From Parcubacteria group bacterium Licking1014_17 (GTDB lineage Bacteria; Patescibacteriota; Minisyncoccia; 2-02-FULL-40-12; IGHO2-01-FULL-4-A), in assembly GCA_007376485.1 (NCBI GenBank), contig VMGJ01000001.1:41788-105787 (forward strand): a stretch of 64,000 bases of DNA, read 5' to 3'. The notes under the pieces are model-generated. The model was not told where the DNA came from. It did not search any database and saw only the letters and a list, made by a program, of their open reading frames with translations. The position numbers were made by a program, and so were the translations under genes. Shown piece after piece: positions 1 through 64,000 of this stretch; position 1 is the stretch's first letter, and each line of letters begins with the position of its first letter.

Positions 1-945
1 AATCCGGAACCGAGTTTTGTCCTTGGATGGACGCACGAGGAAGTCGTCACCGAGATTGCTGCGAGGTTCATCAATTCTTATCGGGACCTGCCGCTTGCCG
101 TTTATCAGATACAGACCAAATTTAGGAACGAAGCCCGGGCAAAATCCGGGATTCTCCGCGGCCGCGAGTTTTTGATGAAGGACCTTTATAGTTTTCATGC
201 TGATGAAAGAGACTTGCTTGAATATTATGAAAAAGCAAAGCAGGCGTATTTTAAAATTTTTGAACGATGCGGTTTGAGAACTTACTATACTCTCGCCGGC
301 GGGGGAGATTTTACGGCGGGCAACACTCACGAATTCCAAGTTTTGGCTCCGGTGGGCGAGGATGTGACTTATTATTGCGAAAAATGCGGTTACGCCGAGA
401 ACAAGGAAATTTCAAAACTGAAAGCGGGCGATAAATGCCCGGGATGCGGCGGGAAAATCGGAGAAGCGAATTCAATTGAAGTCGGGAATATCTTTCCTTT
501 GGGCACGAAATATTCGGAAGCGCTCGGACTTGCCTACGCGGATGAAAAAGGGAACCGCCAGCCGGTAGTAATGGGCTCTTACGGCATCGGTTTGGGACGG
601 ATGATGGGCGCGATTGTGGAAATCCATAATGACGACAAAGGAATTATCTGGCCCGAAGCGGTCGCGCCGTTCAAAGTTCATTTAATCGCGCTCGAAGGCG
701 CCGAATCGGAAGCCGATAAGTTTTATGATAAACTTATAAAAGCCGGGATAGATGTTTTTTACGACGACAGAGCTTACGCCACCGCCGGCGAAAAATTCAA
801 CGACGCCGATTTAATCGGCATCCCGTGCAGGTTGGTAATCAGCAAGAAGACGCTTGAAAACGATGGCGTAGAAATTAAAAAACGTTTTGATAAAATCGGC
901 GAAATTGCCAAAATGGACGCTACTATTGACATATTGAGTAAATAA
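1..945 (+). CDS. proS: Prolyl-tRNA synthetase, 5'-truncated by the window edge
   Basis: Frame +1 is open from base 1 (..GWTHEEVVT..QTKFRNE..GILRGREFLMKDLYSF). IEVGNIF and MGSYGIGLGR motifs, and anticodon domain DDR..GEKFNDADLIGIP. Confidence 0.95.
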   Translation, partial: NPEPSFVLGWTHEEVVTEIAARFINSYRDLPLAVYQIQTKFRNEARAKSGILRGREFLMKDLYSFHADERDLLEYYEKAKQAYFKIFERCGLRTYYTLAGGGDFTAGNTHEFQVLAPVGEDVTYYCEKCGYAENKEISKLKAGDKCPGCGGKIGEANSIEVGNIFPLGTKYSEALGLAYADEKGNRQPVVMGSYGIGLGRMMGAIVEIHNDDKGIIWPEAVAPFKVHLIALEGAESEADKFYDKLIKAGIDVFYDDRAYATAGEKFNDADLIGIPCRLVISKKTLENDGVEIKKRFDKIGEIAKMDATIDILSK

Positions 946-959
946 TTTATTATACAATT

Positions 960-1031
960 AAGCCCATTCATTAGCCGCAAAATCAGTAAGAGTTCTTTTC
1001 ACATATCAATTTGCGGCTAATGAATGGGCTT
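960..1031. terminator. Perfect 22-bp inverted repeat followed by a T-run; probable terminator or collapsed repeat element
   Basis: aagcccattcattagccgcaaa (960-981) pairs with tttgcggctaatgaatgggctt (1010-1031), then ttt. Confidence 0.6.
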
Positions 1032-1126
1032 TTTAGTTATCTATTCCGCGCTAAAATTTTTATAAAAAAGCAGCAAGGGGCAAATCTTTTGCTTGTTTGA
1101 AAGCTTTTTGGTAGGGTATATGGATT

Positions 1127-2176
1127 ATGCTGAACAAGCTTTTCAGTTTCTGGTCAAAAGACATCGGCATTGATCTTGGCACGACCAATACTCTTGTTTA
1201 CGTGCGCGGCGAAGGAATTGTCATCAATGAACCGTCCATTGTCGCCATCAATCAAAAAACGGGCCAAATTCTTGATATCGGGCAAGGAGCCCGAAGAATG
1301 GTCGGAAGAACGCCGGGTTTTATTACTGTTACCAAACCGCTGGTTGCCGGGGTCGTTTCGGATTTTGAGGTGACGGAACAGATGCTTAAATATTTTATTG
1401 ATAAAGTCCACCAGAAATCTTTTTCTCTGGTGCCGCGCCCGAAAGTGGTTATCGGCATACCGGCGGAAATTACGGAAGTGGAAAGAAAAGCAGTTGAAGA
1501 CGCCACTTATAATGCCGGCGCCAGAGAAGTTTTTCTTATTGAAGAACCGATGGCGGCGGCGATTGGCGCCAGAATGCCGGTGCACGACGCCGTAGCGAAT
1601 TTTGTTGTTGATATAGGCGGCGGCACGACTGATGTCGCCTTGATATCAATGGGCGGTGTTGTCGCGTCGCGCTCCCTGCGTATCGCCGGCGACAAATTCA
1701 CTTCAGATATAACCCAATACTTGAGAGAAGAACATAATATGCTGGTCGGCGAAGCCACCGCCGAGCAAGTTAAAATTACCGTCGGCTCTGCTTACCCCCT
1801 TGTCGAAGAGCTAACCACGCGAATCAGGGGCAGAGACCTTATATCCGGTCTCCCCAAAGAATTAACGGTGACTTCTGAAGAAATAAGAAAAGTGCTGCAG
1901 CATTCAGTCAGAAGCATAGTCACTGCAATCAAAAGCACAATTGAAGAAACACCGCCTGAATTGCTCGCTGATCTCGTCAGCCGCAGTATCCTTATGACCG
2001 GAGGTAGCAGTCTTTTGAGAGGTTTTGACAGCTTAATAAGCCATGAAACAAAACTGCCGGTAGTGATAATGGAAGATCCCCTTACTTCCGTTGTCCGCGG
2101 TTGCGGCATAGTGCTTGAAAATCTTGATAAATACAAACAATTATTGGTTTTAACCCCCAAAGAAGCGTATTCGTAG
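1127..2176 (+). CDS. mreB: Rod shape-determining protein MreB
   Basis: IGIDLGTTNT, IEEPMAAAIGA, VDIGGGTTD and TGGSSLL actin-fold motifs. Confidence 0.97.
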   Translation: MLNKLFSFWSKDIGIDLGTTNTLVYVRGEGIVINEPSIVAINQKTGQILDIGQGARRMVGRTPGFITVTKPLVAGVVSDFEVTEQMLKYFIDKVHQKSFSLVPRPKVVIGIPAEITEVERKAVEDATYNAGAREVFLIEEPMAAAIGARMPVHDAVANFVVDIGGGTTDVALISMGGVVASRSLRIAGDKFTSDITQYLREEHNMLVGEATAEQVKITVGSAYPLVEELTTRIRGRDLISGLPKELTVTSEEIRKVLQHSVRSIVTAIKSTIEETPPELLADLVSRSILMTGGSSLLRGFDSLISHETKLPVVIMEDPLTSVVRGCGIVLENLDKYKQLLVLTPKEAYS

Positions 2177-2179
2177 TTA

Positions 2180-2971
2180 TTGATGAAAAAAATAAACAGT
2201 CGGATTAAAGCGGGACTTTTTCTTTTGGCGATAATTTTTGCCGTTTTGAGCGTTGCTTTCCGGGGTTTTCCCAGAAACATTGTTTTTTCGCTGACCGAGA
2301 GAATCGCCGTACCCGTGAACCGTTTTTTCTTGGGACTCTCGGTTTATACTAAGGCTCTGATAAATGTAAAACAGCTGGCTGGCGAAAATGCCAAACTGTC
2401 CGAAGAAAACAGATTGCTTTTGGGAAAAGTGAGCGAATCCGACCGGCTTAAAAGAGAAAATGACCTTTTGCGCAGCCAGCTTAATTTAACAGGAAGCGAA
2501 GACAGAAAACTTCTTTTGGCGGAAGTCGTGAGTTATGATAAAAGCCCGATTTCATCGGCTATTATTTTGAACAAAGGAAGTAATGATGGGGTAAAAAAAT
2601 CCATGACTGTCGTCGTGGAAAGCGGCGTCTTGGCGGGCGTGGTGCGGGAGGTCTATGACGATTCCTGCCTCGTTTTCCTCGTTGATGATTCGCGGGTCCG
2701 GATAAGCGTGCGGGGGCTGGCATCCCAAGTTGTCGGCTACGCGCGGGGCGATTTCCAAAAAGGTTTGAGGCTCGAACTTATCGGGAAAAATGAGCAGATA
2801 TCGGTCGGGGAAACACTAGTGACCAGCGGTTTAGATGCTTTGCCCAGTTCGCTGACGGTCGGTAAGATAACTTCGGCGGAAAGCAGTAATGGCGACCTGT
2901 TCCAAAATATATCAGCCGAGCCGTTATATTCAAAAAAAATCGGAGCCGAGATGTTTATTATTTTGAAATGA
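2180..2971 (+). CDS. mreC: Rod shape-determining protein MreC
   Basis: N-terminal TM, coiled coil (LKRENDLLRSQL), ILNKGSNDGV and VGETLVTSGL; follows mreB. Confidence 0.93.
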   Translation: MMKKINSRIKAGLFLLAIIFAVLSVAFRGFPRNIVFSLTERIAVPVNRFFLGLSVYTKALINVKQLAGENAKLSEENRLLLGKVSESDRLKRENDLLRSQLNLTGSEDRKLLLAEVVSYDKSPISSAIILNKGSNDGVKKSMTVVVESGVLAGVVREVYDDSCLVFLVDDSRVRISVRGLASQVVGYARGDFQKGLRLELIGKNEQISVGETLVTSGLDALPSSLTVGKITSAESSNGDLFQNISAEPLYSKKIGAEMFIILK

Positions 2972-3441
2972 AAATTTCAACTTTTTTAATTTTATCGGCA
3001 TTATTCTGGCTTATTGAAAAGCTGGTTTATGTTTTGCTCGGAATTCCTTATTTTATTTTCTACCAGTGGATTATTTTTTCCTTGATAGCGTTGCCGGCAA
3101 CCCGCGGTTTTGTTTCGGCGGCGCTAACCGCGGCGTTAATAGCCGACATTTTTTCCGGATTCACTTTCGGGCTGGGTTTTATTTCCATTCTGGCTGTTTT
3201 CGGTTTAATCTTGATTATTAAGAAACTGATAAACATAGACAGAAAACCCTTATACTTCTTTTTATCGTCTTTATTATTTACGGCTGTCTTTTACCTGCTT
3301 CTCGGTTACCTTGCGGGAGCGAATTCAGTTTTCGGCCGTCTGCCCATGATTATTTACTGCTGGATTGTAAGTTCGGTTGTTATAATTTTATTTACCAAAT
3401 TGGCAAAAATAAAATTTCCATGGCCAGGATTTACAAGATAA
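2968..3441 (+). CDS. mreD: MreD-like membrane protein
   Basis: Hydrophobic 157-aa protein with LIADIFSGFTFG, located between mreC and PBP2. Confidence 0.65.
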   Translation: MKISTFLILSALFWLIEKLVYVLLGIPYFIFYQWIIFSLIALPATRGFVSAALTAALIADIFSGFTFGLGFISILAVFGLILIIKKLINIDRKPLYFFLSSLLFTAVFYLLLGYLAGANSVFGRLPMIIYCWIVSSVVIILFTKLAKIKFPWPGFTR

Positions 3442-5306
3442 AAAGAACCAAAGAAAGCGACGTGATGCCAGAAGAAACTCTTCTGGATTCCCGGAGCGAG
3501 CACACGATGATGGAAGCCCCCATAAGCCGGCTGGCTTTTAGATTTGTGTACTTCGTTATCGGCGCGGTGCTGGTTTTCTTTGTTGTTAAGGCGTTTCAGT
3601 TTCAGGTGGTCAGCGGTTCCAAATATGAACGCCAGGCAATCCGGAGCAACGAGGTGCTGTATTTTTTGCCGTCGCTAAGAGGAATAATTTACGACAGAAA
3701 CGGAAATCCGCTTGTTGAGAACATACCCCAGTTTGACGTCATGATACTGCAAAGCGATTTACCCCACGACCAACAGCAAATGGAATTGGAAATAGTATCG
3801 CTTTCAAAAATACTCGGGCTGTCCGAAGCGGACATCAGAAAAACTTTTGACGGCAATAGCGCCAACGCCATCTTCAAGATTAAAAGCGGCGTTGCCAAGG
3901 AAACGGCGATTTCTCTGGAATCCGAAAGTCTTCCCGGAGTGAGGGTGGTGGCTAACCCGCAGCGGAATTATTTTTACGGCTCCGCGTTTGCTCATATACT
4001 TGGCTATACGACTTTAGTCGGCCCCGAAGATATGGCGAGTGATTTTTATTATAAAACAATTGACCAGAAGGGGAGCACGGGTCTCGAGGCGTATTATGAA
4101 ACGGCTCTAAGAGGCGAGCACGGAATCGTAGATTTTAAAGATGAAACTTCAGAAGTTCAGCCGGCGCGGCTCGGAAACAGTCTGGGGCTCACCGCGGACA
4201 AAGATGTTCAGCTTCATTTATTCGATTCCGTAAGCAGAATTTTTAAAGCGTCCGGCGTTTCGCGCGGAGCGGCGGTTGTCCAGAACGTGAAAACAGGCGC
4301 GGTGTTGGGTCTCGTGAGCGTGCCGTCATTTGACCCAAACGCCTTTGAGCGCAGTTATGACGATAAATACAGAAATATTGTTAATTCGCTTTTGAATGAC
4401 ACGTCCCACCCGCTTTTCAACAGGGCGATCGCGGGATTGTACAGTCCGGGTTCAACAATCAAACCATTACTGGCGCTTGCCGGGCTGAAGGAGGGCGTGA
4501 TAACACCGCAGACGCTTGTCAACGCCCAGGGCAGTATTAGCGTCAGAAGCGAGGTTGACCCGAATGTGATTTACTCTTTCCGCGACTGGAAAGTCCACGG
4601 GCTGACCGACATCCGGAAAGCCATTTCCGATTCGGTGGACGTCTATTTTTATATTTTGGGCGGCGGCTATGAAAATATCAGAGGCTTGGGCGTGGACAAG
4701 ATATCCGAATATTACCGCATGTTTTTAGCCGACAGGGCATTGGGCATCGATCTTCTCGGTGAAGCGTCCGGTCTTGTGCCGGACAAGGAATGGAAGATGA
4801 AAACCAAAGGCGAAGCGTGGTATGTCGGCGATACCTATAATATTTCCATCGGGCAGGGCGACCTTAGCATTACGCCCCTCTGGCTCAATAGCTATATTTC
4901 CGCGATCGCCAACGGCGGCTACATTTACCGTCCGTATCTGGTTTCAAAAGAATTCAACGAGAAAGGCGAGCTGATAAGCGAAACGAAACCCGAAATAATC
5001 CAGAGAATAGATATCAGTTCCGCCATAATGAATGTCGTCCGCGAGGGCATGCACCGGACGACGACTACCGGCACCGCCCGCTCATTGAGTGATTTGCCGG
5101 TGCAATTAGCCGCCAAAACCGGCACCGCCCAGACGACGGGCTCAAATATGAATTCGCTTTTTACGGTTTACGGTCCTTACGGCAATCCCGATATAGTGAT
5201 GACCGTTCTGGTTGAAAATATTAAAGAGAGCCAGTCAATCGCGGTAAGAGTTGCGCATGATTTCTTGTCGTGGTATTTTGCAAAACCGGATAGGGATGTG
5301 AAGTAA
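3420..5306 (+). CDS. mrdA: Penicillin-binding protein 2
   Basis: RGIIYDRNG, YSPGSTIKP (SxxK), SVDVYFY and KTGTAQ motifs. Confidence 0.93.
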   Translation: MARIYKIKRTKESDVMPEETLLDSRSEHTMMEAPISRLAFRFVYFVIGAVLVFFVVKAFQFQVVSGSKYERQAIRSNEVLYFLPSLRGIIYDRNGNPLVENIPQFDVMILQSDLPHDQQQMELEIVSLSKILGLSEADIRKTFDGNSANAIFKIKSGVAKETAISLESESLPGVRVVANPQRNYFYGSAFAHILGYTTLVGPEDMASDFYYKTIDQKGSTGLEAYYETALRGEHGIVDFKDETSEVQPARLGNSLGLTADKDVQLHLFDSVSRIFKASGVSRGAAVVQNVKTGAVLGLVSVPSFDPNAFERSYDDKYRNIVNSLLNDTSHPLFNRAIAGLYSPGSTIKPLLALAGLKEGVITPQTLVNAQGSISVRSEVDPNVIYSFRDWKVHGLTDIRKAISDSVDVYFYILGGGYENIRGLGVDKISEYYRMFLADRALGIDLLGEASGLVPDKEWKMKTKGEAWYVGDTYNISIGQGDLSITPLWLNSYISAIANGGYIYRPYLVSKEFNEKGELISETKPEIIQRIDISSAIMNVVREGMHRTTTTGTARSLSDLPVQLAAKTGTAQTTGSNMNSLFTVYGPYGNPDIVMTVLVENIKESQSIAVRVAHDFLSWYFAKPDRDVK

Positions 5307-5332
5307 CCAATACACTTTTCGGGACTGAATTA

Positions 5333-5475
5333 GTCAGGTAATATGTCTTTTCGCAGATATTCGGGCTTTCCAGCGAAGCCCTCACTTATAGCTCGCCAGT
5401 TTTCCCACACCGGCGCGCCGGTGGGGGACCAAGCAAAACTGGCTCGCTGTACTGCTCAAAGACATATTCCCTGAC
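5333..5475 (-). repeat. Structured intergenic element, subfamily A copy 1
   Basis: Core tcgcagat..gggctttccagcgaagccc..ccagtttt..accaagcaaaactggctcgctgtactgctc shared with four other copies. Outer stem gtcaggtaatatgtcttt / aaagacatattccctgac. Strand inferred from GA/GA tandems. Confidence 0.92.
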
Positions 5476-5569
5476 AATAATTTTAGTGCTCTTGTTTTCC
5501 TTACAGAGTTTAATTGTCCACATATTTCACATAAAAATTTAAATCTGTGGTATAATCCGCATTTAGAAT

Positions 5570-6031
5570 ATGGCTAATCAATATTTTACCCGCGAGGGTC
5601 TGGAGAAGTTGAAAGAGGAATTAAGAGAATGCGTGGAAAAAATACGCCCGGAGATTGCCGCTAAAATTTACGAAAGCAAGGAGCTTGGCGACATTTCGGA
5701 AAATGCCGAATTTGCCGAGGCGAAAAATGCGCAGGCGATGAACGAAGGCAAAATCGAAGAGCTGACGGAAATAATCAAAAATGCGGTAATCATAGAACAT
5801 GAAATCGGGCATCAAGATGTTATTGCCGTCGGCTCAACCGTGAAAGCGAAATCTTCGGAAGGCGTGAAAGTTTTTACGATTGTCGGCATAGCCGAAACCA
5901 ACCCAGCGGCGGGCTTGATTTCCAACCAATCGCCACTCGGCACGGCTTTTTTGGGCCACAAGAAGGGTGATAAAGTTGAAGTCAACACTCCCGGCGGCAA
6001 AACCGAATATAAGATTCTGGAGGTAAGCTAA
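5570..6031 (+). CDS. greA: Transcription elongation factor GreA
   Basis: GDISENAEF and ISNQSPLGTAFLG motifs. Confidence 0.96.
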   Translation: MANQYFTREGLEKLKEELRECVEKIRPEIAAKIYESKELGDISENAEFAEAKNAQAMNEGKIEELTEIIKNAVIIEHEIGHQDVIAVGSTVKAKSSEGVKVFTIVGIAETNPAAGLISNQSPLGTAFLGHKKGDKVEVNTPGGKTEYKILEVS

Positions 6032-6095
6032 TTTCTCCGTATAAAATCTATGATCTCATGGTGGGGTTTATTTTTTGCCGATAGCCCATCTGGTA

Positions 6096-6124
6096 TTGAC
6101 AGCCTTGATGTTTTATGCTATCAT
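6096..6124 (+). promoter_or_regulatory. Sigma70 promoter
   Basis: TTGACA-17 bp-TATCAT with TG extension. Confidence 0.7.
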
Positions 6125-6189
6125 TATAGCAAGTAATGTTCCTTGTAATTGTGATTCTAACACCAGCGTAGCTGGCAGGAGGTGTCAAA

Positions 6190-6414
6190 ATGGAAGGTCT
6201 TAGGAGATGGGTAAAAAGATGGATACCCAAAGTTGTCGCCGGAGCGGTGGCAATCGTGGGCTTGCCCCTGTGGGTATACTTTCCAATGTGCGAGTCACTG
6301 AGTTACGGTCTGTCGACAGCAGTTGATGCCCCGGTGGTGGCGGAGTACATCGTTTTCATGATGATATTCCCCGCCAGGGGCGTCCGGATCTTCGCAAACG
6401 CGCTTAGCCGTTAA
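6190..6414 (+). CDS. Small hypothetical membrane protein
   Basis: GGAGGTG SD, upstream promoter, downstream hairpin plus T-run (about 6442-6482), two hydrophobic segments. Confidence 0.6.
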   Translation: MEGLRRWVKRWIPKVVAGAVAIVGLPLWVYFPMCESLSYGLSTAVDAPVVAEYIVFMMIFPARGVRIFANALSR

Positions 6415-6522
6415 AGACGAACTTACCGAGCACAACACCCCAAGAGACCGCGGATTCCATATCTGGCGGTCTCTTTTATTTTACCTTGGTTTTTATTCTA
6501 GATTTGTTATTATTTACTTATT

Positions 6523-7992
6523 ATGCCCATTGATGAAATTCGCAGGAATAAGGAGGAAAAAGTCGCAAAATTGAAAAAATTGGGGATTGACCCGTTTCCG
6601 GCGGTTTCGGGCAGGGATACTGAAATTCGCGACGCGCTGGAAAATTTTGACTCGCTGGCGCAGGACAAAAAGGAAATTACCATTGCCGGCAGAATTATGG
6701 CAAAACGCGAGCACGGCGGTTCGCTGTTTGCCGATATTAATGACGGAAGCGGGAAACTGCAGATTTTGCTCAAAGAAGATGTTTTGGGCGCCGAAAAATA
6801 TTCCTTATTTAATGATTATTTTGATATCGGCGATTTCGCCGATTTTACGGGTATTCTTTTTGAGACCAAGCGCGGCGAGAAAACGCTGGAAGCCAAAGAT
6901 TTTAAACTTTTAACTAAAACCCTATTGCCTCTGCCGGAAAAATGGCACGGGCTGAAAGATATTGAGGAGCGGCTAAGAAAAAGATATCTGGATGTTATTT
7001 TTAATCCCGAAGTCAGGGAGATGGTGGAAAAAAGGGCAAAATTCTGGAGCGCGTTCAGAAAATTTATGACGGACAAGGGATTTCTGGAAGTGGAAACGCC
7101 GGTTTTGGAAAATACCGCCGGCGGCGCTGACGCCCGGCCGTTTATAACCCATCACAATGCGTTGGGTATAGATGTTTATCTAAGAATTTCCGGCGGCGAG
7201 CTCTGGCAAAAACGGCTGATGGTCGCCGGTTTTGAAAAAACTTTTGAAATCGGCAGGATTTTCAGAAACGAAGGAATAGACGATGAACATCTACAGGATT
7301 ACACCCAGATGGAGTTTTACTGGGCTTACGCCGACTACAAAAAAGGAATGAAGCTGGTTGAAGAAATGTATAAATACGTGGCGCGGGAAACTTTCGGCAC
7401 ACTGGAATTTGATATCAGGGGACATAAAGTTGATCTTGATAAAAAGTGGGAAATTTATGATTATACAGGAACTATTAAAGAGATGACCGGAGTTAACGTC
7501 TTAAATGTTGATTCAAAACAAGTGGAGGAAAAATTGCGGGAGTTGAAAGTTGAGTATAAAAATGAGGGCTTTAATCTGGAAAGGGCTATCGATTGCTTGT
7601 GGAAATACTGCCGAAAGAATATCGCCGGTCCCGGATTTTTAATAAACGCCCCGGTTGTTATTTCGCCTCTGGCTAAAAGGTTGTCCGATAATCCAAAGCT
7701 GACCCAGAAATTTCAGATAATTATCGCCGGCAGTGAAATGGGCAACGGTTACAGCGAGTTAAACGACCCGCTTGACCAGGCGGAAAGATTCAAAGAACAA
7801 CAGAAACTCCGCGAAGCCGGCGACGAGGAAGCCCAGATGTACGACAAGGAATTCGTGGAGGCGCTTGAATACGGAATGCCGCCCACCTGCGGTTTCGGCG
7901 TCAGCGAAAGATTATTCAGTTTTCTGATGAACAAACCGGCGCGCGAGTGCCAAATTTTTCCGCTGATGAGGCCGCGCGACAAGGAAAAATAA
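6523..7992 (+). CDS. lysS: Lysyl-tRNA synthetase (class II)
   Basis: PLPEKWHGL, FLEVETP, FRNEG and LEYGMPPTCGFG motifs. Confidence 0.97.
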   Translation: MPIDEIRRNKEEKVAKLKKLGIDPFPAVSGRDTEIRDALENFDSLAQDKKEITIAGRIMAKREHGGSLFADINDGSGKLQILLKEDVLGAEKYSLFNDYFDIGDFADFTGILFETKRGEKTLEAKDFKLLTKTLLPLPEKWHGLKDIEERLRKRYLDVIFNPEVREMVEKRAKFWSAFRKFMTDKGFLEVETPVLENTAGGADARPFITHHNALGIDVYLRISGGELWQKRLMVAGFEKTFEIGRIFRNEGIDDEHLQDYTQMEFYWAYADYKKGMKLVEEMYKYVARETFGTLEFDIRGHKVDLDKKWEIYDYTGTIKEMTGVNVLNVDSKQVEEKLRELKVEYKNEGFNLERAIDCLWKYCRKNIAGPGFLINAPVVISPLAKRLSDNPKLTQKFQIIIAGSEMGNGYSELNDPLDQAERFKEQQKLREAGDEEAQMYDKEFVEALEYGMPPTCGFGVSERLFSFLMNKPARECQIFPLMRPRDKEK

Positions 7993-7993
7993 A

Positions 7994-9307
7994 ATGTTGG
8001 ACATTGAATTCATAAAACAAAATAAAGAAAAAGTAGCGGAAGCCATCAAGAATAAAGGGGCTAAGGTTGATTTAGAGGAACTTCTCAAATTTGACGGCGA
8101 GAGGAGAAAATTGGTCGGCCGGATAAATGAATTGCAGAAAAAGAAAAACGAACTGGCCGAAGAAAATAAAAAACAGAAACCGACTCCTGAACTTATAGAC
8201 GAGGGCAGAAAAATCAAAGAGCAGATCGCCGAACTGGAATCGCATTTCACGCCGGTTGAGGAGGCATTCCTGCGACTATTGAGCCGGATGCCTAATATCC
8301 CGACCGACGACACGCCCATTGGCAAAGATGAAAGCGGGAATGTTATTTTGAGGAAAGTTGGCGAATTGCCGGAGTTTGGTTTCAAACCCAAGGAGCATTG
8401 GGAGCTTGGCGTGGAGCTTGATTTAATTGATACCGAAAAAGCGGGCGAGATTTCCGGCTCAAGGTTTGCTTATCTGAAAAGGGAATTAGTGCTCATGGAA
8501 TTCGCGCTAATTCAATATGCCATGCAATCACTGACAGATGAGAAAACAATCAAAAAGATAATTTCAAAATATGATTTGGATGTGCCGGCGACGCCATTCG
8601 TTCCCATAGTTCCGCCGGTGATGATAAAACCAGAAGTGATGCAAAAAATGGCGCGCTTGGAGCCAAGAGAAGAACGCTATCACATTCAAAGTGACGATTT
8701 GTATTTAATCGGCAGTGCCGAGCATACTCTCGGGCCACTGCATATGAATGAAATTTTAGAGGAAAAATTTCTGCCTATCAGATATCTTGGTTTCTCGACC
8801 GCTTTTCGCCGCGAAGCCGGTTCTTATGGAAAAGATGTAAAGGGGATTTTGCGGGTCCACCAATTTGACAAGCTGGAAATGGAATCATTTGCCTTGCCGG
8901 AACAGGGGATTGCCGAGCAGAATTTCTTCGTGGCGGTGCAGGAATATCTGATGAGCTTGTTGGAACTGCCATACCAAGTAGTCGCGATTTGCACCGGCGA
9001 TATGGGCGGTCCGGACGCGCGCCAGATTGACATTGAAACTTGGATGCCCGGACAAAACAAGTATCGGGAAACCCACACGGCAGATTATATGACGGATTAC
9101 CAATCCCGCCGGCTGAACACCAAAGTCAAACGTACCAACGGCAAATCAGAATTTATCCATATGAACGACGCCACCGCCGTCGCCATTGGCAGAACGATTA
9201 TCGCCATAATGGAAAATTATCAGACAAAAGAAGGAACAATAAAAATCCCGAAAGTTTTGCGGCCGTTTATGGGAGGAATTAAGAAAATCGCGAGTCGGCA
9301 TTCATAG
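7994..9307 (+). CDS. serS: Seryl-tRNA synthetase
   Basis: N-terminal coiled coil, FRREAGSYG, RVHQFDKLE and ENYQ motifs. Confidence 0.97.
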   Translation: MLDIEFIKQNKEKVAEAIKNKGAKVDLEELLKFDGERRKLVGRINELQKKKNELAEENKKQKPTPELIDEGRKIKEQIAELESHFTPVEEAFLRLLSRMPNIPTDDTPIGKDESGNVILRKVGELPEFGFKPKEHWELGVELDLIDTEKAGEISGSRFAYLKRELVLMEFALIQYAMQSLTDEKTIKKIISKYDLDVPATPFVPIVPPVMIKPEVMQKMARLEPREERYHIQSDDLYLIGSAEHTLGPLHMNEILEEKFLPIRYLGFSTAFRREAGSYGKDVKGILRVHQFDKLEMESFALPEQGIAEQNFFVAVQEYLMSLLELPYQVVAICTGDMGGPDARQIDIETWMPGQNKYRETHTADYMTDYQSRRLNTKVKRTNGKSEFIHMNDATAVAIGRTIIAIMENYQTKEGTIKIPKVLRPFMGGIKKIASRHS

Positions 9308-9318
9308 TTTTTGTTATT

Positions 9319-9476
9319 GCTCGAGCCAGCATGTTTTTCGGGACTGGATTTTCACCAGCGATGAAAATCCATCTGGTGAAGTCGCTGTCATTTGTCAAGA
9401 TATTCATTTCATTCAATCATTGACAAAACCATGCTGCCAGCGACTTCAACAGCCCTCAAAACACGCCGGCTCTCGC
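9319..9476 (-). repeat. Structured intergenic element, subfamily B copy 1
   Basis: ttcgggac-[hairpin, loop ccagcg]-tctggtga..tttgtcaa..ttgacaaa-accatgc-..tcaacagccctc; four further copies. Confidence 0.92.
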
Positions 9477-9495
9477 TGAATACCGCGAACTACTT

Positions 9496-9632
9496 GCGCC
9501 GCATTATTGCTTTAGGGCACTATTTGAAACGCTGATTGCATGGTCCTGAGCTCGTCGAAGGAATCAGTGGTTCAACAGAATGAGCCCGCTCGCTGGGCGG
9601 GCGAATGGTGACATAAAGCAATAATGCGGCGC
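9496..9632 (+). repeat. Structured intergenic element, subfamily C copy 1 (inverted relative to all other copies)
   Basis: 19-bp perfect outer stem gcgccgcattattgcttta / taaagcaataatgcggcgc, bulge GCATGGT, loop CGCTGG. Its reverse complement aligns with 51616-51774. Confidence 0.85.
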
Positions 9633-9649
9633 TACAACAGAATTTTGTA

Positions 9650-10456
9650 ATGAGGACCTATACTAAAAAATTTCAGGACAGATTACGCCTTGAGAAGCGG
9701 CGGAGATCCGTTGTTAAGCCGATTATTTATACGCTTGTTGTTTTAGCCGTTCTCGCCGCCGGCATTTTTGTCCTTTTCTTTTCCGATTTATTTTACGTGA
9801 AAGAAATAAATATTTCCGGAGCCGAAAAAATCCAGGGGCTCAATGTCGCCCAGTTCGTCAATAGTTGGCTGGACTCGGGGTTTATCGGGATTAAGCGCCG
9901 GAGCAACTCAATCATTTTCGGGCAGGACATGCTCGCGCGCTCTCTGATGAACCAGTCGGCGAGAATTTCTTCCGTAGTCATAAAAAGAGAGTCGCCGCAC
10001 AAGCTTGACATAACCGTTACCGAGCGTTCGCCGGCGGGCATTTGGTGTTACGAAACGAGCGGCAGCTGCTACTATTTTGACACTAACGGCTACGCTTACA
10101 GCAAAATCGGGGCCACATCAGGACACGTGTTTCTTAAGGTCAACGATGAGGTCAAGCAGGATACTGAAATCGGACGTCCCGTTTCGGACAATTCTTTATT
10201 CCAACTGGTAAAAAAGGTCAGTGATTCTTTAGCGCAGGCGAAATTTGCCATTACGGAGTTTGTTATTCCTAAAGATAATTTAAACGAACTGGATTTCAGA
10301 ACTAATCTTGGTTTTCTGGTGAAAATAGACACGACAGAGGATATAGACAGGCAAATTTCAGCCCTTAATCTTTTATTAAGCGAAAAACCTTATCTTCTCA
10401 AGCATCTTCTTGAATACATAGACCTCCGAATCCCGAGCAGGATTTATTACAAATAA
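9650..10456 (+). CDS. FtsQ/DivIB-like cell division protein
   Basis: Basic N-terminus, TM, POTRA-like VKEINISG..PHKLDITVTER, C-terminal EYIDLRIPSRIYYK. Confidence 0.8.
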   Translation: MRTYTKKFQDRLRLEKRRRSVVKPIIYTLVVLAVLAAGIFVLFFSDLFYVKEINISGAEKIQGLNVAQFVNSWLDSGFIGIKRRSNSIIFGQDMLARSLMNQSARISSVVIKRESPHKLDITVTERSPAGIWCYETSGSCYYFDTNGYAYSKIGATSGHVFLKVNDEVKQDTEIGRPVSDNSLFQLVKKVSDSLAQAKFAITEFVIPKDNLNELDFRTNLGFLVKIDTTEDIDRQISALNLLLSEKPYLLKHLLEYIDLRIPSRIYYK

Positions 10457-10463
10457 TCCCTGG

Positions 10464-10612
10464 TTTGCCGGAGAATATGTCTTTTCGCAGATGCTCGGGC
10501 TTTCCAGCGAAGTCCTCGCTTATAGTTCGCCAGTTTTCTCCTGCCGGCACACCGGCGGTAGACCAAGCAAAACTGACTCGCTGTACTGCTCAAAGACATA
10601 CTCCCTGGCAAA
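10464..10612 (-). repeat. Structured intergenic element, subfamily A copy 2
   Basis: Same core as copy 1. Outer stem tttgccggagaatatgtcttt / aaagacatactccctggcaaa. Confidence 0.92.
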
Positions 10613-10641
10613 AAATTGTGGTGTTAATTATAAGTTTCCTT

Positions 10642-12447
10642 TTACTTTTCTATCCTGTACACAAAAATTGAGCCGCCGATATTTGCAACGGGTTTGTAGA
10701 TATCAAGCCATCTGTAATTCGGTTTGGAGGGATTTTTGTCGGTGCCGTAAGAACCGCGCAAAGATGTTGCCGAAACCGCCAGCCAGCCGTCCGACTGATT
10801 GTTTTTTATAAAATCGGCGACATCTTTATATTTCTTGGAATAGGTCCAGATATATCTGTCGCCGAGATAATAATGCGGGTCAGCCCAGCCGAAATAATCA
10901 AATTCAATTTTTTTGATATCCTGCCCTTTCACCCAGTCGCTGAATCTTATCAAATCCTGTCCCCAATCCAAGTTTGAATCAACCACATAATTGCTTGCCC
11001 CGTTAGAAACGGAGTTTTTTTCGGGGCTGGCGTTCGCCGTGCCGCTGATGAACTGGTTAAAATAACTTAAATAATTCGGGTAAGCGCGGAAATTTTCCAG
11101 CGCGTAAAAACCGATAATCACAAAAATGGCGGTAACGGTTATTTTACCCAAAGCGGCGCTCCTATTTTTTGCCGCGTTTATTATATTAACCATGGCTCCG
11201 GAAACCAGAATTATCGCCGCGCCGTAAATCGGCAAAAGATGGCGGATGCCGATATTCAGCCCGCCGATTACGCTTATGAAAATATAAACAGCCAGCCATA
11301 AACCGAGAGCCAATTCGTCAAAGTGATTTACGGCCCATGTTTTTTTATCTTTAGCCCAATCGCTTTTTATTGCCCGCGAAATAAACCAGACGATAGCAAC
11401 TACAACCAGAAACAGCCAGGCGATTGGTTCTTTTATCAAATAAACGAACGGGAAATAACCGCGCAGCGCCGTGCTGTAGACTTTGCCCAAGAAAAATATT
11501 GTGCCTCCTCCCCGCGCCGCCCGGTCCTCTGCCATCAAAACTCCGGCGCCATAATAAGCCAGCGCTCTCACGACCGGCACGCCCGAAAGCGTCTCTATTA
11601 TTTTTACAGGGACTTTGTTGGGATAAATCGCCAGAAATGTTTTTGTGTCCTGAATCTGCTTTTGAATAGGATAATTGAAAGTGTTTAAAAAATAAACCGG
11701 GGATACTATCAAAAATATTGCAATCAGAGTGATTTTTATGGTTCCGGAAATCGGGCGGCTTCCAGCGGTTTTTAGAAACACCGCGTAACCAACTATCGCC
11801 AGTATGAAAAAGTAGGGAACGAGAAGCACCGTGGAAAATTTTGTGAGCAGGGCAAAACCCAATCCGATACCTGCCCACCAGAGATTTTTTCCGGTCTGGT
11901 TTTTCAGGTATTTAATAAATAAATAAGAACTAACCAAAACGCCCGTCAACGCCGGCACGTCGGTAGTAACAAAATGGGCGTGCGAGAGAATCGTGGTTGA
12001 AAGGGAATACAAAACAACTGCGATAAACGAACCGAGCCGGCCGTATATTTTTTGAGTCCATACAAAAACAGCCGTGCCGCCAAGAATGAAAAATAACAGC
12101 ATTGGCAAACGGGCGACGAACCGGATTTTGTCGGCGTCATTGCCCGTAGTGTTGAATATGAGACTTCTGCCGAAATTCCACTCCCCATCCACGCCTTTCT
12201 GCCAGTCGGCAGAATCAAACGCGCCCTGCTTCAGCGGCAAAGCCAGCAAGGCGATTCCCGCCAGATCTTTCACCAAAGGCGGGTGTTCAGGATTCATTCT
12301 CATATCGGCTTTTTTGACGTAGGAATAGCCGGCGCCGATATGGGGAACCTCGTCAATAATAAGCGATTCGTGCCACGAGCTTGCATAACTTAAAACAGCG
12401 CCAAGAAGAATAACAGCCGCCGCCAGAAGAATTGCCGAACGTTTCAT
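10642..12447 (-). CDS. GT-C glycosyltransferase (PMT/ArnT-like)
   Basis: DEVPHIGAGYSY, NPEHPPLVK, TTDVP and DSNLDWGQD motifs; multi-TM. Confidence 0.85.
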   Translation of the reverse strand: MKRSAILLAAAVILLGAVLSYASSWHESLIIDEVPHIGAGYSYVKKADMRMNPEHPPLVKDLAGIALLALPLKQGAFDSADWQKGVDGEWNFGRSLIFNTTGNDADKIRFVARLPMLLFFILGGTAVFVWTQKIYGRLGSFIAVVLYSLSTTILSHAHFVTTDVPALTGVLVSSYLFIKYLKNQTGKNLWWAGIGLGFALLTKFSTVLLVPYFFILAIVGYAVFLKTAGSRPISGTIKITLIAIFLIVSPVYFLNTFNYPIQKQIQDTKTFLAIYPNKVPVKIIETLSGVPVVRALAYYGAGVLMAEDRAARGGGTIFFLGKVYSTALRGYFPFVYLIKEPIAWLFLVVVAIVWFISRAIKSDWAKDKKTWAVNHFDELALGLWLAVYIFISVIGGLNIGIRHLLPIYGAAIILVSGAMVNIINAAKNRSAALGKITVTAIFVIIGFYALENFRAYPNYLSYFNQFISGTANASPEKNSVSNGASNYVVDSNLDWGQDLIRFSDWVKGQDIKKIEFDYFGWADPHYYLGDRYIWTYSKKYKDVADFIKNNQSDGWLAVSATSLRGSYGTDKNPSKPNYRWLDIYKPVANIGGSIFVYRIEK

Positions 12448-14015
12448 TATTCAAGAGGTATCACAACCGCGTTCTTTGGTAAACTGTAGCCCGAATCTAT
12501 AAGTTTGGGAGTAACATAATAAATATTGCGCTGTTTTTGCTTTTCCAGCGTGAATGTATCAGTCAGAAACATTACCGTTTGAGCGGGCATCGGGATTCCG
12601 TTAACTTGGACCCCTCCAGCTTTGACTAAAACGTAAACCGGTTTTGAAAGCGATTGCAGATAAACCTTATCGGCAAGCTTCACGTAATTTTCATTGAAAG
12701 CCGCGGCGGTGTTCGGGTCTTTAGCCCATTTGTTGAAATATTTGTCGTATTCAACGACGGAGAAAGAGAAGAGCAGAATGCAAATCGCGATTGTGGCAAT
12801 GAAAGTATCTTCAGCCACAAAGCCCGGAATTTCTTTTTCGTGCTTCGGGTCCTGCTCGTGATAACGTTTCTCTATCAGCGTGAATATCCACCAAAGCGTT
12901 TCAGCAGCAAAAATACAGACGACCGGCGTGACGAGGATGGTTCTCAAGGCGTGGGGGATTCCTTCGTTGGAAAATATTCCCGGCAGGAGTCCGATTACCA
13001 GCCAGGATAAAAGCATCGCGTGCGCCGCCGAATGGTGGCCGTGGGCTTCTTTGGATTTTACCGTTTTAACAATGCTTCTGATGACGCCGATTAAGAAAAG
13101 TATCCCAACCGGCCAGATAAGCATCGCCGAGCCGGATAGATTATGGCGCCAGTTCAAGTCGCCTTTCGTGAAAAACATCGCGATTGTTTTTCCGGCATTG
13201 GCTATTATTTGCCACAGGGGATTATCGGCGCTAAAAACCGATACCTGTCCGGCGCGGTAGAATAACATGCCGGGATTATTCATAAAGTACCAAACCAAAG
13301 GCGCCGCGGCTAAAATGCCGAGTATAATGGTCAGTCCCAATCCGCGGAGAATGTAATTGCTGGCGTGCTTGCCTGCTCCGACGGCGACATGTTTTCTGAC
13401 GGTAGCCCAATACACCACTAAAGTTATTATAGCTATCAACGGAGCGACCCTGAAAGGCAGGTATGTCTGCAGCCCAAGTCCAAACAACAAACCGCTCGCC
13501 CCGAAGTCCCATAAACTTGCCCTCGCAAGCCCGAGCCAGAAGAAATACAAAGCCCAGACCAGAAACAGAGGGGCCAGAATGCCGGCAAAGGCGATGCGGG
13601 AAAATAAAACATGCCAGAAAGAAATCGCCAGCAAAAAACTTGCGAATGCCGCCGTCTGCCAATTGAATAATTGTTTGACCAGCAGATACAAACCAAGCAC
13701 CGTCAGCGTGCCGGCAAGCGCCGGTATCAATCTTAATACCCACGGCTTATTGCCAAACGCGTTTGTCGCTATCGAGAGCAGGTTAATATACAACCCCTCC
13801 CGTCCGTTATTGTCTTTGTAAAATACTTTGTAATTTCCGGTTTCGTATGCCTGAATGGCTTCGTTGCCGTTTATGGCTTCGTCCGGATAAAGTCCGGGCG
13901 GAGTAGCGGCTAAATTATTGAAGCGGAAAAACGCGGCGGTGAAAAGTATAAAAACCGCCACAATCAATTCTTTTTTCTTATGGTTCATAATCTGATAATA
14001 GTAGTAATGGGACAT
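12447..14015 (-). CDS. GT-C glycosyltransferase (PMT/ArnT-like)
   Basis: PPGLYPDEA, NGREGLY and SFWHVLFSR motifs; multi-TM. Start may be the later Met at 13988. Confidence 0.85.
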   Translation of the reverse strand: MSHYYYYQIMNHKKKELIVAVFILFTAAFFRFNNLAATPPGLYPDEAINGNEAIQAYETGNYKVFYKDNNGREGLYINLLSIATNAFGNKPWVLRLIPALAGTLTVLGLYLLVKQLFNWQTAAFASFLLAISFWHVLFSRIAFAGILAPLFLVWALYFFWLGLARASLWDFGASGLLFGLGLQTYLPFRVAPLIAIITLVVYWATVRKHVAVGAGKHASNYILRGLGLTIILGILAAAPLVWYFMNNPGMLFYRAGQVSVFSADNPLWQIIANAGKTIAMFFTKGDLNWRHNLSGSAMLIWPVGILFLIGVIRSIVKTVKSKEAHGHHSAAHAMLLSWLVIGLLPGIFSNEGIPHALRTILVTPVVCIFAAETLWWIFTLIEKRYHEQDPKHEKEIPGFVAEDTFIATIAICILLFSFSVVEYDKYFNKWAKDPNTAAAFNENYVKLADKVYLQSLSKPVYVLVKAGGVQVNGIPMPAQTVMFLTDTFTLEKQKQRNIYYVTPKLIDSGYSLPKNAVVIPLE

Positions 14016-14079
14016 ATACGGTCATCTTAGCACATTAATGTTCTATATTCTTGTTTTAATATCCACAAATCAGGGGATA

Positions 14080-14141
14080 TTGACACACATTGCCGCTCGT
14101 GTAAAATATCCTCATTGGCACTCTCATACTTTGTGTGCTAG
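14080..14141 (+). promoter_or_regulatory. groESL promoter and CIRCE-like HrcA operator
   Basis: TTGACA (14080)-16 bp-TAAAAT. TTGGCACTC-N9-GTGTGCTAG (14115-14141) versus the CIRCE consensus TTAGCACTC-N9-GAGTGCTAA. Confidence 0.75.
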
Positions 14142-14217
14142 CATGTTTTTGCACCCAGTTAAAAATCCGGCATCTTTGGGGTTGCGGGTTTTTTGACTTT
14201 GTGCTTTATTATTAACT

Positions 14218-14505
14218 ATGAAAATAAAACCATTATCCGACAGGGTTCTTATTGAACCCATAAAAGAAGAGAAGAAAAAAGGCGGGATAATTCTGCCCGA
14301 AACGGTGGAGAAAGAACGCCCGCAGGAAGGGAAAGTTATTGCCGTCGGACCGGGCAAGAAAGACGATAGCGGCAAACTAATGCCGATGAATGTCAAGAAG
14401 GGCGATAAAGTCCTCTTCACCAAATACGGACCAAATGAAATAAAGGTCGAGGACAAGGAATACTTGATTGCCCGCGAAGAGGATATTTTGGCGATTATTG
14501 AATAA
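14218..14505 (+). CDS. groES: Co-chaperonin GroES
   Basis: [14 protein letters not shown] and AVGPG motifs. Confidence 0.98.
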
Positions 14506-14527
14506 TTTGGTATTAGTTAAAAATTCG

Positions 14528-16336
<1,809 letters not shown>

Positions 16337-16339
16337 TTA

Positions 16340-16501
16340 ATTATTATGCCTTTTCGGGACTAAATTTTCGCCAGCGACGAAAATTTATCTGATGAGATTG
16401 CCTCTGTTTGTCAAGATATTTACCCCGACTATAAGTCGGGGCTCAATCATTGACAAAACCGTGCCAGAGGCAATCTCAACAGCCCTCAAAAGCACAATAA
16501 T
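16340..16501 (-). repeat. Structured intergenic element, subfamily B copy 3
   Basis: B core; perfect tgagattgcctctg / cagaggcaatctca stem; bulge accgtgc. Confidence 0.92.
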
Positions 16502-16600
16502 CTTTTACATTTGACTTTTGGTTGGTTTTGTGATAGCATTATGAAAGCATCTTAAAACCTTTTATTCTTACATTCTTGTCTGACCCGAAAGGAGACGGTC

Positions 16601-16897
16601 ATGAAAAAGTTTCTTCTGATTGTATCAAATTTTCTTTTCCCTCCTGAACATCTGTGTGTTGATCTTCAGAAGGCCGGCATCGGCATCATTCGGTGGCCGG
16701 GAGAGACCGACCAAACCGGTGCCAGATTCAACGGCATCAACTGGGTAGAGGTAGCAAAAGCCCGCGAAGCGGGAAGCCGGACTGTCCAGGAAAAAATGGA
16801 CATCACCGTTTTGTCCCGCGAGGCGGTGAAACGGGGAAAAGAAAATATAAAACTGGCGGTAGTAGCTGTTGCCGCCAATAAAGGAAATAAGAAGTAA
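16601..16897 (+). CDS. Hypothetical protein
   Basis: Promoter TTGACT-17-TAGCAT (16511-16539), AAGGAG SD, downstream terminator. Confidence 0.6.
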   Translation: MKKFLLIVSNFLFPPEHLCVDLQKAGIGIIRWPGETDQTGARFNGINWVEVAKAREAGSRTVQEKMDITVLSREAVKRGKENIKLAVVAVAANKGNKK

Positions 16898-16921
16898 ACA
16901 AAAAAGAGGAGAATGAAAGGG

Positions 16922-16996
16922 AAAGCCCAGTTTTACTGGGCTTTTAAATTTAAATAAAGAAAGCCCCTAACCTCTTGCGGAGATTGGGGGCTTTTT
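16922..16996. terminator. Two adjacent bidirectional terminator hairpins between convergent genes
   Basis: aaagcccag-tttta-ctgggctttt and aaagcccctaacctc..gagattgggggctttt. Confidence 0.7.
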
Positions 16997-17019
16997 AAAA
17001 AGAGCCGTGTTACCGTCAT

Positions 17020-17925
17020 TCACTTAATTTCCTCAAGGCTCGCAGGCCGTAAATTATTAATTGCCTGCTGGACTGCCTCAAAGACAACTTCAGAGAGGAG
17101 GGTGTTCTGGATGCCCTCTACTTTTTCCGTTCCCCATGGCATCCTGACTCTCTGGCAGGATTGGGCAACACCCGTTGCAAAACCACTGGAACCGAGAACC
17201 ACATTACCATTGGGGTCTTCAAACCACATATTGATAAAGAATGACACTAAATATTGACCTTTCTTCTTTTGGGCCCCACGCACGACATTAAAGATGTCGT
17301 TCCTTATTTTTTTGTTTTTGTAACGTGTTCCGACTATACTGTCGGCGAGAGCAGTGATTTCATTATTTCCACTGGCACTCTTCCCCTCATAACGACTTCC
17401 TGAAATTCCGATGCAACTTTTGAGGATAAACGCCGGGGACTGCTCGGAATTCGTGAGCCGGTATCCGCTACTGTTCCGGAAAGCTCTGCTTAACTCCCCT
17501 AGAACATAGAGCTGGAGAGGCATGACACCGCGACTATTGGACTGATTTCCTCTCCAATAGTTCATATTGTTAAAACCATAATTGTCGGAACCGCAACCCA
17601 TCTGGTTGAGCCAATGTCCGATGAATCCCGTATCTAAACCGAAATTACCCTGCGGAAATATGAATATGTCCCAGTCGCCGCGATATTTATCCACTAATTC
17701 CGGCAGGTAATTCCTCTCCGGCATTTCAACCCGGATTAATGATATCCCGGGTGCCCCAACTTTTTTCCAGGATTCTTTTTCCAGATCAATCTGGTTCAGT
17801 TTTTCAATGTTGTAATTAGGCGGAGTTGGTAGCTGTTTTGATTCTTTTTTTTTGCCCGCCGCCGCGGGCGGCAATAATAGCAAAGACAAGACAAGAAATA
17901 TCAATATCGTTTTCAGATATTTCAA
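17020..17925 (-). CDS. Secreted hypothetical protein, C-terminus weakly CsgG-like
   Basis: Signal peptide MKYLKTILIFLVLSLLLLPPAAA; C-terminal strand-strand-helix pattern. Confidence 0.65.
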   Translation of the reverse strand: MKYLKTILIFLVLSLLLLPPAAAGKKKESKQLPTPPNYNIEKLNQIDLEKESWKKVGAPGISLIRVEMPERNYLPELVDKYRGDWDIFIFPQGNFGLDTGFIGHWLNQMGCGSDNYGFNNMNYWRGNQSNSRGVMPLQLYVLGELSRAFRNSSGYRLTNSEQSPAFILKSCIGISGSRYEGKSASGNNEITALADSIVGTRYKNKKIRNDIFNVVRGAQKKKGQYLVSFFINMWFEDPNGNVVLGSSGFATGVAQSCQRVRMPWGTEKVEGIQNTLLSEVVFEAVQQAINNLRPASLEEIK

Positions 17926-19364
17926 TTTTGTTCTCCTCTAGCCATTTCGGCCGGTTGTTTACTGATAATGACAAAAAGCACGTCTTTGGTAAAACTCATT
18001 GTTGATCTGTCGGGCAGGTTAAGGTGAAATTCTAAAACAGCTACCAAATTTTCTGGAATACTGAATTCCGCTTCTCTTCCCAATGTAAAGGATTTTTCCG
18101 CCTGTACCCCGTTGACGTCGTAACGCAGCGTGCCTATCAGGGCTAAAAACCTCTCATCCGGCATTGGAAAAAGATTCATATCTCTTCTTCCGACATCTCT
18201 TGGTGTCCAATTCATCCCCTCGGGACCAACACAGATGTTTTTTGTTTCCAGCTCGTAAGAACAAACCTGCCCGATTGCCTTGACTGTGTATTCTCCCGGT
18301 TCCAGATTGACAATCCGCCACGAATATCTGAGACTCGGATCAAGATCAAGTTTAATCACTGCTGGCGTAATGGCACCGGAAACCACGGCGCGTCCAGTTT
18401 CTTCGGTTTGCTTTTCCGGAATGGGCGGCGGTATCGCATCAACCTTGGCTGACTCTATTTTTAATTTAACCCTTGTTCTTTCTTCCGCTTTCCTGTCTGC
18501 TTCTTTTCTGTCAATCTCGGCTTGCTTGCAGATTAGGTCTATCTCTACCTGCGTGTCGACAGGCTCGAGCCGTTTTCCAGTGGCCGGATGGAAGCCATCC
18601 TCTTCAAAAAGCCCGATTCTCCCGCTGGCATCTTTCCCGTAATACCAAACGTAAGTGACTGTGGGGTTGCCTTTATCGTCAGTGTCGGTTTTTGTCCAAG
18701 AAAATTTACCACAATCGCCAATTGATTCAAGCGAATATTCTTTAGGAACAAACAGCCTTTCTCTTTTGATTTCTTTAGCCTCTTGCATGTCGTGTCGCTG
18801 AACATTTTCTAATCTCGCGCCCAGTCTCTCTTGGTATCCGAACCTTACGATAAGAATGGTAATAACCAATCCAATACGAACTAAGTGAAATTGCCAGCCG
18901 ATTTTTTCAATCGGCAGCCACATTATCAGGGAGACAAGGATGCAACCGCCCAACATTAAAGTGGTAATGGCATGTCCCGCGAAATGCTCGGTTGAGAACC
19001 CGCTGGTGATTATCGCGAGAAGACAGAAAGAGGTTATCATCCACGCGACTATCCGCAACGCCGTCCCGAGAGCCGGAATTTCTTTTGTCAGGATGATGAG
19101 GACGGTAATCAGAGGAACAAAGGCAAAAAGCAGAACAGAAATCGCTCCTGTGGACAACGCGAGGAAAATCGCGTGAACCGACGAATTGCCCGTGAATGAA
19201 CCGATTGTCAGCCACCCAGCCATAAGCAGGATAAAGACTGCCATCGCGACGCCGAGAAATGCCAGCCATATTCGGATGCCCCTGAAAACGTGATCTCCTA
19301 ACCAGCAAAGTGCTTCCCAGGAAGTTCCTAATAGTTCACCGATAAAATCAACTATTTGATTCAT
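17922..19364 (-). CDS. Membrane protein with extracytoplasmic beta-sandwich (possibly lectin-like) domain
   Basis: About 5 N-terminal TM helices; C-terminal FLALIGTL..FTLGREAEF; overlapping start/stop with neighbours. Confidence 0.7.
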   Translation of the reverse strand: MNQIVDFIGELLGTSWEALCWLGDHVFRGIRIWLAFLGVAMAVFILLMAGWLTIGSFTGNSSVHAIFLALSTGAISVLLFAFVPLITVLIILTKEIPALGTALRIVAWMITSFCLLAIITSGFSTEHFAGHAITTLMLGGCILVSLIMWLPIEKIGWQFHLVRIGLVITILIVRFGYQERLGARLENVQRHDMQEAKEIKRERLFVPKEYSLESIGDCGKFSWTKTDTDDKGNPTVTYVWYYGKDASGRIGLFEEDGFHPATGKRLEPVDTQVEIDLICKQAEIDRKEADRKAEERTRVKLKIESAKVDAIPPPIPEKQTEETGRAVVSGAITPAVIKLDLDPSLRYSWRIVNLEPGEYTVKAIGQVCSYELETKNICVGPEGMNWTPRDVGRRDMNLFPMPDERFLALIGTLRYDVNGVQAEKSFTLGREAEFSIPENLVAVLEFHLNLPDRSTMSFTKDVLFVIISKQPAEMARGEQN

Positions 19365-20029
19365 TTCTTGCCTCTGTGCCAGCGAGCCTGATCAGCCTTC
19401 CTTTTTTCTTGAATGGCTTTTTTCGTCTCGCGGAGTTTAGCGGTTAAAGATTCAAGAGAATCCGATTTGTCCTTAATTTCTTTCTCTTTTGAGTAAAGGC
19501 AGAGAAGGATTTCCTGACTTTTTTTGTCCGCCTTTAGAAATTTTTTGATTTCTTCTGGCGATAATTCGGAAAGTTTTTGAAATACATGATTTCGTTCTTT
19601 CTCGCTTCTTCCCTCGAGTAATATGGCCAGGTGACCAGTAAATGCGATAAAATCTTCTTCCTCCAACTTAACAGCTGTTTTTAGAAGATTTTTTACCGGC
19701 TCACCCTGCTCAAGGGCAACAATATCACCAATACTTTCCTTTATACCATTGACAAACCCGGTTCTTTTTAATGCCTCAGCGGGAACATCATCCACAATTT
19801 CTTTGAAGAATTTTCCAAGCGCCGAATTTTCCGGGATATTTTTACTGACGATGGCGCCAGTCAATACCAAGGCAGCGCCAATAATTCCCTTCTGGATTTT
19901 AGGCAAATCCCGGAGTCCCTTCAGAGGACCCTCAAAAAGCTTGTCATACTGCCCCTCAAGCAGGGCCTTACCCAAAGTTGAGCTGCCCATAGAAAACACA
20001 TCACTCAATCCCGGAAATTTGATACCCAT
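19361..20029 (-). CDS. Hypothetical protein
   Basis: 222-aa ORF with GGAGGT SD; first gene of a three-gene coupled operon. Confidence 0.7.
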   Translation of the reverse strand: MGIKFPGLSDVFSMGSSTLGKALLEGQYDKLFEGPLKGLRDLPKIQKGIIGAALVLTGAIVSKNIPENSALGKFFKEIVDDVPAEALKRTGFVNGIKESIGDIVALEQGEPVKNLLKTAVKLEEEDFIAFTGHLAILLEGRSEKERNHVFQKLSELSPEEIKKFLKADKKSQEILLCLYSKEKEIKDKSDSLESLTAKLRETKKAIQEKRKADQARWHRGKK

Positions 20030-20253
20030 TATGACCTCCGATTTTGAATAGGTTAAACACGTTTTAGATTAGCATCTATTTATCGCTGTTGTTTAAATTG
20101 TCAAAGAACAATTCCGTTATACGATATTATGGGGTTTTAGTAAATAACATGAACTAGGTAAAGCCCTCGCCATTCTTCGGCAGCGGGTTATTTTTGTCTT
20201 GTTTATAACTGATTATTGTATTGTTTGCCGGCCGTGTTACGATACAGATAACA

Positions 20254-22860
20254 ATGAAAAATGCCAATTTGGCAAGAATCACTGCGGGGAAGCAGTTTTT
20301 CGGGTTAGGGAAAAAACTCGGGCTGTTTTTGTTTGTAATTTTTTCCGTTTGGATTTTATTTTTTGTTGTCGGGAAAAATGTAGCCGCGGATATTGCTTAT
20401 AGCTGCACCACCAAAGCTTCTGGCAATTGGGACGACCCCAATATCTGGAGCGGTTGTAATCCGACTTCTGGTTATCCGCAAACGAACGACACGGTTACGA
20501 TTGACGGCAATAACCAGGTGACATTAAATGTTCCCTCAGCTACCATCGCCGGACTTTCTTTCAGGGATACGGGATCCTTGGTTCATAAAAACGGAAACTC
20601 GCTGGCAATTAGCGGCTCGGTCGCGCTAAGCCAGCCCATAAGCGGAAATGACGTGTTTAATCAATGGCAGATAAATGATGGTTCGGCGATTGCCGTCGGG
20701 CAGATTTCTTTGGGCGGAATCGGTGCCGGCAAACTTGGCAGTAAGATTATCATTACTTCCGGAACCTTGACTGCCAAGAGCGGCATCGCTTTCCTGTGTA
20801 ACGGGCTAAATTACGAAAATTGCGTTCTTGATATGTCCGGCGGCGCGGGACGCGTTAACGTGAAAGGTCCCTTAGGTGGAATTGAAAATGCGACATTAGT
20901 GGCTGGATCAGAAAGCACAATCAGTTTCATTGATGATTCAGCAGACATGGACATTTATATGTCATGGGGCAGCGGCAGTTTTAATAATATTGAGATTAAC
21001 AGCTCCGATAAAAACGTTTATTTGGGCGAGGACATAACGCCTTTGAATGTCTTAGGAAATTTAACGGTATCAAGCGGGGTGTTTAAGCAAAACGGATATA
21101 ATGTCGAGGGCAATAATGGCAAAACACTTGAGGTAAAGAACGCCGGAACCTACGTTATAGAAGGCAATGCAACATTTCCCCCGGGTTTTGGCGCTTATTC
21201 TTTCGATGAAACCAGCACCGTGGTGTACGCGCAGAATGTAAATACGGCCATTTCGGCTCAAAACTACGGCAATGTTACGATAGAACCGGATCAGCCGGCT
21301 GATAGCGGAAGCATTGTTTTCACAATTGACCAGGGCAAGATTGTTATGGCCGGTGGCTTAGCGATAGAAACAGGAATCGCAGCCAAACCGATCACGGTTG
21401 ATGCGAATAAGAACGAAGTTCTTCTGGATATCGGAATCGGAGGCGTAATGATAGCGCAAAATGCCGAATTAATAGCCAATGGCAAAAATTTTCTCGAAAA
21501 CGACGGACCGTGGATAAACGAAGGAACATTCACTCACAACAACAACGCGGTTTATTTCGGCGGCGACAAATCAGATGCATATAAATTCATTCCGGGCAAA
21601 AGTTCGTTTTACAATCTTTTTATTGTCGGCAAGAGCATTTGGGACCTGAATAGCAACGATTTAAATGTGGAGAATTTGTTGAAGGTGGACAATGGCATAC
21701 TTTCCGGCACCGGAAACGTTGAAGTTAATGGCAATGTTGATTGCGCTTTTTCCTGCGCCGGTTCAATAAACATGACCGGCGGCAATTTTACGGTTAGGGC
21801 GCCGAAGGATGTTAATTTCGGCACCATTGGCGGTTCCGCTGACTGGCTGTTTAATAATCTCACTTTTAATAATTCTGATTCATCCGAACATACAGTAACC
21901 GCAAGCGCCGGCGGAACAGGAGAAATCAAAATCAGCGGCGTATTGACCGTTGGCGACGCCGATGATATAGCTAAAACTGTTTTTGACGCGAGTAACCGGA
22001 CTTGGGAATTAAGCGGAGGAAAAACGCCGTTTGATATTGTTGCCGGTTCTTTCAAGTCAAACACCTCAACATTCAAATACACCGCGGCAGAAGATGCCAC
22101 CATAACGGCTGAAAGCTATTATAATCTTCAGATTATGCCGGGAGAAGAAAGCACTCATACGATTGCCGAGGGCGCGCTGGCGGTGAGCAGCAATCTTGAT
22201 ATTGGAGACAAGGGAGCCGGCACGGTGACGGCGGACGCGAATAATCCGACCATAGACATTGACGGCAATTTTTCAATCGCCGAAGATTCCACTTTTATCG
22301 CGCCCGGAAAAACGGTTCTTTCAATCGCCAAGAATTTTTCAAACAAAGGAATATTCACCAACAGCGGTGGGATGGTGAGTTTTGACGGTGACAAAGACAG
22401 CGTAATCAGCGGTGACAAAACGGCTTTTTATAGCTTATCAATTACGACGCCGGGCAAGAAAATGAAATTCAGCGCCGGCCAAACATTTAATATAGGAGGG
22501 GATTTCACCGTTACCGGTTCGGTAAGCGGCAGTATTTATATTTCATCCGATATAGAAGGCTCAAAATGGTTTATTAACAAACAAGGCAAAGATAACATAA
22601 CTTTTGCCGATATTAAAGATTCCGGATGCGACGAGAAAAGCGGGGATATCGCATGCGGAGAAACATCCATAAACAGCAGTAATAATGATTTCTGCTGGAA
22701 GTTCGGTTCCGGTTTAAGAATAACATCCTACCCAAACAACGCATCCAAATCGGTTATTCCGATGGCCAGCCCAGCCGGCAAAGCTTCCTATGCCGGTACC
22801 AGTACTTACACCAACCAACCCTTGCCGTCGTTAAGACCGTTACCGCCAATCCGCAGATAA
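20254..22860 (+). CDS. Exported beta-helix-type surface protein, paralogue of the giant adhesin passenger
   Basis: N-terminal TM/signal, SGNWDDPNIW start, G/N/T-rich repeats; collinear with part of 22939-31227. Start set at ATG 20254. Confidence 0.8.
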   Translation: MKNANLARITAGKQFFGLGKKLGLFLFVIFSVWILFFVVGKNVAADIAYSCTTKASGNWDDPNIWSGCNPTSGYPQTNDTVTIDGNNQVTLNVPSATIAGLSFRDTGSLVHKNGNSLAISGSVALSQPISGNDVFNQWQINDGSAIAVGQISLGGIGAGKLGSKIIITSGTLTAKSGIAFLCNGLNYENCVLDMSGGAGRVNVKGPLGGIENATLVAGSESTISFIDDSADMDIYMSWGSGSFNNIEINSSDKNVYLGEDITPLNVLGNLTVSSGVFKQNGYNVEGNNGKTLEVKNAGTYVIEGNATFPPGFGAYSFDETSTVVYAQNVNTAISAQNYGNVTIEPDQPADSGSIVFTIDQGKIVMAGGLAIETGIAAKPITVDANKNEVLLDIGIGGVMIAQNAELIANGKNFLENDGPWINEGTFTHNNNAVYFGGDKSDAYKFIPGKSSFYNLFIVGKSIWDLNSNDLNVENLLKVDNGILSGTGNVEVNGNVDCAFSCAGSINMTGGNFTVRAPKDVNFGTIGGSADWLFNNLTFNNSDSSEHTVTASAGGTGEIKISGVLTVGDADDIAKTVFDASNRTWELSGGKTPFDIVAGSFKSNTSTFKYTAAEDATITAESYYNLQIMPGEESTHTIAEGALAVSSNLDIGDKGAGTVTADANNPTIDIDGNFSIAEDSTFIAPGKTVLSIAKNFSNKGIFTNSGGMVSFDGDKDSVISGDKTAFYSLSITTPGKKMKFSAGQTFNIGGDFTVTGSVSGSIYISSDIEGSKWFINKQGKDNITFADIKDSGCDEKSGDIACGETSINSSNNDFCWKFGSGLRITSYPNNASKSVIPMASPAGKASYAGTSTYTNQPLPSLRPLPPIRR

Positions 22861-22938
22861 CAATTAAATAGATTTCCCCACTTCTCAACAATCCGCGGTT
22901 TAACTTCCCCGCGGTTTTGTTAAAATATACAGGTAACA

Positions 22939-25900
22939 ATGAAAAGGATTGATTTAAAGAAGATCATCCATACTGGTCAGTTTTTTGCCGTGAAAAAGAT
23001 TTTCGCAACAAAAAGAACTCTCAAGCTGATTTTTGCCGCTGCCATAACAGCTACCGTCATATTTATTGTCATTTTCTCCTTTGTTAATGCCGGTCTTTTC
23101 AACTTCTATCCTCAAACCTGCCTTGGCGACTGGGAATACGCCGAAAACGCTTCCGGCAAACCCGACCTTCCTCCCGACGCCACTACCGAGAAATTTGATA
23201 AGAACAATTCCGCCTTCTTTTCCGGCGGTTACCGCAAGATATTCTGTGGCAACTTCAGAAGCAATGATGAATCCGGAGATAAAATCTTCCAGAAAGCAAA
23301 ATTGAGGTTGTCGTGGACACTCGTGCCGGACATCAACTCTGCGGTGCCTGTCATCGACCAATCCGAGTTTCAAAAAAATATACTGGATTATAGCGGGGAC
23401 GAAAAGATTATCGTGGTTCCCGATGAAGAAAAATCCGCTCCCGAAAAACAAGAGAATACGGTTTTACCTTCACCCGATGTAAGTTCATCAGCCGAAGAAA
23501 AAACACTGGAGCCGGTTCCGTCAGAATCACCCAGCCCTCAATCCGAATCGATTCCACCGACCGAGTCACCGCAATCTCCGGCGGAAGAGAATACCGCCCA
23601 AGAAAACGCTGATGTCGGCGAGCCGAGCAGTTTTAATGGAACATCTTTATTTAAAATGGGGCTTCTTGGCGTTTTCAGGACAGCGCTTACAGAGAATATC
23701 GGATCACTTCTGGGGTTAATAATGGAAATTAACAACAACAGCAGTTCCAGCTTGGAGGAAACGCTAACTCCTACAGAGCCCTCGGTTTTCATGCCCGAAA
23801 TAAGTATGGAGACGACTTCTGAAAAAGTTGAAACAAGTTCTACGCCCGCGAGCATTGCCGCCGGCGACGGCACGGCCTCAAAATCGGAATCCCCTCTGGA
23901 AAAAGAAATAATACCGCCAAAATCTTTGGATGATTTTCTTGAAATACTTTACAGCGTTGACGGCAAAAACTGGGAATCCATCGGCAATGTAAATCTTGAC
24001 AGTTTCAATAACGCCGAATTTGAGGTGCCTATTATTTCATGGAACGAACTGGCGAATCTCCAAATCAGAATCGGCGGGACGGGGCTGACGGACAGCGTGA
24101 GCGGAGTGTATTTGGACGGGATGTGGCTGGAAGTCAGTTATAGCGACAGTCAAGACGAGGTTGTTAGCGAGGATATAATGAGGGGATTGCCGAAAGTTCA
24201 GGTCAAAGACTCGGACGTTTTCAAATCAAAGAAAAAAGATTTTCGCTTTAACGAAGACGTGAAGTTTGAAATTAATCTTGGAAAAACGGCTTCCGGGAGC
24301 GTTGATGAAAACACGAAACCGCCAGCAACGCCTGAACCGTCGTCGCTTCTCAAAAATTCTTATAAAAATATTTTGGGCGCCGAGAGCGCCTTAGCCGCCG
24401 GCAGGATTGTTGAAGCCAGAGTATACAGCCCGACCGGCAAGCTGACAAATATAAAACCGTATATCAAGCAAGATACGGGGACTGAAACCGCGCAAATCTT
24501 TTTTTCGCCGCCCGGGCGAGCATACAAATCGGGCAAATACAAACTGGTCGTTGAGATTCTTCAGGATGACCGGGTAGTTGTGGCGGAACACGATTTTACC
24601 TGGGGTGTCCTTGCTTTGAACGCCAATAAGTCCATCTATATACCGGGCGAGTCGGCTTATCTTCAGTTCGCTTCGTTGAGCAATATAGGGCACACTTTGT
24701 GCGACAGCAATCTTGAGCTCATTATCACTCCGCCAAAAGGGCCAGAGTGGGTATTAAGCGTAGAGGACGGCGATATAAAAAGGAGCGACACCTGCGGACC
24801 CAATAATTATACCGACAAACCGGATTACTACGCGTATTACACGCCCGAATACACGGGCGCTTACGGACTCACACTGAAAAATTTGGATAACGGGAATGAA
24901 ATAACCGACTCCATTCAAGCCGACGGTTTGGTTGATATGGATGTGGAACGCGTCGGTGCGACGCGCATTAATCCGTTTTTGGGACAGAACTATTTTACGA
25001 CCATTAATATCAAAGCAGGTCAGCCTTTTGAGGGAGAAATTGTGGATACGCTCCCAAAGGGATTTGTGGTTATGGGCAGTTCCGATTACATTGTCCGCAA
25101 AACACCGACGGGCGACGTAGAAGTAGTATGGAGAAAAATTTTATTGCGTGGGGACACGGCTATCCTGACCTATGAATATGACCCGGCTGATATCTCGCCG
25201 GAGCTGTTTCTTCTGGGTCCGTTAAAATTTATCGCGAAGTCGGATCCGCTATCGTCTTTTTTTCAGGAAGCGCGCCAGTGGCAACTGGCGTCGGATTATT
25301 CCTGCGTCGCAAAAGCGACCGGCGCCTGGAGTGCCAGCGGCACTTGGACAACATGTAATTCAACCACACCCCAACCGACGGATACGGTTACAATCGCCAC
25401 AACATATGTTGTGACATTGGATACTTCGGCTACCATCGCCGGTCTTAGCCTTGCAAACACAGCTCAACTGAATCATCCCGGCACAAATGCCCTAACTGTG
25501 AATGGTTCAGTTGCCCTTACACCGCCGCCGACAGTCAATTTTAATCAATGGAACATTGCGGGAGGTACCGCGACCGTAACCGGCGCGATAACGTGGGGTG
25601 CCGGTGGCAGTTCAAAGGTATCTAAGATTTTAATTACAACCGGAACATTAAATGCCAGTGGCGGATTATCATTCGGCTGCCTTAATTACCCGGCAAGCTG
25701 CCTTATTGATATGTCGGGGGGCGCGGGCACTTTAAATTTAAGCGGCGCCATAACAAGCGTAACCAAAGGGCAACTAACGGCCGGGACCACCAGCACTTTC
25801 GTATACGCTGACCAGAGTGCCGACCAAACAATACAAATGGCTTGGGGCGGCGGCAGTTACAATAATCTTGGAATTAATAACGGCGCTAAGGTGGCAACCG

Positions 25901-28900
25901 TAGCCGAAAATATAACGACATCAAACGTGAGCGGTAGTATAACAGTTACCAGTGGCACTTTCAACGCCAGTAATGTTACGATTGCGGGCAACAGCGGCAA
26001 AACATTTGAGGTTGATAACGGAGCCACCTTCACGATGAGCGGCAATACAACTTTTCCGACCGGCTTTTCCACGTTTACTTTTCAGAGCACGAGCACCACA
26101 AAATACGGACAGAGTGTGGATTCGGATATTTCGGCGCAGAGCTATGGTTATCTGATAGTCAGTCCTGTTGCCGACCCCTCCAGCCACAGCGCTGATTTTT
26201 ATCTTGCTTCGGGAACCATTTCCACCGCCAGTGCTTTTATTGTCGCTTTGGGTTCCGCTGCCACTTCAGTTTTTGTTAATGCCGACACGAACGACCCGAC
26301 TCTTGATATAAACAGTTATTTGTCCATAGGCGCGAGCACGACTTTTCAGGCTTCAAATTCCGGAACTTTCACCATCAACGGCAGTTTGTTTAACGCCGGC
26401 ACGTTTACCCACAATAGCGGCACCGTCACTTTTGACAGCACCGCGAGCGGCAGGGGGATAAATATGAACGGCAGTTCACTATATAACTTGACGATTAACG
26501 GTTCCGGCGGCGAATGGTCGTCGCTCACAAATATGCTGACAGTAGCCAATGATTTAATCTTGACCGCCGGAACTTTAAACAATGCTTCCGGCAGTGCGGA
26601 CATTGAAGTCAACGGAAACGTTTCCTGTAACGGCACCTGCGGCACAGTCAGTTTGACAGCCGGAAAGTTTACCCAGAAAGTTGCCGCCGACAAAAATTTC
26701 GGAACGTCAGTGGCTGTTGCCACTGCCTGGACTTTCAATGCCTTGCATTTCACCAACAGCAGCGGCACCGACAGGATAATCACAACCAGTACCACCGGCA
26801 CCGGAACCATCACCGTAACAGCTTCCATGTCCATCGGCGTTTTCAGCGCCACCAACAAAGCCACGCTTGACGCCGACCACAGAACCTGGATTTTAAGCGG
26901 AAGTAATGAAGCCGATGCACACATTCCTCTTTCCATTGACGCCACCAAAGGAGCTCTAACCGCTCACGCATCGATTTTCCGCTACACCGGCAGTTCCACT
27001 ACCACAATCGAGGCGGCAACCTACTACAATCTTGAAGTAAAACCCGGTGGTGCCGTGACCCATACTTTCAAAGCGGGGACGACGACGGCTTACACTTTAA
27101 CCGCGGGAGACGGATCCAATAGCGGAACAATAACCACCAATACCAATAGCACGACCCTTGATATTGGTTTTGGAGGAGTTTCTATAGCTGCCTATGGCAC
27201 TCTCGTCGCCCATGCCAGCAATGCTTTTACTGTTGAAGGTTCATGGACAAACGCCGGCACTTTTACTCATAGTAGCGGCACGGTAACTTTTGACGGAACG
27301 ACGGTAGCTTCAATTCCAGTAACAACCGGCGGCAGTTCTTTCAATAATTTAATGATAGCGGGAGCGGGTAACTTCGCATTGCAGGATTCAACGACAATCG
27401 CCGGCGATTTGAAAGTAAACAGCGGCACCTTTTCTGGTGGCGTTGTCACGACTGTTAACGGCGACGTAACTTGTGTTACCACCTGCGGCACGATAAACTA
27501 TGCCAGCGGTATTTTTATACAAAACGTTGCCGGAAACAAAGCCTTCGGCACTACCGCCGGTACTGCTACGTGGACATTTAATGTTCTTCACTTTGCCGCC
27601 AGTGACGGTACTGACAGGGTGATTACCGCCAGTTCGGGTGGCACCGGAACCATCACCGTCACTGCCTCCATGTCCATCGGCGTATTCAGCGCCACTAACA
27701 AAGCTACGCTTGATGCCGGCAACAGAACATGGATTTTAAGCGGAAGCGACTCAAACGGTGATTCTCCCCTATCTATAGACGCCACTAAGGGCGCCTTAAC
27801 CGCTAACACGTCAACTTTCCGTTATACCGGCAGTTCAGCCACTACGATTGAGGCGGCTACTTATTACAATCTTGAAGTAAAACCCGGCGGCGCCGTGACC
27901 CATACTTTCAAGGCGGGGACAACAGGAGCAAATCATTTACTTACTATTGGCGACGGAGCTAATAGCGGAGTCGTAACAGCAAATACCAACAGTACTATTT
28001 TGGATGTAGGCGACGGCACAAGCGGCAGCGGCGTTTCAATCGCCGCCAGCGCCACGCTGACGGCCAACGCCAGCAACGGTTTCACGGTTTACGGCTCATG
28101 GACAAACGCCGGCACGTTTACCCACAGCAACGGCACGGTTACCTTTGACGGGGATGATGACTTAATTAGCTTTACCCTTACTCCGGCAAGCAGTCCATTC
28201 TACAATCTGACCGTAAATAATACGGGAGGCGCAATATGGACATTACAAAGCGGTCAGACTCTTATTGTAGCTAACGATTTATATATTAACGGCGGGACAC
28301 TGAACGACGATAGCGCTACTGCCATGGTTTTTAACGGAAACGTAACCTGTTCGGTGACCTGCGGTATTATCAACACCTCTGCCAATGTTATCCAAAACGT
28401 TGCCGCCAATAAAGTCTTCGGCACTACTGCCGGCACCGCCGCCTGGACTTTCAAAGCCCTTCATTTTGCCAACAGCAATGGAACCGACAGATTAATCACT
28501 ACCAGTTCGGGTGGCTCCGGAACCATCACCGTCACTGCCTCCATGTCCATTGGCGTTTTTAGCGCCACCAATAAAGCTACGCTTGATGCCGGCAATAGAA
28601 CTTGGATTTTAAGCGGGAGCGACTCAAACAGTGATCCCCCCTTAACTATTGACGCCTCCAAAGGGGTTTTGACTGCCAATACATCTACATTCAGATTTAC
28701 CGGTAGTTCCGCCACCACAATCGAACAAGCGACTTATTACAACCTTGAAGTAAAACCCGGCGGCGCCGTGACTCATACTTTCAAAGCGGGAACAACAGCG
28801 GCTTACGGGCTAACCGCTGGAGATGGAGTCAATAGCGGAGTCATAACGGCCAACACCAACAGCACAATCCTTGATATAGGTTTTGGGGGAGTTTCCATAG

Positions 28901-31227
28901 CCGCCAACAACACCCTTATTGCCCATGCCAGCAATGCTTTTACCTGCGAAGGTTCCTGGACAAACGCCGGCACATTCACCCATAGCAACGGCACGGTAAC
29001 TTTTGACGGAACTGGTTCCCACACAATTAATAACGGGGATAAAACCATTAATTCTTTTTACGGTCTAATAATTAATAAGGCGGGTGGAGTTTGGGATGTT
29101 ACGAGCAATGATATTGTAGTTCAATACTCACTTACAATAACAGCGGGAACTCTTGATTTAAACGGGCAGGGGTTATCTGCTAGTCTGACTTTGGTCAATG
29201 ATGACACTCTGCGTCTTCAAGGCGGTGAAACGATAACTGGATTAACTATGGACACAAATTCGGGGACAGTTGAATATGATGGCACTACCGGATACACCGG
29301 GCTTAAGGCAGGAAATGAATATTTTAATCTGAAATTTAGCGGTTCCGGAGGTTCTTGGACGTTAAATCATGACTTAGTCGTAAATGCCACTTTTGCTATT
29401 ACAAACGGAACAGTGGATGCGTCCGGTTCAAATTATGATATCAGCGTCGGCAAAAGCTGGAATAATGCCGGAACGTTCACCGCCCAGCAGGGTGCGGTCA
29501 CTTTTGACGGCAATTTTAATGTGGCGACATGGGGTATCACAACTGGCAGTAGTCCTTTTTATGATTTGGTAATAATCGGACCCGACCCCTATATGATCAG
29601 TAGCGACATTACTGTCCAAAACGATTTGGACGTGAACGGAAGCACCTTAAACGGCTTTGGTTCAAATGTCATGACCGTCAATGGAAATGTTACCTGCGTC
29701 ACTACTTGTGGCACTATTTCTGGATTAAATCTTTTCCAGACTGTCAGCGCAAACAAAGTCATTGGGCCCGTTACCGGCACGAACGACTGGTCGTTTGGTT
29801 TTCTTCATCTGTCCACTTCCGGAGGTTCGGACAGAACCATTACCGTGAACAGCGGAGGTAGCGGGGCATTTGCCGTGGCTTCCTCCATGTCCATCGGTGT
29901 TTACAGCGCTTCCGCGAAGACCATTCTTGACGCGGACAATAAGACATTTATATTGAACGGCAGCGACGAAGCCGATGGAGATGTTCCGTTCACCGTCGGC
30001 GCCAACGGCACTTTTACGCAAAATACTTCCACTTTCAGATTCGCCGGCACTTCGGCGACCACCGTTGCTGCGGGAACTTATTATAATTTGGAAATAAAAC
30101 CGGGCGGAACAGGCACTCACACCATAGCAAGCGGCGCTTTGAAAACGAATAATAATTTTGTAATTGGCGACGGGACGCATACCGGCTCGGTAAACGCTAC
30201 GACAAACGACCCCAATATCAACGTGGACGGAAGCTTTTCAATCGCGGCGAGTTCCGAGTTTGTTGCTTCTGACGCCGGAACATTTTCAATAGCCAAAAAC
30301 TTTTCGAATTCCGGCGCATTTACCCATAGCAATGGCACGGTAACTTTTGACTCACTTAACAACAGCACCGTCAGCGGCTCTAATACAATCTTTTATGGTT
30401 TATCGATGGCGACTGACAACAAAAAAATGAGGTTCACTGCCGGGCAGACGTTTGAAACTGACGGATTGATGACGCTTGGCGGTTCCGATGCCGACAATCA
30501 GGTTCAAATCGTTTCTACCGCCTCTGATTCGCAATGGTTTATAAATCACCAAGGGACCGAAAGCGTGAACTATACGTACGTCCATGATTCGGGTTGCGAC
30601 GCTTCCTCAACGGACATAACAGTTACTACGGGTACCGACGGCGGCAACAACGGGCTATGCTGGGTGTTCGATTATAATATAACGGTTGCGCTCTGTTCGG
30701 ATCCCGACATTGATTTTGGAACTTTGGCGCCGGGCAGCGGCAGGGTTACCAGAACCTCGTGTATTTCGATTAACACCAACAATCCCAGCGGTTATTCGAT
30801 CAGCGCCGGAAGGGACCGGGCAAGTCCGGCAACCACGCTTGCCTCCGAGGGGGATACAAGCATTAATATTTCCGATACGCTGAACGGCATTGATGTTTTT
30901 GACGGATTATCCAGTTGCACCGCCAGCCCCAATATAACTTCGCCGTGGGTTGAAGGTGCGTCAACAGGCCTCGGCTATGTTCTTTATAGAGCCGATGTCG
31001 GTAAAAGCACAACATGCTGGGGCACGGGGACAAACGAAACCGATTCCGCGAACCGATATGCTGCCTTGCCGGCTTCAAATGGACCGGCGGATGTATTTTT
31101 GAATGTGCCCGTAAATTCTCCGAATCCTTCCTATTCTTCGGTCGGCTGGAGTTTGGATATCCCCACAAATCAAATTCCCACTTCTTACGGCGGTATGGTG
31201 ATTTATTCAATTACCGCTAATCCTTAA
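22939..31227 (+). CDS. Giant (2762 aa) surface adhesin with internal repeats and a C-terminal WxL/pilin-like domain
   Basis: N-terminal TM, P/S/E linker, T/G/S/N-rich repeats; C-terminus similar to the 33669-34433 product. Confidence 0.88.
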   Translation: MKRIDLKKIIHTGQFFAVKKIFATKRTLKLIFAAAITATVIFIVIFSFVNAGLFNFYPQTCLGDWEYAENASGKPDLPPDATTEKFDKNNSAFFSGGYRKIFCGNFRSNDESGDKIFQKAKLRLSWTLVPDINSAVPVIDQSEFQKNILDYSGDEKIIVVPDEEKSAPEKQENTVLPSPDVSSSAEEKTLEPVPSESPSPQSESIPPTESPQSPAEENTAQENADVGEPSSFNGTSLFKMGLLGVFRTALTENIGSLLGLIMEINNNSSSSLEETLTPTEPSVFMPEISMETTSEKVETSSTPASIAAGDGTASKSESPLEKEIIPPKSLDDFLEILYSVDGKNWESIGNVNLDSFNNAEFEVPIISWNELANLQIRIGGTGLTDSVSGVYLDGMWLEVSYSDSQDEVVSEDIMRGLPKVQVKDSDVFKSKKKDFRFNEDVKFEINLGKTASGSVDENTKPPATPEPSSLLKNSYKNILGAESALAAGRIVEARVYSPTGKLTNIKPYIKQDTGTETAQIFFSPPGRAYKSGKYKLVVEILQDDRVVVAEHDFTWGVLALNANKSIYIPGESAYLQFASLSNIGHTLCDSNLELIITPPKGPEWVLSVEDGDIKRSDTCGPNNYTDKPDYYAYYTPEYTGAYGLTLKNLDNGNEITDSIQADGLVDMDVERVGATRINPFLGQNYFTTINIKAGQPFEGEIVDTLPKGFVVMGSSDYIVRKTPTGDVEVVWRKILLRGDTAILTYEYDPADISPELFLLGPLKFIAKSDPLSSFFQEARQWQLASDYSCVAKATGAWSASGTWTTCNSTTPQPTDTVTIATTYVVTLDTSATIAGLSLANTAQLNHPGTNALTVNGSVALTPPPTVNFNQWNIAGGTATVTGAITWGAGGSSKVSKILITTGTLNASGGLSFGCLNYPASCLIDMSGGAGTLNLSGAITSVTKGQLTAGTTSTFVYADQSADQTIQMAWGGGSYNNLGINNGAKVATVAENITTSNVSGSITVTSGTFNASNVTIAGNSGKTFEVDNGATFTMSGNTTFPTGFSTFTFQSTSTTKYGQSVDSDISAQSYGYLIVSPVADPSSHSADFYLASGTISTASAFIVALGSAATSVFVNADTNDPTLDINSYLSIGASTTFQASNSGTFTINGSLFNAGTFTHNSGTVTFDSTASGRGINMNGSSLYNLTINGSGGEWSSLTNMLTVANDLILTAGTLNNASGSADIEVNGNVSCNGTCGTVSLTAGKFTQKVAADKNFGTSVAVATAWTFNALHFTNSSGTDRIITTSTTGTGTITVTASMSIGVFSATNKATLDADHRTWILSGSNEADAHIPLSIDATKGALTAHASIFRYTGSSTTTIEAATYYNLEVKPGGAVTHTFKAGTTTAYTLTAGDGSNSGTITTNTNSTTLDIGFGGVSIAAYGTLVAHASNAFTVEGSWTNAGTFTHSSGTVTFDGTTVASIPVTTGGSSFNNLMIAGAGNFALQDSTTIAGDLKVNSGTFSGGVVTTVNGDVTCVTTCGTINYASGIFIQNVAGNKAFGTTAGTATWTFNVLHFAASDGTDRVITASSGGTGTITVTASMSIGVFSATNKATLDAGNRTWILSGSDSNGDSPLSIDATKGALTANTSTFRYTGSSATTIEAATYYNLEVKPGGAVTHTFKAGTTGANHLLTIGDGANSGVVTANTNSTILDVGDGTSGSGVSIAASATLTANASNGFTVYGSWTNAGTFTHSNGTVTFDGDDDLISFTLTPASSPFYNLTVNNTGGAIWTLQSGQTLIVANDLYINGGTLNDDSATAMVFNGNVTCSVTCGIINTSANVIQNVAANKVFGTTAGTAAWTFKALHFANSNGTDRLITTSSGGSGTITVTASMSIGVFSATNKATLDAGNRTWILSGSDSNSDPPLTIDASKGVLTANTSTFRFTGSSATTIEQATYYNLEVKPGGAVTHTFKAGTTAAYGLTAGDGVNSGVITANTNSTILDIGFGGVSIAANNTLIAHASNAFTCEGSWTNAGTFTHSNGTVTFDGTGSHTINNGDKTINSFYGLIINKAGGVWDVTSNDIVVQYSLTITAGTLDLNGQGLSASLTLVNDDTLRLQGGETITGLTMDTNSGTVEYDGTTGYTGLKAGNEYFNLKFSGSGGSWTLNHDLVVNATFAITNGTVDASGSNYDISVGKSWNNAGTFTAQQGAVTFDGNFNVATWGITTGSSPFYDLVIIGPDPYMISSDITVQNDLDVNGSTLNGFGSNVMTVNGNVTCVTTCGTISGLNLFQTVSANKVIGPVTGTNDWSFGFLHLSTSGGSDRTITVNSGGSGAFAVASSMSIGVYSASAKTILDADNKTFILNGSDEADGDVPFTVGANGTFTQNTSTFRFAGTSATTVAAGTYYNLEIKPGGTGTHTIASGALKTNNNFVIGDGTHTGSVNATTNDPNINVDGSFSIAASSEFVASDAGTFSIAKNFSNSGAFTHSNGTVTFDSLNNSTVSGSNTIFYGLSMATDNKKMRFTAGQTFETDGLMTLGGSDADNQVQIVSTASDSQWFINHQGTESVNYTYVHDSGCDASSTDITVTTGTDGGNNGLCWVFDYNITVALCSDPDIDFGTLAPGSGRVTRTSCISINTNNPSGYSISAGRDRASPATTLASEGDTSINISDTLNGIDVFDGLSSCTASPNITSPWVEGASTGLGYVLYRADVGKSTTCWGTGTNETDSANRYAALPASNGPADVFLNVPVNSPNPSYSSVGWSLDIPTNQIPTSYGGMVIYSITANP
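26380..29030 (+). repeat. About three tandem intragenic repeats of ~280-290 codons (boundaries approximate)
   Basis: GTITVTASMSIGVFSATNKATLDA recurs at 26803, 27646 and 28519 (spacing 843 and 873 bp), with a diverged fourth copy near 29870. Confidence 0.9.
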
Positions 31228-31230
31228 CTT

Positions 31231-33588
31231 ATGTTTATCAGGGATGATTTTATAAATAGTTTTGATTATATTCTCTACAGGATAATCAGGTTCGGCATTC
31301 TGTTCGTGCCGTTTATTTCTCTGGTTGTAATTAGGAATATTTATTCGCCGTTTGAATTCAGTAAAGGGATTGTTTTCCGGGTAATCACCGAAATAATTTT
31401 TTTCATTTATGTTTATCTGGCGTTTAAATATCCGAATCTCCGCCCGTCTTTTTTTAAAAAAAGGCCGGATAAATATGTGCTGGCCGGTTTGGTCGCCTTA
31501 GTGGTTCTCGTAGTATGGCATTTTATTTCCGGATTATTCAGTTCAAGCTGGACTCTTAGTTTTTGGGGCTATATAGAGAGGATGGGCGGCATTTTCGCGT
31601 TGCTTCACTATATCGCTTTTTTTGGAGTTGCCGCTTCAATACTGCGCACGAGGAAAGAGTGGGAAAATCTTATCTGGGCTTCGGTGGCGGCGGCGCTGAT
31701 TTCATCAGTTTACGGCATTCTGCAAAAATATTCCGTAAGCGCGGTTGTCGGCGCGGACCAGAGGTTCAGAATTTTCGGGACCGTCGGCAACCCGGCTATA
31801 TTCGCCGGCTATCTGCTTTTTAATTTCTATTTTGTTTTATACCTGTCTTCGCGTCAGGAATCGAAAATACGCAGATTCCTTCTGTATTTCGCCGCATTCA
31901 TATTCGCATCCGCGATAATTTTGTCAGCCTCCCGGGGAGCGGCGGCGGCTCTAATTGTAAGTTTTGTTTTTTTGATTTTTTATATTCTGTATAAAAAAAG
32001 CGCCAGTCCATACGGAAAAAAGAAGAGCTTGATTATCGCGGCGCTCGCGGTAGTCATTATTGCCACAATTTTTTCCGGGATTGTATTAACTCGTTCCGGG
32101 TCCGGGCTCGGATATTTTTCCAGACTGACCGATTTCAGTGTGAAGAGCGGCTCCATAAATTCGCGGTTGCTTGTCTGGGGCATGGCGCTAAAAGGGATAG
32201 CCGAAAAACCGGTTTTGGGCTGGGGTCCCGAAAATTTTATAGCCGTTTATTACAAGAAATACGACCCTAAAATGTATGAGTCGCCGGCTCAAGATTATTC
32301 TTCTGACAGGGCTCATAATATTATTTTGGATTGGCTGGCTGCCGTCGGTGTTGTGGGCTTGCTGTCTTATCTGCTGATTTGGTACTGCGCGATAAGGAAA
32401 ATTGGCGCCCGGGATTACAATGATATGCCGTATTTTTCTCGAGGAGCGCTTTATGCCGCCGCCGTCGCGTATTTTGTTTTTAATTGCACTTTTTTTGACA
32501 CGACTAACACTTATCTGATGGTTATTTTTTTTATGGGCTTGGCTTTTCTTTGGGACGATTATGTGGCAGACGGAGTGGCGACAAAAGTGCCGGAAGGTAA
32601 TACCCCGGTCAACACCGTAGTCGGCGTATTGGCTCTGGTTTCCTGTTCTATTTTAATTATCTGGGCGAATATCCTGCCGTTTCTGTCAAACTATTATACA
32701 AATATGAATAAGAGGGCAAACAGCAGGGGGGATTTCGGGGAAGCGTTTAAGTATCTTGAACTCGCGAGAAACACCGCCACATGGACGGAAACCGACGCCG
32801 TGAGGAATTTAACTTCAGAACTGATAACCGCCCTGAACACGCAAGCGGATTATTTTAAAAACGAAGATAACAGAAAATCTTTCGGGGTTATCGCGCAGGA
32901 TCTTCGCGACGAGATGGAAAAACGTCCGGAGGACGCCGCTTCGTACACTTTTTTATTTAAAATGGAACAAATACTCGCGGCAAATTTTGGAAAGCAGATT
33001 AAACCCGTTGAAGATACCATCTGGACAGCAACCGCCATATTTCCCAAATTGATTCCGCTTTATTATGAACTTTATTACAGCGCCTTGATACGAAATGATT
33101 TTGAAGGAGCCACGAATGTAGCGAACAAAATATTGGAAATCAGACAGGACTTGCCCTTTGGAAAGTTTTGGCTCGCGTATGTCATAACTCGGAAGGATTT
33201 AAACGATAAAAATAGGACAAAACTGCGGAGTTCTTTAAATACCTTGGGCGACAGCTTTGACAGTTCGTTGTTTAACGCAGGCGATAATTACGGCAGTATA
33301 AAACCGTTGCTTGACGAGTTGAGTTATAAATTAAGGAAGACGGGTTATTATCTGGAGATGAGAGATTTGCATTTAATGATAGCAAAATATAAGCCTTCAA
33401 GTTATGTTTATGCGAGCTACGCGAGTTATATGATGCGTGACTTAAAATCAGCCATGAAATACGCCGACGAAGCGCTCGCTCTTGACAATAGCCTAATGAG
33501 CAGTAAGGACTATGAAACATTAGCCGACATTTATGGGGCATTGGGTGATAGAAAAAAACAAGGAGAAGCATACATAAAGATTCAATAA
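31231..33588 (+). CDS. O-antigen ligase/Wzy_C family membrane protein with C-terminal helical (TPR-like) region
   Basis: RIFGTVGNP, SASRGA, SRLLVW..KPVLGWGPENF and DRAHN motifs. Confidence 0.88.
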   Translation: MFIRDDFINSFDYILYRIIRFGILFVPFISLVVIRNIYSPFEFSKGIVFRVITEIIFFIYVYLAFKYPNLRPSFFKKRPDKYVLAGLVALVVLVVWHFISGLFSSSWTLSFWGYIERMGGIFALLHYIAFFGVAASILRTRKEWENLIWASVAAALISSVYGILQKYSVSAVVGADQRFRIFGTVGNPAIFAGYLLFNFYFVLYLSSRQESKIRRFLLYFAAFIFASAIILSASRGAAAALIVSFVFLIFYILYKKSASPYGKKKSLIIAALAVVIIATIFSGIVLTRSGSGLGYFSRLTDFSVKSGSINSRLLVWGMALKGIAEKPVLGWGPENFIAVYYKKYDPKMYESPAQDYSSDRAHNIILDWLAAVGVVGLLSYLLIWYCAIRKIGARDYNDMPYFSRGALYAAAVAYFVFNCTFFDTTNTYLMVIFFMGLAFLWDDYVADGVATKVPEGNTPVNTVVGVLALVSCSILIIWANILPFLSNYYTNMNKRANSRGDFGEAFKYLELARNTATWTETDAVRNLTSELITALNTQADYFKNEDNRKSFGVIAQDLRDEMEKRPEDAASYTFLFKMEQILAANFGKQIKPVEDTIWTATAIFPKLIPLYYELYYSALIRNDFEGATNVANKILEIRQDLPFGKFWLAYVITRKDLNDKNRTKLRSSLNTLGDSFDSSLFNAGDNYGSIKPLLDELSYKLRKTGYYLEMRDLHLMIAKYKPSSYVYASYASYMMRDLKSAMKYADEALALDNSLMSSKDYETLADIYGALGDRKKQGEAYIKIQ

Positions 33589-33668
33589 TCTACCTGTGGA
33601 TAATGCTATTTGCGCTTGTTTGCAGGGGGTTTATAATTAAATGAGTTTATTAATTACCTACACATACC

Positions 33669-34433
33669 ATGAGTAAAAAGCCGTCGTTTTTCTCGGCGAG
33701 TGCCGAATTGAAGGTTGTGGTATTCGTTGCCGTGTTTGTCTTCTTTTCTTGGATTTTTATTGATAACAGAATCTATTTTAATTTTTTTAAATCGTTGGAC
33801 GCCAACGCGGCCACAAGCGGAACGGCCAGCCAAAATATGAGTATTGATGTGGGTGTGGGGCTTACTTTCGTGAAATACAGCAGTGTTGCATGGCGCAATG
33901 ATTCGGAGACTCCCACGAGTACTATAACTTCCGGCACTCCTCTGCATTCTACGCAAGCCTTGCAGGTTACGACTAACGACAATTACACAATATCGGTCGG
34001 TCGAAAAAGGCAAAGCCCCAATACGACACTCGCTTCGGCCAGCGATGTGACTATTCATATAGAAGATGCGAGTACAGGTATTGATGTTTTTAACGGGCTG
34101 GCAAATTGCACTACTGCTACAAGCACGACAGCCTACTGGCCTGTCACGGGAGCTGTATCAGTCGGTATTGGCTTCAGCAACTGGAAAACCCAGATTGCCG
34201 GCGATAAAAGCTCTTGCTGGGGAACGGGGACTGTAGATAATGAATCTACCCCCTCCACAAATAGATATGCCGCGCTTCAAGCGTCAGCCAGCGCCAGTAC
34301 GTTTTTGTCAACTACTAATCATCCCTTGGGGGTTTCGTATTTTTCCGTCGTGTACCGACTAGACGTAACGGCTAGCCAAAGAGCCACCAACTATTCAGGC
34401 ACGGTTAATTATACGGCGACTACCCAACCCTGA
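33669..34433 (+). CDS. Exported WxL/pilin-like subunit
   Basis: Signal/TM, beta-rich body, C-terminal YSGTVNYTATTQP. Confidence 0.7.
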   Translation: MSKKPSFFSASAELKVVVFVAVFVFFSWIFIDNRIYFNFFKSLDANAATSGTASQNMSIDVGVGLTFVKYSSVAWRNDSETPTSTITSGTPLHSTQALQVTTNDNYTISVGRKRQSPNTTLASASDVTIHIEDASTGIDVFNGLANCTTATSTTAYWPVTGAVSVGIGFSNWKTQIAGDKSSCWGTGTVDNESTPSTNRYAALQASASASTFLSTTNHPLGVSYFSVVYRLDVTASQRATNYSGTVNYTATTQP

Positions 34434-34475
34434 TCGATTTTGCGCCGCAACGGCAACTAATTTAAATGATTAATT

Positions 34476-35405
34476 ATGATGAAAAGATTTAACAAGAAAA
34501 TAATAATAACACTGGTGATTATTTTGGGTGTTTTTATGTTATCTCTTGGTTTTGTTTGGGCGATAGGCGTGGGGATATCCATTTCTCCATTGAAATATAA
34601 ATATAGTGTCGACCCAGGCACGGTTATAGATGATGTGATTAATGTCGGCAATCCGAATGCAGGTGATCTTAGAGTGAAGGTTGAGTTTCAGGATTTTATG
34701 GTTACCGAGGGTAATAATATCAAATGGATTCCAAACGACATCGAGAACCCCCATAAAATGGTTGACTGGATTGATATTGATACGGAGCCGTTTACGGTGG
34801 CCCCGGGGAAACAGGTAGCCGTGCCCTTTAAAATAAATGTCCCGAAAAACGCCACTCCGGGAGGAAAATACGCGGCAATATTTTTCAGCGAGGCGGATAA
34901 AGGTGGCGGAAATTTATTAGGCGCGATCGCACGTGTCGGGTCACTGATTATTATGAATGTTAATGGTGACGTCAAGCAAACCGGGCAGCTGGTTGATTTC
35001 ACCGGGCCCACCATAGCGTGGAGCGGACCGGTCAATTTTGTTCTTAGTATGATGAACGTGGGCACCACGCATTTTGAGGTAAAGCCGGTGGTCACGATAA
35101 ATAATTTTTTCTGGCAAAGCGCAAAGATATTGCCGGAGTCAAAATTTATTTATCCCAATGTCAAGAGAGATATTCCGATTAAATGGGAGAAAAGCAATCC
35201 GTTCGGATTGTACAGCGCCAAAGTTTCCGTAACCGATGGGGAGGGGACTGTTTTTGAGAAAACAAAATGGTTTGTCGCAATTCCGGCTACATATGCCATA
35301 ATAATACTGGCCGTTGTTTTGGTGTTATGGTTTGGAATCAGGTTCTTTAAGCATACGTTCAAAATTTCCAAGATTATTACCAGAAAAAGCAGATCGGCAG
35401 CCTGA
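34476..35405 (+). CDS. DUF916-like (WxL-interacting / chaperone-like) membrane-anchored protein
   Basis: ISPLKY..DPG..INVGNPN, VPKNATPGGKYAAIFF, NVGTTH; C-terminal TM with basic tail. Confidence 0.75.
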   Translation: MMKRFNKKIIITLVIILGVFMLSLGFVWAIGVGISISPLKYKYSVDPGTVIDDVINVGNPNAGDLRVKVEFQDFMVTEGNNIKWIPNDIENPHKMVDWIDIDTEPFTVAPGKQVAVPFKINVPKNATPGGKYAAIFFSEADKGGGNLLGAIARVGSLIIMNVNGDVKQTGQLVDFTGPTIAWSGPVNFVLSMMNVGTTHFEVKPVVTINNFFWQSAKILPESKFIYPNVKRDIPIKWEKSNPFGLYSAKVSVTDGEGTVFEKTKWFVAIPATYAIIILAVVLVLWFGIRFFKHTFKISKIITRKSRSAA

Positions 35406-35424
35406 TATTAATTATTATTTAATA

Positions 35425-36303
35425 ATGCTTAGAAACTTTCTAGTTATTGTTGGCGTAGCTTTGGTTACGTTGTTTTTTCCCTTTTTTGTCCATGCTTACC
35501 AGGGAGGAATTCTTTTGGATCCCGTAAAAATCGAACTTGACGTTTTTGCGGGACAGGCGGCATCTAGAGAGATAACAATTACGAATCAAAATCCGTTTGC
35601 GGTGACGATCAGTCCGGAAGTGATGAATTTTAAAGTTAGTGAGAACAGCGAAATTCACTGGTATATCGGCGCGATTTCAGACCCATTGCGGAGTTCGGCC
35701 TGGCTGGAGGTAGACGAAAAATCCTTTGTCCTTAAATCCGGCGAAGCAAAAAGAGTCGGAGTCAGCGTGGCAATACCCGCCGATACCCAACCGGGCGGTA
35801 GATATGCGACCGTTTTTTTCAACAGCAAGCCCGTTGATGCTCAAAATAAAAACGCGGACGTAAGAGCCGGCACTATGGTTATCATCAATGTACCCGGCGC
35901 CATCAGTAAAGCCGGGAATATTGTCGGTTTTAATTCGCCTTTATTCGTCATCGGCGGGCCGCTTGATTTCATCGTAAAATTCGCGAACACCGGCAAGACG
36001 CATTACAACACCAAAGCGACCCTGAAAATATCCAATTTATTCTGGAATGTCGCCAATATTTCAAGCGACCAAAAATTTTTATATCCGGACGTCATACGCG
36101 AGATTCCGATCAAATGGAACACGGCTTCCCTTTTTGGCATCTACACCGCGCAGCTGTCCGTTACCGACGGCCAGGGCGTCGTACATACGGCAGAGAAACA
36201 TTTTGTAGGCGTTTCCATCAAATATTTGGCGCTGCTCATTGCCTTAGGATTTATTGCCTGGTTTGGGAGAAAAAAACTTCTGGCCAGAAAAAGTAGCGCG
36301 TAA
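35425..36303 (+). CDS. Second DUF916-like membrane-anchored protein
   Basis: Paralogue of the upstream gene (IPADTQPGGRYATVFF, NTGKTH, KFLYPDVIREIPIKW). Start moved to ATG 35425. Confidence 0.75.
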   Translation: MLRNFLVIVGVALVTLFFPFFVHAYQGGILLDPVKIELDVFAGQAASREITITNQNPFAVTISPEVMNFKVSENSEIHWYIGAISDPLRSSAWLEVDEKSFVLKSGEAKRVGVSVAIPADTQPGGRYATVFFNSKPVDAQNKNADVRAGTMVIINVPGAISKAGNIVGFNSPLFVIGGPLDFIVKFANTGKTHYNTKATLKISNLFWNVANISSDQKFLYPDVIREIPIKWNTASLFGIYTAQLSVTDGQGVVHTAEKHFVGVSIKYLALLIALGFIAWFGRKKLLARKSSA

Positions 36304-36319
36304 TTTATTTCTCTAACTA

Positions 36320-36964
36320 ATGGTTGATAAGTTTTCACACAAGATATTTTTTGTGTTCCTGTTTGCAGCCCTGGTTTTTATTTGTATAACAAAAGTATAC
36401 GCGGCAGATCCAGTAGACCAAAACGTTACTATAACCGTAGGGCAAACCGGTATTGTATATTTGAATTTTACTTTTAGCCCCCAAGGCAGATGGACCGGCG
36501 GAGGAAATAATGACGCGTCAAATGTTGTCGTTGAGGTAAGACCCGTAGACGGCAATAAGGACAGTATAATTTTTAGCGAGGAAGTGACTACCGACAACAG
36601 CGGCCAATATTCATCCTTGCTTCTGGATAATGTAAGTCCGGGAACATATGACGTGAGCGCCAAGGGTTGGGCAACTCTAAGAAAAAAGGAGGTAACCGTA
36701 ATATTGGCGGAGGGCAATAACACCATTGATTTTACCGACACGGGCGCCGATAAAGCCCTCTCCGGAGATTTGGATTCAACGACCCGGGTCGGAAGCGCCG
36801 AAAGCGGTGATAACGAAATCAGCGCCGCCGATTATTCAACTTTGATCGGAAATTACAATACGGTGCAGGACAGGTATGATTTGGATAAATATACGGACCA
36901 GTTAATCGCCGGCCCGGATTATTCAATTCTTGTATCGAATTATAGCCAAGAAGGCGACCAGTGA
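36320..36964 (+). CDS. Exported protein with C-terminal dockerin-like domain
   Basis: Signal peptide; duplicated GDLD..NEISAADYSTLIGNY / DLDK..IAGPDYSILVSNY Ca-loop-helix motif. Confidence 0.72.
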   Translation: MVDKFSHKIFFVFLFAALVFICITKVYAADPVDQNVTITVGQTGIVYLNFTFSPQGRWTGGGNNDASNVVVEVRPVDGNKDSIIFSEEVTTDNSGQYSSLLLDNVSPGTYDVSAKGWATLRKKEVTVILAEGNNTIDFTDTGADKALSGDLDSTTRVGSAESGDNEISAADYSTLIGNYNTVQDRYDLDKYTDQLIAGPDYSILVSNYSQEGDQ

Positions 36965-36977
36965 TGTTTTATAAAAA

Positions 36978-37658
36978 ATGAATACGCGCTTTTCAGTCAA
37001 AATTATTTTTTTTACCGCCGTTCTGGCATTAGTTATTATTTTATTGGCATTCAACAACAAGGAGAGCCGAAATAACGGTAATAATTTGATAACCGTCTAT
37101 GGAAATGTGTTAAATGCCCGGGATAATCTTCCCCTTGGCAGTGTTACTGTCCAATCGGGCGAGTCCAGAAGCGTAACTGATTATCAGGGCAAATTTGTCT
37201 TACTGAATGTCCCCCGAGACGGTGAAATAAGGATTGAAAGCGGAAACTTATATGAAGAAGTTATTATTCCTATTAATGGGCGATCGAACATTACCGTTTA
37301 TCTGGATGGAGATTTGCTTGGAATTTTTCGGGATATTGAGCGATATGAAAACAACAGGCAATATTCAAAAATCTATGACCTATTTACGCCTGATTTAAAA
37401 AAACATTACACGCTGGATGCTTACTTGAAAAAAAAGAATAGCTGGCGCGATAACATTACGGAGGGAAAAAATTATGACGGGTTCAAAATGGAATTTCTGC
37501 GCCATACCGTCAAAGGCGGCAATTCTTCATCTATTATAACGGTTACTACTAAATATTCCTGGCTTAAGGGCGAGGAAACTAAATATATTCACGCAATTGA
37601 TGTAAAATTAATATGGGACGGCAACATCTGGGAGTTGGGCAATGATTTGATCTGGTAA
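36978..37658 (+). CDS. Membrane-anchored protein with carboxypeptidase-regulatory-like domain and NTF2-like C-terminus
   Basis: TVYGNVLNA..PLGSVTV..TDYQGKFVL; YSKIYDLF..LIWDGNIWEL. Confidence 0.65.
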   Translation: MNTRFSVKIIFFTAVLALVIILLAFNNKESRNNGNNLITVYGNVLNARDNLPLGSVTVQSGESRSVTDYQGKFVLLNVPRDGEIRIESGNLYEEVIIPINGRSNITVYLDGDLLGIFRDIERYENNRQYSKIYDLFTPDLKKHYTLDAYLKKKNSWRDNITEGKNYDGFKMEFLRHTVKGGNSSSIITVTTKYSWLKGEETKYIHAIDVKLIWDGNIWELGNDLIW

Positions 37659-39815
37659 ATGAATTTTAAAGGCAAAAATATTTTTTACTACGCAAGCCGG
37701 TTGTTTTTCGGGTTCTTTGCGCTCGCCGGCATTTTTTATTTTTTATCGTGTGATGCCAGGGCGGCTGTCACAATGGACATGACCGCCTCCGCCGGCGTCA
37801 AATATGTCGGTACCACGTTTAATGTCAGTGTGAGGGTAAAGTTGGATAGTCAGAATATTGATACCGTTTCGTTGAGAAATCTGAACTTTGACCACGATAT
37901 TTTGGAAATAACCGGAACGTCCATCCAGAGCTTGTTTTCATCCCAAGCAACATTAAGAAATGTTACCGACAACACCGCGGGGACAAAAAGGCTCGATATC
38001 GGCAAATTGCCGCTAACCGATGATTACACCAATTCATCGGCAGCTACATTTGCAATTTTAACCTTTAAGGTGAAGAACGTTGGTACCGGAACGACAACCT
38101 TAACAATAGATTATGACGGTAGCCCGGGAAAATCCGGAGTTTTTTTGGCAGGAACAAATTATTTGGCGTCGGTGCTGCCGCTTGATGTTTCGCTTGGTTT
38201 GGACGACACGGGACCGGCTTTCAGCAATTGTACGCCCGTGGCTAACGTCGTGAACCAGCAGGTTACCGCCAACATAGTTTGCGACGTAACCGACACGGAG
38301 ACTGGAGTTTATCTGGGAGGTACGACTCTGACTGTCAACGGCATCACTTATTCCAATAGCGGAGCTAACCAGTACACAAGCGCCGAGATTGCCAACGGTT
38401 ACCAGTTGACCGTGAATCCCGAAGATAATCTGCCCTACAACACGTCCATAACGGTCAGCGGATCCGCGCAGGATAGCGCCTATGATGACGGTCCGGTACT
38501 GGCGCGAAATACCGGCACACTGGCGGAATACGCGTTTACCACCGAGGATGACGATGACGCGCCGACTATTTATAATAAAAGCCCCGACTCCGGCGCCACA
38601 AGTATTTCAGTGTCAACTAATGTCAGTTTTGGCATAAAAGACATTGCTGTTCCGGGAGACTATAATGGTCTTGGCGTTGATATTGATAGTATTCAAGTGA
38701 TTATATCCGCCGATAACTGGGGAACTGTAACCTACACTCACGGCGGCGAAAAACAATTCAGCCATTCCGGCAATCAATACGATTATACCATCACGATCAA
38801 CCCTTCGCCGGATTTTCCCCAAAATACCACCGTTACCGTAAGTATTGCCGCTGACGACCTGCACAGTTCACCTAATTCAGTATCCACCTCTTATTCGTTT
38901 ACCACGGCGGATACCTCTCTGCCGACATGTTCCAATTTTATACCGGCGGAGAATAAAGCGGATATCGAGCCAACCGACACTATCTCTTTTGATTGTTCCG
39001 ATTCCGGGGCAGGAATTAATATAGATACCATAAGCGTGATCGTTAATAAATCCACCTATACAAAATCAAAGAGCGGTTTTTCGTATACTGGCGACTCATC
39101 AAAATACAATATAGTCATAACTCCGCCGGGCGGATTTGCTTATGATTACGCTTTTGAGGTGATAATCAACGGCAGAGATATGAAAAGCAACTCAATAACG
39201 GAGACTAGCTACGGGTTGGCTACAAGAATACAAGGGGGAGGCGGCGGAGGCGGCGGAGGAGGAGGGGGAGGGGGAGGAGGAAATCAATGCCCGACCTGCC
39301 AAGTATGCCCGGCGCAACCATCGCCGGAATTTTCCAATGGGCCTTTGCCGACAGAAAATCCTTACTCAACTCCAAAACCCGGGAAAACACCCAATCCGGC
39401 CATTTGTCCTTCAATAGCACCCGAAGTTCCTTATCAAATACCGTTTGCCCCGACAATTGAAGATATGCAATCTGTCGCGTTGCAAAAAGTCAACGGGACC
39501 GATGTTCAAGGCATCACCATTTATCAAATATCCGGACCGATGATTACATTGGAAGGAACCGCGAAACCGCAGGGTTTGGTTGGCCTCCAAATGGAACCGG
39601 GACCGATTGTGGTCCAAACAATCGCCGACAACAAAGGTGAATGGAAAGTAACCATATCCAATGTTCTGGGTCCCGCCGAAAATCTGCTATACGCGATCTC
39701 CCGCAACCCAATTAACGGCGCCACGGAAAAAAAATTCCTGATTATCCTTCATAACACCTATAAAGGCATAGATGCTTATCTCCGGGCGCAAAAGATGAGA
39801 ACGCAACTTTGGTAG
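37659..39815 (+). CDS. Cohesin-like plus Ig-like repeat surface protein; TM anchor encoded just beyond the TAG
   Basis: TFNVSVRV..LNFDHDILEI..FAILTFKVKNVGTG (cohesin-like), three Ig-like repeats, poly-Gly/Pro linker. Confidence 0.75.
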   Translation: MNFKGKNIFYYASRLFFGFFALAGIFYFLSCDARAAVTMDMTASAGVKYVGTTFNVSVRVKLDSQNIDTVSLRNLNFDHDILEITGTSIQSLFSSQATLRNVTDNTAGTKRLDIGKLPLTDDYTNSSAATFAILTFKVKNVGTGTTTLTIDYDGSPGKSGVFLAGTNYLASVLPLDVSLGLDDTGPAFSNCTPVANVVNQQVTANIVCDVTDTETGVYLGGTTLTVNGITYSNSGANQYTSAEIANGYQLTVNPEDNLPYNTSITVSGSAQDSAYDDGPVLARNTGTLAEYAFTTEDDDDAPTIYNKSPDSGATSISVSTNVSFGIKDIAVPGDYNGLGVDIDSIQVIISADNWGTVTYTHGGEKQFSHSGNQYDYTITINPSPDFPQNTTVTVSIAADDLHSSPNSVSTSYSFTTADTSLPTCSNFIPAENKADIEPTDTISFDCSDSGAGINIDTISVIVNKSTYTKSKSGFSYTGDSSKYNIVITPPGGFAYDYAFEVIINGRDMKSNSITETSYGLATRIQGGGGGGGGGGGGGGGGNQCPTCQVCPAQPSPEFSNGPLPTENPYSTPKPGKTPNPAICPSIAPEVPYQIPFAPTIEDMQSVALQKVNGTDVQGITIYQISGPMITLEGTAKPQGLVGLQMEPGPIVVQTIADNKGEWKVTISNVLGPAENLLYAISRNPINGATEKKFLIILHNTYKGIDAYLRAQKMRTQLW

Positions 39816-39956
39816 CTGTTGATTCTGGCGCTGTTGATTATTTTCATGCTTGTCCTTAGGGCGCTACACAAATCTCTTCATCCGGAAGAATACGATAAAA
39901 ACAAGAGGGAATTGAAATGATGTATTAATTTGATAGTTGATGTATGATAGGTTTCT

Positions 39957-41120
39957 ATGGTTTTTTCTATTCTGAAAAAAGATAAAAAAACGAAAGCCCG
40001 GCTGGGGATTTTGCGCACCGCCCACGGTAATATTATGACCCCGGCTTTTATACCGGTGGGAACGCGCGCAGCTGTGAGGTCGCTGGCTTCCGATGAAATA
40101 AAATCTTCCGGCGCGCAGGCGATTCTGGCTAATACCTACCACCTCTGGCTTCAGCCCGGTGATAATTTAATAAAAAAAGCCGGCGGTTTGCACAAATTTA
40201 TGGACTGGGATGGACCGATTTTTACCGACAGCGGGGGATTCCAGATATTTTCGCTCGGCGAGCGCAAATGGTCTGCGGCCCCCCACCAGCACGCAGGTGG
40301 GGGATTCTTGAAAAATAGCGGCAATAATTCGCCGTTCAACGTAAAAATAAGCGACGATGGGGTTTCATTTCAATCAGGAAAAGACGGAAGCGTCCACAAA
40401 CTCACACCCGAAAAATCCGTCCGGATTCAAGCCAATCTCGGGAGCGATATTTCACTGGTTCTGGATTATTTTTGCGGTTATCCGTTTAAGCGTGAATCAG
40501 CCGAGAAATCAGTTGAGCTGACGACTAAGTGGGCGGAAAGAGCCGGAAAAGAATTTTTAAGAATTAAAAAATCGGCGGTCAACAAGGGGCAGCTGCAGTT
40601 TGGGATTATTCAGGGAGCGGGTTATAAAAAATTGCGCGAAAAATCAGCCAAAGAAATTTCGGCCTTGGATTTTGACGGCTATGCCATCGGCGGGGTGGCA
40701 GTGGGCGAACCGGAGAAATATATGTATCAAGCCGTTGAATTTTCGGTGCCTTTTTTGGAAGAAAACAAACCCCGCCATCTTCTCGGCGTCGGCACGCCCG
40801 AAAATATCATTGAAGCCGTCAAACGCGGCTGTGACACTTTTGACTGTGTGATTCCCACCCGCGAAGCAAGGCACGGGAAGGCGTACATTTTTACCGGCGA
40901 AGGATTAAAATATAAAACCATGGACATCAAGAAAAAAATGTTTGCCGGTGATTTTAAATCTCTCGACCCGAACTGCGACTGTTTCGCCTGCGCCCGCCAC
41001 ACCCGCGCCTATATCCACCATTTGTATCAAATCAAAGAAATCCTCGGCTTGCGTTTAATGACAGAGCATAATTTGATGTTTTATAATCGGCTTATGGAAA
41101 AAATACGGGCATCCGTTTGA
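39957..41120 (+). CDS. tgt: tRNA-guanine transglycosylase
   Basis: ANTYHL, TDSGGFQ, DCVIPTR motifs and CDCFAC Zn site. Confidence 0.96.
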   Translation: MVFSILKKDKKTKARLGILRTAHGNIMTPAFIPVGTRAAVRSLASDEIKSSGAQAILANTYHLWLQPGDNLIKKAGGLHKFMDWDGPIFTDSGGFQIFSLGERKWSAAPHQHAGGGFLKNSGNNSPFNVKISDDGVSFQSGKDGSVHKLTPEKSVRIQANLGSDISLVLDYFCGYPFKRESAEKSVELTTKWAERAGKEFLRIKKSAVNKGQLQFGIIQGAGYKKLREKSAKEISALDFDGYAIGGVAVGEPEKYMYQAVEFSVPFLEENKPRHLLGVGTPENIIEAVKRGCDTFDCVIPTREARHGKAYIFTGEGLKYKTMDIKKKMFAGDFKSLDPNCDCFACARHTRAYIHHLYQIKEILGLRLMTEHNLMFYNRLMEKIRASV

Positions 41121-41157
41121 TTAAATATTTTATCTCTGGCATCATTTACTTATATTT

Positions 41158-41880
41158 ATGCCGAATCCATCTTTATTCCCTTCAATAAAAATGGTCTGCG
41201 ATATTGAAACCGTTGGCGAGGATTTTGATTCTCTGGATAAAACCACGCAAGATGTTCTGACGGACTGGATAAGAAAAGAATCGGGGACCGAGGAAGAATA
41301 CAGAGTGGCGCTTGAAGAACTGAAAAACCGGCTGGGATTTTCGCCTCTTACGGCACAGGCGGTGGCGGTCGGGCTTCTGGACGTTGACGGCGACAAAGGC
41401 GCCGTTTATTATCAGAATCCGGCGGATAAAAATCAGGAATCCGAAGAAGGCGGAATAAAATACAAAGCAATGTCCGAACCGGAAATGCTTTCAAAATTCT
41501 GGGAGTTGGCGGGCAAGTGCAGGGAAGTGATTACTTTCAATGGGCGGTCTTTTGACGTCCCGTTTTTGATTATCCGCTCCGCCGTCCATAAAATCCGCCC
41601 AAGTGTGAATCTTATGCCGCCGCGTTTTGCCTCCGACTCGCGCCATATAGATTTGCTTGACCAGCTCACTTATTACGGCTCCGTCAGGAAAAAAGGTAAT
41701 CTGCATTTATGGTCAAGAGTTTTCGGCATAACAAGCCCGAAAGAACAGGGGGTTAAAGGCGAAGACGTCGGGCGGCTTTTCAAAGAAGGCAAATATCTGG
41801 AGATTGCTAAATACAACGCGGGCGACCTATTCGCCACCCGCGAGCTATATGAAATTTGGGACGATTACGTGAGGTTTTAG
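41158..41880 (+). CDS. DEDD 3'-5' exonuclease (PolB-exo-like)
   Basis: DIET, FNGRSFDVPF, HIDL and YNAGD motifs. Confidence 0.85.
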   Translation: MPNPSLFPSIKMVCDIETVGEDFDSLDKTTQDVLTDWIRKESGTEEEYRVALEELKNRLGFSPLTAQAVAVGLLDVDGDKGAVYYQNPADKNQESEEGGIKYKAMSEPEMLSKFWELAGKCREVITFNGRSFDVPFLIIRSAVHKIRPSVNLMPPRFASDSRHIDLLDQLTYYGSVRKKGNLHLWSRVFGITSPKEQGVKGEDVGRLFKEGKYLEIAKYNAGDLFATRELYEIWDDYVRF

Positions 41881-41912
41881 AGTAACGGTGTTCTTTTATT
41901 CGGAGGTGTAAA

Positions 41913-42128
41913 TTGAGGGACAAATACGTGAAGGCATTATGCGGTTTTTTGGGGGAAGAGGCAATCGAAGTTCTCGAGGAAAATCCCGAAAAAATAAGTG
42001 AAGCCGTGGGATTACTAAAAGTGATTGAGTCAAAATTTGGGGTGCCTCGCCATGATCAAACCCCATTACCGGGATTGGGAATTTCTCCCCCGCTGATTCA
42101 AGGTAGTTTAGATATCTGTCGCACATAG
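41913..42128 (+). CDS. Small hypothetical protein
   Basis: GGAGGTG SD, TTG start, followed by hairpin aggcgggct..agtccgcctttt. Confidence 0.5.
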   Translation: MRDKYVKALCGFLGEEAIEVLEENPEKISEAVGLLKVIESKFGVPRHDQTPLPGLGISPPLIQGSLDICRT

Positions 42129-42173
42129 TTTACCTCTGTTTCGAGCATTAGGCGGGCTGTTCCACTAAGTCCG

Positions 42174-42222
42174 CCTTTTATATTCAATCGCCCGACTTCC
42201 CGTATTCCGGTCCGAGAAAATC
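42174..42222 (+). repeat. 49-bp direct repeat, left copy
   Basis: 43/49 identical to 43018-43066. Confidence 0.85.
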
Positions 42223-42445
42223 ATTTGTAGCTTAACAGGGGATTGACTTTTTACTCTCACCTTGCTATCATATATGGCATAAGCGCACTTTGAATATAAG
42301 TTTCTTTTAGGGCTCAATAAAGCCAGTATTTTTGAATCTATTTATGAGATTTTAGCTAACTTTCAGGCAAGAGAAAATTCATTGTATAAAAAGGCCGAGT
42401 AGAAATTTAGTTAGATATTGGTTTTATTAAGTTCTAAATGACGTT

Positions 42446-42480
42446 CAAAGCAAAACCCGCCTAAGGCGGGTTTTGCTTTG
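42446..42480. terminator. Bidirectional terminator hairpin
   Basis: caaagcaaaacccgcc-taa-ggcgggttttgctttg. Confidence 0.75.
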
Positions 42481-42495
42481 CGGATTCCGGCGCTG

Positions 42496-42825
42496 CTAAT
42501 TTCCGCCGTAACCCCCGCCGCCGAAACCGTGGCTTCCGCGGAATCCTCCTCCGCCGCCTTGTCTGGGCGGGCGGGCTTCCGGCGGGCGGGCTTCGTTGAC
42601 CGTAATGGTGCGGCCGTCAAATTCCTTGCCGTTCATGCCTTCTATGGCTTTTTGGGCTTCTTCCTCCGTGGACATTTCCACAAAGCCGAATCCCTTTGAA
42701 CGGCCGGACATTCTGTCGATAATGACTGCCGCCGACTCAACCGTGCCAAACTGGGCGAATGCCTCTTTCAGCTTTTCCTCGGTTGTATCGTAAGACAATC
42801 CTCCGACGTATAATTTCTTTGCCAT
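42496..42825 (-). CDS. RRM (RNP-1) RNA-binding protein with Gly-rich tail
   Basis: KLYVGGL (RNP2) and KGFGFVEM (RNP1). Start moved to MAKK. Confidence 0.95.
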   Translation of the reverse strand: MAKKLYVGGLSYDTTEEKLKEAFAQFGTVESAAVIIDRMSGRSKGFGFVEMSTEEEAQKAIEGMNGKEFDGRTITVNEARPPEARPPRQGGGGGFRGSHGFGGGGYGGN

Positions 42826-43017
42826 TTTTTCTGTACACACAACTAAACTAATTTGCAAGTCCGACCCTCGCTACTTTTTCCCTTTCGGACTCGCACATGT
42901 TTATTTGTGTAAGGAAGTAAAAAAATAGAAGCGCTTGCATCTAATATTAATAATAAGACATTCCGGGGGAGAAAGCAATAGAAGAGCAGCTGCCGGACGG
43001 GATGGTTAACTGCTATC

Positions 43018-43066
43018 CCTTTTATATTTAGTCGCCCGACTTCCTGTATCCCGGTTCGGGAAAATC
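43018..43066 (+). repeat. 49-bp direct repeat, right copy
   Basis: 43/49 identical to 42174-42222. Confidence 0.85.
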
Positions 43067-43082
43067 TTTTTCCTCACACAGC

Positions 43083-43123
43083 GACATTCTCACATTCTTG
43101 AGAATGTGAGAATGACATATTTT
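43083..43123. repeat. 16-2-16 palindrome within a 41-bp direct repeat, left copy
   Basis: GACATTCTCACATTCT-TG-AGAATGTGAGAATGAC-atatttt. Confidence 0.92.
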
Positions 43124-43127
43124 ATAG

Positions 43128-43469
43128 GTGTGTTATGATGTATTTATGGGTGTGGGACTTTTTCATAAAAGAAATAGAAATAAAAATAAGTCTGCCAAAA
43201 CCGCCAAGCAGATGGAACGACATTTCAAGGGGATAGCCAATCACCGACGAATTGAAGTTCTACTTCTCATTGATAAGCATGGGGGAATAAGCGTGGAAGA
43301 AATAGCGGAAAGCGTTGCCTGCAATTTCAAAACAATTTCTGAACATGTGCGCCGGCTCGCGCAAGCGGGGCTTGTTGAGAAAAAATACAAGGGCCGTTTA
43401 GTCACTCACACCCTGTCTCCCTACGGTAAAATTTTTACTGAATTTATATTGACATTCTCACATTCTTGA
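43128..43469 (+). CDS. ArsR/SmtB-like winged-helix regulator
   Basis: FKGIANHRRIEVL, ISEHVRRLAQAGLV..GR. True start is probably ATG 43147. Confidence 0.85.
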   Translation: MCYDVFMGVGLFHKRNRNKNKSAKTAKQMERHFKGIANHRRIEVLLLIDKHGGISVEEIAESVACNFKTISEHVRRLAQAGLVEKKYKGRLVTHTLSPYGKIFTEFILTFSHS

Positions 43470-43491
43470 GAATGTGAGAATGTCATATTTT
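43451..43491. repeat. 16-2-16 palindrome within a 41-bp direct repeat, right copy (overlaps the ArsR stop)
   Basis: GACATTCTCACATTCT-TG-AGAATGTGAGAATGTC-atatttt. Confidence 0.92.
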
Positions 43492-43522
43492 TTGGGAAGT
43501 GTGCTAGTGTTATTATGAATAT

Positions 43523-46504
43523 ATGGATAATTTTGAGCGCGAATATAAAAAGCTCAATCCGGAGCAGAAAAAAGCCGTAGACGAGGTTGAAGGGCCGGTA
43601 ATGGTTATTGCCGGGCCAGGGACGGGGAAAACAAAGGTTTTAACTTTACGGATTGCCAATATTCTGAAAAAGACCCAGGCGGAGCCGAGGGTAATTCTAG
43701 CGCTTACTTTTACCGAAAACGGGGCGGTGACAATGCGCCGGCGGCTGGCGGAAATCATCGGCGGAGCGGCTTATGAGGTTAACTTTTCCACCTATCACGG
43801 TTTTTGCAACGGCATAATTCAGCGTTATCCCGATAAATTTCCTGCCATAATCGGCTCGACGAACATAACCGAAGTGGAACAGATTGAATTGCTGGAAAAA
43901 ATTTTAAATGGCGCTCCCCAGTCGGAATTGAAACCGTTCGGCGACCCCTTGCACCACATCAAATCAATCAAAGGAGTCATCCGCGACCTGAAACGGGAGG
44001 GCGTCTCGCCCGAAGAATTTGAAAAAGCCGTCAAAGAGGAAGAAAAAGAGTTCCGCGCCCGCGAGGATTTGTATCATGAGAAAGGAAAATACAAGGGGAT
44101 GATGAAGGGCGAGCACCAGAAAACCGAAAGCAGAATCAAGCGCAATAAATTATTAATTCCTATTTACAAGGAACACGAAAAGGCTTTACGGGAGGGCAAG
44201 CGCTATGATTATGAGGATATGATAGTCAGCGTGCTTGATGTTTTAAGAGAGGACAAGGAATTCCTTCTGCTCCTGCAGGAGCAATATCAGTATTTTCTAG
44301 TTGACGAACATCAGGACACAAACAACGCCCAAAACAAAATTCTTGAACTTCTGGCGGGTTATTTTGACAGGCCGAATCTTTTCGTGGTTGGCGACGAAAA
44401 GCAGGCGATTTACAGATTTCAGGGCGCTTCCATCGAAAATTTTTTGTATTTCAGGAATTTATATAAAGACGTTAAGTTAATAAATCTGAACAGCAATTAC
44501 CGCTCGACCCAGACAATTTTAGACGCCGCCATCGGTTTAATGGCGGGAAGAGATAATATTTCAGGACTAAAAGCCGAAACCGGCAATAAGGAAAAGCCGG
44601 TGATGATTTACGGTTTCAGTCTGCCGGCGGTTGAGTATTATTTTATTGCGCGCGACATCAAGCAGAAAATCAAGGAAGGCGCCGATCCGGGAGAAATCGC
44701 GGTTTTTTGCCGGACCAACCGCGAAACCTCACCTATAAGCAGGACTTTTGAAAAATTAGGCGTGCCATTCATTAACGAATCGGAATACAGCGTTCTTGAT
44801 GATGTTGACGGCAAAGCGTTTATTTCCATCCTGCGGGCGGTTAATAATTTCGGCGAAAGCGAATATTTGATTTCATTGCTCCATCTGGACATTTTTGGCA
44901 TTAAACCGCTTGATGCCTATAAAATAATCGCCTATGCCGGCGGAAAAAATTTGTATGAGATTATAAAGTCCGAGGAAAAATTAAAATCAGCCGGCGTTGA
45001 GGATGAGGAAGTGCCGATGGAACTTTATAAGAAATTGGAAAATTGGAACATAAAGGCGAACAACGAAAATTTAATAAACGTCTGCGAATTGATTTTGAGC
45101 GAGTCCGGACTTTTGAGGCGGGCGCTGAAAAAGCCCAACGCCGTTGATGCTGTCGGCCGTCTGGGGCGCATTTGCGACGAAGCTGAATCGCTGATAATAA
45201 GCCGGAAAAACTGCGTTTTCGGTGATTTTGTCTCTTATCTGGATACTTTAGACAAACACGAACTGACCTTCAAGTGTCGCGACAGCGAATTCGTGCCGGA
45301 AGGCAGAGTCCGGCTGATGACCGCCCATGGAGCGAAGGGGCTGGAGTTTGATTATGTTTACATAACCGGCGCCAATGATAAGCGCTGGGGCAACAGATGG
45401 CGGGCAGAATCATTCAAGCTTCCACCGCGTCTTCTGACGCTGTCCAACAAGCCGGCGGAGCAGAAAGACGAAGACGACGACGAAAGAAATCTGTTTTTCG
45501 TGGCTCTGACGCGGGCGCGCAAAGAAGCGGTTATTGTCTATTATCTTGGCACTCAAGACGGGAGAGAAGCGATGGAATCAAAATTCGTCGCTGAACTGAA
45601 AAAAGAGCTTGTGAAAAGAGGGGACACCGAAACCATAGAAAAAGAATTTATCGGGAAATCCGGCGAATTGCTGGCCCCAGCTCCTGATAAAAAACCGGAT
45701 TTGGAAGATAAAAAATTCCTGGCGGGACTTTTTGCCGAACGCGGTTTTTCGGTGACTCATTTGAATAATTATTTAAAATGCCCATGGAGATATTTTTACG
45801 TCAATCTTCTGCGCATTCCCCAAAAACGCGATGATGCCCTGATTTTCGGCAGTGTGATCCACAGGGCGCTTCAGATATTTTTCAATAAGGCGGCCGCGCT
45901 CAAAAAAGTGCCTCCCCTAACCTTACTTCTTAAAGCTCTTGAAGGCAGTTTTATTAATATGCCTTTCAACGAAAAAGAAGCGAAGGGTTGGCTCAAGCGG
46001 GGGCAGGAAGCTATTTCCGGCTGGTATAAAGCCAACAGCGGTAAATGGCGAACTGACATTTTATCCGAACTTTACATAAGCGAGGTGTGGCTGTCTCCAG
46101 AAATCCGGCTGACGGGTAAATTGGATAAGGTTGAATTGCTTGGCGGAGGATGGGTTAATGTCGTTGACTATAAAACCGGAAGGCCGAAATCGCGCGGCGA
46201 AATAGAAGGCAGAACTTATAAATCCGACGGCGGCTACAAACGCCAGCTGGTTTTTTACAAATTACTGCTGGATAAATATCAGAATGGCAAATATAAAATG
46301 AAGACGGGAGAGATTGATTTTGTGGAGCCGAACGATAGTGGAAAATACAAAAAAGAGGCGTTTGAAATTACCGGCGGCGAAACCGAAGAACTGGAAAGAT
46401 TAGTCAAAGAAAAAGCCGGAGAAATAATTAACGGAGAATTCTGGGACAAAACCTGCAGCGACCCAAAGTGCGAGTGGTGTGAACTTCATAGGAAAATCTC
46501 ATGA
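43523..46504 (+). CDS. UvrD/PcrA-family helicase fused to a PD-(D/E)XK nuclease with four Cys
   Basis: AGPGTGKT, VDEHQD, VGDEKQAIY, AKGLEF and VALTRA helicase motifs. C-terminal CPW..GKLDKV..VDYKTG..QLVFY..CSDPKCEWC. Confidence 0.92.
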   Translation: MDNFEREYKKLNPEQKKAVDEVEGPVMVIAGPGTGKTKVLTLRIANILKKTQAEPRVILALTFTENGAVTMRRRLAEIIGGAAYEVNFSTYHGFCNGIIQRYPDKFPAIIGSTNITEVEQIELLEKILNGAPQSELKPFGDPLHHIKSIKGVIRDLKREGVSPEEFEKAVKEEEKEFRAREDLYHEKGKYKGMMKGEHQKTESRIKRNKLLIPIYKEHEKALREGKRYDYEDMIVSVLDVLREDKEFLLLLQEQYQYFLVDEHQDTNNAQNKILELLAGYFDRPNLFVVGDEKQAIYRFQGASIENFLYFRNLYKDVKLINLNSNYRSTQTILDAAIGLMAGRDNISGLKAETGNKEKPVMIYGFSLPAVEYYFIARDIKQKIKEGADPGEIAVFCRTNRETSPISRTFEKLGVPFINESEYSVLDDVDGKAFISILRAVNNFGESEYLISLLHLDIFGIKPLDAYKIIAYAGGKNLYEIIKSEEKLKSAGVEDEEVPMELYKKLENWNIKANNENLINVCELILSESGLLRRALKKPNAVDAVGRLGRICDEAESLIISRKNCVFGDFVSYLDTLDKHELTFKCRDSEFVPEGRVRLMTAHGAKGLEFDYVYITGANDKRWGNRWRAESFKLPPRLLTLSNKPAEQKDEDDDERNLFFVALTRARKEAVIVYYLGTQDGREAMESKFVAELKKELVKRGDTETIEKEFIGKSGELLAPAPDKKPDLEDKKFLAGLFAERGFSVTHLNNYLKCPWRYFYVNLLRIPQKRDDALIFGSVIHRALQIFFNKAAALKKVPPLTLLLKALEGSFINMPFNEKEAKGWLKRGQEAISGWYKANSGKWRTDILSELYISEVWLSPEIRLTGKLDKVELLGGGWVNVVDYKTGRPKSRGEIEGRTYKSDGGYKRQLVFYKLLLDKYQNGKYKMKTGEIDFVEPNDSGKYKKEAFEITGGETEELERLVKEKAGEIINGEFWDKTCSDPKCEWCELHRKIS

Positions 46505-46519
46505 TGTAATTATAAATAT

Positions 46520-47146
46520 ATGGAGGAACAATTTGAGCAAAAAAAGAGCGATGCCAGTGAAGACGTTAATAGTCTTTTCGAAAAGGAAACCGTTGAACAA
46601 CTGGAAAAAACAAAAGAGGCGATATTAAATGATCCCAATTATCAAAAATACAAGAAGGGGAAAATTGATATTCCTACACTTAAGAGCCTATCCAAAGATT
46701 ATGAAGATCTGATTAGTGATAATTCCAATTTAGATAAAGAAAAGATTATTCGCTTTAGAAGCACGCTTGGAAGTTTGATAAACGATATAATCAAAAACGC
46801 CGAATCATACGCGGATATACTTATTTCCATAGAAGAATTCAAAAATACCGCTACTTATTTTCATTTGGATGATTGGGGAAAGGCGGAATGGCTGGGAAAC
46901 AAGGAAAAGACAAGAAAGAACACCCACAATTCTTTATTATCCAGTCTTGCTGGGCTTACAAGATTCTGTAGGATTGTTTTGCCAAAGGAGCTAAATATCC
47001 ATTTTTCTGACAATAAATTTTTTACCAGAAGCGAATTAGAAAATAGGGATTATATAGGCAGTTGGGCATTCTATTTAGTAAGGGGCCATATTCTGGAACA
47101 AAAACTCGAAGAGATTGAAAAAGAATTAAATAAAAGAAAGGGATAG
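46520..47146 (+). CDS. Hypothetical helical protein (AT-rich)
   Basis: 208-aa ORF filling the gap; no recognisable motif. Confidence 0.7.
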   Translation: MEEQFEQKKSDASEDVNSLFEKETVEQLEKTKEAILNDPNYQKYKKGKIDIPTLKSLSKDYEDLISDNSNLDKEKIIRFRSTLGSLINDIIKNAESYADILISIEEFKNTATYFHLDDWGKAEWLGNKEKTRKNTHNSLLSSLAGLTRFCRIVLPKELNIHFSDNKFFTRSELENRDYIGSWAFYLVRGHILEQKLEEIEKELNKRKG

Positions 47147-47169
47147 ACAGCCACACGGGTCGCCTATCC

Positions 47170-47433
47170 CTAATTCGCAAGTTGCCTCTTCCCCAATTCG
47201 GTTACTACAGAAAAGGCCCATATCAGAAGAAGGAGAGAATTGTTGTCTTCTGGTCTGATATCCTTGGGGAGACCTTTAATTTTTTCCCCCAACAGGGCAA
47301 GATGAAGATTTAACTCATCGCCCCCTGTCCTGGAGTCTCTATCGATTTTGAGGCAGAGACCAATTACTTCCGACACGAGCGTGTCGGTTTTGCTACCTCT
47401 TTCTCCTCTGTGGGACTCGAGATTTATGGGCAT
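47170..47433 (-). CDS. Small hypothetical protein
   Basis: AGGAGGTGA SD before ATG 47433; promoter TTGACT-17-TAGACT (47502-47474). Confidence 0.6.
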   Translation of the reverse strand: MPINLESHRGERGSKTDTLVSEVIGLCLKIDRDSRTGGDELNLHLALLGEKIKGLPKDIRPEDNNSLLLLIWAFSVVTELGKRQLAN

Positions 47434-47564
47434 TCTGATCACCTCCTTAAACAAGGAACTTTTGAACTGAGTGAGTCTATCATATATATCTTAATAAGTC
47501 AAACTTTTTGACGTTCATTATCTATTGACACGACAACGTTTTTGTAGTATTTATGGGTTAGTAT

Positions 47565-48926
47565 ATGATTAATCTTTGCAATCCGAAACTGGTGTTGTCG
47601 CCCATACAAGAAAGCCCGAAAACGGCCGGTTCCGGCGTTTTTGACGGATTCCGCAGCAATTTGAGGCGGTCAGCCGCCGATAAAGTATTCATGGGCGTTG
47701 CCGGAGGTTTTGGAGAATATTTCGGGGTAAATTCTTTCATCTTCAGATTATTTTTTATACTTTTAGCTTTTACGGTTAACCCGGTTATCCCTCTGGTTAT
47801 TTATCTGGCTTTTACCGCTTTTGTGCCTCTTAAGCGCGGCAATTTTAATTTTAGTTTAGCGGAAGCCGGCAAGGGTTTTCTGGTTGAAAGAAATATTTTC
47901 GGGATGGCGCTCGCGTTAGCGGGGGCGTTTATCCTTTGGAGCGATATCCTTCATTTTAATTGGGCTGACCGTAATTTAATTATCGGAGCCCTGATTTGTG
48001 TTTTGGGTTTTTATATATTGTTTAATAAAAATAACATTGTTTCTTACAAGGAAAGACTGGCACTCGGGCTTGTCATAATTGGTCTTGGAATTTTTTGGTA
48101 TGTCCGCAGCCATAATCTTTTACCGATGCGTTTGGAAATATCATGGTATCAAATATGGCCTTTGATTTTATCGGCGGTGGGCATTTCTCTAATAAGAGGC
48201 AGGAACTTGCCGACTGTGTTTTTCAGCGGAACGGCGTTGTTCGCGGCCGCTTTGGCGACTGTTTTTATAGCTCTCGGGAGTATGGTTATTACGCCGGATG
48301 CAAATATAAGCGGCGCCGAGACGAAGACGATTCAAAGGGAAATAAGCGCCAGTTCGGCAATCGCGGATATTCACACTTCAGCCGGGAAATTGTATTTGGC
48401 TGGCGGGACTATCGATGCCGCAAGAATGGATTTTGACTCCGGCCAGATCGAAATTAATTCAAACTCGCGGCTTGAGAACGGCGTCCAGAAACTTTTGATT
48501 GACGGCAGGAGAAATAATACTTACGGGCAGGGTGCGGCATTTTTGAGCGTCCAGTTGAATTCAAAAATACCCGCGAAAATTGATTTAAAAACCGGCGGCG
48601 CCCAGATTAACTTGGACTTCAGCAATCTTAACGCCGAAGAAATTAATCTGACTACCGGAGTTTCGGCGGTGACGGTGATGTTCGGAGAAAAAGCCGCCGT
48701 GACGAACATGAAAGTAAAATCCGGCGACAGTTCGATAATATTGATAATTCCAAAAATCGCGGGTGTGAGAATTCACTTCGGGGACACTGTTTTGTCGCCC
48801 GAAGCCGGTAATCTGATACAGGTTGACGATAAAACATTTGAAACCGAGAATTTTAAAACGACATACAAAAAAATATTGCTCGATTTTGATACCGGCGCTT
48901 CTTCGGTGAGTATTGTCAAGAGATAA
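47565..48926 (+). CDS. PspC-domain membrane protein with LiaF/LiaG-like regions
   Basis: LRRSAADKVFMGVAGGFGEYFG, IWPLIL; C-terminal beta-helix-like repeats. Confidence 0.8.
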   Translation: MINLCNPKLVLSPIQESPKTAGSGVFDGFRSNLRRSAADKVFMGVAGGFGEYFGVNSFIFRLFFILLAFTVNPVIPLVIYLAFTAFVPLKRGNFNFSLAEAGKGFLVERNIFGMALALAGAFILWSDILHFNWADRNLIIGALICVLGFYILFNKNNIVSYKERLALGLVIIGLGIFWYVRSHNLLPMRLEISWYQIWPLILSAVGISLIRGRNLPTVFFSGTALFAAALATVFIALGSMVITPDANISGAETKTIQREISASSAIADIHTSAGKLYLAGGTIDAARMDFDSGQIEINSNSRLENGVQKLLIDGRRNNTYGQGAAFLSVQLNSKIPAKIDLKTGGAQINLDFSNLNAEEINLTTGVSAVTVMFGEKAAVTNMKVKSGDSSIILIIPKIAGVRIHFGDTVLSPEAGNLIQVDDKTFETENFKTTYKKILLDFDTGASSVSIVKR

Positions 48927-48998
48927 CCCGCAATGATAAGGTGTTGTCGTCAATTCTTTACATGTTGATAACTCCGGTATAGAATGCAGCCATATGAA

Positions 48999-49111
48999 TC
49001 CCGTACGAAGCGGCCCTTACGGGACTGTAAATGATGGACATTATTAGCTAAAAATTATTAATCAGTAGACACAGCTTAAACCTGTGCGTTGCTGTTGCTA
49101 CTTCATACGGG
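48999..49111. mobile_element. Small MITE-like insertion with terminal inverted repeats and ATGAA duplication
   Basis: atcccgtacgaag / cttcatacgggat ends; ATGAA at 48994-48998 and 49112-49116. Confidence 0.65.
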
Positions 49112-49666
49112 ATGAACAACTCAAAAAACAATGATATGGATAGTAACGAGGGCAATAAAATGCCTGGTGGGAGTAACTTAAGAATCTATATAATAGGCGT
49201 GGCAGTGTTTATTATCGGATTGTCAATAGGTTTTGGCGTCGGGCGGAGCGGGCGCGGTGTCGGAACGAGCGGAGAGCCGCTCAAGCAATCGGCGGCTCCA
49301 ACAGCCATCTCGCTGGCTAACGGGGATAATTACATGCTGATAAAAGATCAAGCCGCCGGTTCCAAAGTTACCGTTACCGATTTGAAAGTCCAAGACAATA
49401 CATGGGTGGCAATTTACGAGGATTATAACGGAAAGCCGAGATATATCTATGGTGCCAGATTGTTCGCGGCGGGGGAACAGCACGGTATTGATGTCAAATT
49501 GATAAAACCGACCGTGCCCAGTGCCACTTATTACGCGATGTTCCATGTGGATAATGGCGACAGAGCTTTTGATTGGCAACAGGACAAAGTCATAACCGAT
49601 GATGCCGGCAAAAACTTAATATTTACGTTTCATACAACTAGTGCGCCGGCGAGCGGATCGATTTAG
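49112..49666 (+). CDS. Membrane-anchored exported hypothetical protein
   Basis: TM helix followed by beta domain (DQAAG..WVAIYED..YYAMFHVDNGD). Confidence 0.75.
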   Translation: MNNSKNNDMDSNEGNKMPGGSNLRIYIIGVAVFIIGLSIGFGVGRSGRGVGTSGEPLKQSAAPTAISLANGDNYMLIKDQAAGSKVTVTDLKVQDNTWVAIYEDYNGKPRYIYGARLFAAGEQHGIDVKLIKPTVPSATYYAMFHVDNGDRAFDWQQDKVITDDAGKNLIFTFHTTSAPASGSI

Positions 49667-49706
49667 TAGGATACGAGTGCTTTTAAGAAAATCATGTTAA
49701 GGGTAC

Positions 49707-49866
49707 GCCGATATGCCTTTTCGGGACTGAATTTCCCCCCGCGAGGAAAATTCATCTGGTGAAGCCACTGTTATTTGTCAAGACACAAACCCCGCCACTG
49801 GTGGGGTTTGATCGTTGACAAAGCCGTGCTAACAGTGGCTTCAACAGCCCGAAAAGGCATATCGGC
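49707..49866 (-). repeat. Structured intergenic element, subfamily B copy 4
   Basis: 19-bp perfect outer stem gccgatatgccttttcggg / cccgaaaaggcatatcggc; bulge gccgtgc. Confidence 0.92.
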
Positions 49867-49882
49867 TAATGCAAGCAATACA

Positions 49883-49938
49883 GATTGACCCATTCGGCAA
49901 GGTTCAGGGTCAATCCTGAGCGAAGCCGAAGGATTGAC
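49883..49938. repeat. REP-like overlapping hairpin doublet
   Basis: gattgaccc..gggtcaatc and gtcaatcct-GA-gcgaagcc-GA-aggattgac. Confidence 0.7.
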
Positions 49939-50010
49939 TTCCGGCGGTTTTTGCTTTAGTATAGACTTTCTACTTTTGAGTAATTTTTTTGTTTTAATAA
50001 CACCATTTAA

Positions 50011-51585
50011 ATGCTTGCTTTTATTGGAAAATTCATCAAAAAGCCGAGAAATATATTTTTTACAGCCATTTTAATTATTGGGCTTATTTTGATATTCTCA
50101 TCGCTTTCTAAGAGCTCGGGGAACACTATTGGCGGGATTGCCGTCGCCAGGGGCACGGTGGAGCAGATTGTCAATGTTACGGGTAAAATTAAATCAGCTG
50201 ACAAGATTAATCTGGCATTCGACAGATCGGGCAAAGTTACTTTCATAGGCGCTAAAGTCGGAGACAGGGTTGGCGCCGGCAGGATAATAATGAAACTAGA
50301 TACCAGCGAACTCGACGCGCAGGCAATGAACGCGAGTGCCGGCATTCAGGCGGCACAGGCAAGGCTGGACCAGGTCTCAAAAAGCGCACGAGGTGAAGAA
50401 GTTAATTTAGCCCAAGCGAATCTTAACAATTCCCTGCAATTACAGGTGGAAGCCAAAAAGAACGTCATAGACGCGATGCGTTCCGCGCTCGATACCGCTA
50501 TTAATTCTCTGGTTGCTTTTACCGACATTCAAAAAGAGTATTTTGCAAATTCATTTTCGGACAGTGTGGTTCTTATGGATATGAAGGAAAAAGTCATTTA
50601 TGCTATTTACGGCGAACACAATTTAGGCAGGACGGATGCCTGGTACTTCCTGGCTTTAAAGGGCGGTTTGGAGGGGCGTTTGAACGGTTTGGGAGCGGAT
50701 GCCGGCGACAGCACGATTAGCCAGTATGTGTCGGAATCTAAATCGGCCTTACTGTTGGTTCAGGACCTGCTTGAGTCCGCGCTAACGTATATGTCTAATC
50801 TCAACAGCGTAACCGATGCGGATAAAACAGCCGTTAATTCGGCAAAAACAGGGCTTCTTGCCCAAACTTCAGCGCTGAACGCCCAGCAGCAGAGTATAAT
50901 ATCCGCGAATAATGCCGTGAGCCAGGCGCGGGCGCAGTTATCTATAAAAGAAGTTCCCGGTTCTCTATATGATATTCAACTGGCCCAATCCCAACTTGAC
51001 CAGGCAAAAGCCAATCTTGCTTTAATCCAGGCGCAAATCGCCAAGTATTATATCAGAGCGCCGATCTCGGGCATTATAACCGATGTTGAGGGCAATGTCG
51101 GAGAAATCGCCGCGCCCAATAAAACGGCAATTTCAATTCTTGGAAATACGCCTTTCTATATTGAAGCGTTCGTGCCCGAAACCGATATCGTTCGTATTGG
51201 GGTGGGCGATAGTGCCAACGTAATATTGGATGCCTTCGGACCGGACACATTACTCTTCGCCAAAGTCACATCAATCAATCCGGCAGAAACCGTAATTGAA
51301 GGAGTAACCACTTTCAAAACGCGGCTTCAATTTGTTGATAAAAATCAGGAAATATTGCCGGGGTTAACGGCTGAAATAGATATTATCGCCGACAAAAAAG
51401 ACAATGTGCTGTATGCGCCGACGCGTTCAATCACGATTCGCGGCTCCAAGAGATATATTAAATTAATCAGAGGCGAAGACGGCAAGACCCAAGAGACGGA
51501 AGTAACTGTAGGATTGAAGGGCACGGATGGCAGGACTGAAATTGTTTCGGGGTTAAACGAGGGGCAAATTATCGCGCCAAGGTAA
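50011..51585 (+). CDS. MacA/HlyD-like membrane fusion protein
   Basis: NVTGKI, SGKV, IRAPISGII, VPETDI and GLNEG motifs. Confidence 0.9.
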   Translation: MLAFIGKFIKKPRNIFFTAILIIGLILIFSSLSKSSGNTIGGIAVARGTVEQIVNVTGKIKSADKINLAFDRSGKVTFIGAKVGDRVGAGRIIMKLDTSELDAQAMNASAGIQAAQARLDQVSKSARGEEVNLAQANLNNSLQLQVEAKKNVIDAMRSALDTAINSLVAFTDIQKEYFANSFSDSVVLMDMKEKVIYAIYGEHNLGRTDAWYFLALKGGLEGRLNGLGADAGDSTISQYVSESKSALLLVQDLLESALTYMSNLNSVTDADKTAVNSAKTGLLAQTSALNAQQQSIISANNAVSQARAQLSIKEVPGSLYDIQLAQSQLDQAKANLALIQAQIAKYYIRAPISGIITDVEGNVGEIAAPNKTAISILGNTPFYIEAFVPETDIVRIGVGDSANVILDAFGPDTLLFAKVTSINPAETVIEGVTTFKTRLQFVDKNQEILPGLTAEIDIIADKKDNVLYAPTRSITIRGSKRYIKLIRGEDGKTQETEVTVGLKGTDGRTEIVSGLNEGQIIAPR

Positions 51586-51615
51586 ATTGTCTGTTTTTTC
51601 GGGGTTTATAAAAAT

Positions 51616-51774
51616 GCGAATAATTAGCGGTTTTTATCATCATTTACCCTGCCAGCGTCAGGATTCATTCCGTCAGAGCTGTGGATTTGGCTTGAAGTTT
51701 AGGAAGATATTATACTTCAAGCCAACCGTGCAATCCACAGCTCTGAACGGTGCTAAAAACCGCTAGTTATTTGT
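51616..51774 (-). repeat. Structured intergenic element, subfamily C copy 2
   Basis: Loop ccagcg, bulge accgtgc, stem cagagctgtggatt / aatccacagctctg, outer stem tagcggttttta / taaaaaccgcta. Confidence 0.85.
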
Positions 51775-51781
51775 TTTTTTT

Positions 51782-52501
51782 ATGTCCTTAATAGAAGTAA
51801 AAAATCTGACAAAAATATACCGCGAGGGCGATGTTGAAACCCGCGCGGTTGACGAAATAAACCTTAAAATTGAGAAAGGCGAGTTTGTCGCAATTATAGG
51901 CCCGTCGGGCTCCGGCAAATCAACCCTACTTCAGATATTAGGAGGGTTGGACAGACCGACAAGCGGAGAATATTTATTTGATGATAAGGACATAAGCCGG
52001 CTTCCAGACAATGAAGTAGCCCACATTAGAAACCGCCAGATGGGTTTCGTTTTTCAGGCGTTTAATTTATTGCCCCGCCTGACCGTCATTGAAAACGTAA
52101 AATTACCTTTAATTTACCGGGGAGTTGATGAACCGGAAAGAACCGTGATAGCCCGCAAGATGATAGAACTTGTAGGTCTTCAGGACAGAGAGAACTACAA
52201 ATCAGTTAAGCTTTCGGGCGGCCAGAAACAGCGCGTGGCAATTGCCCGGGCGCTCGTCAATTCGCCGAAAGTTATTTTTGCCGATGAGCCAACCGGAAGT
52301 TTGGACTCAAAATCCGGCGAGGTTGTATTAAAATATCTGGAGGAATTAAATGGGGAGGGCAATACAATTGTAATGGTGACGCACGAAAGTTACGTAGCCA
52401 AAACGGCTAAGCGCATTATTATGTTGAGAGACGGTAAAATTGAAAGCGACGAACCGGTAAGTGAAAGGCATTCGGCGTTTAAGGACGGTTTAATAAAATA
52501 A
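51782..52501 (+). CDS. ABC transporter ATP-binding protein (MacB/LolD type)
   Basis: [22 protein letters not shown] and ADEPTG motifs. Confidence 0.95.
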
Positions 52502-52503
52502 TT

Positions 52504-53745
52504 ATGTTCATCAGGGATATATTCACAATGTCGGTCAAAGGGGTGTCTATCCAGAAATCGCGTTCAGCGCTGACAATTTTAGGCATCGTAATCGGTATCG
52601 CGTCGGTAATTTTAATAATGTCCCTCGGCAGTAGCGCTCAAAGTCTGATTGTCAGCCAGGTTGAAAGCCTGGGTCCCGCTAATATTTTTATATTGCCCGG
52701 CAGAGAGCCGACCAGTGTTCAGGATTTTGCCGGTTCGTTGCTTAGCGATTCACTGCGGGAGCGCGACGTCGCCGAATTAAAGAAAAAAGAGAATGTGCCT
52801 CATATGGTTCGTATTGTGCCATTTGTTTTCGGTCCGGCGGTGATGTCTTACGAGTCAGAGGTAAGAAGCGAAACGGTTATCGGCGGGACCTCGGAATTGG
52901 CGAGCACCTTTAATTTAACGGTCGGCACGGGCGATTTTTACACCGATGACGACGTTCTTCAAAAAAACCAGGTAGTGGTGCTTGGTTCCAAAATCGCCAC
53001 TGATTTATTCGGAACGCAGGATATAATCGGCCATCGGGTGCACATAAAAGACAGGTCTTTCAGGGTGATTGGCGTGATGGATTCAAAGGGGCAAGGTTCG
53101 TTTGCCGATTTTGACCAATCGGTTCTGATGCCCTATTCAACCGCCCAGCAGTATCTTTTGGGCATCAGGTATTTTCACAGGATAATTATCGAAATAGATT
53201 CGGCTAATTACATAAATGACAGCATAGCGGATATACAGGATACGCTTCGGACAACCCATAATATCAAGGATCCTTCCAAGGATGATTTTAACGTAAAAAC
53301 ACAGGCGGATTTGGTAAAAACAGTGGGGAGCATAACAACCGTGCTCACAACGCTGTTGTCAGCCGTGGCGGCGATTTCACTGCTTGTTGGTGGCATCGGC
53401 ATTATGAACATAATGCTGGTTTCCGTTACCGAGCGCACGCGAGAAATCGGCTTGAGAAAAGCGCTAGGTGCGACAAACAGGGATGTTCTGCTTCAATTTC
53501 TGCTTGAAGCCGTGATTCTGACTTTAGCCGGAGGCGTTATTGGAATAATTATCGGCGCGGGTGGGTCTTTATTGGCGTCTATCGCTTTTAAAAGTCTTGT
53601 ATCTTCGAGCTGGAATTTTTCCCTCCCGTTTTCCGCGATTTTACTTGGCTGCGGCGTGTCGGTGATTATTGGAATTATTTTCGGCATTTATCCGGCGCGC
53701 TCGGCCGCCAAGAAAAGCCCGATGGAGGCGTTGAGGTACGAATAA
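52504..53745 (+). CDS. ABC transporter permease (MacB/FtsX type)
   Basis: GGIGIMNIMLVSVTERTREIG and ALRYE motifs. Confidence 0.95.
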   Translation: MFIRDIFTMSVKGVSIQKSRSALTILGIVIGIASVILIMSLGSSAQSLIVSQVESLGPANIFILPGREPTSVQDFAGSLLSDSLRERDVAELKKKENVPHMVRIVPFVFGPAVMSYESEVRSETVIGGTSELASTFNLTVGTGDFYTDDDVLQKNQVVVLGSKIATDLFGTQDIIGHRVHIKDRSFRVIGVMDSKGQGSFADFDQSVLMPYSTAQQYLLGIRYFHRIIIEIDSANYINDSIADIQDTLRTTHNIKDPSKDDFNVKTQADLVKTVGSITTVLTTLLSAVAAISLLVGGIGIMNIMLVSVTERTREIGLRKALGATNRDVLLQFLLEAVILTLAGGVIGIIIGAGGSLLASIAFKSLVSSSWNFSLPFSAILLGCGVSVIIGIIFGIYPARSAAKKSPMEALRYE

Positions 53746-53751
53746 ACTCTC

Positions 53752-53886
53752 GCTAATCGCTTTGACGGACGTAAATTTTCCCGGCGAGAAAATTTACTCT
53801 CGTGATGTTGCTGTTGTTTGTCAAGACATAAAGCCGTTGACAAAACCATGCCAACAGCAACATCAAGAGCCGACAAAGCGATTAGC
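53752..53886 (-). repeat. Structured intergenic element, subfamily B copy 5
   Basis: Stem tgatgttgctgttg / caacagcaacatca; loop ccggcg; bulge accatgc. Confidence 0.9.
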
Positions 53887-53968
53887 TCGTTTCACATCAT
53901 TCACCCATCATTAGCGAATAGATGTATTGTTGATATGTTTTTATTTTTAAGTGGTAGAATATTTTTAT

Positions 53969-54250
53969 ATGGTTACGGGAATAATTGTTTTTTTAATAGA
54001 TTTAGTTGTGGGTATAATTGAGGTTCTGCTGGCTTTGCGGTTTTTACTCCGGCTTTTTGGGGCGAGCGGGGTGGCGGCATTTGTGGCGTGGATTTACAGG
54101 GTAAGCCAGGTCTTCAGGGAGCCGTTCGCAGGCATTTTGCCCGATATCCACTTAACCCAAAGATTGGTTTTGGAGTTATCGTCTCTTGTGGCAATTATCA
54201 TTTACGGAATCATCGGCTATTTGGTGATAAGGTTTCTGCACAAAATGTAG
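53969..54250 (+). CDS. YggT family membrane protein
   Basis: LRFLLRLFGA..FVAWIY..PFAGI pattern. Start moved to ATG 53969. Confidence 0.8.
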   Translation: MVTGIIVFLIDLVVGIIEVLLALRFLLRLFGASGVAAFVAWIYRVSQVFREPFAGILPDIHLTQRLVLELSSLVAIIIYGIIGYLVIRFLHKM

Positions 54251-54286
54251 CTTTCATTTATTTCGCGAGGAGTGTAGAATGAGGCG

Positions 54287-55231
54287 GTGAAATACACTGT
54301 CTTGTTTTTATTTGTACTTCTTTTTGCCGCGGGTATAACGCTGGGTTTTCTGGGGCGGAATGTCGTTTTCGTAAAAAATTCCGCTGGCGGTAATTTCCCG
54401 ATAGCAATAAAAACTCCGGAACCGGAGAAAACTCTCCTGATTTTGGGCGATATTATGCTTGGGCGGCACGTTGAAGTGCTCATGGACAAAAACGGCGAAG
54501 ATTACCCTTTTGAAAAAATTTCCGGCTTGCTCAAAGGCGCCGATTTGGTTTTTGCCAATCTTGAAGGGCCGATTGTAAACGACCATCAGCGGACGCCGGA
54601 ACTTTCCACCTTCTTTTCTTTCAAGAGCTCAATTGCTACTTTGCTGAAGAAATACAATATCGGCGTTGTCTCGCTCGCCAATAACCATTTGCTTGACCAG
54701 GGGAAAATAGGGCTTCAGGATGCGAAAGATTTACTCGCTTTAGCCAGCGTCGCGTATACCGGCGATCCGACGACTATTGATGCAGATAATATTTTTTATA
54801 CAAAACTGGGGAATGCGAACCTCGCTTTAATCGGATTCAATGCCACCTGGCCGAGTTTCGATAAAGTTAAGGCGTTCAATCTTATTAAATCTGTTAAAAC
54901 CGCGAGTCCGGACAAATTTGTTATTGTTTATCTCCATTGGGGCGAAGAATATCAGGTTAAATCTAATGCGGCCCAGAAAGCCCTATCTCATGAGATGATT
55001 GATGCCGGCGCGGACTTAATTGTCGGCAGCCATCCTCACGTCGTTCAGGACGAAGAAACCTATAAAGACAAGCGCGTATTTTATTCCCTCGGCAATTTTA
55101 TTTTTGACCAGTATTTTTCAAAAGAAGTCCAAACCGGACGGGCGATAAGGGTAAAATTCAGCGGGGGTAGTGTTAGTTATGAAACCATTCCCTATGTCAG
55201 CAAATTGAGCCAACCCCAACCTGTGTTATAA
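54287..55231 (+). CDS. CapA family metallophosphoesterase
   Basis: GDIMLGR, NLEGP, ANNH, HWGEEY, GSHPH and YSLGNFIF motifs. Confidence 0.92.
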   Translation: MKYTVLFLFVLLFAAGITLGFLGRNVVFVKNSAGGNFPIAIKTPEPEKTLLILGDIMLGRHVEVLMDKNGEDYPFEKISGLLKGADLVFANLEGPIVNDHQRTPELSTFFSFKSSIATLLKKYNIGVVSLANNHLLDQGKIGLQDAKDLLALASVAYTGDPTTIDADNIFYTKLGNANLALIGFNATWPSFDKVKAFNLIKSVKTASPDKFVIVYLHWGEEYQVKSNAAQKALSHEMIDAGADLIVGSHPHVVQDEETYKDKRVFYSLGNFIFDQYFSKEVQTGRAIRVKFSGGSVSYETIPYVSKLSQPQPVL

Positions 55232-55239
55232 TTTTCCTA

Positions 55240-56874
55240 ATGGCTTCTGGTTTTTTGGATATAGCTTTGATAGTTATTTTAGCGGCGGTTTTTGGTTTCA
55301 CGCTCAAAGCTTTAAAACAGCCGACAATACTCGCTTATATCTTAGCCGGAGTAGCCATCGGCTATTTTAATTTGGTTGGAAACGCCGAGCCGTTGAAAGT
55401 ATTTTCCGAGCTCGGTGTCGTGTTGCTTTTGTTTTTAGTCGGGCTGGAAATCAATTTCAGCGCCCTGAATCTGGTAAGCAAGCCGTCAATCATAATCGGG
55501 CTTCTGCAGATGGCTTTTACTTTTGCCCTTGCTTTGCTTTTAGCCGGAGTTTTGCATATAAGCCATTCCTCCGCGCTTTATCTCGCGGCGGCGATTACTT
55601 TTTCCAGCACGATTATTGTCGTTAAATTGCTATCCGAAAAAAAGGACATTGGCAGTCTTCACGGAAAAATCAGTGTCGGAGTTTTATTGGTTCAAGACTT
55701 GATTGCGATTTTGGTCTTAATGCTCGTCGAAAACGCCTATGTCAATCAAGCGGGGAAAAATGCGGTTCTGATGATAGCGGGGGGAATTTTAGTTTTAATT
55801 GCTCTGCTGATTATCGGCAGAAAACTTGTTTCAAAAGTATTTTCAAAGATTTCTCGTTCCAATGAACTGCTGTTTATATCGAGTATCGCGTGGATGTTTG
55901 TTGCCGCGTTAATAACCAAAGGGATAGGCCTTTCCATGGAAATTGGCGGACTTATCGCAGGCGTGGCAATTGCCAATTCCATTGAAAGCCTGCAAATCGC
56001 CGGCAAAATCAGGCCGCTTAGGGATTTTTTTGTGATGATTTTCTTCGTTATGCTCGGCGCGTCCATGTCCCTGCCCATGCTTGGCGCGCTGTGGCCCAAA
56101 ATCATTATTCTGCTGTTGTTTGTGCTGATAATTAAGCCGGTAATTATTATGGCGATTATGGGTATCCTCGGCTATCGGAAAAGGACCAGCTTCATGGTCG
56201 GCGTGTCGTTGGCGCAGATATCGGAATTCAGCCTTATACTGGCGGCTCTGGGCTTGCGATTGGGGCACATAGACCAGCAGACCGCCGCGCTAATCACCGC
56301 GGTTGGCATCTTGTCAATCATATTTTCTTCATATTATATTGTGTTCGGCGAAAAAATATACAAGAAGCTTTCCTGGATTCTTTCAATTTTTGAAAAAATC
56401 GATGCCAGCAGGGAAAATTATAAGACGGGTCCCGCGTCAGCGCCCATTGTTATCGTGGGGTTTCAGAGAACCGGGAAAAGCATCGCCGGAGGGCTTGATA
56501 AAAAAGACCTGCTTATTGTTGATTTTGACCCGGACGCCAAAAAATATCTGGACGAAAACGGCTATAAATACATTTTCGGCGATATTTCCGATTCGGAAAT
56601 ATGCAGAGAGGTTGATTTTAAAAAGACTAAACTAGTTGTAAGCACCGTCCCCGATTTAAACCACAATTTATCTTTAATTTCACACGTCAAAAAAGAGGGC
56701 GGCGGCTGCAAAATTATCGCGAGAGCCGAAAACGAAAAGGACGCCGGTATTTTATACCGCCACGGCGCGGATTACGTCCTAGTGCCGAACATCACCGCCG
56801 GGCATGTTCTTGGCAGTTTTATCACTCTGGATTCAAGCCTTGATTTTATCGGCAAACTTCGCGCGAAAATTTAA
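55240..56874 (+). CDS. CPA2 cation:proton antiporter with TrkA-N domain
   Basis: FSSTIIVVK, VQD and QISEFS motifs; C-terminal Rossmann domain. Confidence 0.92.
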   Translation: MASGFLDIALIVILAAVFGFTLKALKQPTILAYILAGVAIGYFNLVGNAEPLKVFSELGVVLLLFLVGLEINFSALNLVSKPSIIIGLLQMAFTFALALLLAGVLHISHSSALYLAAAITFSSTIIVVKLLSEKKDIGSLHGKISVGVLLVQDLIAILVLMLVENAYVNQAGKNAVLMIAGGILVLIALLIIGRKLVSKVFSKISRSNELLFISSIAWMFVAALITKGIGLSMEIGGLIAGVAIANSIESLQIAGKIRPLRDFFVMIFFVMLGASMSLPMLGALWPKIIILLLFVLIIKPVIIMAIMGILGYRKRTSFMVGVSLAQISEFSLILAALGLRLGHIDQQTAALITAVGILSIIFSSYYIVFGEKIYKKLSWILSIFEKIDASRENYKTGPASAPIVIVGFQRTGKSIAGGLDKKDLLIVDFDPDAKKYLDENGYKYIFGDISDSEICREVDFKKTKLVVSTVPDLNHNLSLISHVKKEGGGCKIIARAENEKDAGILYRHGADYVLVPNITAGHVLGSFITLDSSLDFIGKLRAKI

Positions 56875-57440
56875 TATTTTCTTATAACCGCTCTGACGAC
56901 AGCGGCGATGTTGAGTTCATGTCTTGGAACTATGGGCTTGTATTTTTTGTTCCCGGGGACAAGCAGAACCTTGCCGTCTTTTTTCTTGAAAAATTTCATT
57001 GTCCATTCGTGGTCTACTTCGGCAACAACAATATCGCCGTTGTGAGGCAGTTTCCCGCGCTCCACCAAAACCATATCTCCCGGCAATATCCCGGCTTCAA
57101 CCATCGAGTCGCCTTTAACTTTTAAAATAAAACTGGACTCGTAATTTCTGATTAAGTATTCGTCTATGTTGATTGTTTCCGCTTTTTCCTGCTCCGCCGA
57201 AAGGGGAATGCCGGCTTCTACCGTGCCGAGAATTCTTACCATTCCTGAAAGTTTATTGGGTATCAGCCTGCCGGCGCTGTCCTTCTCAACTAGGTCGGCT
57301 TCTATCATTTTATTGACCAGCCGGTAGATGGCATTTTTGGATTTAAAACCGGTCAGCTTCATAATTTCGCTGTAACTCGGCATTCTCCGGAACTTCCTTA
57401 AAAAATTTAAAATTTTGGCCGAATATTCTTCTATGCCCAT
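56871..57440 (-). CDS. lexA: LexA repressor
   Basis: PSYSEI HTH, AG cleavage site (VEAGIP), VKGDSM and TMK catalytic motifs. Confidence 0.92.
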   Translation of the reverse strand: MGIEEYSAKILNFLRKFRRMPSYSEIMKLTGFKSKNAIYRLVNKMIEADLVEKDSAGRLIPNKLSGMVRILGTVEAGIPLSAEQEKAETINIDEYLIRNYESSFILKVKGDSMVEAGILPGDMVLVERGKLPHNGDIVVAEVDHEWTMKFFKKKDGKVLLVPGNKKYKPIVPRHELNIAAVVRAVIRKY

Positions 57441-57446
57441 ATGATA

Positions 57447-57475
57447 ATAATAGTAAACGAACGTTCACTTGGCAA
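57447..57475 (-). promoter_or_regulatory. lexA promoter with overlapping palindromic operator
   Basis: TTGCCA-17-TATTAT on the - strand; AGTAAAC-gaac-GTTCACT at 57452-57469. Confidence 0.65.
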
Positions 57476-57498
57476 ATGAAGTTGTGGATAAGTAGTTA

Positions 57499-57716
57499 CT
57501 GGCGGCAAACTGCTTTTTCGCAGATGCTCGGGCTTTCCAGCGAAGCCCTCGCTTATACCTCGCCAGTTTTCCCCCACCAGCACGCTGGTGAGGGACCAAG
57601 CAAAACTGGCTCAGTGTACTGCTCAAAGACATATTCCCCAGTCAAAACAGCGGCAATCTCAATAGCCCTCAAAGCATATTGGCTCACTGCACCGCTCAAA
57701 AGCGGTTTGCCGCCAG
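57499..57716 (-). repeat. Structured intergenic element, subfamily A copy 3, composite with B and A fragments
   Basis: A core (57518-57624) plus a B-type end and a second A-type end, inside outer stem ctggcggcaaactgctttt / aaaagcggtttgccgccag. Confidence 0.88.
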
Positions 57717-57751
57717 CTCGGGTTGTAATTTTACCTTTTCCTTTATAAAAT

Positions 57752-58393
57752 ATGGATATGGAAAAAATGAGTACTGAGAATAGTGAACAGATAGGAAAGA
57801 AAGAAGATATTAGCCTTATAAGAGTGGAAGATCTTTTAGATATGCTTGAGGCCAAGCTTCCGACTCATTCACTGGCGGCGTTTAGAGATTTTCGTAAAAA
57901 ACTTGAATCTGGCGGTCAGCGTGTACTTGAAAATCCACCGCCTCAGGCCCCTCAGCCATCGGAAAGCATTTCGGAAAGTGTTGAGGAGTTATCTCCCTTA
58001 GTAAAACGGACAACAGATATGTTTAACAGACTAAAGAATGATCCAGATGTGTTGTATGCCGAACGTGAAAACTTTTGGGAAAAATTAAATGCGATTAAGA
58101 CAAAAGTTGACGCCAAAGAAGCTAGAGAAGGTTTTGGAACGGCAACGGGAGGAAAATTCATTGCGGACGGGAATGGAGAATTTTATGTGGTTAAACTGGA
58201 TGGAAAATTTTTCGTATTCCCATCCTTCAATTATGACCCAAATTGGCCAACGGTCAGAGCGGCATTTGAACTTCCTCCGTTGCAGGGACATTTTCCTAGA
58301 GGCATTGAACTGGTAATGCCGGCACCATGCAAGCAAGAGGGAAGCAGGCGGGAATGGACCTTTACCGAAAAAGGCAAGATGCGGCCGCTTTAA
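57752..58393 (+). CDS. Hypothetical protein
   Basis: 213-aa ORF; no recognisable motif. Confidence 0.65.
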   Translation: MDMEKMSTENSEQIGKKEDISLIRVEDLLDMLEAKLPTHSLAAFRDFRKKLESGGQRVLENPPPQAPQPSESISESVEELSPLVKRTTDMFNRLKNDPDVLYAERENFWEKLNAIKTKVDAKEAREGFGTATGGKFIADGNGEFYVVKLDGKFFVFPSFNYDPNWPTVRAAFELPPLQGHFPRGIELVMPAPCKQEGSRREWTFTEKGKMRPL

Positions 58394-58407
58394 GCAGTCG
58401 CCATTTT

Positions 58408-59805
58408 TTACTTTGAAACCAATGTTTCGTGGGTTTCGGCTATTTCGGCGGCTATTATTTCCTTGCCGACGCTGAAATATTTTCGCGACAGGCGCCGAAG
58501 AAGAAATGTAAGAACAGAAACTTTGAGTAAACTGCCGAAGAAGTAACCCAATGCCAGACCGGCAACGCCCATATTGAGTTTGACGGCGAAGAAATATCCG
58601 GCGCCGACCGCCAAAGCCAGTCCGCACAACCCGACTATAACCGGCGTGATGCTGTTTTTAAGCGAGTAAAACCCGCGGGCAATCAGATGATTCAAACTTT
58701 CGGTCGGAATCGATAATGAAAAGAACCCGAGGGTGTATGCCGTTGTTTTTACCGCCGATTCAGTAAAAGCGCCGCCGCCTAAAATGTAGGCAATAAGCGG
58801 CTGGCGGATTAAATACAATAAAATTGCCGCCGCGACGGAAGTTAGGAGTATTATTTTCAGAGTGAATTTTATTTCTTTGGAAAAAGCCTGCCTGTCTTTT
58901 TCGGCGGTCATTTTCGCCAGAACCGGAAACGCGGTGAGGGCGAAGGTAATGCCGATGATATTTATGGGCATGCTCTGGAATTTATTGGCAAAATTTAAAA
59001 TTGCGATTGAGCCCGCGCTCAAAGTTGACGCAATAATGGTAAATCCGAGAAATATCATTTGCTCAACCGGGTGTCCGATCATTTTCGGCGCCATTAACCT
59101 AAGAAATCTTTTATACTGGTCGTTTAATTTAAACTGGAATTTGAATTTATAATCCGATTTCCAGAGTCCTATCATCCGGGCGACTAGATGGAGAACCGCG
59201 CCGCCAATCGCGCCGACCGCGGTGGCGTAAATGCCGATTTTATGCGAAAGAAGCAGCGTCCCTGCAATTATGCCAACATTGTAAAGAACCGCCGATGTCC
59301 CGTACCAGAAAAATCTTTCTTCGCTGACAAGCATGCTCCCAAGAGTATTGCTGATGGCAAAAATTATGGGTGACAAAAGAAGAATCCGCAATAAATTGAC
59401 AAAAGTGCTTCTTGACGCCGCGTCAAATCCGGGAACAATCAAGTGGCTTAAAAACGGAGCAAGAAGGAAAACTATCAAGCCGACTATTATAACGACAACA
59501 AGCGAACTATTAAGAACTGCATTGGTAAATTGTTTGTGGTCCTCGCCGCGGTTCTTTAATTCCGCGAAAATAGGGATGAAAGCCGCCGTCAGGGCGCCGG
59601 CGACAAAAATGTTCAATATCAAATCAGGCGCCGTAAAGGCGGCGTTATACGCATCCAACGCGCGGGCGGCTCCGAATTGCTGGGCAAGAATCCTGTCCCG
59701 CAAAATACCGAAAAGATAGCTCACGAGAGTGGTAATGGCCAAAACCGCCGAACCTCTGAAAAAGTTCTTTCTGGAAAATATTGAAGAAAATAAATTACTC
59801 ACCAT
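58408..59805 (-). CDS. murJ: Lipid II flippase MurJ/MviN
   Basis: GILRDRILAQQFGA, AAFTAPD, AAFIPIF and RGFYSLKNSITP motifs. Confidence 0.92.
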   Translation of the reverse strand: MVSNLFSSIFSRKNFFRGSAVLAITTLVSYLFGILRDRILAQQFGAARALDAYNAAFTAPDLILNIFVAGALTAAFIPIFAELKNRGEDHKQFTNAVLNSSLVVVIIVGLIVFLLAPFLSHLIVPGFDAASRSTFVNLLRILLLSPIIFAISNTLGSMLVSEERFFWYGTSAVLYNVGIIAGTLLLSHKIGIYATAVGAIGGAVLHLVARMIGLWKSDYKFKFQFKLNDQYKRFLRLMAPKMIGHPVEQMIFLGFTIIASTLSAGSIAILNFANKFQSMPINIIGITFALTAFPVLAKMTAEKDRQAFSKEIKFTLKIILLTSVAAAILLYLIRQPLIAYILGGGAFTESAVKTTAYTLGFFSLSIPTESLNHLIARGFYSLKNSITPVIVGLCGLALAVGAGYFFAVKLNMGVAGLALGYFFGSLLKVSVLTFLLRRLSRKYFSVGKEIIAAEIAETHETLVSK

Positions 59806-59892
59806 CAGATATTAGCACGGCTTTTGATTCAAAAAAAGTTGTCCACAATTGAAGCGCACGGAAACGTAAGTTATATTTATTGTTAAAACATT

Positions 59893-60306
59893 ATGGACGT
59901 CATGGATAAACAAGTAGTGATTTTATTTATTATTGTTTTTATCGTAATTACTTTTTCGGTTTTTGGGGCGAGTAATTTTATTGAGAATCTACATTTCGGC
60001 GGAGACAGCGCCAATGCCTCGGATAACACAGGCATGAAAATTATTTTGACCAACGACGGGATTTTTCCTGACGTCGTAACGATAAAATCCGGCGGACGTG
60101 CCGTTTTCCAAAATTCCGACACGCAGCCACATTCAATCGGGCTTGAAAAAAATGGCGATGCCAGTATTTGCGCCGGTCTGGCGAACGTTATTATTCAAAG
60201 CGGCAGATATTATTCAAATACTTTTCACGATAAAGGTATTTGCCGTTTTTTTGACCGTTCCGGCTCTGCAACGGCCGGTTTCAGGGGAGAAATTATTGTG
60301 AAATAA
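59893..60306 (+). CDS. Cupredoxin-like exported protein
   Basis: FPDVVTIKSG..VFQNSDTQPHSI..GEIIVK; copper ligands look incomplete. Confidence 0.7.
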   Translation: MDVMDKQVVILFIIVFIVITFSVFGASNFIENLHFGGDSANASDNTGMKIILTNDGIFPDVVTIKSGGRAVFQNSDTQPHSIGLEKNGDASICAGLANVIIQSGRYYSNTFHDKGICRFFDRSGSATAGFRGEIIVK

Positions 60307-60330
60307 AAATCTGCGATCAAATACCATAAA

Positions 60331-60474
60331 CTGGTTGGGAATATATCTTTTCGCAGATGCTCGGGCTTTCCAGCGAAGCCCTCGCTTATACCTCGCCAGT
60401 TTTCCCGCACTATATCAGTGCGGGGCCAAGCAAAACTGGCTCGCTGTACTGCTCAGAGATATATTTCCAGCCAG
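60331..60474 (-). repeat. Structured intergenic element, subfamily A copy 4
   Basis: A core; outer stem ctggttgggaatatatcttt / agagatatatttccagccag. Confidence 0.92.
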
Positions 60475-60545
60475 CCATCATGCATCGACTCATAGTCGGA
60501 TTATTATGTTGGTTTACTATTATTAGCATATGCTATAATAAAAAG

Positions 60546-61847
60546 ATGATGAAAGCCGGCATTATTTGCTTAGTTTTGTTCGTGTTCGCGGTGTTTTGGG
60601 CGCCATCGGCTTTTGGCGTCACCAATGTTCAGCAGGAGATCGACATCAGAAACAAACAAATCGAAGAGATCCAGAAACAAATTGACCAGTATCAAAAAGA
60701 AATTGATGCCAACAGCAGTATGGCGCGCACTCTGTCGAGCGAGATTGGCAAACTAAACGCGCAAATCGGTAAAATTCAGCTTGAAATAAAAAGCCTTGGC
60801 ATTGCCATAGAGCAGACCGGGATGGAAATTCAGAATACATCCGGGCAAATTCAGGAACTGGAATCGCAATTGAATTTGCATAAGGCGGCAATGGGGTGCT
60901 ACCTGGCTTCTTTAAATGAACTGGATAGCCGCAGCCTGACCGAAATTCTGTTCAAACATCAGCGGCTCTCGGAATATTTCAATCAGATAAAAGAGCTGGA
61001 GGACACCCAAAACAATTTACAGTTGGCTATCGTCGAAATAAAAGGGATCAGGAGCGATTTAGAGGATAAAAAGCTGACTTTAGAAAATAAAGAGAACGAA
61101 CTTCAGGATTTAAAACGGTTCCAGGTATCCGCTAAATCCAGTTTGGAACAAAACAAAACAGTTAAAAATAAAATTTTAGTTGACACGAAGGGGAAGGAAG
61201 TGAAATTTCAGGAGCTTGTTACAAAAGCCCAGAAAGATATTGAGGCGATTAAAGGGCAAATCGGGTATTTGCTCCAGCAGGGCATTACCGTTGAGGATGC
61301 CATCAAATACGGGGAACTGGCGGCAATGCGCTTGGGAATCAGACCGGCGTTCTTAATTGCCTTGTTGGATGTAGAATCGGGCTTGGGTAAAAATGTCGGC
61401 ACGGGTAACTGGATGGACGATATGTATAATTGCTATTTGAAATTAGGAAAAGAATCCAGAGCTGCCCAGGAAAAGGATGCCTTTTTTGCGATTGTAAACA
61501 AGCTGGGTATCGATCCGAATAGCGTAAAAGTTTCCCGGGAACCGAATTACGGTTGCGGCGGCGCTATGGGACCGGCGCAGTTTATTCCGACGACATGGCT
61601 GGCGTATGAAGCTCAAGTTGCCAATCTTACCGGGCATACTTTGCCGAACCCATGGAATATAGAAGACGCATTTACAGCGGCGGCGATAAAACTGGCTAAA
61701 GGTGGCGCCGCCGACAAAACCAGAACGGGCGAGATAAGAGCCGCGAAAGCGTACATAAGCGGCAGTTCGACATGCAGTTCGAAAATCTGCAATTATTATT
61801 CGAATATAATTTTGAATAAGGCGGCCATCATCGAGAGCAATCTCTAA
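60546..61847 (+). CDS. Coiled-coil protein with C-terminal lytic transglycosylase (SLT_2/MltB-like) domain
   Basis: Signal peptide, long coiled coil, VESGLG and GAMGPAQFIPTTW motifs. Start moved to ATG 60546. Confidence 0.85.
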   Translation: MMKAGIICLVLFVFAVFWAPSAFGVTNVQQEIDIRNKQIEEIQKQIDQYQKEIDANSSMARTLSSEIGKLNAQIGKIQLEIKSLGIAIEQTGMEIQNTSGQIQELESQLNLHKAAMGCYLASLNELDSRSLTEILFKHQRLSEYFNQIKELEDTQNNLQLAIVEIKGIRSDLEDKKLTLENKENELQDLKRFQVSAKSSLEQNKTVKNKILVDTKGKEVKFQELVTKAQKDIEAIKGQIGYLLQQGITVEDAIKYGELAAMRLGIRPAFLIALLDVESGLGKNVGTGNWMDDMYNCYLKLGKESRAAQEKDAFFAIVNKLGIDPNSVKVSREPNYGCGGAMGPAQFIPTTWLAYEAQVANLTGHTLPNPWNIEDAFTAAAIKLAKGGAADKTRTGEIRAAKAYISGSSTCSSKICNYYSNIILNKAAIIESNL

Positions 61848-63109
61848 TGTTTACCAGAAAAAACATAATAATAGCGGTTGTCGTTATTTCAATTGCGTTG
61901 GGAGTTCTGATCAGAAACGCGGCAAAAAGCAGATCGTGGGCGATTAACGAAATAAATGTCAAAAACAGCAACGCCTCCGCGCAAAATACGAGTGTTTTCG
62001 GAAAACCGAAAATAAATCTTCCCGCGAAAATCGCGGAGGGCGTTGAACTGTTGAAAAAATCGGCGCCGATTGAAGTCGAGAAGGGTTTAAAAAAGGGCAA
62101 GTCCGTTGACAGGCGGCAGATTGCGCTGGCGATTCTCGATACGAACACGGGAGCGGTGTTTGAAAAGCGCTATTGGCTCAACAAGAACGAGCTTGAAATG
62201 TACGGCGACTCGGGGATGGTAAAACTGGAGCCGATTGACCCGAAAAATGATTTAATTATCGAGGTCAAATACTGGAACGGCTATAACTCTTTTCTGGATG
62301 TGTCTAATAAAGACGGCATGATTGTCGTCGCCAATAAATACACGCTTTCCAAAACCAGCCTCGGTTCGTTGATAGACGATAAAACTAATGACCGGCAGGA
62401 TATTGTTTACGTGCCTTATTCGGAATCTTTGCAAACCAAAGAAATGATTAAGGCCGGTAAAAGATACCTGACAAACACGGTTGAGCGGGCAATGGACGAT
62501 TTGGAGCAAAGAAAGGTGGTTTCAAAAGCTGAACCGGATAAATTAGTGACGAAGGTGTTTGACAAGAATTTTATAAAAAGCATCGCGCTGGTTGAGCATA
62601 TCGACCCAAGTGAATTTTATCTTGCGGATGACGGCGGCAAGGAGCTTGTTGAGCGCGTTTTGACGATAATCGGCGCCAACAAAAATCTGGCGTATAAATA
62701 CTCCGGTTCGCCGGCTGGGGCTTACGGCATGGCGCAGTTTATTGAACCAACTTATGATGCCATAGCCAACGCTTATCCCGAAGCCGGTTTGATAAAAGAT
62801 TTCAGGCAGGGCATGGCTGACCACGTGAACGCCATTAAAGCGATGTATCTTTATTTTGACATTCATAAAAAAGAAATTGACGTTCAGATAGCCGAGAAAG
62901 GACTTACGGATAAAAAGGGGATTGAAGAAGAAATGCTTGCCGCCACTTACAACGGCGGTCCCGGCAATGTCCTTGAATCGGTCAGGCAATTTGGCTTTTC
63001 GTGGATTTCAAAGCAAAGCGAACTGTCGCCGTCAAAATCCATAATGAAAGACGAAACCCTGACCTACGTCAAAAAATTCCGAGCGGTGAGAAGTTTATCG
63101 GTGTTTTAG
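61847..63109 (+). CDS. Membrane-anchored SLT-like transglycosylase-fold protein
   Basis: SPAGAYGMAQFIEPTY, ATYNGGPG and ETLTYVKK motifs. Confidence 0.8.
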   Translation: MFTRKNIIIAVVVISIALGVLIRNAAKSRSWAINEINVKNSNASAQNTSVFGKPKINLPAKIAEGVELLKKSAPIEVEKGLKKGKSVDRRQIALAILDTNTGAVFEKRYWLNKNELEMYGDSGMVKLEPIDPKNDLIIEVKYWNGYNSFLDVSNKDGMIVVANKYTLSKTSLGSLIDDKTNDRQDIVYVPYSESLQTKEMIKAGKRYLTNTVERAMDDLEQRKVVSKAEPDKLVTKVFDKNFIKSIALVEHIDPSEFYLADDGGKELVERVLTIIGANKNLAYKYSGSPAGAYGMAQFIEPTYDAIANAYPEAGLIKDFRQGMADHVNAIKAMYLYFDIHKKEIDVQIAEKGLTDKKGIEEEMLAATYNGGPGNVLESVRQFGFSWISKQSELSPSKSIMKDETLTYVKKFRAVRSLSVF

Positions 63110-63156
63110 CTATATACTAGCTGTTCGCCATTACTTTTTTGCACCACTTGCTTTAA

Positions 63157-63291
63157 CTGAAATAAACACAGTTTTTCGCAGATGCTCGGACTTTCCAGCG
63201 AAGTCCTCGCTTATAGCTCACCAGTTTTCCGCTAATGAGCGGACCAAGCAAAACTGGCTCGCTGTACTGCTCAAAACTATGTTTATTTCGG
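63157..63291 (-). repeat. Structured intergenic element, subfamily A copy 5
   Basis: A core with compensatory ggact/agtcc change; different outer stem ctgaaataaacacagtttt / aaaactatgtttatttcgg. Confidence 0.92.
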
Positions 63292-63456
63292 GGGATAATA
63301 GCTATGCAGAAGCTATTGAACCATAACAAGCTATTGACATAAGTATTCATTCGTAATATCATACCCATGGTACGTTCTTTTTTAATCTTATCTAACGTCG
63401 CCGTGATGGTGGCAAGTAGCAATCTGCTTTGAGGCGTGATACCTCTGGAGGAAATC

Positions 63457-63858
63457 ATGGATACAGAGAAAAGAAGTAAACGTGAAATTCATGCGCTTGA
63501 GTATGCCGTAGTGGAGCTCATGGTGAAACTGACGGAACTTACGAGAGGGGTAGTTGAGGGATGGTGTGTTGAGGGGGGATTGAATTTGGAAATTGTTGAT
63601 AGGATTGATGAATCACAGGATATCATGGTTTTCATTCATCCCGTGAACTGGCCCGATGAGTCATCTTATATTTCCTGTGTTTTTATCCCCTTCGGAAAAT
63701 CGTCGTGGCGTCCCTACAAGGGGATGATTAGTACCCCACATTTGGCCAATTTCAAGAAGTTGTCTTTTCGTTATAGCGGGGGGAATATATATGCGCTTGA
63801 CAAGAATACCCGCGAAGAGATTATGCTCCGTGAAGCCATATTAAGACGATACAGATGA
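63457..63858 (+). CDS. Hypothetical protein
   Basis: Promoter TTGACA-17-TATCAT (63334-63362), GGAGGA SD, terminator aaagtcctgc..gcaggactttttt. Confidence 0.65.
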   Translation: MDTEKRSKREIHALEYAVVELMVKLTELTRGVVEGWCVEGGLNLEIVDRIDESQDIMVFIHPVNWPDESSYISCVFIPFGKSSWRPYKGMISTPHLANFKKLSFRYSGGNIYALDKNTREEIMLREAILRRYR

Positions 63859-63945
63859 TTTTTGATTTTGTGAAAAATTTAAAGTCCTGCGCGTTCACCA
63901 GCCGCAGGACTTTTTTATTTATCTGTTTTTTTGTATAAAGATAGA

Positions 63946-64000
63946 ATGCGGAAAATATCAAAAGAAAATAGTCCCCTTGTCTATGTGGCTATGAGTGGCG
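63946..64000 (+). CDS. mnmA: Probable tRNA 2-thiouridylase MnmA, 5' end only
   Basis: MRKISKENSPLVYVAMSG runs off the window and matches the VxVxMSGG start of PP-loop ATPases. Confidence 0.6.
   Translation, partial: MRKISKENSPLVYVAMSG

Follow-up and report, generated by a model that had tools for sequence, protein, structure and literature searches.

Dispersed Y-shaped elements in a Patescibacteria genome: a family of predicted three-way junctions that may fold and move as single-stranded DNA

The 64,000-nucleotide stretch of DNA analysed here (the window) raises the question of what its twelve dispersed repeats are and how they came to lie where they do. An initial annotation had described them as one superfamily with a shared architecture: an outer stem (P1), a hairpin (P2) and a long stem (P3) with a one-sided bulge. 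We found all 12 repeats where they had been placed, with the loop (CCAGCG; CCCGCG in the copy at 49707 and CCGGCG in that at 53752), the 7-nt bulge RCCRWGC and the arms as given, including the four B-type P3 arms, each with its partner arm. Some points had to be corrected. The strand that had been described is the complement of the one that folds, and the copy at 9496 is reversed, with its CCAGCG on the minus strand. Of the three subfamilies proposed, A and B hold; "C" merges two subfamilies, as its two copies are 61% identical (the range between subfamilies is 47-67%). The copies and associated features are as follows.

5316..5329, minus strand: end remnant of subfamily B, adjoining the next A copy in an A-inside-B composite, as at several loci of the genome
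5333..5475, minus strand (the folded strand): subfamily A copy, after a PBP gene; loop 5370-5376, bulge 5428-5434
9319..9475, minus strand: subfamily B copy, after serS; TTGACA within the distal P3 stem
9496..9632, plus strand: subfamily C copy in reverse orientation, its tail facing that of 9319; GCATGGT bulge 9538-9544, loop 9590-9596
9545..9561, plus strand: small hairpin that makes up the tip of P3 in subfamily C; this hairpin family is also free-standing elsewhere in the genome
10464..10612, minus strand: subfamily A copy, after an ftsQ-like gene, with convergent genes either side
14528..14690, minus strand: subfamily B copy in the groES-groEL spacer
16340..16500, minus strand: subfamily B copy, with the groEL stop codon 3 nt before
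49707..49866, minus strand: subfamily B copy preceding an HlyD gene; loop variant
51616..51775, minus strand: subfamily D copy (the second "C" copy of the initial annotation), between HlyD and ABC ATPase genes
51709..51714, minus strand: TATAAT at the tip of P3, unpaired except for its first T; conserved throughout the D/E/F branch
53752..53886, minus strand: subfamily B copy that follows macB, with a variant loop
57499..57643, minus strand: subfamily A copy; the genes on either side diverge (one peptidase S24/LexA-like, one unknown)
57648..57683, minus strand: end remnant of subfamily B adjoining the A copy
60331..60473, minus strand: subfamily A copy preceding an SLT_2 gene
63157..63291, minus strand: subfamily A copy, after an SLT gene

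The window also encodes a 2762-aa protein and MurJ.

On the folding strand, the loop reads YCGCTGG and the bulge GCWYGGY, both at near-fixed distances from the junction. The element is non-coding, palindromic and 130-190 nt long, and this strand is predicted to form a three-way junction, giving a Y shape. Folding z-scores were -5.7 to -11.7 (8 strands folded). The folding strand was more stable than its complement in 125/133 elements of one set and 49/49 of another. Wobble mismatches in P1 were biased on the folding strand, with 146 distinct contexts of G·T versus 66 of A·C among 176 elements; P3a had no such bias (20 versus 23).

We found that the family is abundant. The source genome (G000) is 790 kb and carries approximately 60 copies; 55 of these occupy 8.1 kb, about 1% of the genome. 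A strict structural descriptor gave 40 matches in the genome (39 elements and 1 chimeric match) and none in any of 10 dinucleotide shuffles, which excludes chance. The family was present in 37/60 relatives, and copies with both motifs also occurred more widely in Patescibacteria, a phylum of ultra-small bacteria, in further families and classes. A CM search across the phylum, of low sensitivity with 20 candidates scored per genome, returned 2/150. We found no true element in the viral contigs scanned and no match in the plasmids and phages searched. The initial annotation had not recognised a named family, and there is no Rfam family for these elements: neither the window nor 20 diverse loci gave a match at the gathering threshold. 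The family was nowhere described in the openly accessible literature searched.

The stems covary strongly, as had been claimed. In an alignment fitted to the model and made of related sequences, 89.8% of cells were paired, compared with 57.1% when shuffled and 41-48% when slid, and double changes numbered 633 versus 192. The outer stem differs from copy to copy and is the most variable part of the element, and junction nucleotides are weakly conserved. The loop and bulge motifs persist through complete turnover of the stems between classes. The idea of a single superfamily with conserved unpaired motifs was supported. Some copies with a broken loop or bulge had nonetheless multiplied (C5:98289 and C5:80649; L093, L097 and L272), indicating that intact motifs are not strictly required for copying.

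We found that the elements lie behind genes in a preferred orientation. Ten copies in the window start 3-47 nt past a plus-strand stop codon, including, as the initial annotation had pointed out, sites in groES-groEL and the HlyD/ABC/MacB operon; the exceptions are 9496 and the copy at 57499, which has divergent genes on either side. The median distance from loop to stop codon was 52 nt. At co-directional sites, the folding strand was antisense to the upstream gene in 67/86 (67 versus 19), and the elements are therefore not 3'-UTR RNA structures of those genes. Where replication and transcription disagreed as the cause of orientation, the split was 9 versus 5, with a skew signal too noisy to favour either.

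Non-autonomous mobility, suggested earlier for these repeats, was supported by orthologous sites that are empty or differently filled in relatives; for example, the groES-groEL spacer is at most 35 nt in 10/29 relatives. The longest word shared by the two flanks was 4.07, compared with 3.82 +/- 0.08 for shuffled pairs: a small excess of shared words in the flanks compared, with no fixed length and no consistent target duplication. Around one divergent copy, ~30 bp from the 3' end of the upstream gene are repeated.

These features could also indicate a non-autonomous retroelement, in which an mRNA copy (the CCAGCG strand, at 3' ends) is reverse-transcribed and the cDNA, which is the folding strand, integrates behind stop codons. 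The orientation matches cDNA of mRNA, the copies are close to stop codons, the ~30-bp repeat around the divergent copy would fit, and reverse transcriptases are present in 50/61 genomes. However, these enzymes are ubiquitous in the order and as common in element-free genomes, and none was found in 3/5 element-rich class members (G217 and G314, both 100% complete, and G540). There is no general target duplication, and the arm order and strand are unlike those of retron msr-msd. We consider a retroelement quite improbable.

We searched for an enzyme that might move the elements. HUH/RAYT, IS200/IS605 and GIY-YIG genes had been suggested as partners; none was linked to the elements, and among 331 flanking ORFs there was no recurrent mobile-enzyme gene. 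Y1/RAYT was present in 31/61 genomes, unlinked to elements, and absent from the source genome both by Pfam and by a profile from relatives' proteins. Elements were beside RAYT genes at 0/30 loci and, in another test, at 2/12, each time with another gene between. The RAYT-like genes of relatives have short palindromes of their own, not the Y-shaped element. GIY-YIG genes were in 60/61 genomes whatever the element load; the element-rich genomes G314 and G540 gave no GIY-YIG match, and elements were near GIY-YIG genes at 2/74 loci, neither of them linked. Among the matches listed of 91 genome-scan loci, no copy carried an ORF downstream of its tip TATAAT that would make it autonomous, and none with an ORF was found in 11 metagenome loci or in viral scans.

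The lack of a linked enzyme might also mean that no dedicated enzyme exists and that the elements are passive palindromes, which host recombination, gene conversion and template switching have spread. Their motifs would then be inherited, and the pairing would come partly from arm-to-arm correction. Consistent with this, we found mosaic arms and, at one locus (L639), core swaps within similar P1 stems; the A-inside-B composites and the duplication of disrupted copies also fit. However, the tandem G·A pairs (below), the bulge and the wobble bias of P1 are still present, although copying between arms would erase asymmetries confined to one strand. Both motifs have outlasted total stem turnover between classes, and entry into empty sites requires a cut-and-join step. 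We regard passive spread as unlikely.

We asked whether the fold is of a DNA or an RNA type. The 2x2 loops were mostly C-GA-G/C-GA-G (61) and T-GA-G/C-GA-A (38), both with tandem G·A pairs. Such pairs are stable in RNA as well. Motifs of the tandem G·A and GNA types are stable in DNA (PMC10085684). GNA triloops numbered 6 versus 0 between strands in the class-wide set and 7 versus 5 in the first 133-element set; the class-wide set held no GNRA or UNCG tetraloops. In the loop, inserted palindromes of unrelated origin interrupt the G^C step (4 events, in 5 copies of the source genome), and in relatives three different insert families occur at the G^C step of the bulge. The tandem G·A pairs, the absence of RNA tetraloops and the palindromes at a shared G^C step point to folding as DNA.

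The D/E/F branch carries TATAAT, the promoter box of this genome, at the tip of its long arm (P3). Two candidate promoters were rejected: TTGCAT...TATAAT as a sigma-70 -35/-10 pair has a spacer of 12-13 nt, and the B-type TTGACA as a -35 is without a matching -10.

An alternative to folding as DNA is a structured RNA made from the folding strand (for example an antisense RNA, one that binds protein, or a small ribozyme), maintained to the benefit of the host or against it, and with a tertiary contact between loop and bulge. The wobble bias of G·U type on one strand, the three-way junction with loop and bulge fixed in spacing, the GC(N)YGG motifs, which may resemble a D-loop, and the identity of TATAAT with the promoter box are all consistent with this notion. 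However, GNRA and UNCG loops are not enriched, junction nucleotides are conserved only weakly, Rfam has no match, and an internal TATAAT would begin the RNA mid-fold. A U-tract follows P1 in just 2/55 copies on the sense strand and 1/55 on the other, which argues against such an RNA and also against an intrinsic terminator. We think a structured RNA as doubtful as passive spread.

Our results are most consistent with a non-autonomous ssDNA element that is moved in trans by a strand-specific enzyme reading the two unpaired motifs, and we consider this the probable explanation, if with limited confidence. Recognition of the motifs by a protein is our inference. The element would extrude from the duplex, or fold while its DNA is briefly single-stranded; members of the D/E/F branch could begin to extrude when RNA polymerase melts the TATAAT at their tip. 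Loop and bulge would be bound by an ssDNA nuclease or transposase acting in trans, in the manner of HUH or Ssn enzymes, which would cut the strand and transfer it to gene ends. Compensatory changes, made one step at a time with G·T wobbles as intermediates, may keep the fold within lineages. Surviving copies would mostly carry the folding strand as the template for transcription, where DNA is single-stranded least often; the attC sites of sedentary integrons offer an analogy for this orientation (PMC5371416). More tentatively, the elements could represent a new class of mobile DNA in bacteria, made up of branched ssDNA with two GC(N)YGG motifs, old enough to span Patescibacteria classes and read by an undescribed strand-specific enzyme (none of RAYT, Ssn or integrase), with one branch extruded by RNA polymerase at a bare -10 on its tip. 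We hold this to be possible and not likely.

About 1% of a streamlined genome is a single element, found even within core operons (groES-groEL, for example). A branched ssDNA fold whose two unpaired motifs stay invariant across the phylum would imply a reader of the same age, and one outside the known transposase partners. One paper on an ssDNA structure of greater complexity than a hairpin calls such cases rare (PMC5737381). The motifs are a ready bait for the enzyme, itself a potential new tool for site-specific work on ssDNA, and the repeats are also substrates for rearrangement of CPR genomes.

The elements resemble several known systems in part. Like attC sites (PMC5371416), they follow stop codons, fold on the antisense strand, keep structure over sequence, and have an orientation that would limit folding. 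An unusual attC-like recombination site for a tyrosine recombinase would fit this geometry, with its variable sequence and conserved unpaired bases (PMC5371416 and PMC5737381). However, the attC cores RYYYAAC/GTTRRRY were paired in 0/176 elements. The elements have no R'/R'' cores, are branched and not a single hairpin, and lie among housekeeping genes of conserved operons with no cassette array. The source genome has a single Xer-like recombinase, rejected as a partner; an element is directly behind such a gene at 2/31 loci, which we took as chance. We give the attC-like reading very little credence.

The Ssn GIY-YIG system with its NTS/SRM hairpins also has dispersed DNA hairpin repeats recognised as ssDNA (PMC11893778). 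Unlike SRMs, the Y-shaped elements are 5 times longer, branched, and do not flank GIY-YIG genes; the SRM consensus matched 0/133 elements. These genomes often carry small GIY-YIG genes that stand alone.

REP-type tags (GTAG/GGAG/CGTC) were near the ends of 13-25/176 elements, which does not mark them as REPs. Unlike a REPIN, the Y-shaped element is no doublet of short REPs; it has a three-way junction whose loop and bulge are conserved. Like REPs, it is an extragenic palindrome gained and lost among relatives. REPINs with RAYT (Y1 HUH) are likewise extragenic, palindromic and non-autonomous, insert into existing copies, and are proposed to move in trans as a folded single strand (PMC3116915, PMC3733652).

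We found no terminal inverted repeats shared with an IS; the search for IS transposases was for Y1 only, with none in the source genome. Target duplications in the form of direct repeats accompany both MITEs and the bcr1 element of the Bacillus cereus group, and the TIRs of MITEs are fixed (PMC3184786); the Y-shaped element shows no consistent duplication, and its outer stem is variable. With bcr1 and MITEs/ERIC it shares a branched, cruciform-like fold of ~150 nt with compensatory changes, at genomic positions that are not conserved (PMC3184786).

We found every one of the 12 window elements, each matching the description in the initial annotation, and the ten copies placed behind + strand stop codons start 3-47 nt downstream of them. 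The copy at 9496 proved to be reversed relative to its listing, and the two copies assigned to a single subfamily C fall in different subfamilies. When a descriptor demanding both a loop hairpin and a bulged stem was run on the 790-kb genome (G000), it gave 40 matches; 10 dinucleotide shuffles each gave 0. Identity was 63-85% inside subfamilies and 47-67% between them. The genes hosting window copies are ordinary CPR housekeeping genes (44 proteins scanned), and the proposed Rfam check gave no match for the family. The window also encodes a 2762-aa protein with internal repeats of ~850 nt (22939-31227). At 60357-61847, an SLT_2 reading frame runs open through an A copy, creating a spurious 65-aa N-terminal extension ahead of the likely start.

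The stems covary, as had been claimed. In 63 model-aligned matches, 89.8% of cells were paired, compared to 57.1% after shuffling and 41-48% after sliding, and double changes occurred in 28/29 pairs; because the alignment is biased toward the model and its sequences are related, these pairing figures are not a probability. Both motifs persisted among relatives' model hits collected with no motif filter (bulge, 55/64; loop, 60/64). Class-wide, motif conservation is partly imposed by the search pattern itself.

A covariance model built from 41 G000 copies found 61 matches in G000, including the 41 training sequences (150 of 240 candidates scored). The same model found matches in 37 of 60 relatives, with a maximum of 34 per genome (50 candidates scored per genome); this is an undercount, as relative G001 scores 0 yet carries a divergent copy. 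A motif-only pattern run on 400 class genomes returned mostly noise, but some genomes far exceeded the reversed-pattern control.

Motif-only matches per class genome, with the reversed control
G217: 17 matches, control 0
G540: 16 matches, control 0
G471: 16 matches, control 1
G314: 11 matches, control 0
G268: 21 matches, control 4

Elements in these genomes have unchanged architecture and new stems. A stricter pattern, applied to 401 phylum genomes, gave 22 matches in 16 genomes versus 2 controls. Judging from their folds, 18 of the 22 are true elements, 13 of them outside the class, in 7 genomes. Most of the named records that the genome scan matched bear the label Yanofskybacteria, Paceibacteria/Minisyncoccia or Saccharibacteria. 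Among the matches listed, those outside CPR lack the second half, and the viral contigs, phages and plasmids scanned held no true element.

The CCAGCG strand had been taken as the folding strand; wobble counts and stability favor the opposite one. On the CCAGCG strand, isolated P1 (outer stem) mismatches were A·C 52 versus G·T 13 (53 G000 copies). Counted over distinct contexts on the opposite strand (176 elements), G·T exceeded A·C in P1 (146 versus 66) and in the loop hairpin P2 (16 versus 4), with no bias in P3a, part of the long bulged stem (20 versus 23). The opposite strand was more stable in 125-126 of 133 elements and in 49/49 of the class-wide set, and conserved TC/TC mismatches become tandem G·A pairs when read on it. 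The working motifs are therefore loop YCGCTGG and bulge GCWYGGY. This strand was antisense to the flanking genes at 33/42 co-directional G000 sites and at 67/86 overall; for the overall count, 14 candidates within called ORFs were set aside, and kin are not independent.

Does the element fold as DNA or as RNA? Tandem G·A pairs suit RNA as well, and GNA triloops in the first 133-element set (7 versus 5 between strands) count against DNA. Counting toward DNA are the dominance of the pyrimidine-GA-purine type among tandem pairs and the class-wide GNA triloops (6 versus 0), in a set that had no GNRA and no UNCG. Tandem pairs and GNA triloops are both described as stable in DNA in the available part of PMC10085684. 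U-tracts occurred in only 2/55 copies. We consider an RNA function unlikely.

Insertions also count toward DNA. At the loop's G^C step, 4 events had placed unrelated palindromes in 5 G000 copies; one of 26-27 nt recurs three times, in both orientations. In relatives, the bulge's G^C step carries 3 insert families (L224, L266, L329, L227/L327/L743). The exception, L691, has its insert at the loop's end, and two junctions can also be read in a shifted register. We infer that in the chromosome the G^C bases of loop and bulge lie exposed.

TATAAT-like hexamers in G000 are most frequent 6-20 nt ahead of start codons. No -35 consensus accompanies them, and a bare -10 is therefore likely to serve as promoter. 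Genome-wide, G000 promoters resemble a bare, leaderless TATAAT 6-16 nt ahead of ATG. In the D/E/F branch such a hexamer sits at the P3 tip (32 of the 64 relatives' hits), its first T paired in 29/32 over six stem sequences; subfamilies A, B and C lack it. RNA polymerase opening the tip TATAAT could nucleate extrusion. We dropped the idea that it once drove a gene within the tip, as no such copy was found among the genome-scan loci listed or the metagenome loci. The subfamily C tip hairpin also forms tandem arrays of 24-nt period (G000:C5:64684-64780, 5 units; C5:82577-82625, 3 units).

Empty orthologous sites, which the initial annotation proposed seeking, exist: the groES-groEL spacer is ≤35 nt in 10/29 relatives. 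Elsewhere it holds another subfamily (one relative) or unrelated repeats (several). At one site, G004 and G016 carry an element and G024 is empty. At a second, elements differ among G028, G031, G037 and G049, G028 and G031 having two cores within similar outer stems, and G051 is empty. Elements also nest within one another, and no consistent target duplication surrounds them. Passive spread of repeats seems as unlikely as an RNA function.

Several further structures were noted. In L639 (G217:C66) the left outer arm is of one subtype and the right of another, which suggests that copies have crossed over. At G000:C9:56600-56850 (L002, L694), a divergent ancestral-type copy lies between ~30-bp direct repeats of the upstream gene's 3' end, which other copies lack. 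At least two other long-stemmed structured-repeat families occupy these intergenic slots in relatives (L263, L264, L257, L736, L738; L048, L051, L070), one with an outer stem similar to that of the Y-shaped family at the same site. Two G000 tRNAs, tRNA-Thr and tRNA-Pro (C9:61501, C11:110808), are followed by GC-rich inserts that repeat the tRNA tail and apparently form a separate family.

We found no mover. When the 331 ORFs flanking elements were clustered, DnaK, ABC ATPases and SerRS made up the largest groups. Y1 was not found in G000, and Y1 loci were linked to elements in 0/30 and 2/12 (indirect) cases. GIY-YIG was not found in G314 or G540, with indirect linkage at 2/74 loci. Reverse transcriptase was not found in G217, G314 or G540, and a retroelement is less probable still than passive spread. 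A Xer-like recombinase was linked at 2/31 loci; an attC-like site seems very improbable. As the genomes are drafts, a mover gene not found is not thereby absent.

RAYT-like Y1 genes (205-250 aa) occur commonly in these genomes, and every one has short palindromes of its own on its flanks (L398-L423, L633-L643). G000 has four ~85-aa stand-alone GIY-YIG genes (C9:55425, C6:86163, C10:9494, C10:1628); three share short flanks, and the fourth, which has hairpins of its own, follows a tRNA. At L724-L743, a recurring TGTGCGAC/ATGTCGCA motif just ahead of the Xer-like recombinase promoter is possibly a dif-like or operator site.

Our best reading, somewhat probable, is that the element is non-autonomous, folds as ssDNA and is moved in trans. 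Sites empty in relatives support the suggested mobility, and no link to the enzymes named was found. What this analysis adds is the joining of the copies into a single superfamily that spans classes, the hotspot at G^C, TATAAT at the tip, and the ruling out of four candidate movers. The family would work like REPIN-RAYT (available parts of PMC3116915, PMC3733652) and NTS-Ssn (available part of PMC11893778), but fails membership in both, as it does for attC and for MITE/bcr1 as covered in the available part of PMC3184786. Not described in the literature searched (supplements excluded), it is a real variant of palindromic non-autonomous repeats.

Follow-up and report, generated by a model that had tools for sequence, protein, structure and literature searches.

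Pili that assemble without an usher, with the help of membrane-anchored chaperones, have been described in two 2026 preprints, one on the CPR bacterium Ca. Mycosynbacter amalyticus (Pam; PMC13278184) and one on Enterococcus (WxL/Elr; 10.64898/2026.10.17.759780). The Pam system uses two chaperones with C-terminal membrane helices, donor-strand exchange, an acceptor-only tip, a two-domain major pilin with an internal linker as donor, and PamR, a one-chain RbmA-like terminator that supplies a donor strand from its N terminus and is tied to the membrane by a helix of its own (PMC13278184). The Elr system, called confined to Bacillota, has a single-domain pilin with an N-terminal donor, a large tip adhesin whose N-terminal stretch is acidic and whose C terminus forms the acceptor, a DUF916-type membrane chaperone, a donor-only terminator, and an anchor consisting of LPxTG and sortase A (10.64898/2026.10.17.759780). 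The main text of the Pam preprint (PMC13278184) mentions neither dockerin, cohesin, WxL, nor DUF916, and that of the Elr preprint (10.64898/2026.10.17.759780) mentions neither CPR nor cohesin.

The cluster described here (20254..39920) lies in a 64,000-nucleotide stretch of DNA, referred to as the window, from a 790-kb, 99.75% complete CPR genome; all features discussed are on the forward strand, and the open reading frames (ORFs) are all where the initial annotation had placed them. It probably encodes a Pam/WxL-type pilus built by donor-strand exchange with the help of chaperones, and a dockerin-cohesin pair is predicted to fix the base of this pilus to the membrane. [quoted passage not shown] With Elr it shares the pilin, tip, and terminator features, its chaperones have a weak family link to PF06030, and it differs in its predicted anchor, which is a dockerin, a cohesin, and a membrane helix. 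The initial annotation did not recognize a described system, but Pam and Elr already describe the core, and an usher-less, membrane-chaperone donor-strand pilus is thus in print; the base with its dockerin-cohesin pair is the new part, and no description of such a pilus anchor was found among the top-listed matches in the open-access literature. That the system is usher-less is borne out by a search of the genome with PF00577, which had no match (the E. coli control was positive); an NCBIfam search gave nothing useful.

Predicted pilin, giant tip protein, and membrane chaperones

The predicted shaft pilin (33669..34433) is a single-domain protein of 254 aa with a signal peptide, an N-terminal donor strand (33810..33860; family pattern V-T-L-S-V-T-V), and an incomplete Ig-like acceptor. 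In its structure model (pLDDT 80), mature residues 1 to 17 are unpaired, and the top fold matches are mostly donor-strand filaments (Z up to 6.9, all under 8). Among these are the chaperone-usher pili CFA/I and Csu and the filaments of TasA/TLP-1 (Z 5 to 6.9), in which an incomplete Ig fold is likewise completed by a neighbor's N-terminal strand, although the window's genome differs from chaperone-usher systems in having no usher and membrane-bound chaperones. Pfam WxL matches none of 49 pilins of the family, a difference from Elr, and the only WxL link is an Atlas feature neighbor with 22% WxL members; pilin profiles had no match in the PDB, with the Pam structures (PDB 25PZ/25QA) lying outside that comparison. 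Relatives of the pilin include two-domain pilins (340 to 390 and ∼500 aa) whose donor strand is internal, as in PamB and PamA, and the window pilin matches two-domain pilins of Pam architecture with an HH probability of 98.4. Pam-like gene layouts occur among the relatives, two of them near ATP synthase, and no two-domain pilin was found in this genome.

The predicted tip adhesin (22939..31227; 2,762 aa) has a signal peptide, an acidic low-complexity stretch (residues 155 to 335), four Ser/Thr/Gly-rich repeats of ∼290 aa, and a C-terminal pilin acceptor domain (30667..31224) that by alignment starts at strand A and lacks a donor strand. Residues 2582 to 2762 are 42% identical to pilin residues 72 to 254 (E 9e-31), and all ten motifs quoted in the initial annotation for this resemblance are present. 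The pilin-type domain is C-terminal in 127 of 127 matches (62 proteins are 185 to 270 aa long and 51 are over 270 aa). Relatives of the giant protein (1.8 to 2.9 kaa) are encoded upstream of pilin-chaperone genes, and the pilin last-strand motif, judged by eye, ends the C terminus in all 16 of those listed; by a profile test, a pilin domain was recognized at the C terminus in only 4 of 20 giant genes at dockerin loci. The donor-strand fold neighbors, the free N-terminal strand of the pilin, and the acceptor-only C terminus of the giant protein together favor the roles of shaft and tip first assigned to these two proteins.

Upstream of the giant gene, 20254..22860 codes for a secreted 868-aa paralog of the giant's repeat region, with 39% identity to giant residues 774 to 1502 and up to 40% to residues 2145 to 2577. 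Its tail has no significant likeness to the pilin domain (shuffle P 0.04 to 0.87), and the idea that it is a remnant acceptor was rejected on that test; because no pilin acceptor domain was detected, the 868-aa protein is probably not joined to the fiber by strand exchange. Between the giant and pilin genes, and not mentioned in the initial annotation, is a gene for an O-antigen-ligase-like membrane protein with a helical C-terminal region (31231..33588; Wzy_C E 7e-21), which is also present in a paralogous locus of the same genome (on contig C10) and in related loci L049, L051, and L052. Its product is possibly a pilin O-glycosyltransferase, and extra density is reported on a Ser of PamA (PMC13278184).

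The two membrane-anchored chaperones (34476..35405 and 35425..36303) each have a C-terminal membrane helix and are 33% identical to each other (E 7e-61), as expected for the paralogous, anchored DUF916-like proteins first proposed. Chaperone 1 is a two-domain protein, WxLIP/DUF916-like and PamC/D-like, with a PF06030 match (E 1.4e-4) that is below the curated cut-off. PF06030 is matched by 16 of 39 family members (best 7e-9) and PF11797 (DUF3324) by none of the 39, and the only PDB matches to the chaperone profile are to WxLIP1 and are weak (E 0.03). This weak but repeated PF06030 link suggests that the two preprints, each calling its own system lineage-restricted, describe relatives. The best named homolog, 51% identical, is from Ca. 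Yanofskybacteria, and the 80 homolog records are mostly titled as Patescibacteria groups; the genome scan for relatives used the chaperone alignment as its query, and a phylum-wide sample of 401 genomes has the family in 205.

Dockerin protein and cohesin scaffold

The predicted base (terminator) subunit (36320..36964; 214 aa) contains a donor strand (36404..36448, from the complex model), an Ig-like X module, and a dockerin with two EF-hand-like repeats (36761..36946), and has neither an acceptor domain nor a membrane helix. A Pfam search with the protein itself gave no match. The dockerin assignment made initially agrees with a profile from related-locus dockerins, which matches at E 6e-15 and included this protein's own overlapping locus copy, and with its Atlas feature and structure neighbors, which are dockerin clusters (TM 0.52 to 0.67). 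PDB sequence searches with this protein and the cohesin protein returned chance or Gly-linker matches only.

Modeled in complex with the pilin, the 214-aa protein scores 0.72 (best of three controls, 0.16), above a mark reached by 116 of 157 solved pairs and 2 of 215 mismatched pairs; runs share at least 86% of contacts and the partner pLDDT is at least 74. The modeled interface involves residues 29 to 43 of the 214-aa protein alone, lying against strand A of the pilin and its C-terminal strand, antiparallel to the latter. This terminator strand, as modeled, has the same antiparallel geometry as that reported for the N-terminal donor of ElrD and the last strand of its acceptor (10.64898/2026.10.17.759780), and the high score may reflect likeness to solved donor-strand complexes. 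With a profile of the pilin donor strand, 22 of 28 dockerin proteins score at least 5, compared with 6 of 51 cohesin proteins and 4 of 98 chaperones; the 214-aa protein scores 8.7. The profile missed the C10 dockerin protein (−2.2), and also the strands of the pilins themselves, since these fell outside the region scanned. The dockerin protein is predicted, from the profile and the model, to be a donor-only base subunit that ends the fiber. SEML1_0315, an essential dockerin protein of S. epibionticum, was considered as a terminator and rejected, being a 927-aa stand-alone gene without pilus neighbors. Between the dockerin and cohesin genes, 36978..37658 codes for a 226-aa protein with a weak CarboxypepD-like domain and, at its N terminus, a hydrophobic helix; it scores 6.8 with the donor-strand profile and has no homolog in the surveyed loci.

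The last gene of the cluster (37659..39815) codes for a 718-aa scaffold of cohesin and Ig (Big_5) domains. The cohesin domain (37764..38204; residues 36 to 182), recognized as cohesin-like at the outset, passes the Pfam cut-off (24.7 versus 24.1 bits), and all 35 Foldseek matches listed are cohesin-containing entries (best E 1.4e-6, TM ∼0.7). In cellulosome anchoring, an X-dockerin is bound to a surface cohesin, as is CipA with SdbA/OlpB. The proteins here are arranged alike: one pairs an Ig-like X module with a dockerin at the C terminus, the other has its cohesin at the N terminus of a stalk that runs to a cell anchor, and some orthologs also bear SLH domains; however, the cargo is a predicted pilus base rather than an enzyme scaffold, and the anchor is a membrane helix.

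In the proposed mechanism, subunits would be exported via Sec and then held by the two membrane-anchored chaperones, as in Elr and Pam. The 2,762-aa protein, having an acceptor without a donor strand, would cap the tip; the 254-aa pilin, whose model shows an open groove and a donor strand left free, would polymerize head to tail; and the 214-aa protein, having a donor strand without a groove, would end growth by filling the pilin groove, as in the model that outscored its controls. Complex modeling covered this pilin-terminator pair alone, and the polymer, chaperone-pilin, and dockerin-cohesin contacts are proposals. The dockerin would engage the 718-aa protein's cohesin, probably by way of EF-hand loops loaded with calcium, a step suggested by conserved gene adjacency between proteins that both have the requisite folds, and in relatives the cohesin protein ends in a membrane helix. 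The likely job of the fiber is adhesion to cells or surfaces; the host attachment put forward in the initial annotation is a candidate role, against which stands that a WxL/DUF916 locus is nonessential in co-culture of the cultured Saccharibacterium S. epibionticum.

An in-frame TAG before the cohesin membrane helix

The cohesin ORF ends at a TAG (39813..39815), after which 34 in-frame codons (39813..39920, including the stop) contain a transmembrane helix and a charged tail, apparently the ancestral anchor. The initial annotation does not mention this stop; of the membrane tie that it proposed, both folds were found and the anchor is cut in the window's copy. The arrangement is the sole such case among 486 long ORFs. 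A membrane helix ends the protein in 5 of 5 closest orthologs and is present in 87 of 96 complete cohesin proteins versus 0 of 53 dockerin proteins, and the truncated 718-aa protein has no entry in the exact-sequence collection. No conserved programmed stop was seen in the cohesins: nine cohesin ORFs lack a membrane helix, and only a copy on C10, which has an in-frame TAG and an intact ortholog in L049, is clearly interrupted mid-gene. Amber recoding was rejected, as 105 of the 487 long ORFs, that of GroEL among them, stop at TAG, and the 38 tRNAs include none with a CUA anticodon. Because the TAG removes the helix, fibers of the window's copy would likely be shed, or else be held through rare read-through or by the second locus's intact cohesin.

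The strongest alternative, though a rather unlikely one, is that the window's locus is decaying or mis-assembled, the TAG being a loss-of-function or a consensus error and this copy making no anchored fiber. The TAG falls in the locus's only cohesin, there is a second such lesion on C10, the upstream 868-aa paralog has no acceptor domain, and TAG is an ordinary stop in this genome with no amber suppressor among its tRNAs. However, none of the seven other genes, from the giant tip through 36978, is disrupted, and both lesions are in cohesins with nothing comparable among the long ORFs, so that the pattern looks more like selective anchor loss than general decay. A decayed copy would in any case fit the reading preferred for the family, a donor-strand pilus with a dockerin-cohesin base.

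Gene neighborhoods and the proposed pilus anchor

A synteny survey, suggested in the initial annotation, found the gene order conserved, with chaperone, dockerin, and cohesin genes adjacent in 45 of 158 related loci, a biased sample whose relatedness means that counts overstate independence. A cohesin without a dockerin occurs in none of the 158, and at loci without a dockerin the gene after the chaperone often has its own membrane helix (33 versus 19 without), as PamR does (PMC13278184). The second locus, on C10, repeats the design with a dockerin that passes Pfam Dockerin_1, and the genome's three cohesins are all within the two pilus loci. The closest orthologs of the 214-aa and 718-aa proteins are encoded side by side in all 3 of the loci that extend downstream.

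These neighborhoods bear on a further alternative, which we consider improbable, that the pilus is real and held by its chaperones or a sortase, and that the dockerin-cohesin pair came to lie next to it as a separate cassette for surface display. The pair's closest relatives have a different N-terminal motif, and a pilin or chaperone match is present in 0 of their 8 loci (with short flanks); the genome also has a third dockerin protein, on C7, and three sortases, all away from the locus. Against this stand the recurrent chaperone-dockerin-cohesin order, the enrichment of a donor-like strand on dockerin proteins, the modeled strand insertion, and the lack of an LPxTG-like signal in all eight cluster proteins checked (last 60 residues); the description of the system as sortase-less therefore holds for the locus but not for the genome. 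A short static platform of tip, one or few pilins, and chaperone, as earlier proposed for WxL clusters, would suit a single pilin gene for two chaperones and a pilus modeled here without a polymer, but is very improbable given that the pilin has both donor and acceptor and that ElrD (10.64898/2026.10.17.759780) and PamA/B (PMC13278184), of the same design, form long filaments.

Beyond the preferred reading of a pilus with a dockerin-cohesin base, a more speculative joint reading, tentative and doubtful as a whole, combines a plug-and-socket pilus base in CPR made of the cellulosome's dockerin-cohesin pair, amber stops as a release switch, and Pam and WxL as one family. If it is true, a donor-only dockerin subunit would end the fiber and dock noncovalently, probably with a need for calcium, into one of several cohesins at the membrane, and fibers would therefore be swappable between sockets or releasable; the genome's two cohesin amber stops would act as a switch for release, either selected or controlled by read-through; and the pili of Pam and WxL would form a homologous family across CPR and Bacillota, differing mainly in their anchor.

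On the preferred reading, the dockerin-cohesin pair, present in 45 of the 158 surveyed loci, would be a third anchoring solution; the published CPR model, Pam, has a one-chain anchor. The pair would offer a concrete role for noncellulosomal cohesins and dockerins and predicts detachable pili, and Pam pili are reported to be easily untethered (PMC13278184). It also bears on how CPR episymbionts hold on to their hosts.

A predicted pilus locus and its known relatives

The nine open reading frames at 20254-39815, which match the initial description, are predicted from sequence and structural models to form a donor-strand pilus of the Pam/WxL type with a dockerin-cohesin base, and it is the base for which no description was found in the open-access literature. 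An usher-less donor-strand pilus in CPR bacteria is not new, because Pam pili are published for a Saccharibacterium, and the initial reading, which knew of no such described system, is superseded on this point; the available text of PMC13278184 reports solved Pam pili with two-domain pilins, two membrane chaperones, and no usher, and predicts a one-chain, RbmA-like terminator. The main text of 10.64898/2026.10.17.759780 describes a WxL system, by its account confined to Bacillota, in which donor-strand exchange polymerizes WxL proteins, primed by a membrane-anchored DUF916 chaperone; it also predicts that the tip carries its acceptor at the C terminus and that an LPxTG protein with a donor strand only is the terminator. 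The predicted dockerin-cohesin base differs from both terminators. Term searches returned neither cohesin nor CPR in that main text, and none of dockerin, cohesin, or WxL in the available text of PMC13278184.

Relatives of the window pilin include two-domain proteins of 340 to 390 aa, and in these the linker matches the donor strand (probability 98.4). Six of 40 loci, judged by reading their layouts, combine pilins of ∼250 and ∼500 aa with a pair of chaperones and a gene for a membrane-helix protein, and two further loci adjoin ATP synthase; kinship with Pam is therefore likely.

The source genome (790 kb, 11 contigs, 99.75% complete) carries a second locus of the same design on contig C10, in regions L001:13983-16514 and L002:8617-14676, coding for an 843-aa tip-like protein, a ligase, a 244-aa pilin, one chaperone, a 651-aa dockerin-ended protein, and two cohesins, one intact with a membrane anchor and the other broken by a TAG at L002:14047-14049. 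The O-antigen-ligase-like gene (31231-33588 in the window) is present in both loci and a few close relatives and is a candidate pilin glycosyltransferase. The proposed absence of sortases holds within both loci, and none of eight cluster proteins checked has an LPxTG-like signal, but three sortase-family genes lie elsewhere in the genome (C5:25519, C7:14186, and C7:18028), as does a third dockerin-like protein (C7:65545-66441). Also on C10, a 548-aa protein (L001:5438-7084) without repeats or an acceptor domain shares 47% over 73 aa with part of the giant tip's N-terminal region, and the surroundings of the second locus include glycosyltransferase and methyltransferase genes.

Predicted pilin, tip, and chaperones

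The 254-aa predicted shaft pilin (33669-34433) matches the C-terminal 181 residues of the 2762-aa predicted tip (22939-31227) in a 187-column alignment (42% identity, E 9e-31), bearing out the resemblance first noted. A search profile made from six pilin domains matched 127 representatives, and in all 127 the domain is at the C terminus; they include 62 proteins of 185 to 270 aa and 51 of more than 270 aa, the longest having 2854 aa. An alternating N-terminal strand is common to the short pilin-domain proteins and absent from both tips of the source genome. As modeled by AlphaFold2 from 49 sequences (pLDDT 80), the mature pilin is not self-complete, since residues 1 to 17 are left without a pairing partner, a modeled free donor strand by which the predicted pilin would polymerize. 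None of the 49 alignment members matches Pfam WxL. Donor-strand filaments (TLP-1, CfaB/CfaE, Csu, and TasA; Z ≤6.9) make up most of the model's fold neighbors, and Foldseek gave no match of E <0.001, so that these neighbors are a lead and not a family assignment. The top match is TLP-1b (PDB 9ikk, Z 6.9), which we take to be an environmental fibril of unknown source and which is a candidate relative of CPR pili.

The proteins at 34476 and 35425, initially described as paralogous, membrane-anchored, and DUF916-like, are indeed paralogues (33%) with C-terminal hydrophobic helices and probably act as chaperones. The protein at 34476 matches PF06030 (DUF916) below the cut-off, and 16 of 39 chaperones of the family match it. 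The only PDB matches of the chaperone profile are to WxLIP1, a DUF916-type protein (E 0.03). The closest named relative lies on a contig of Ca. Yanofskybacteria. Among the best 80 of 144 relatives most come from Patescibacteria groups and some are assigned otherwise, which makes it very likely that the source genome is itself a CPR genome. Pilin-chaperone pairs on contigs assigned to Dehalococcoidales, Chloroflexota, and Nanoarchaeia (L114, L115, and L102) could mean either that the system extends outside CPR or that these contigs were wrongly binned.

The predicted dockerin-cohesin base

The 214-aa protein at 36320, the predicted terminator, has a signal peptide followed by a strand in register with the pilin donor strand and, beyond it, an Ig-like module and the dockerin that was first suggested. 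A profile of the donor strand, derived from 48 other pilins and scanned on proteins of the best 80 of 144 chaperone-relative loci, reaches a score of 5 or higher in 22 of the 28 dockerin proteins, compared with 6 of the 51 cohesin proteins and 4 of the 98 chaperones; it gives 8.7 for 36320 and 6.8 for the 226-aa protein at 36978, and does not pick out the dockerin protein of C10. When the donor-less pilin (residues 63 to 254) was modeled together with 36320 residues 29 to 141, the complex scored 0.72 against 0.16 for the best control, with at least 86% contact agreement between runs and partner pLDDT of at least 74, which supports terminator-pilin binding at the level of a model. A score of 0.72 was reached by 116 of the 157 solved pairs and by 2 of the 215 mismatched ones, figures that are only rough for the alignments used here. 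The modeled contact involves only 36320 residues 29 to 43, which have pilin strand A on one side and, running antiparallel to them, the C-terminal strand on the other, the same geometry as described for ElrD in the main text of 10.64898/2026.10.17.759780.

The cohesin first recognized in the 718-aa protein at 37659 spans residues 36 to 182 (model pLDDT 84, Foldseek E 1.4e-6) and scores above the Pfam threshold; of the 46 domains in the cohesin alignment, 37 match Pfam Cohesin. The 36320 dockerin would bind this cohesin, presumably with calcium dependence, in a base that we liken to cellulosome anchoring (CipA, SdbA/OlpB). Proteins P0152-P0160 are cohesin-Ig scaffold orthologues of about 1000 aa in which SLH domains (PF00395) are present as well, a resemblance to the anchoring proteins of cellulosomes. 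The closest 36320 homologues (47 to 56% identity over module and dockerin, the N-terminal motif mostly different) adjoin 37659 orthologues in all three loci having downstream sequence, which supports a cognate pair. No pilin or chaperone lies near them in eight loci with short flanks, an arrangement showing a cassette that would also work outside pilus loci. In the available text of 10.1101/2023.11.21.568195, dockerins belong to giant proteins of Omnitrophota and not to pili.

The 37659 reading frame stops at a TAG (39813-39815), and a hydrophobic helix continues in the same frame to 39920, an arrangement seen just once in 486 long ORFs. Its five closest orthologues (38 to 46% identity; four of 736 to 769 aa and one of 652 aa) all have a C-terminal membrane helix; one C10 cohesin is likewise broken by TAG, and its L049 orthologue is open at that site. 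TAG as a sense codon is rejected, as it is a normal stop in the source genome and no suppressor tRNA was found there. Given this and the orthologue helices, either this copy has lost its anchor, low-level read-through still yields it, or the assembly is in error here.

Recurrence and anchor types across CPR

Within the class, the pilin profile is matched in 34 of 301 genomes; within the phylum, the chaperone profile is matched in 205 of 401. We surveyed 160 loci (40 regions around pilin matches, with several in some genomes; the best 80 of 144 chaperone-relative loci; and 40 of the 205 chaperone-positive genomes, picked for high score and long contigs), or 158 after removal of two duplicates. 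Chaperone, dockerin, and cohesin are adjacent in that order in 45 of the 158, so the genes do co-occur in other genomes; in two the chaperone and dockerin have no cohesin next to them (one of these pairs is at a contig end), three have a dockerin elsewhere, 100 have neither, eight lack a chaperone call, and none has a cohesin without a dockerin. Because the surveyed loci are biased and related, these counts describe a recurring design and not a frequency. Most loci have two to four cohesins. Of the 96 cohesin proteins that are complete, 87 have a membrane helix, versus none of 53 dockerin proteins.

In 120 of these loci, the gene after the chaperone codes for a dockerin protein (36), a membrane-helix protein (33), or neither (19), with 5 cut, 22 uncalled, and 5 without a chaperone call. 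In one genome of the same family the version found is a single chain, with a donor-like strand, linker, Ig domain (32% identity to the end of 37659), and membrane helix, followed by the same tgt-like gene. Loci without dockerin or cohesin (L055, L059, L061, L066, L078, L086, and similar) code for a membrane protein of 1100 to 1230 aa directly 3' of the chaperone, often followed by a ∼2000-aa protein, which would be a third anchor type. In S. epibionticum, the available text of PMC10633639 annotates SEML1_0628-0625 as a giant-WxL-DUF916-Ig locus, with SEML1_0626-0628 non-essential in co-culture and insertions in SEML1_0625, the gene after the chaperone, favoring growth in two of three passages; SEML1_0625 is a candidate anchor.

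A Ser/Thr/Asn-rich N-terminal motif recurs in proteins ending in a pilin acceptor domain or a dockerin (P0012-P0018, P0023, P0048, P0051, and P0081; loci L171 and L173), with tail-fibre-like genes nearby (L001:7732, L171:8773, and L173:3378). Adhesion is the probable role of the fibre, and this motif may be a second strand-addition adaptor that joins fibres to tail-fibre-like adhesins.
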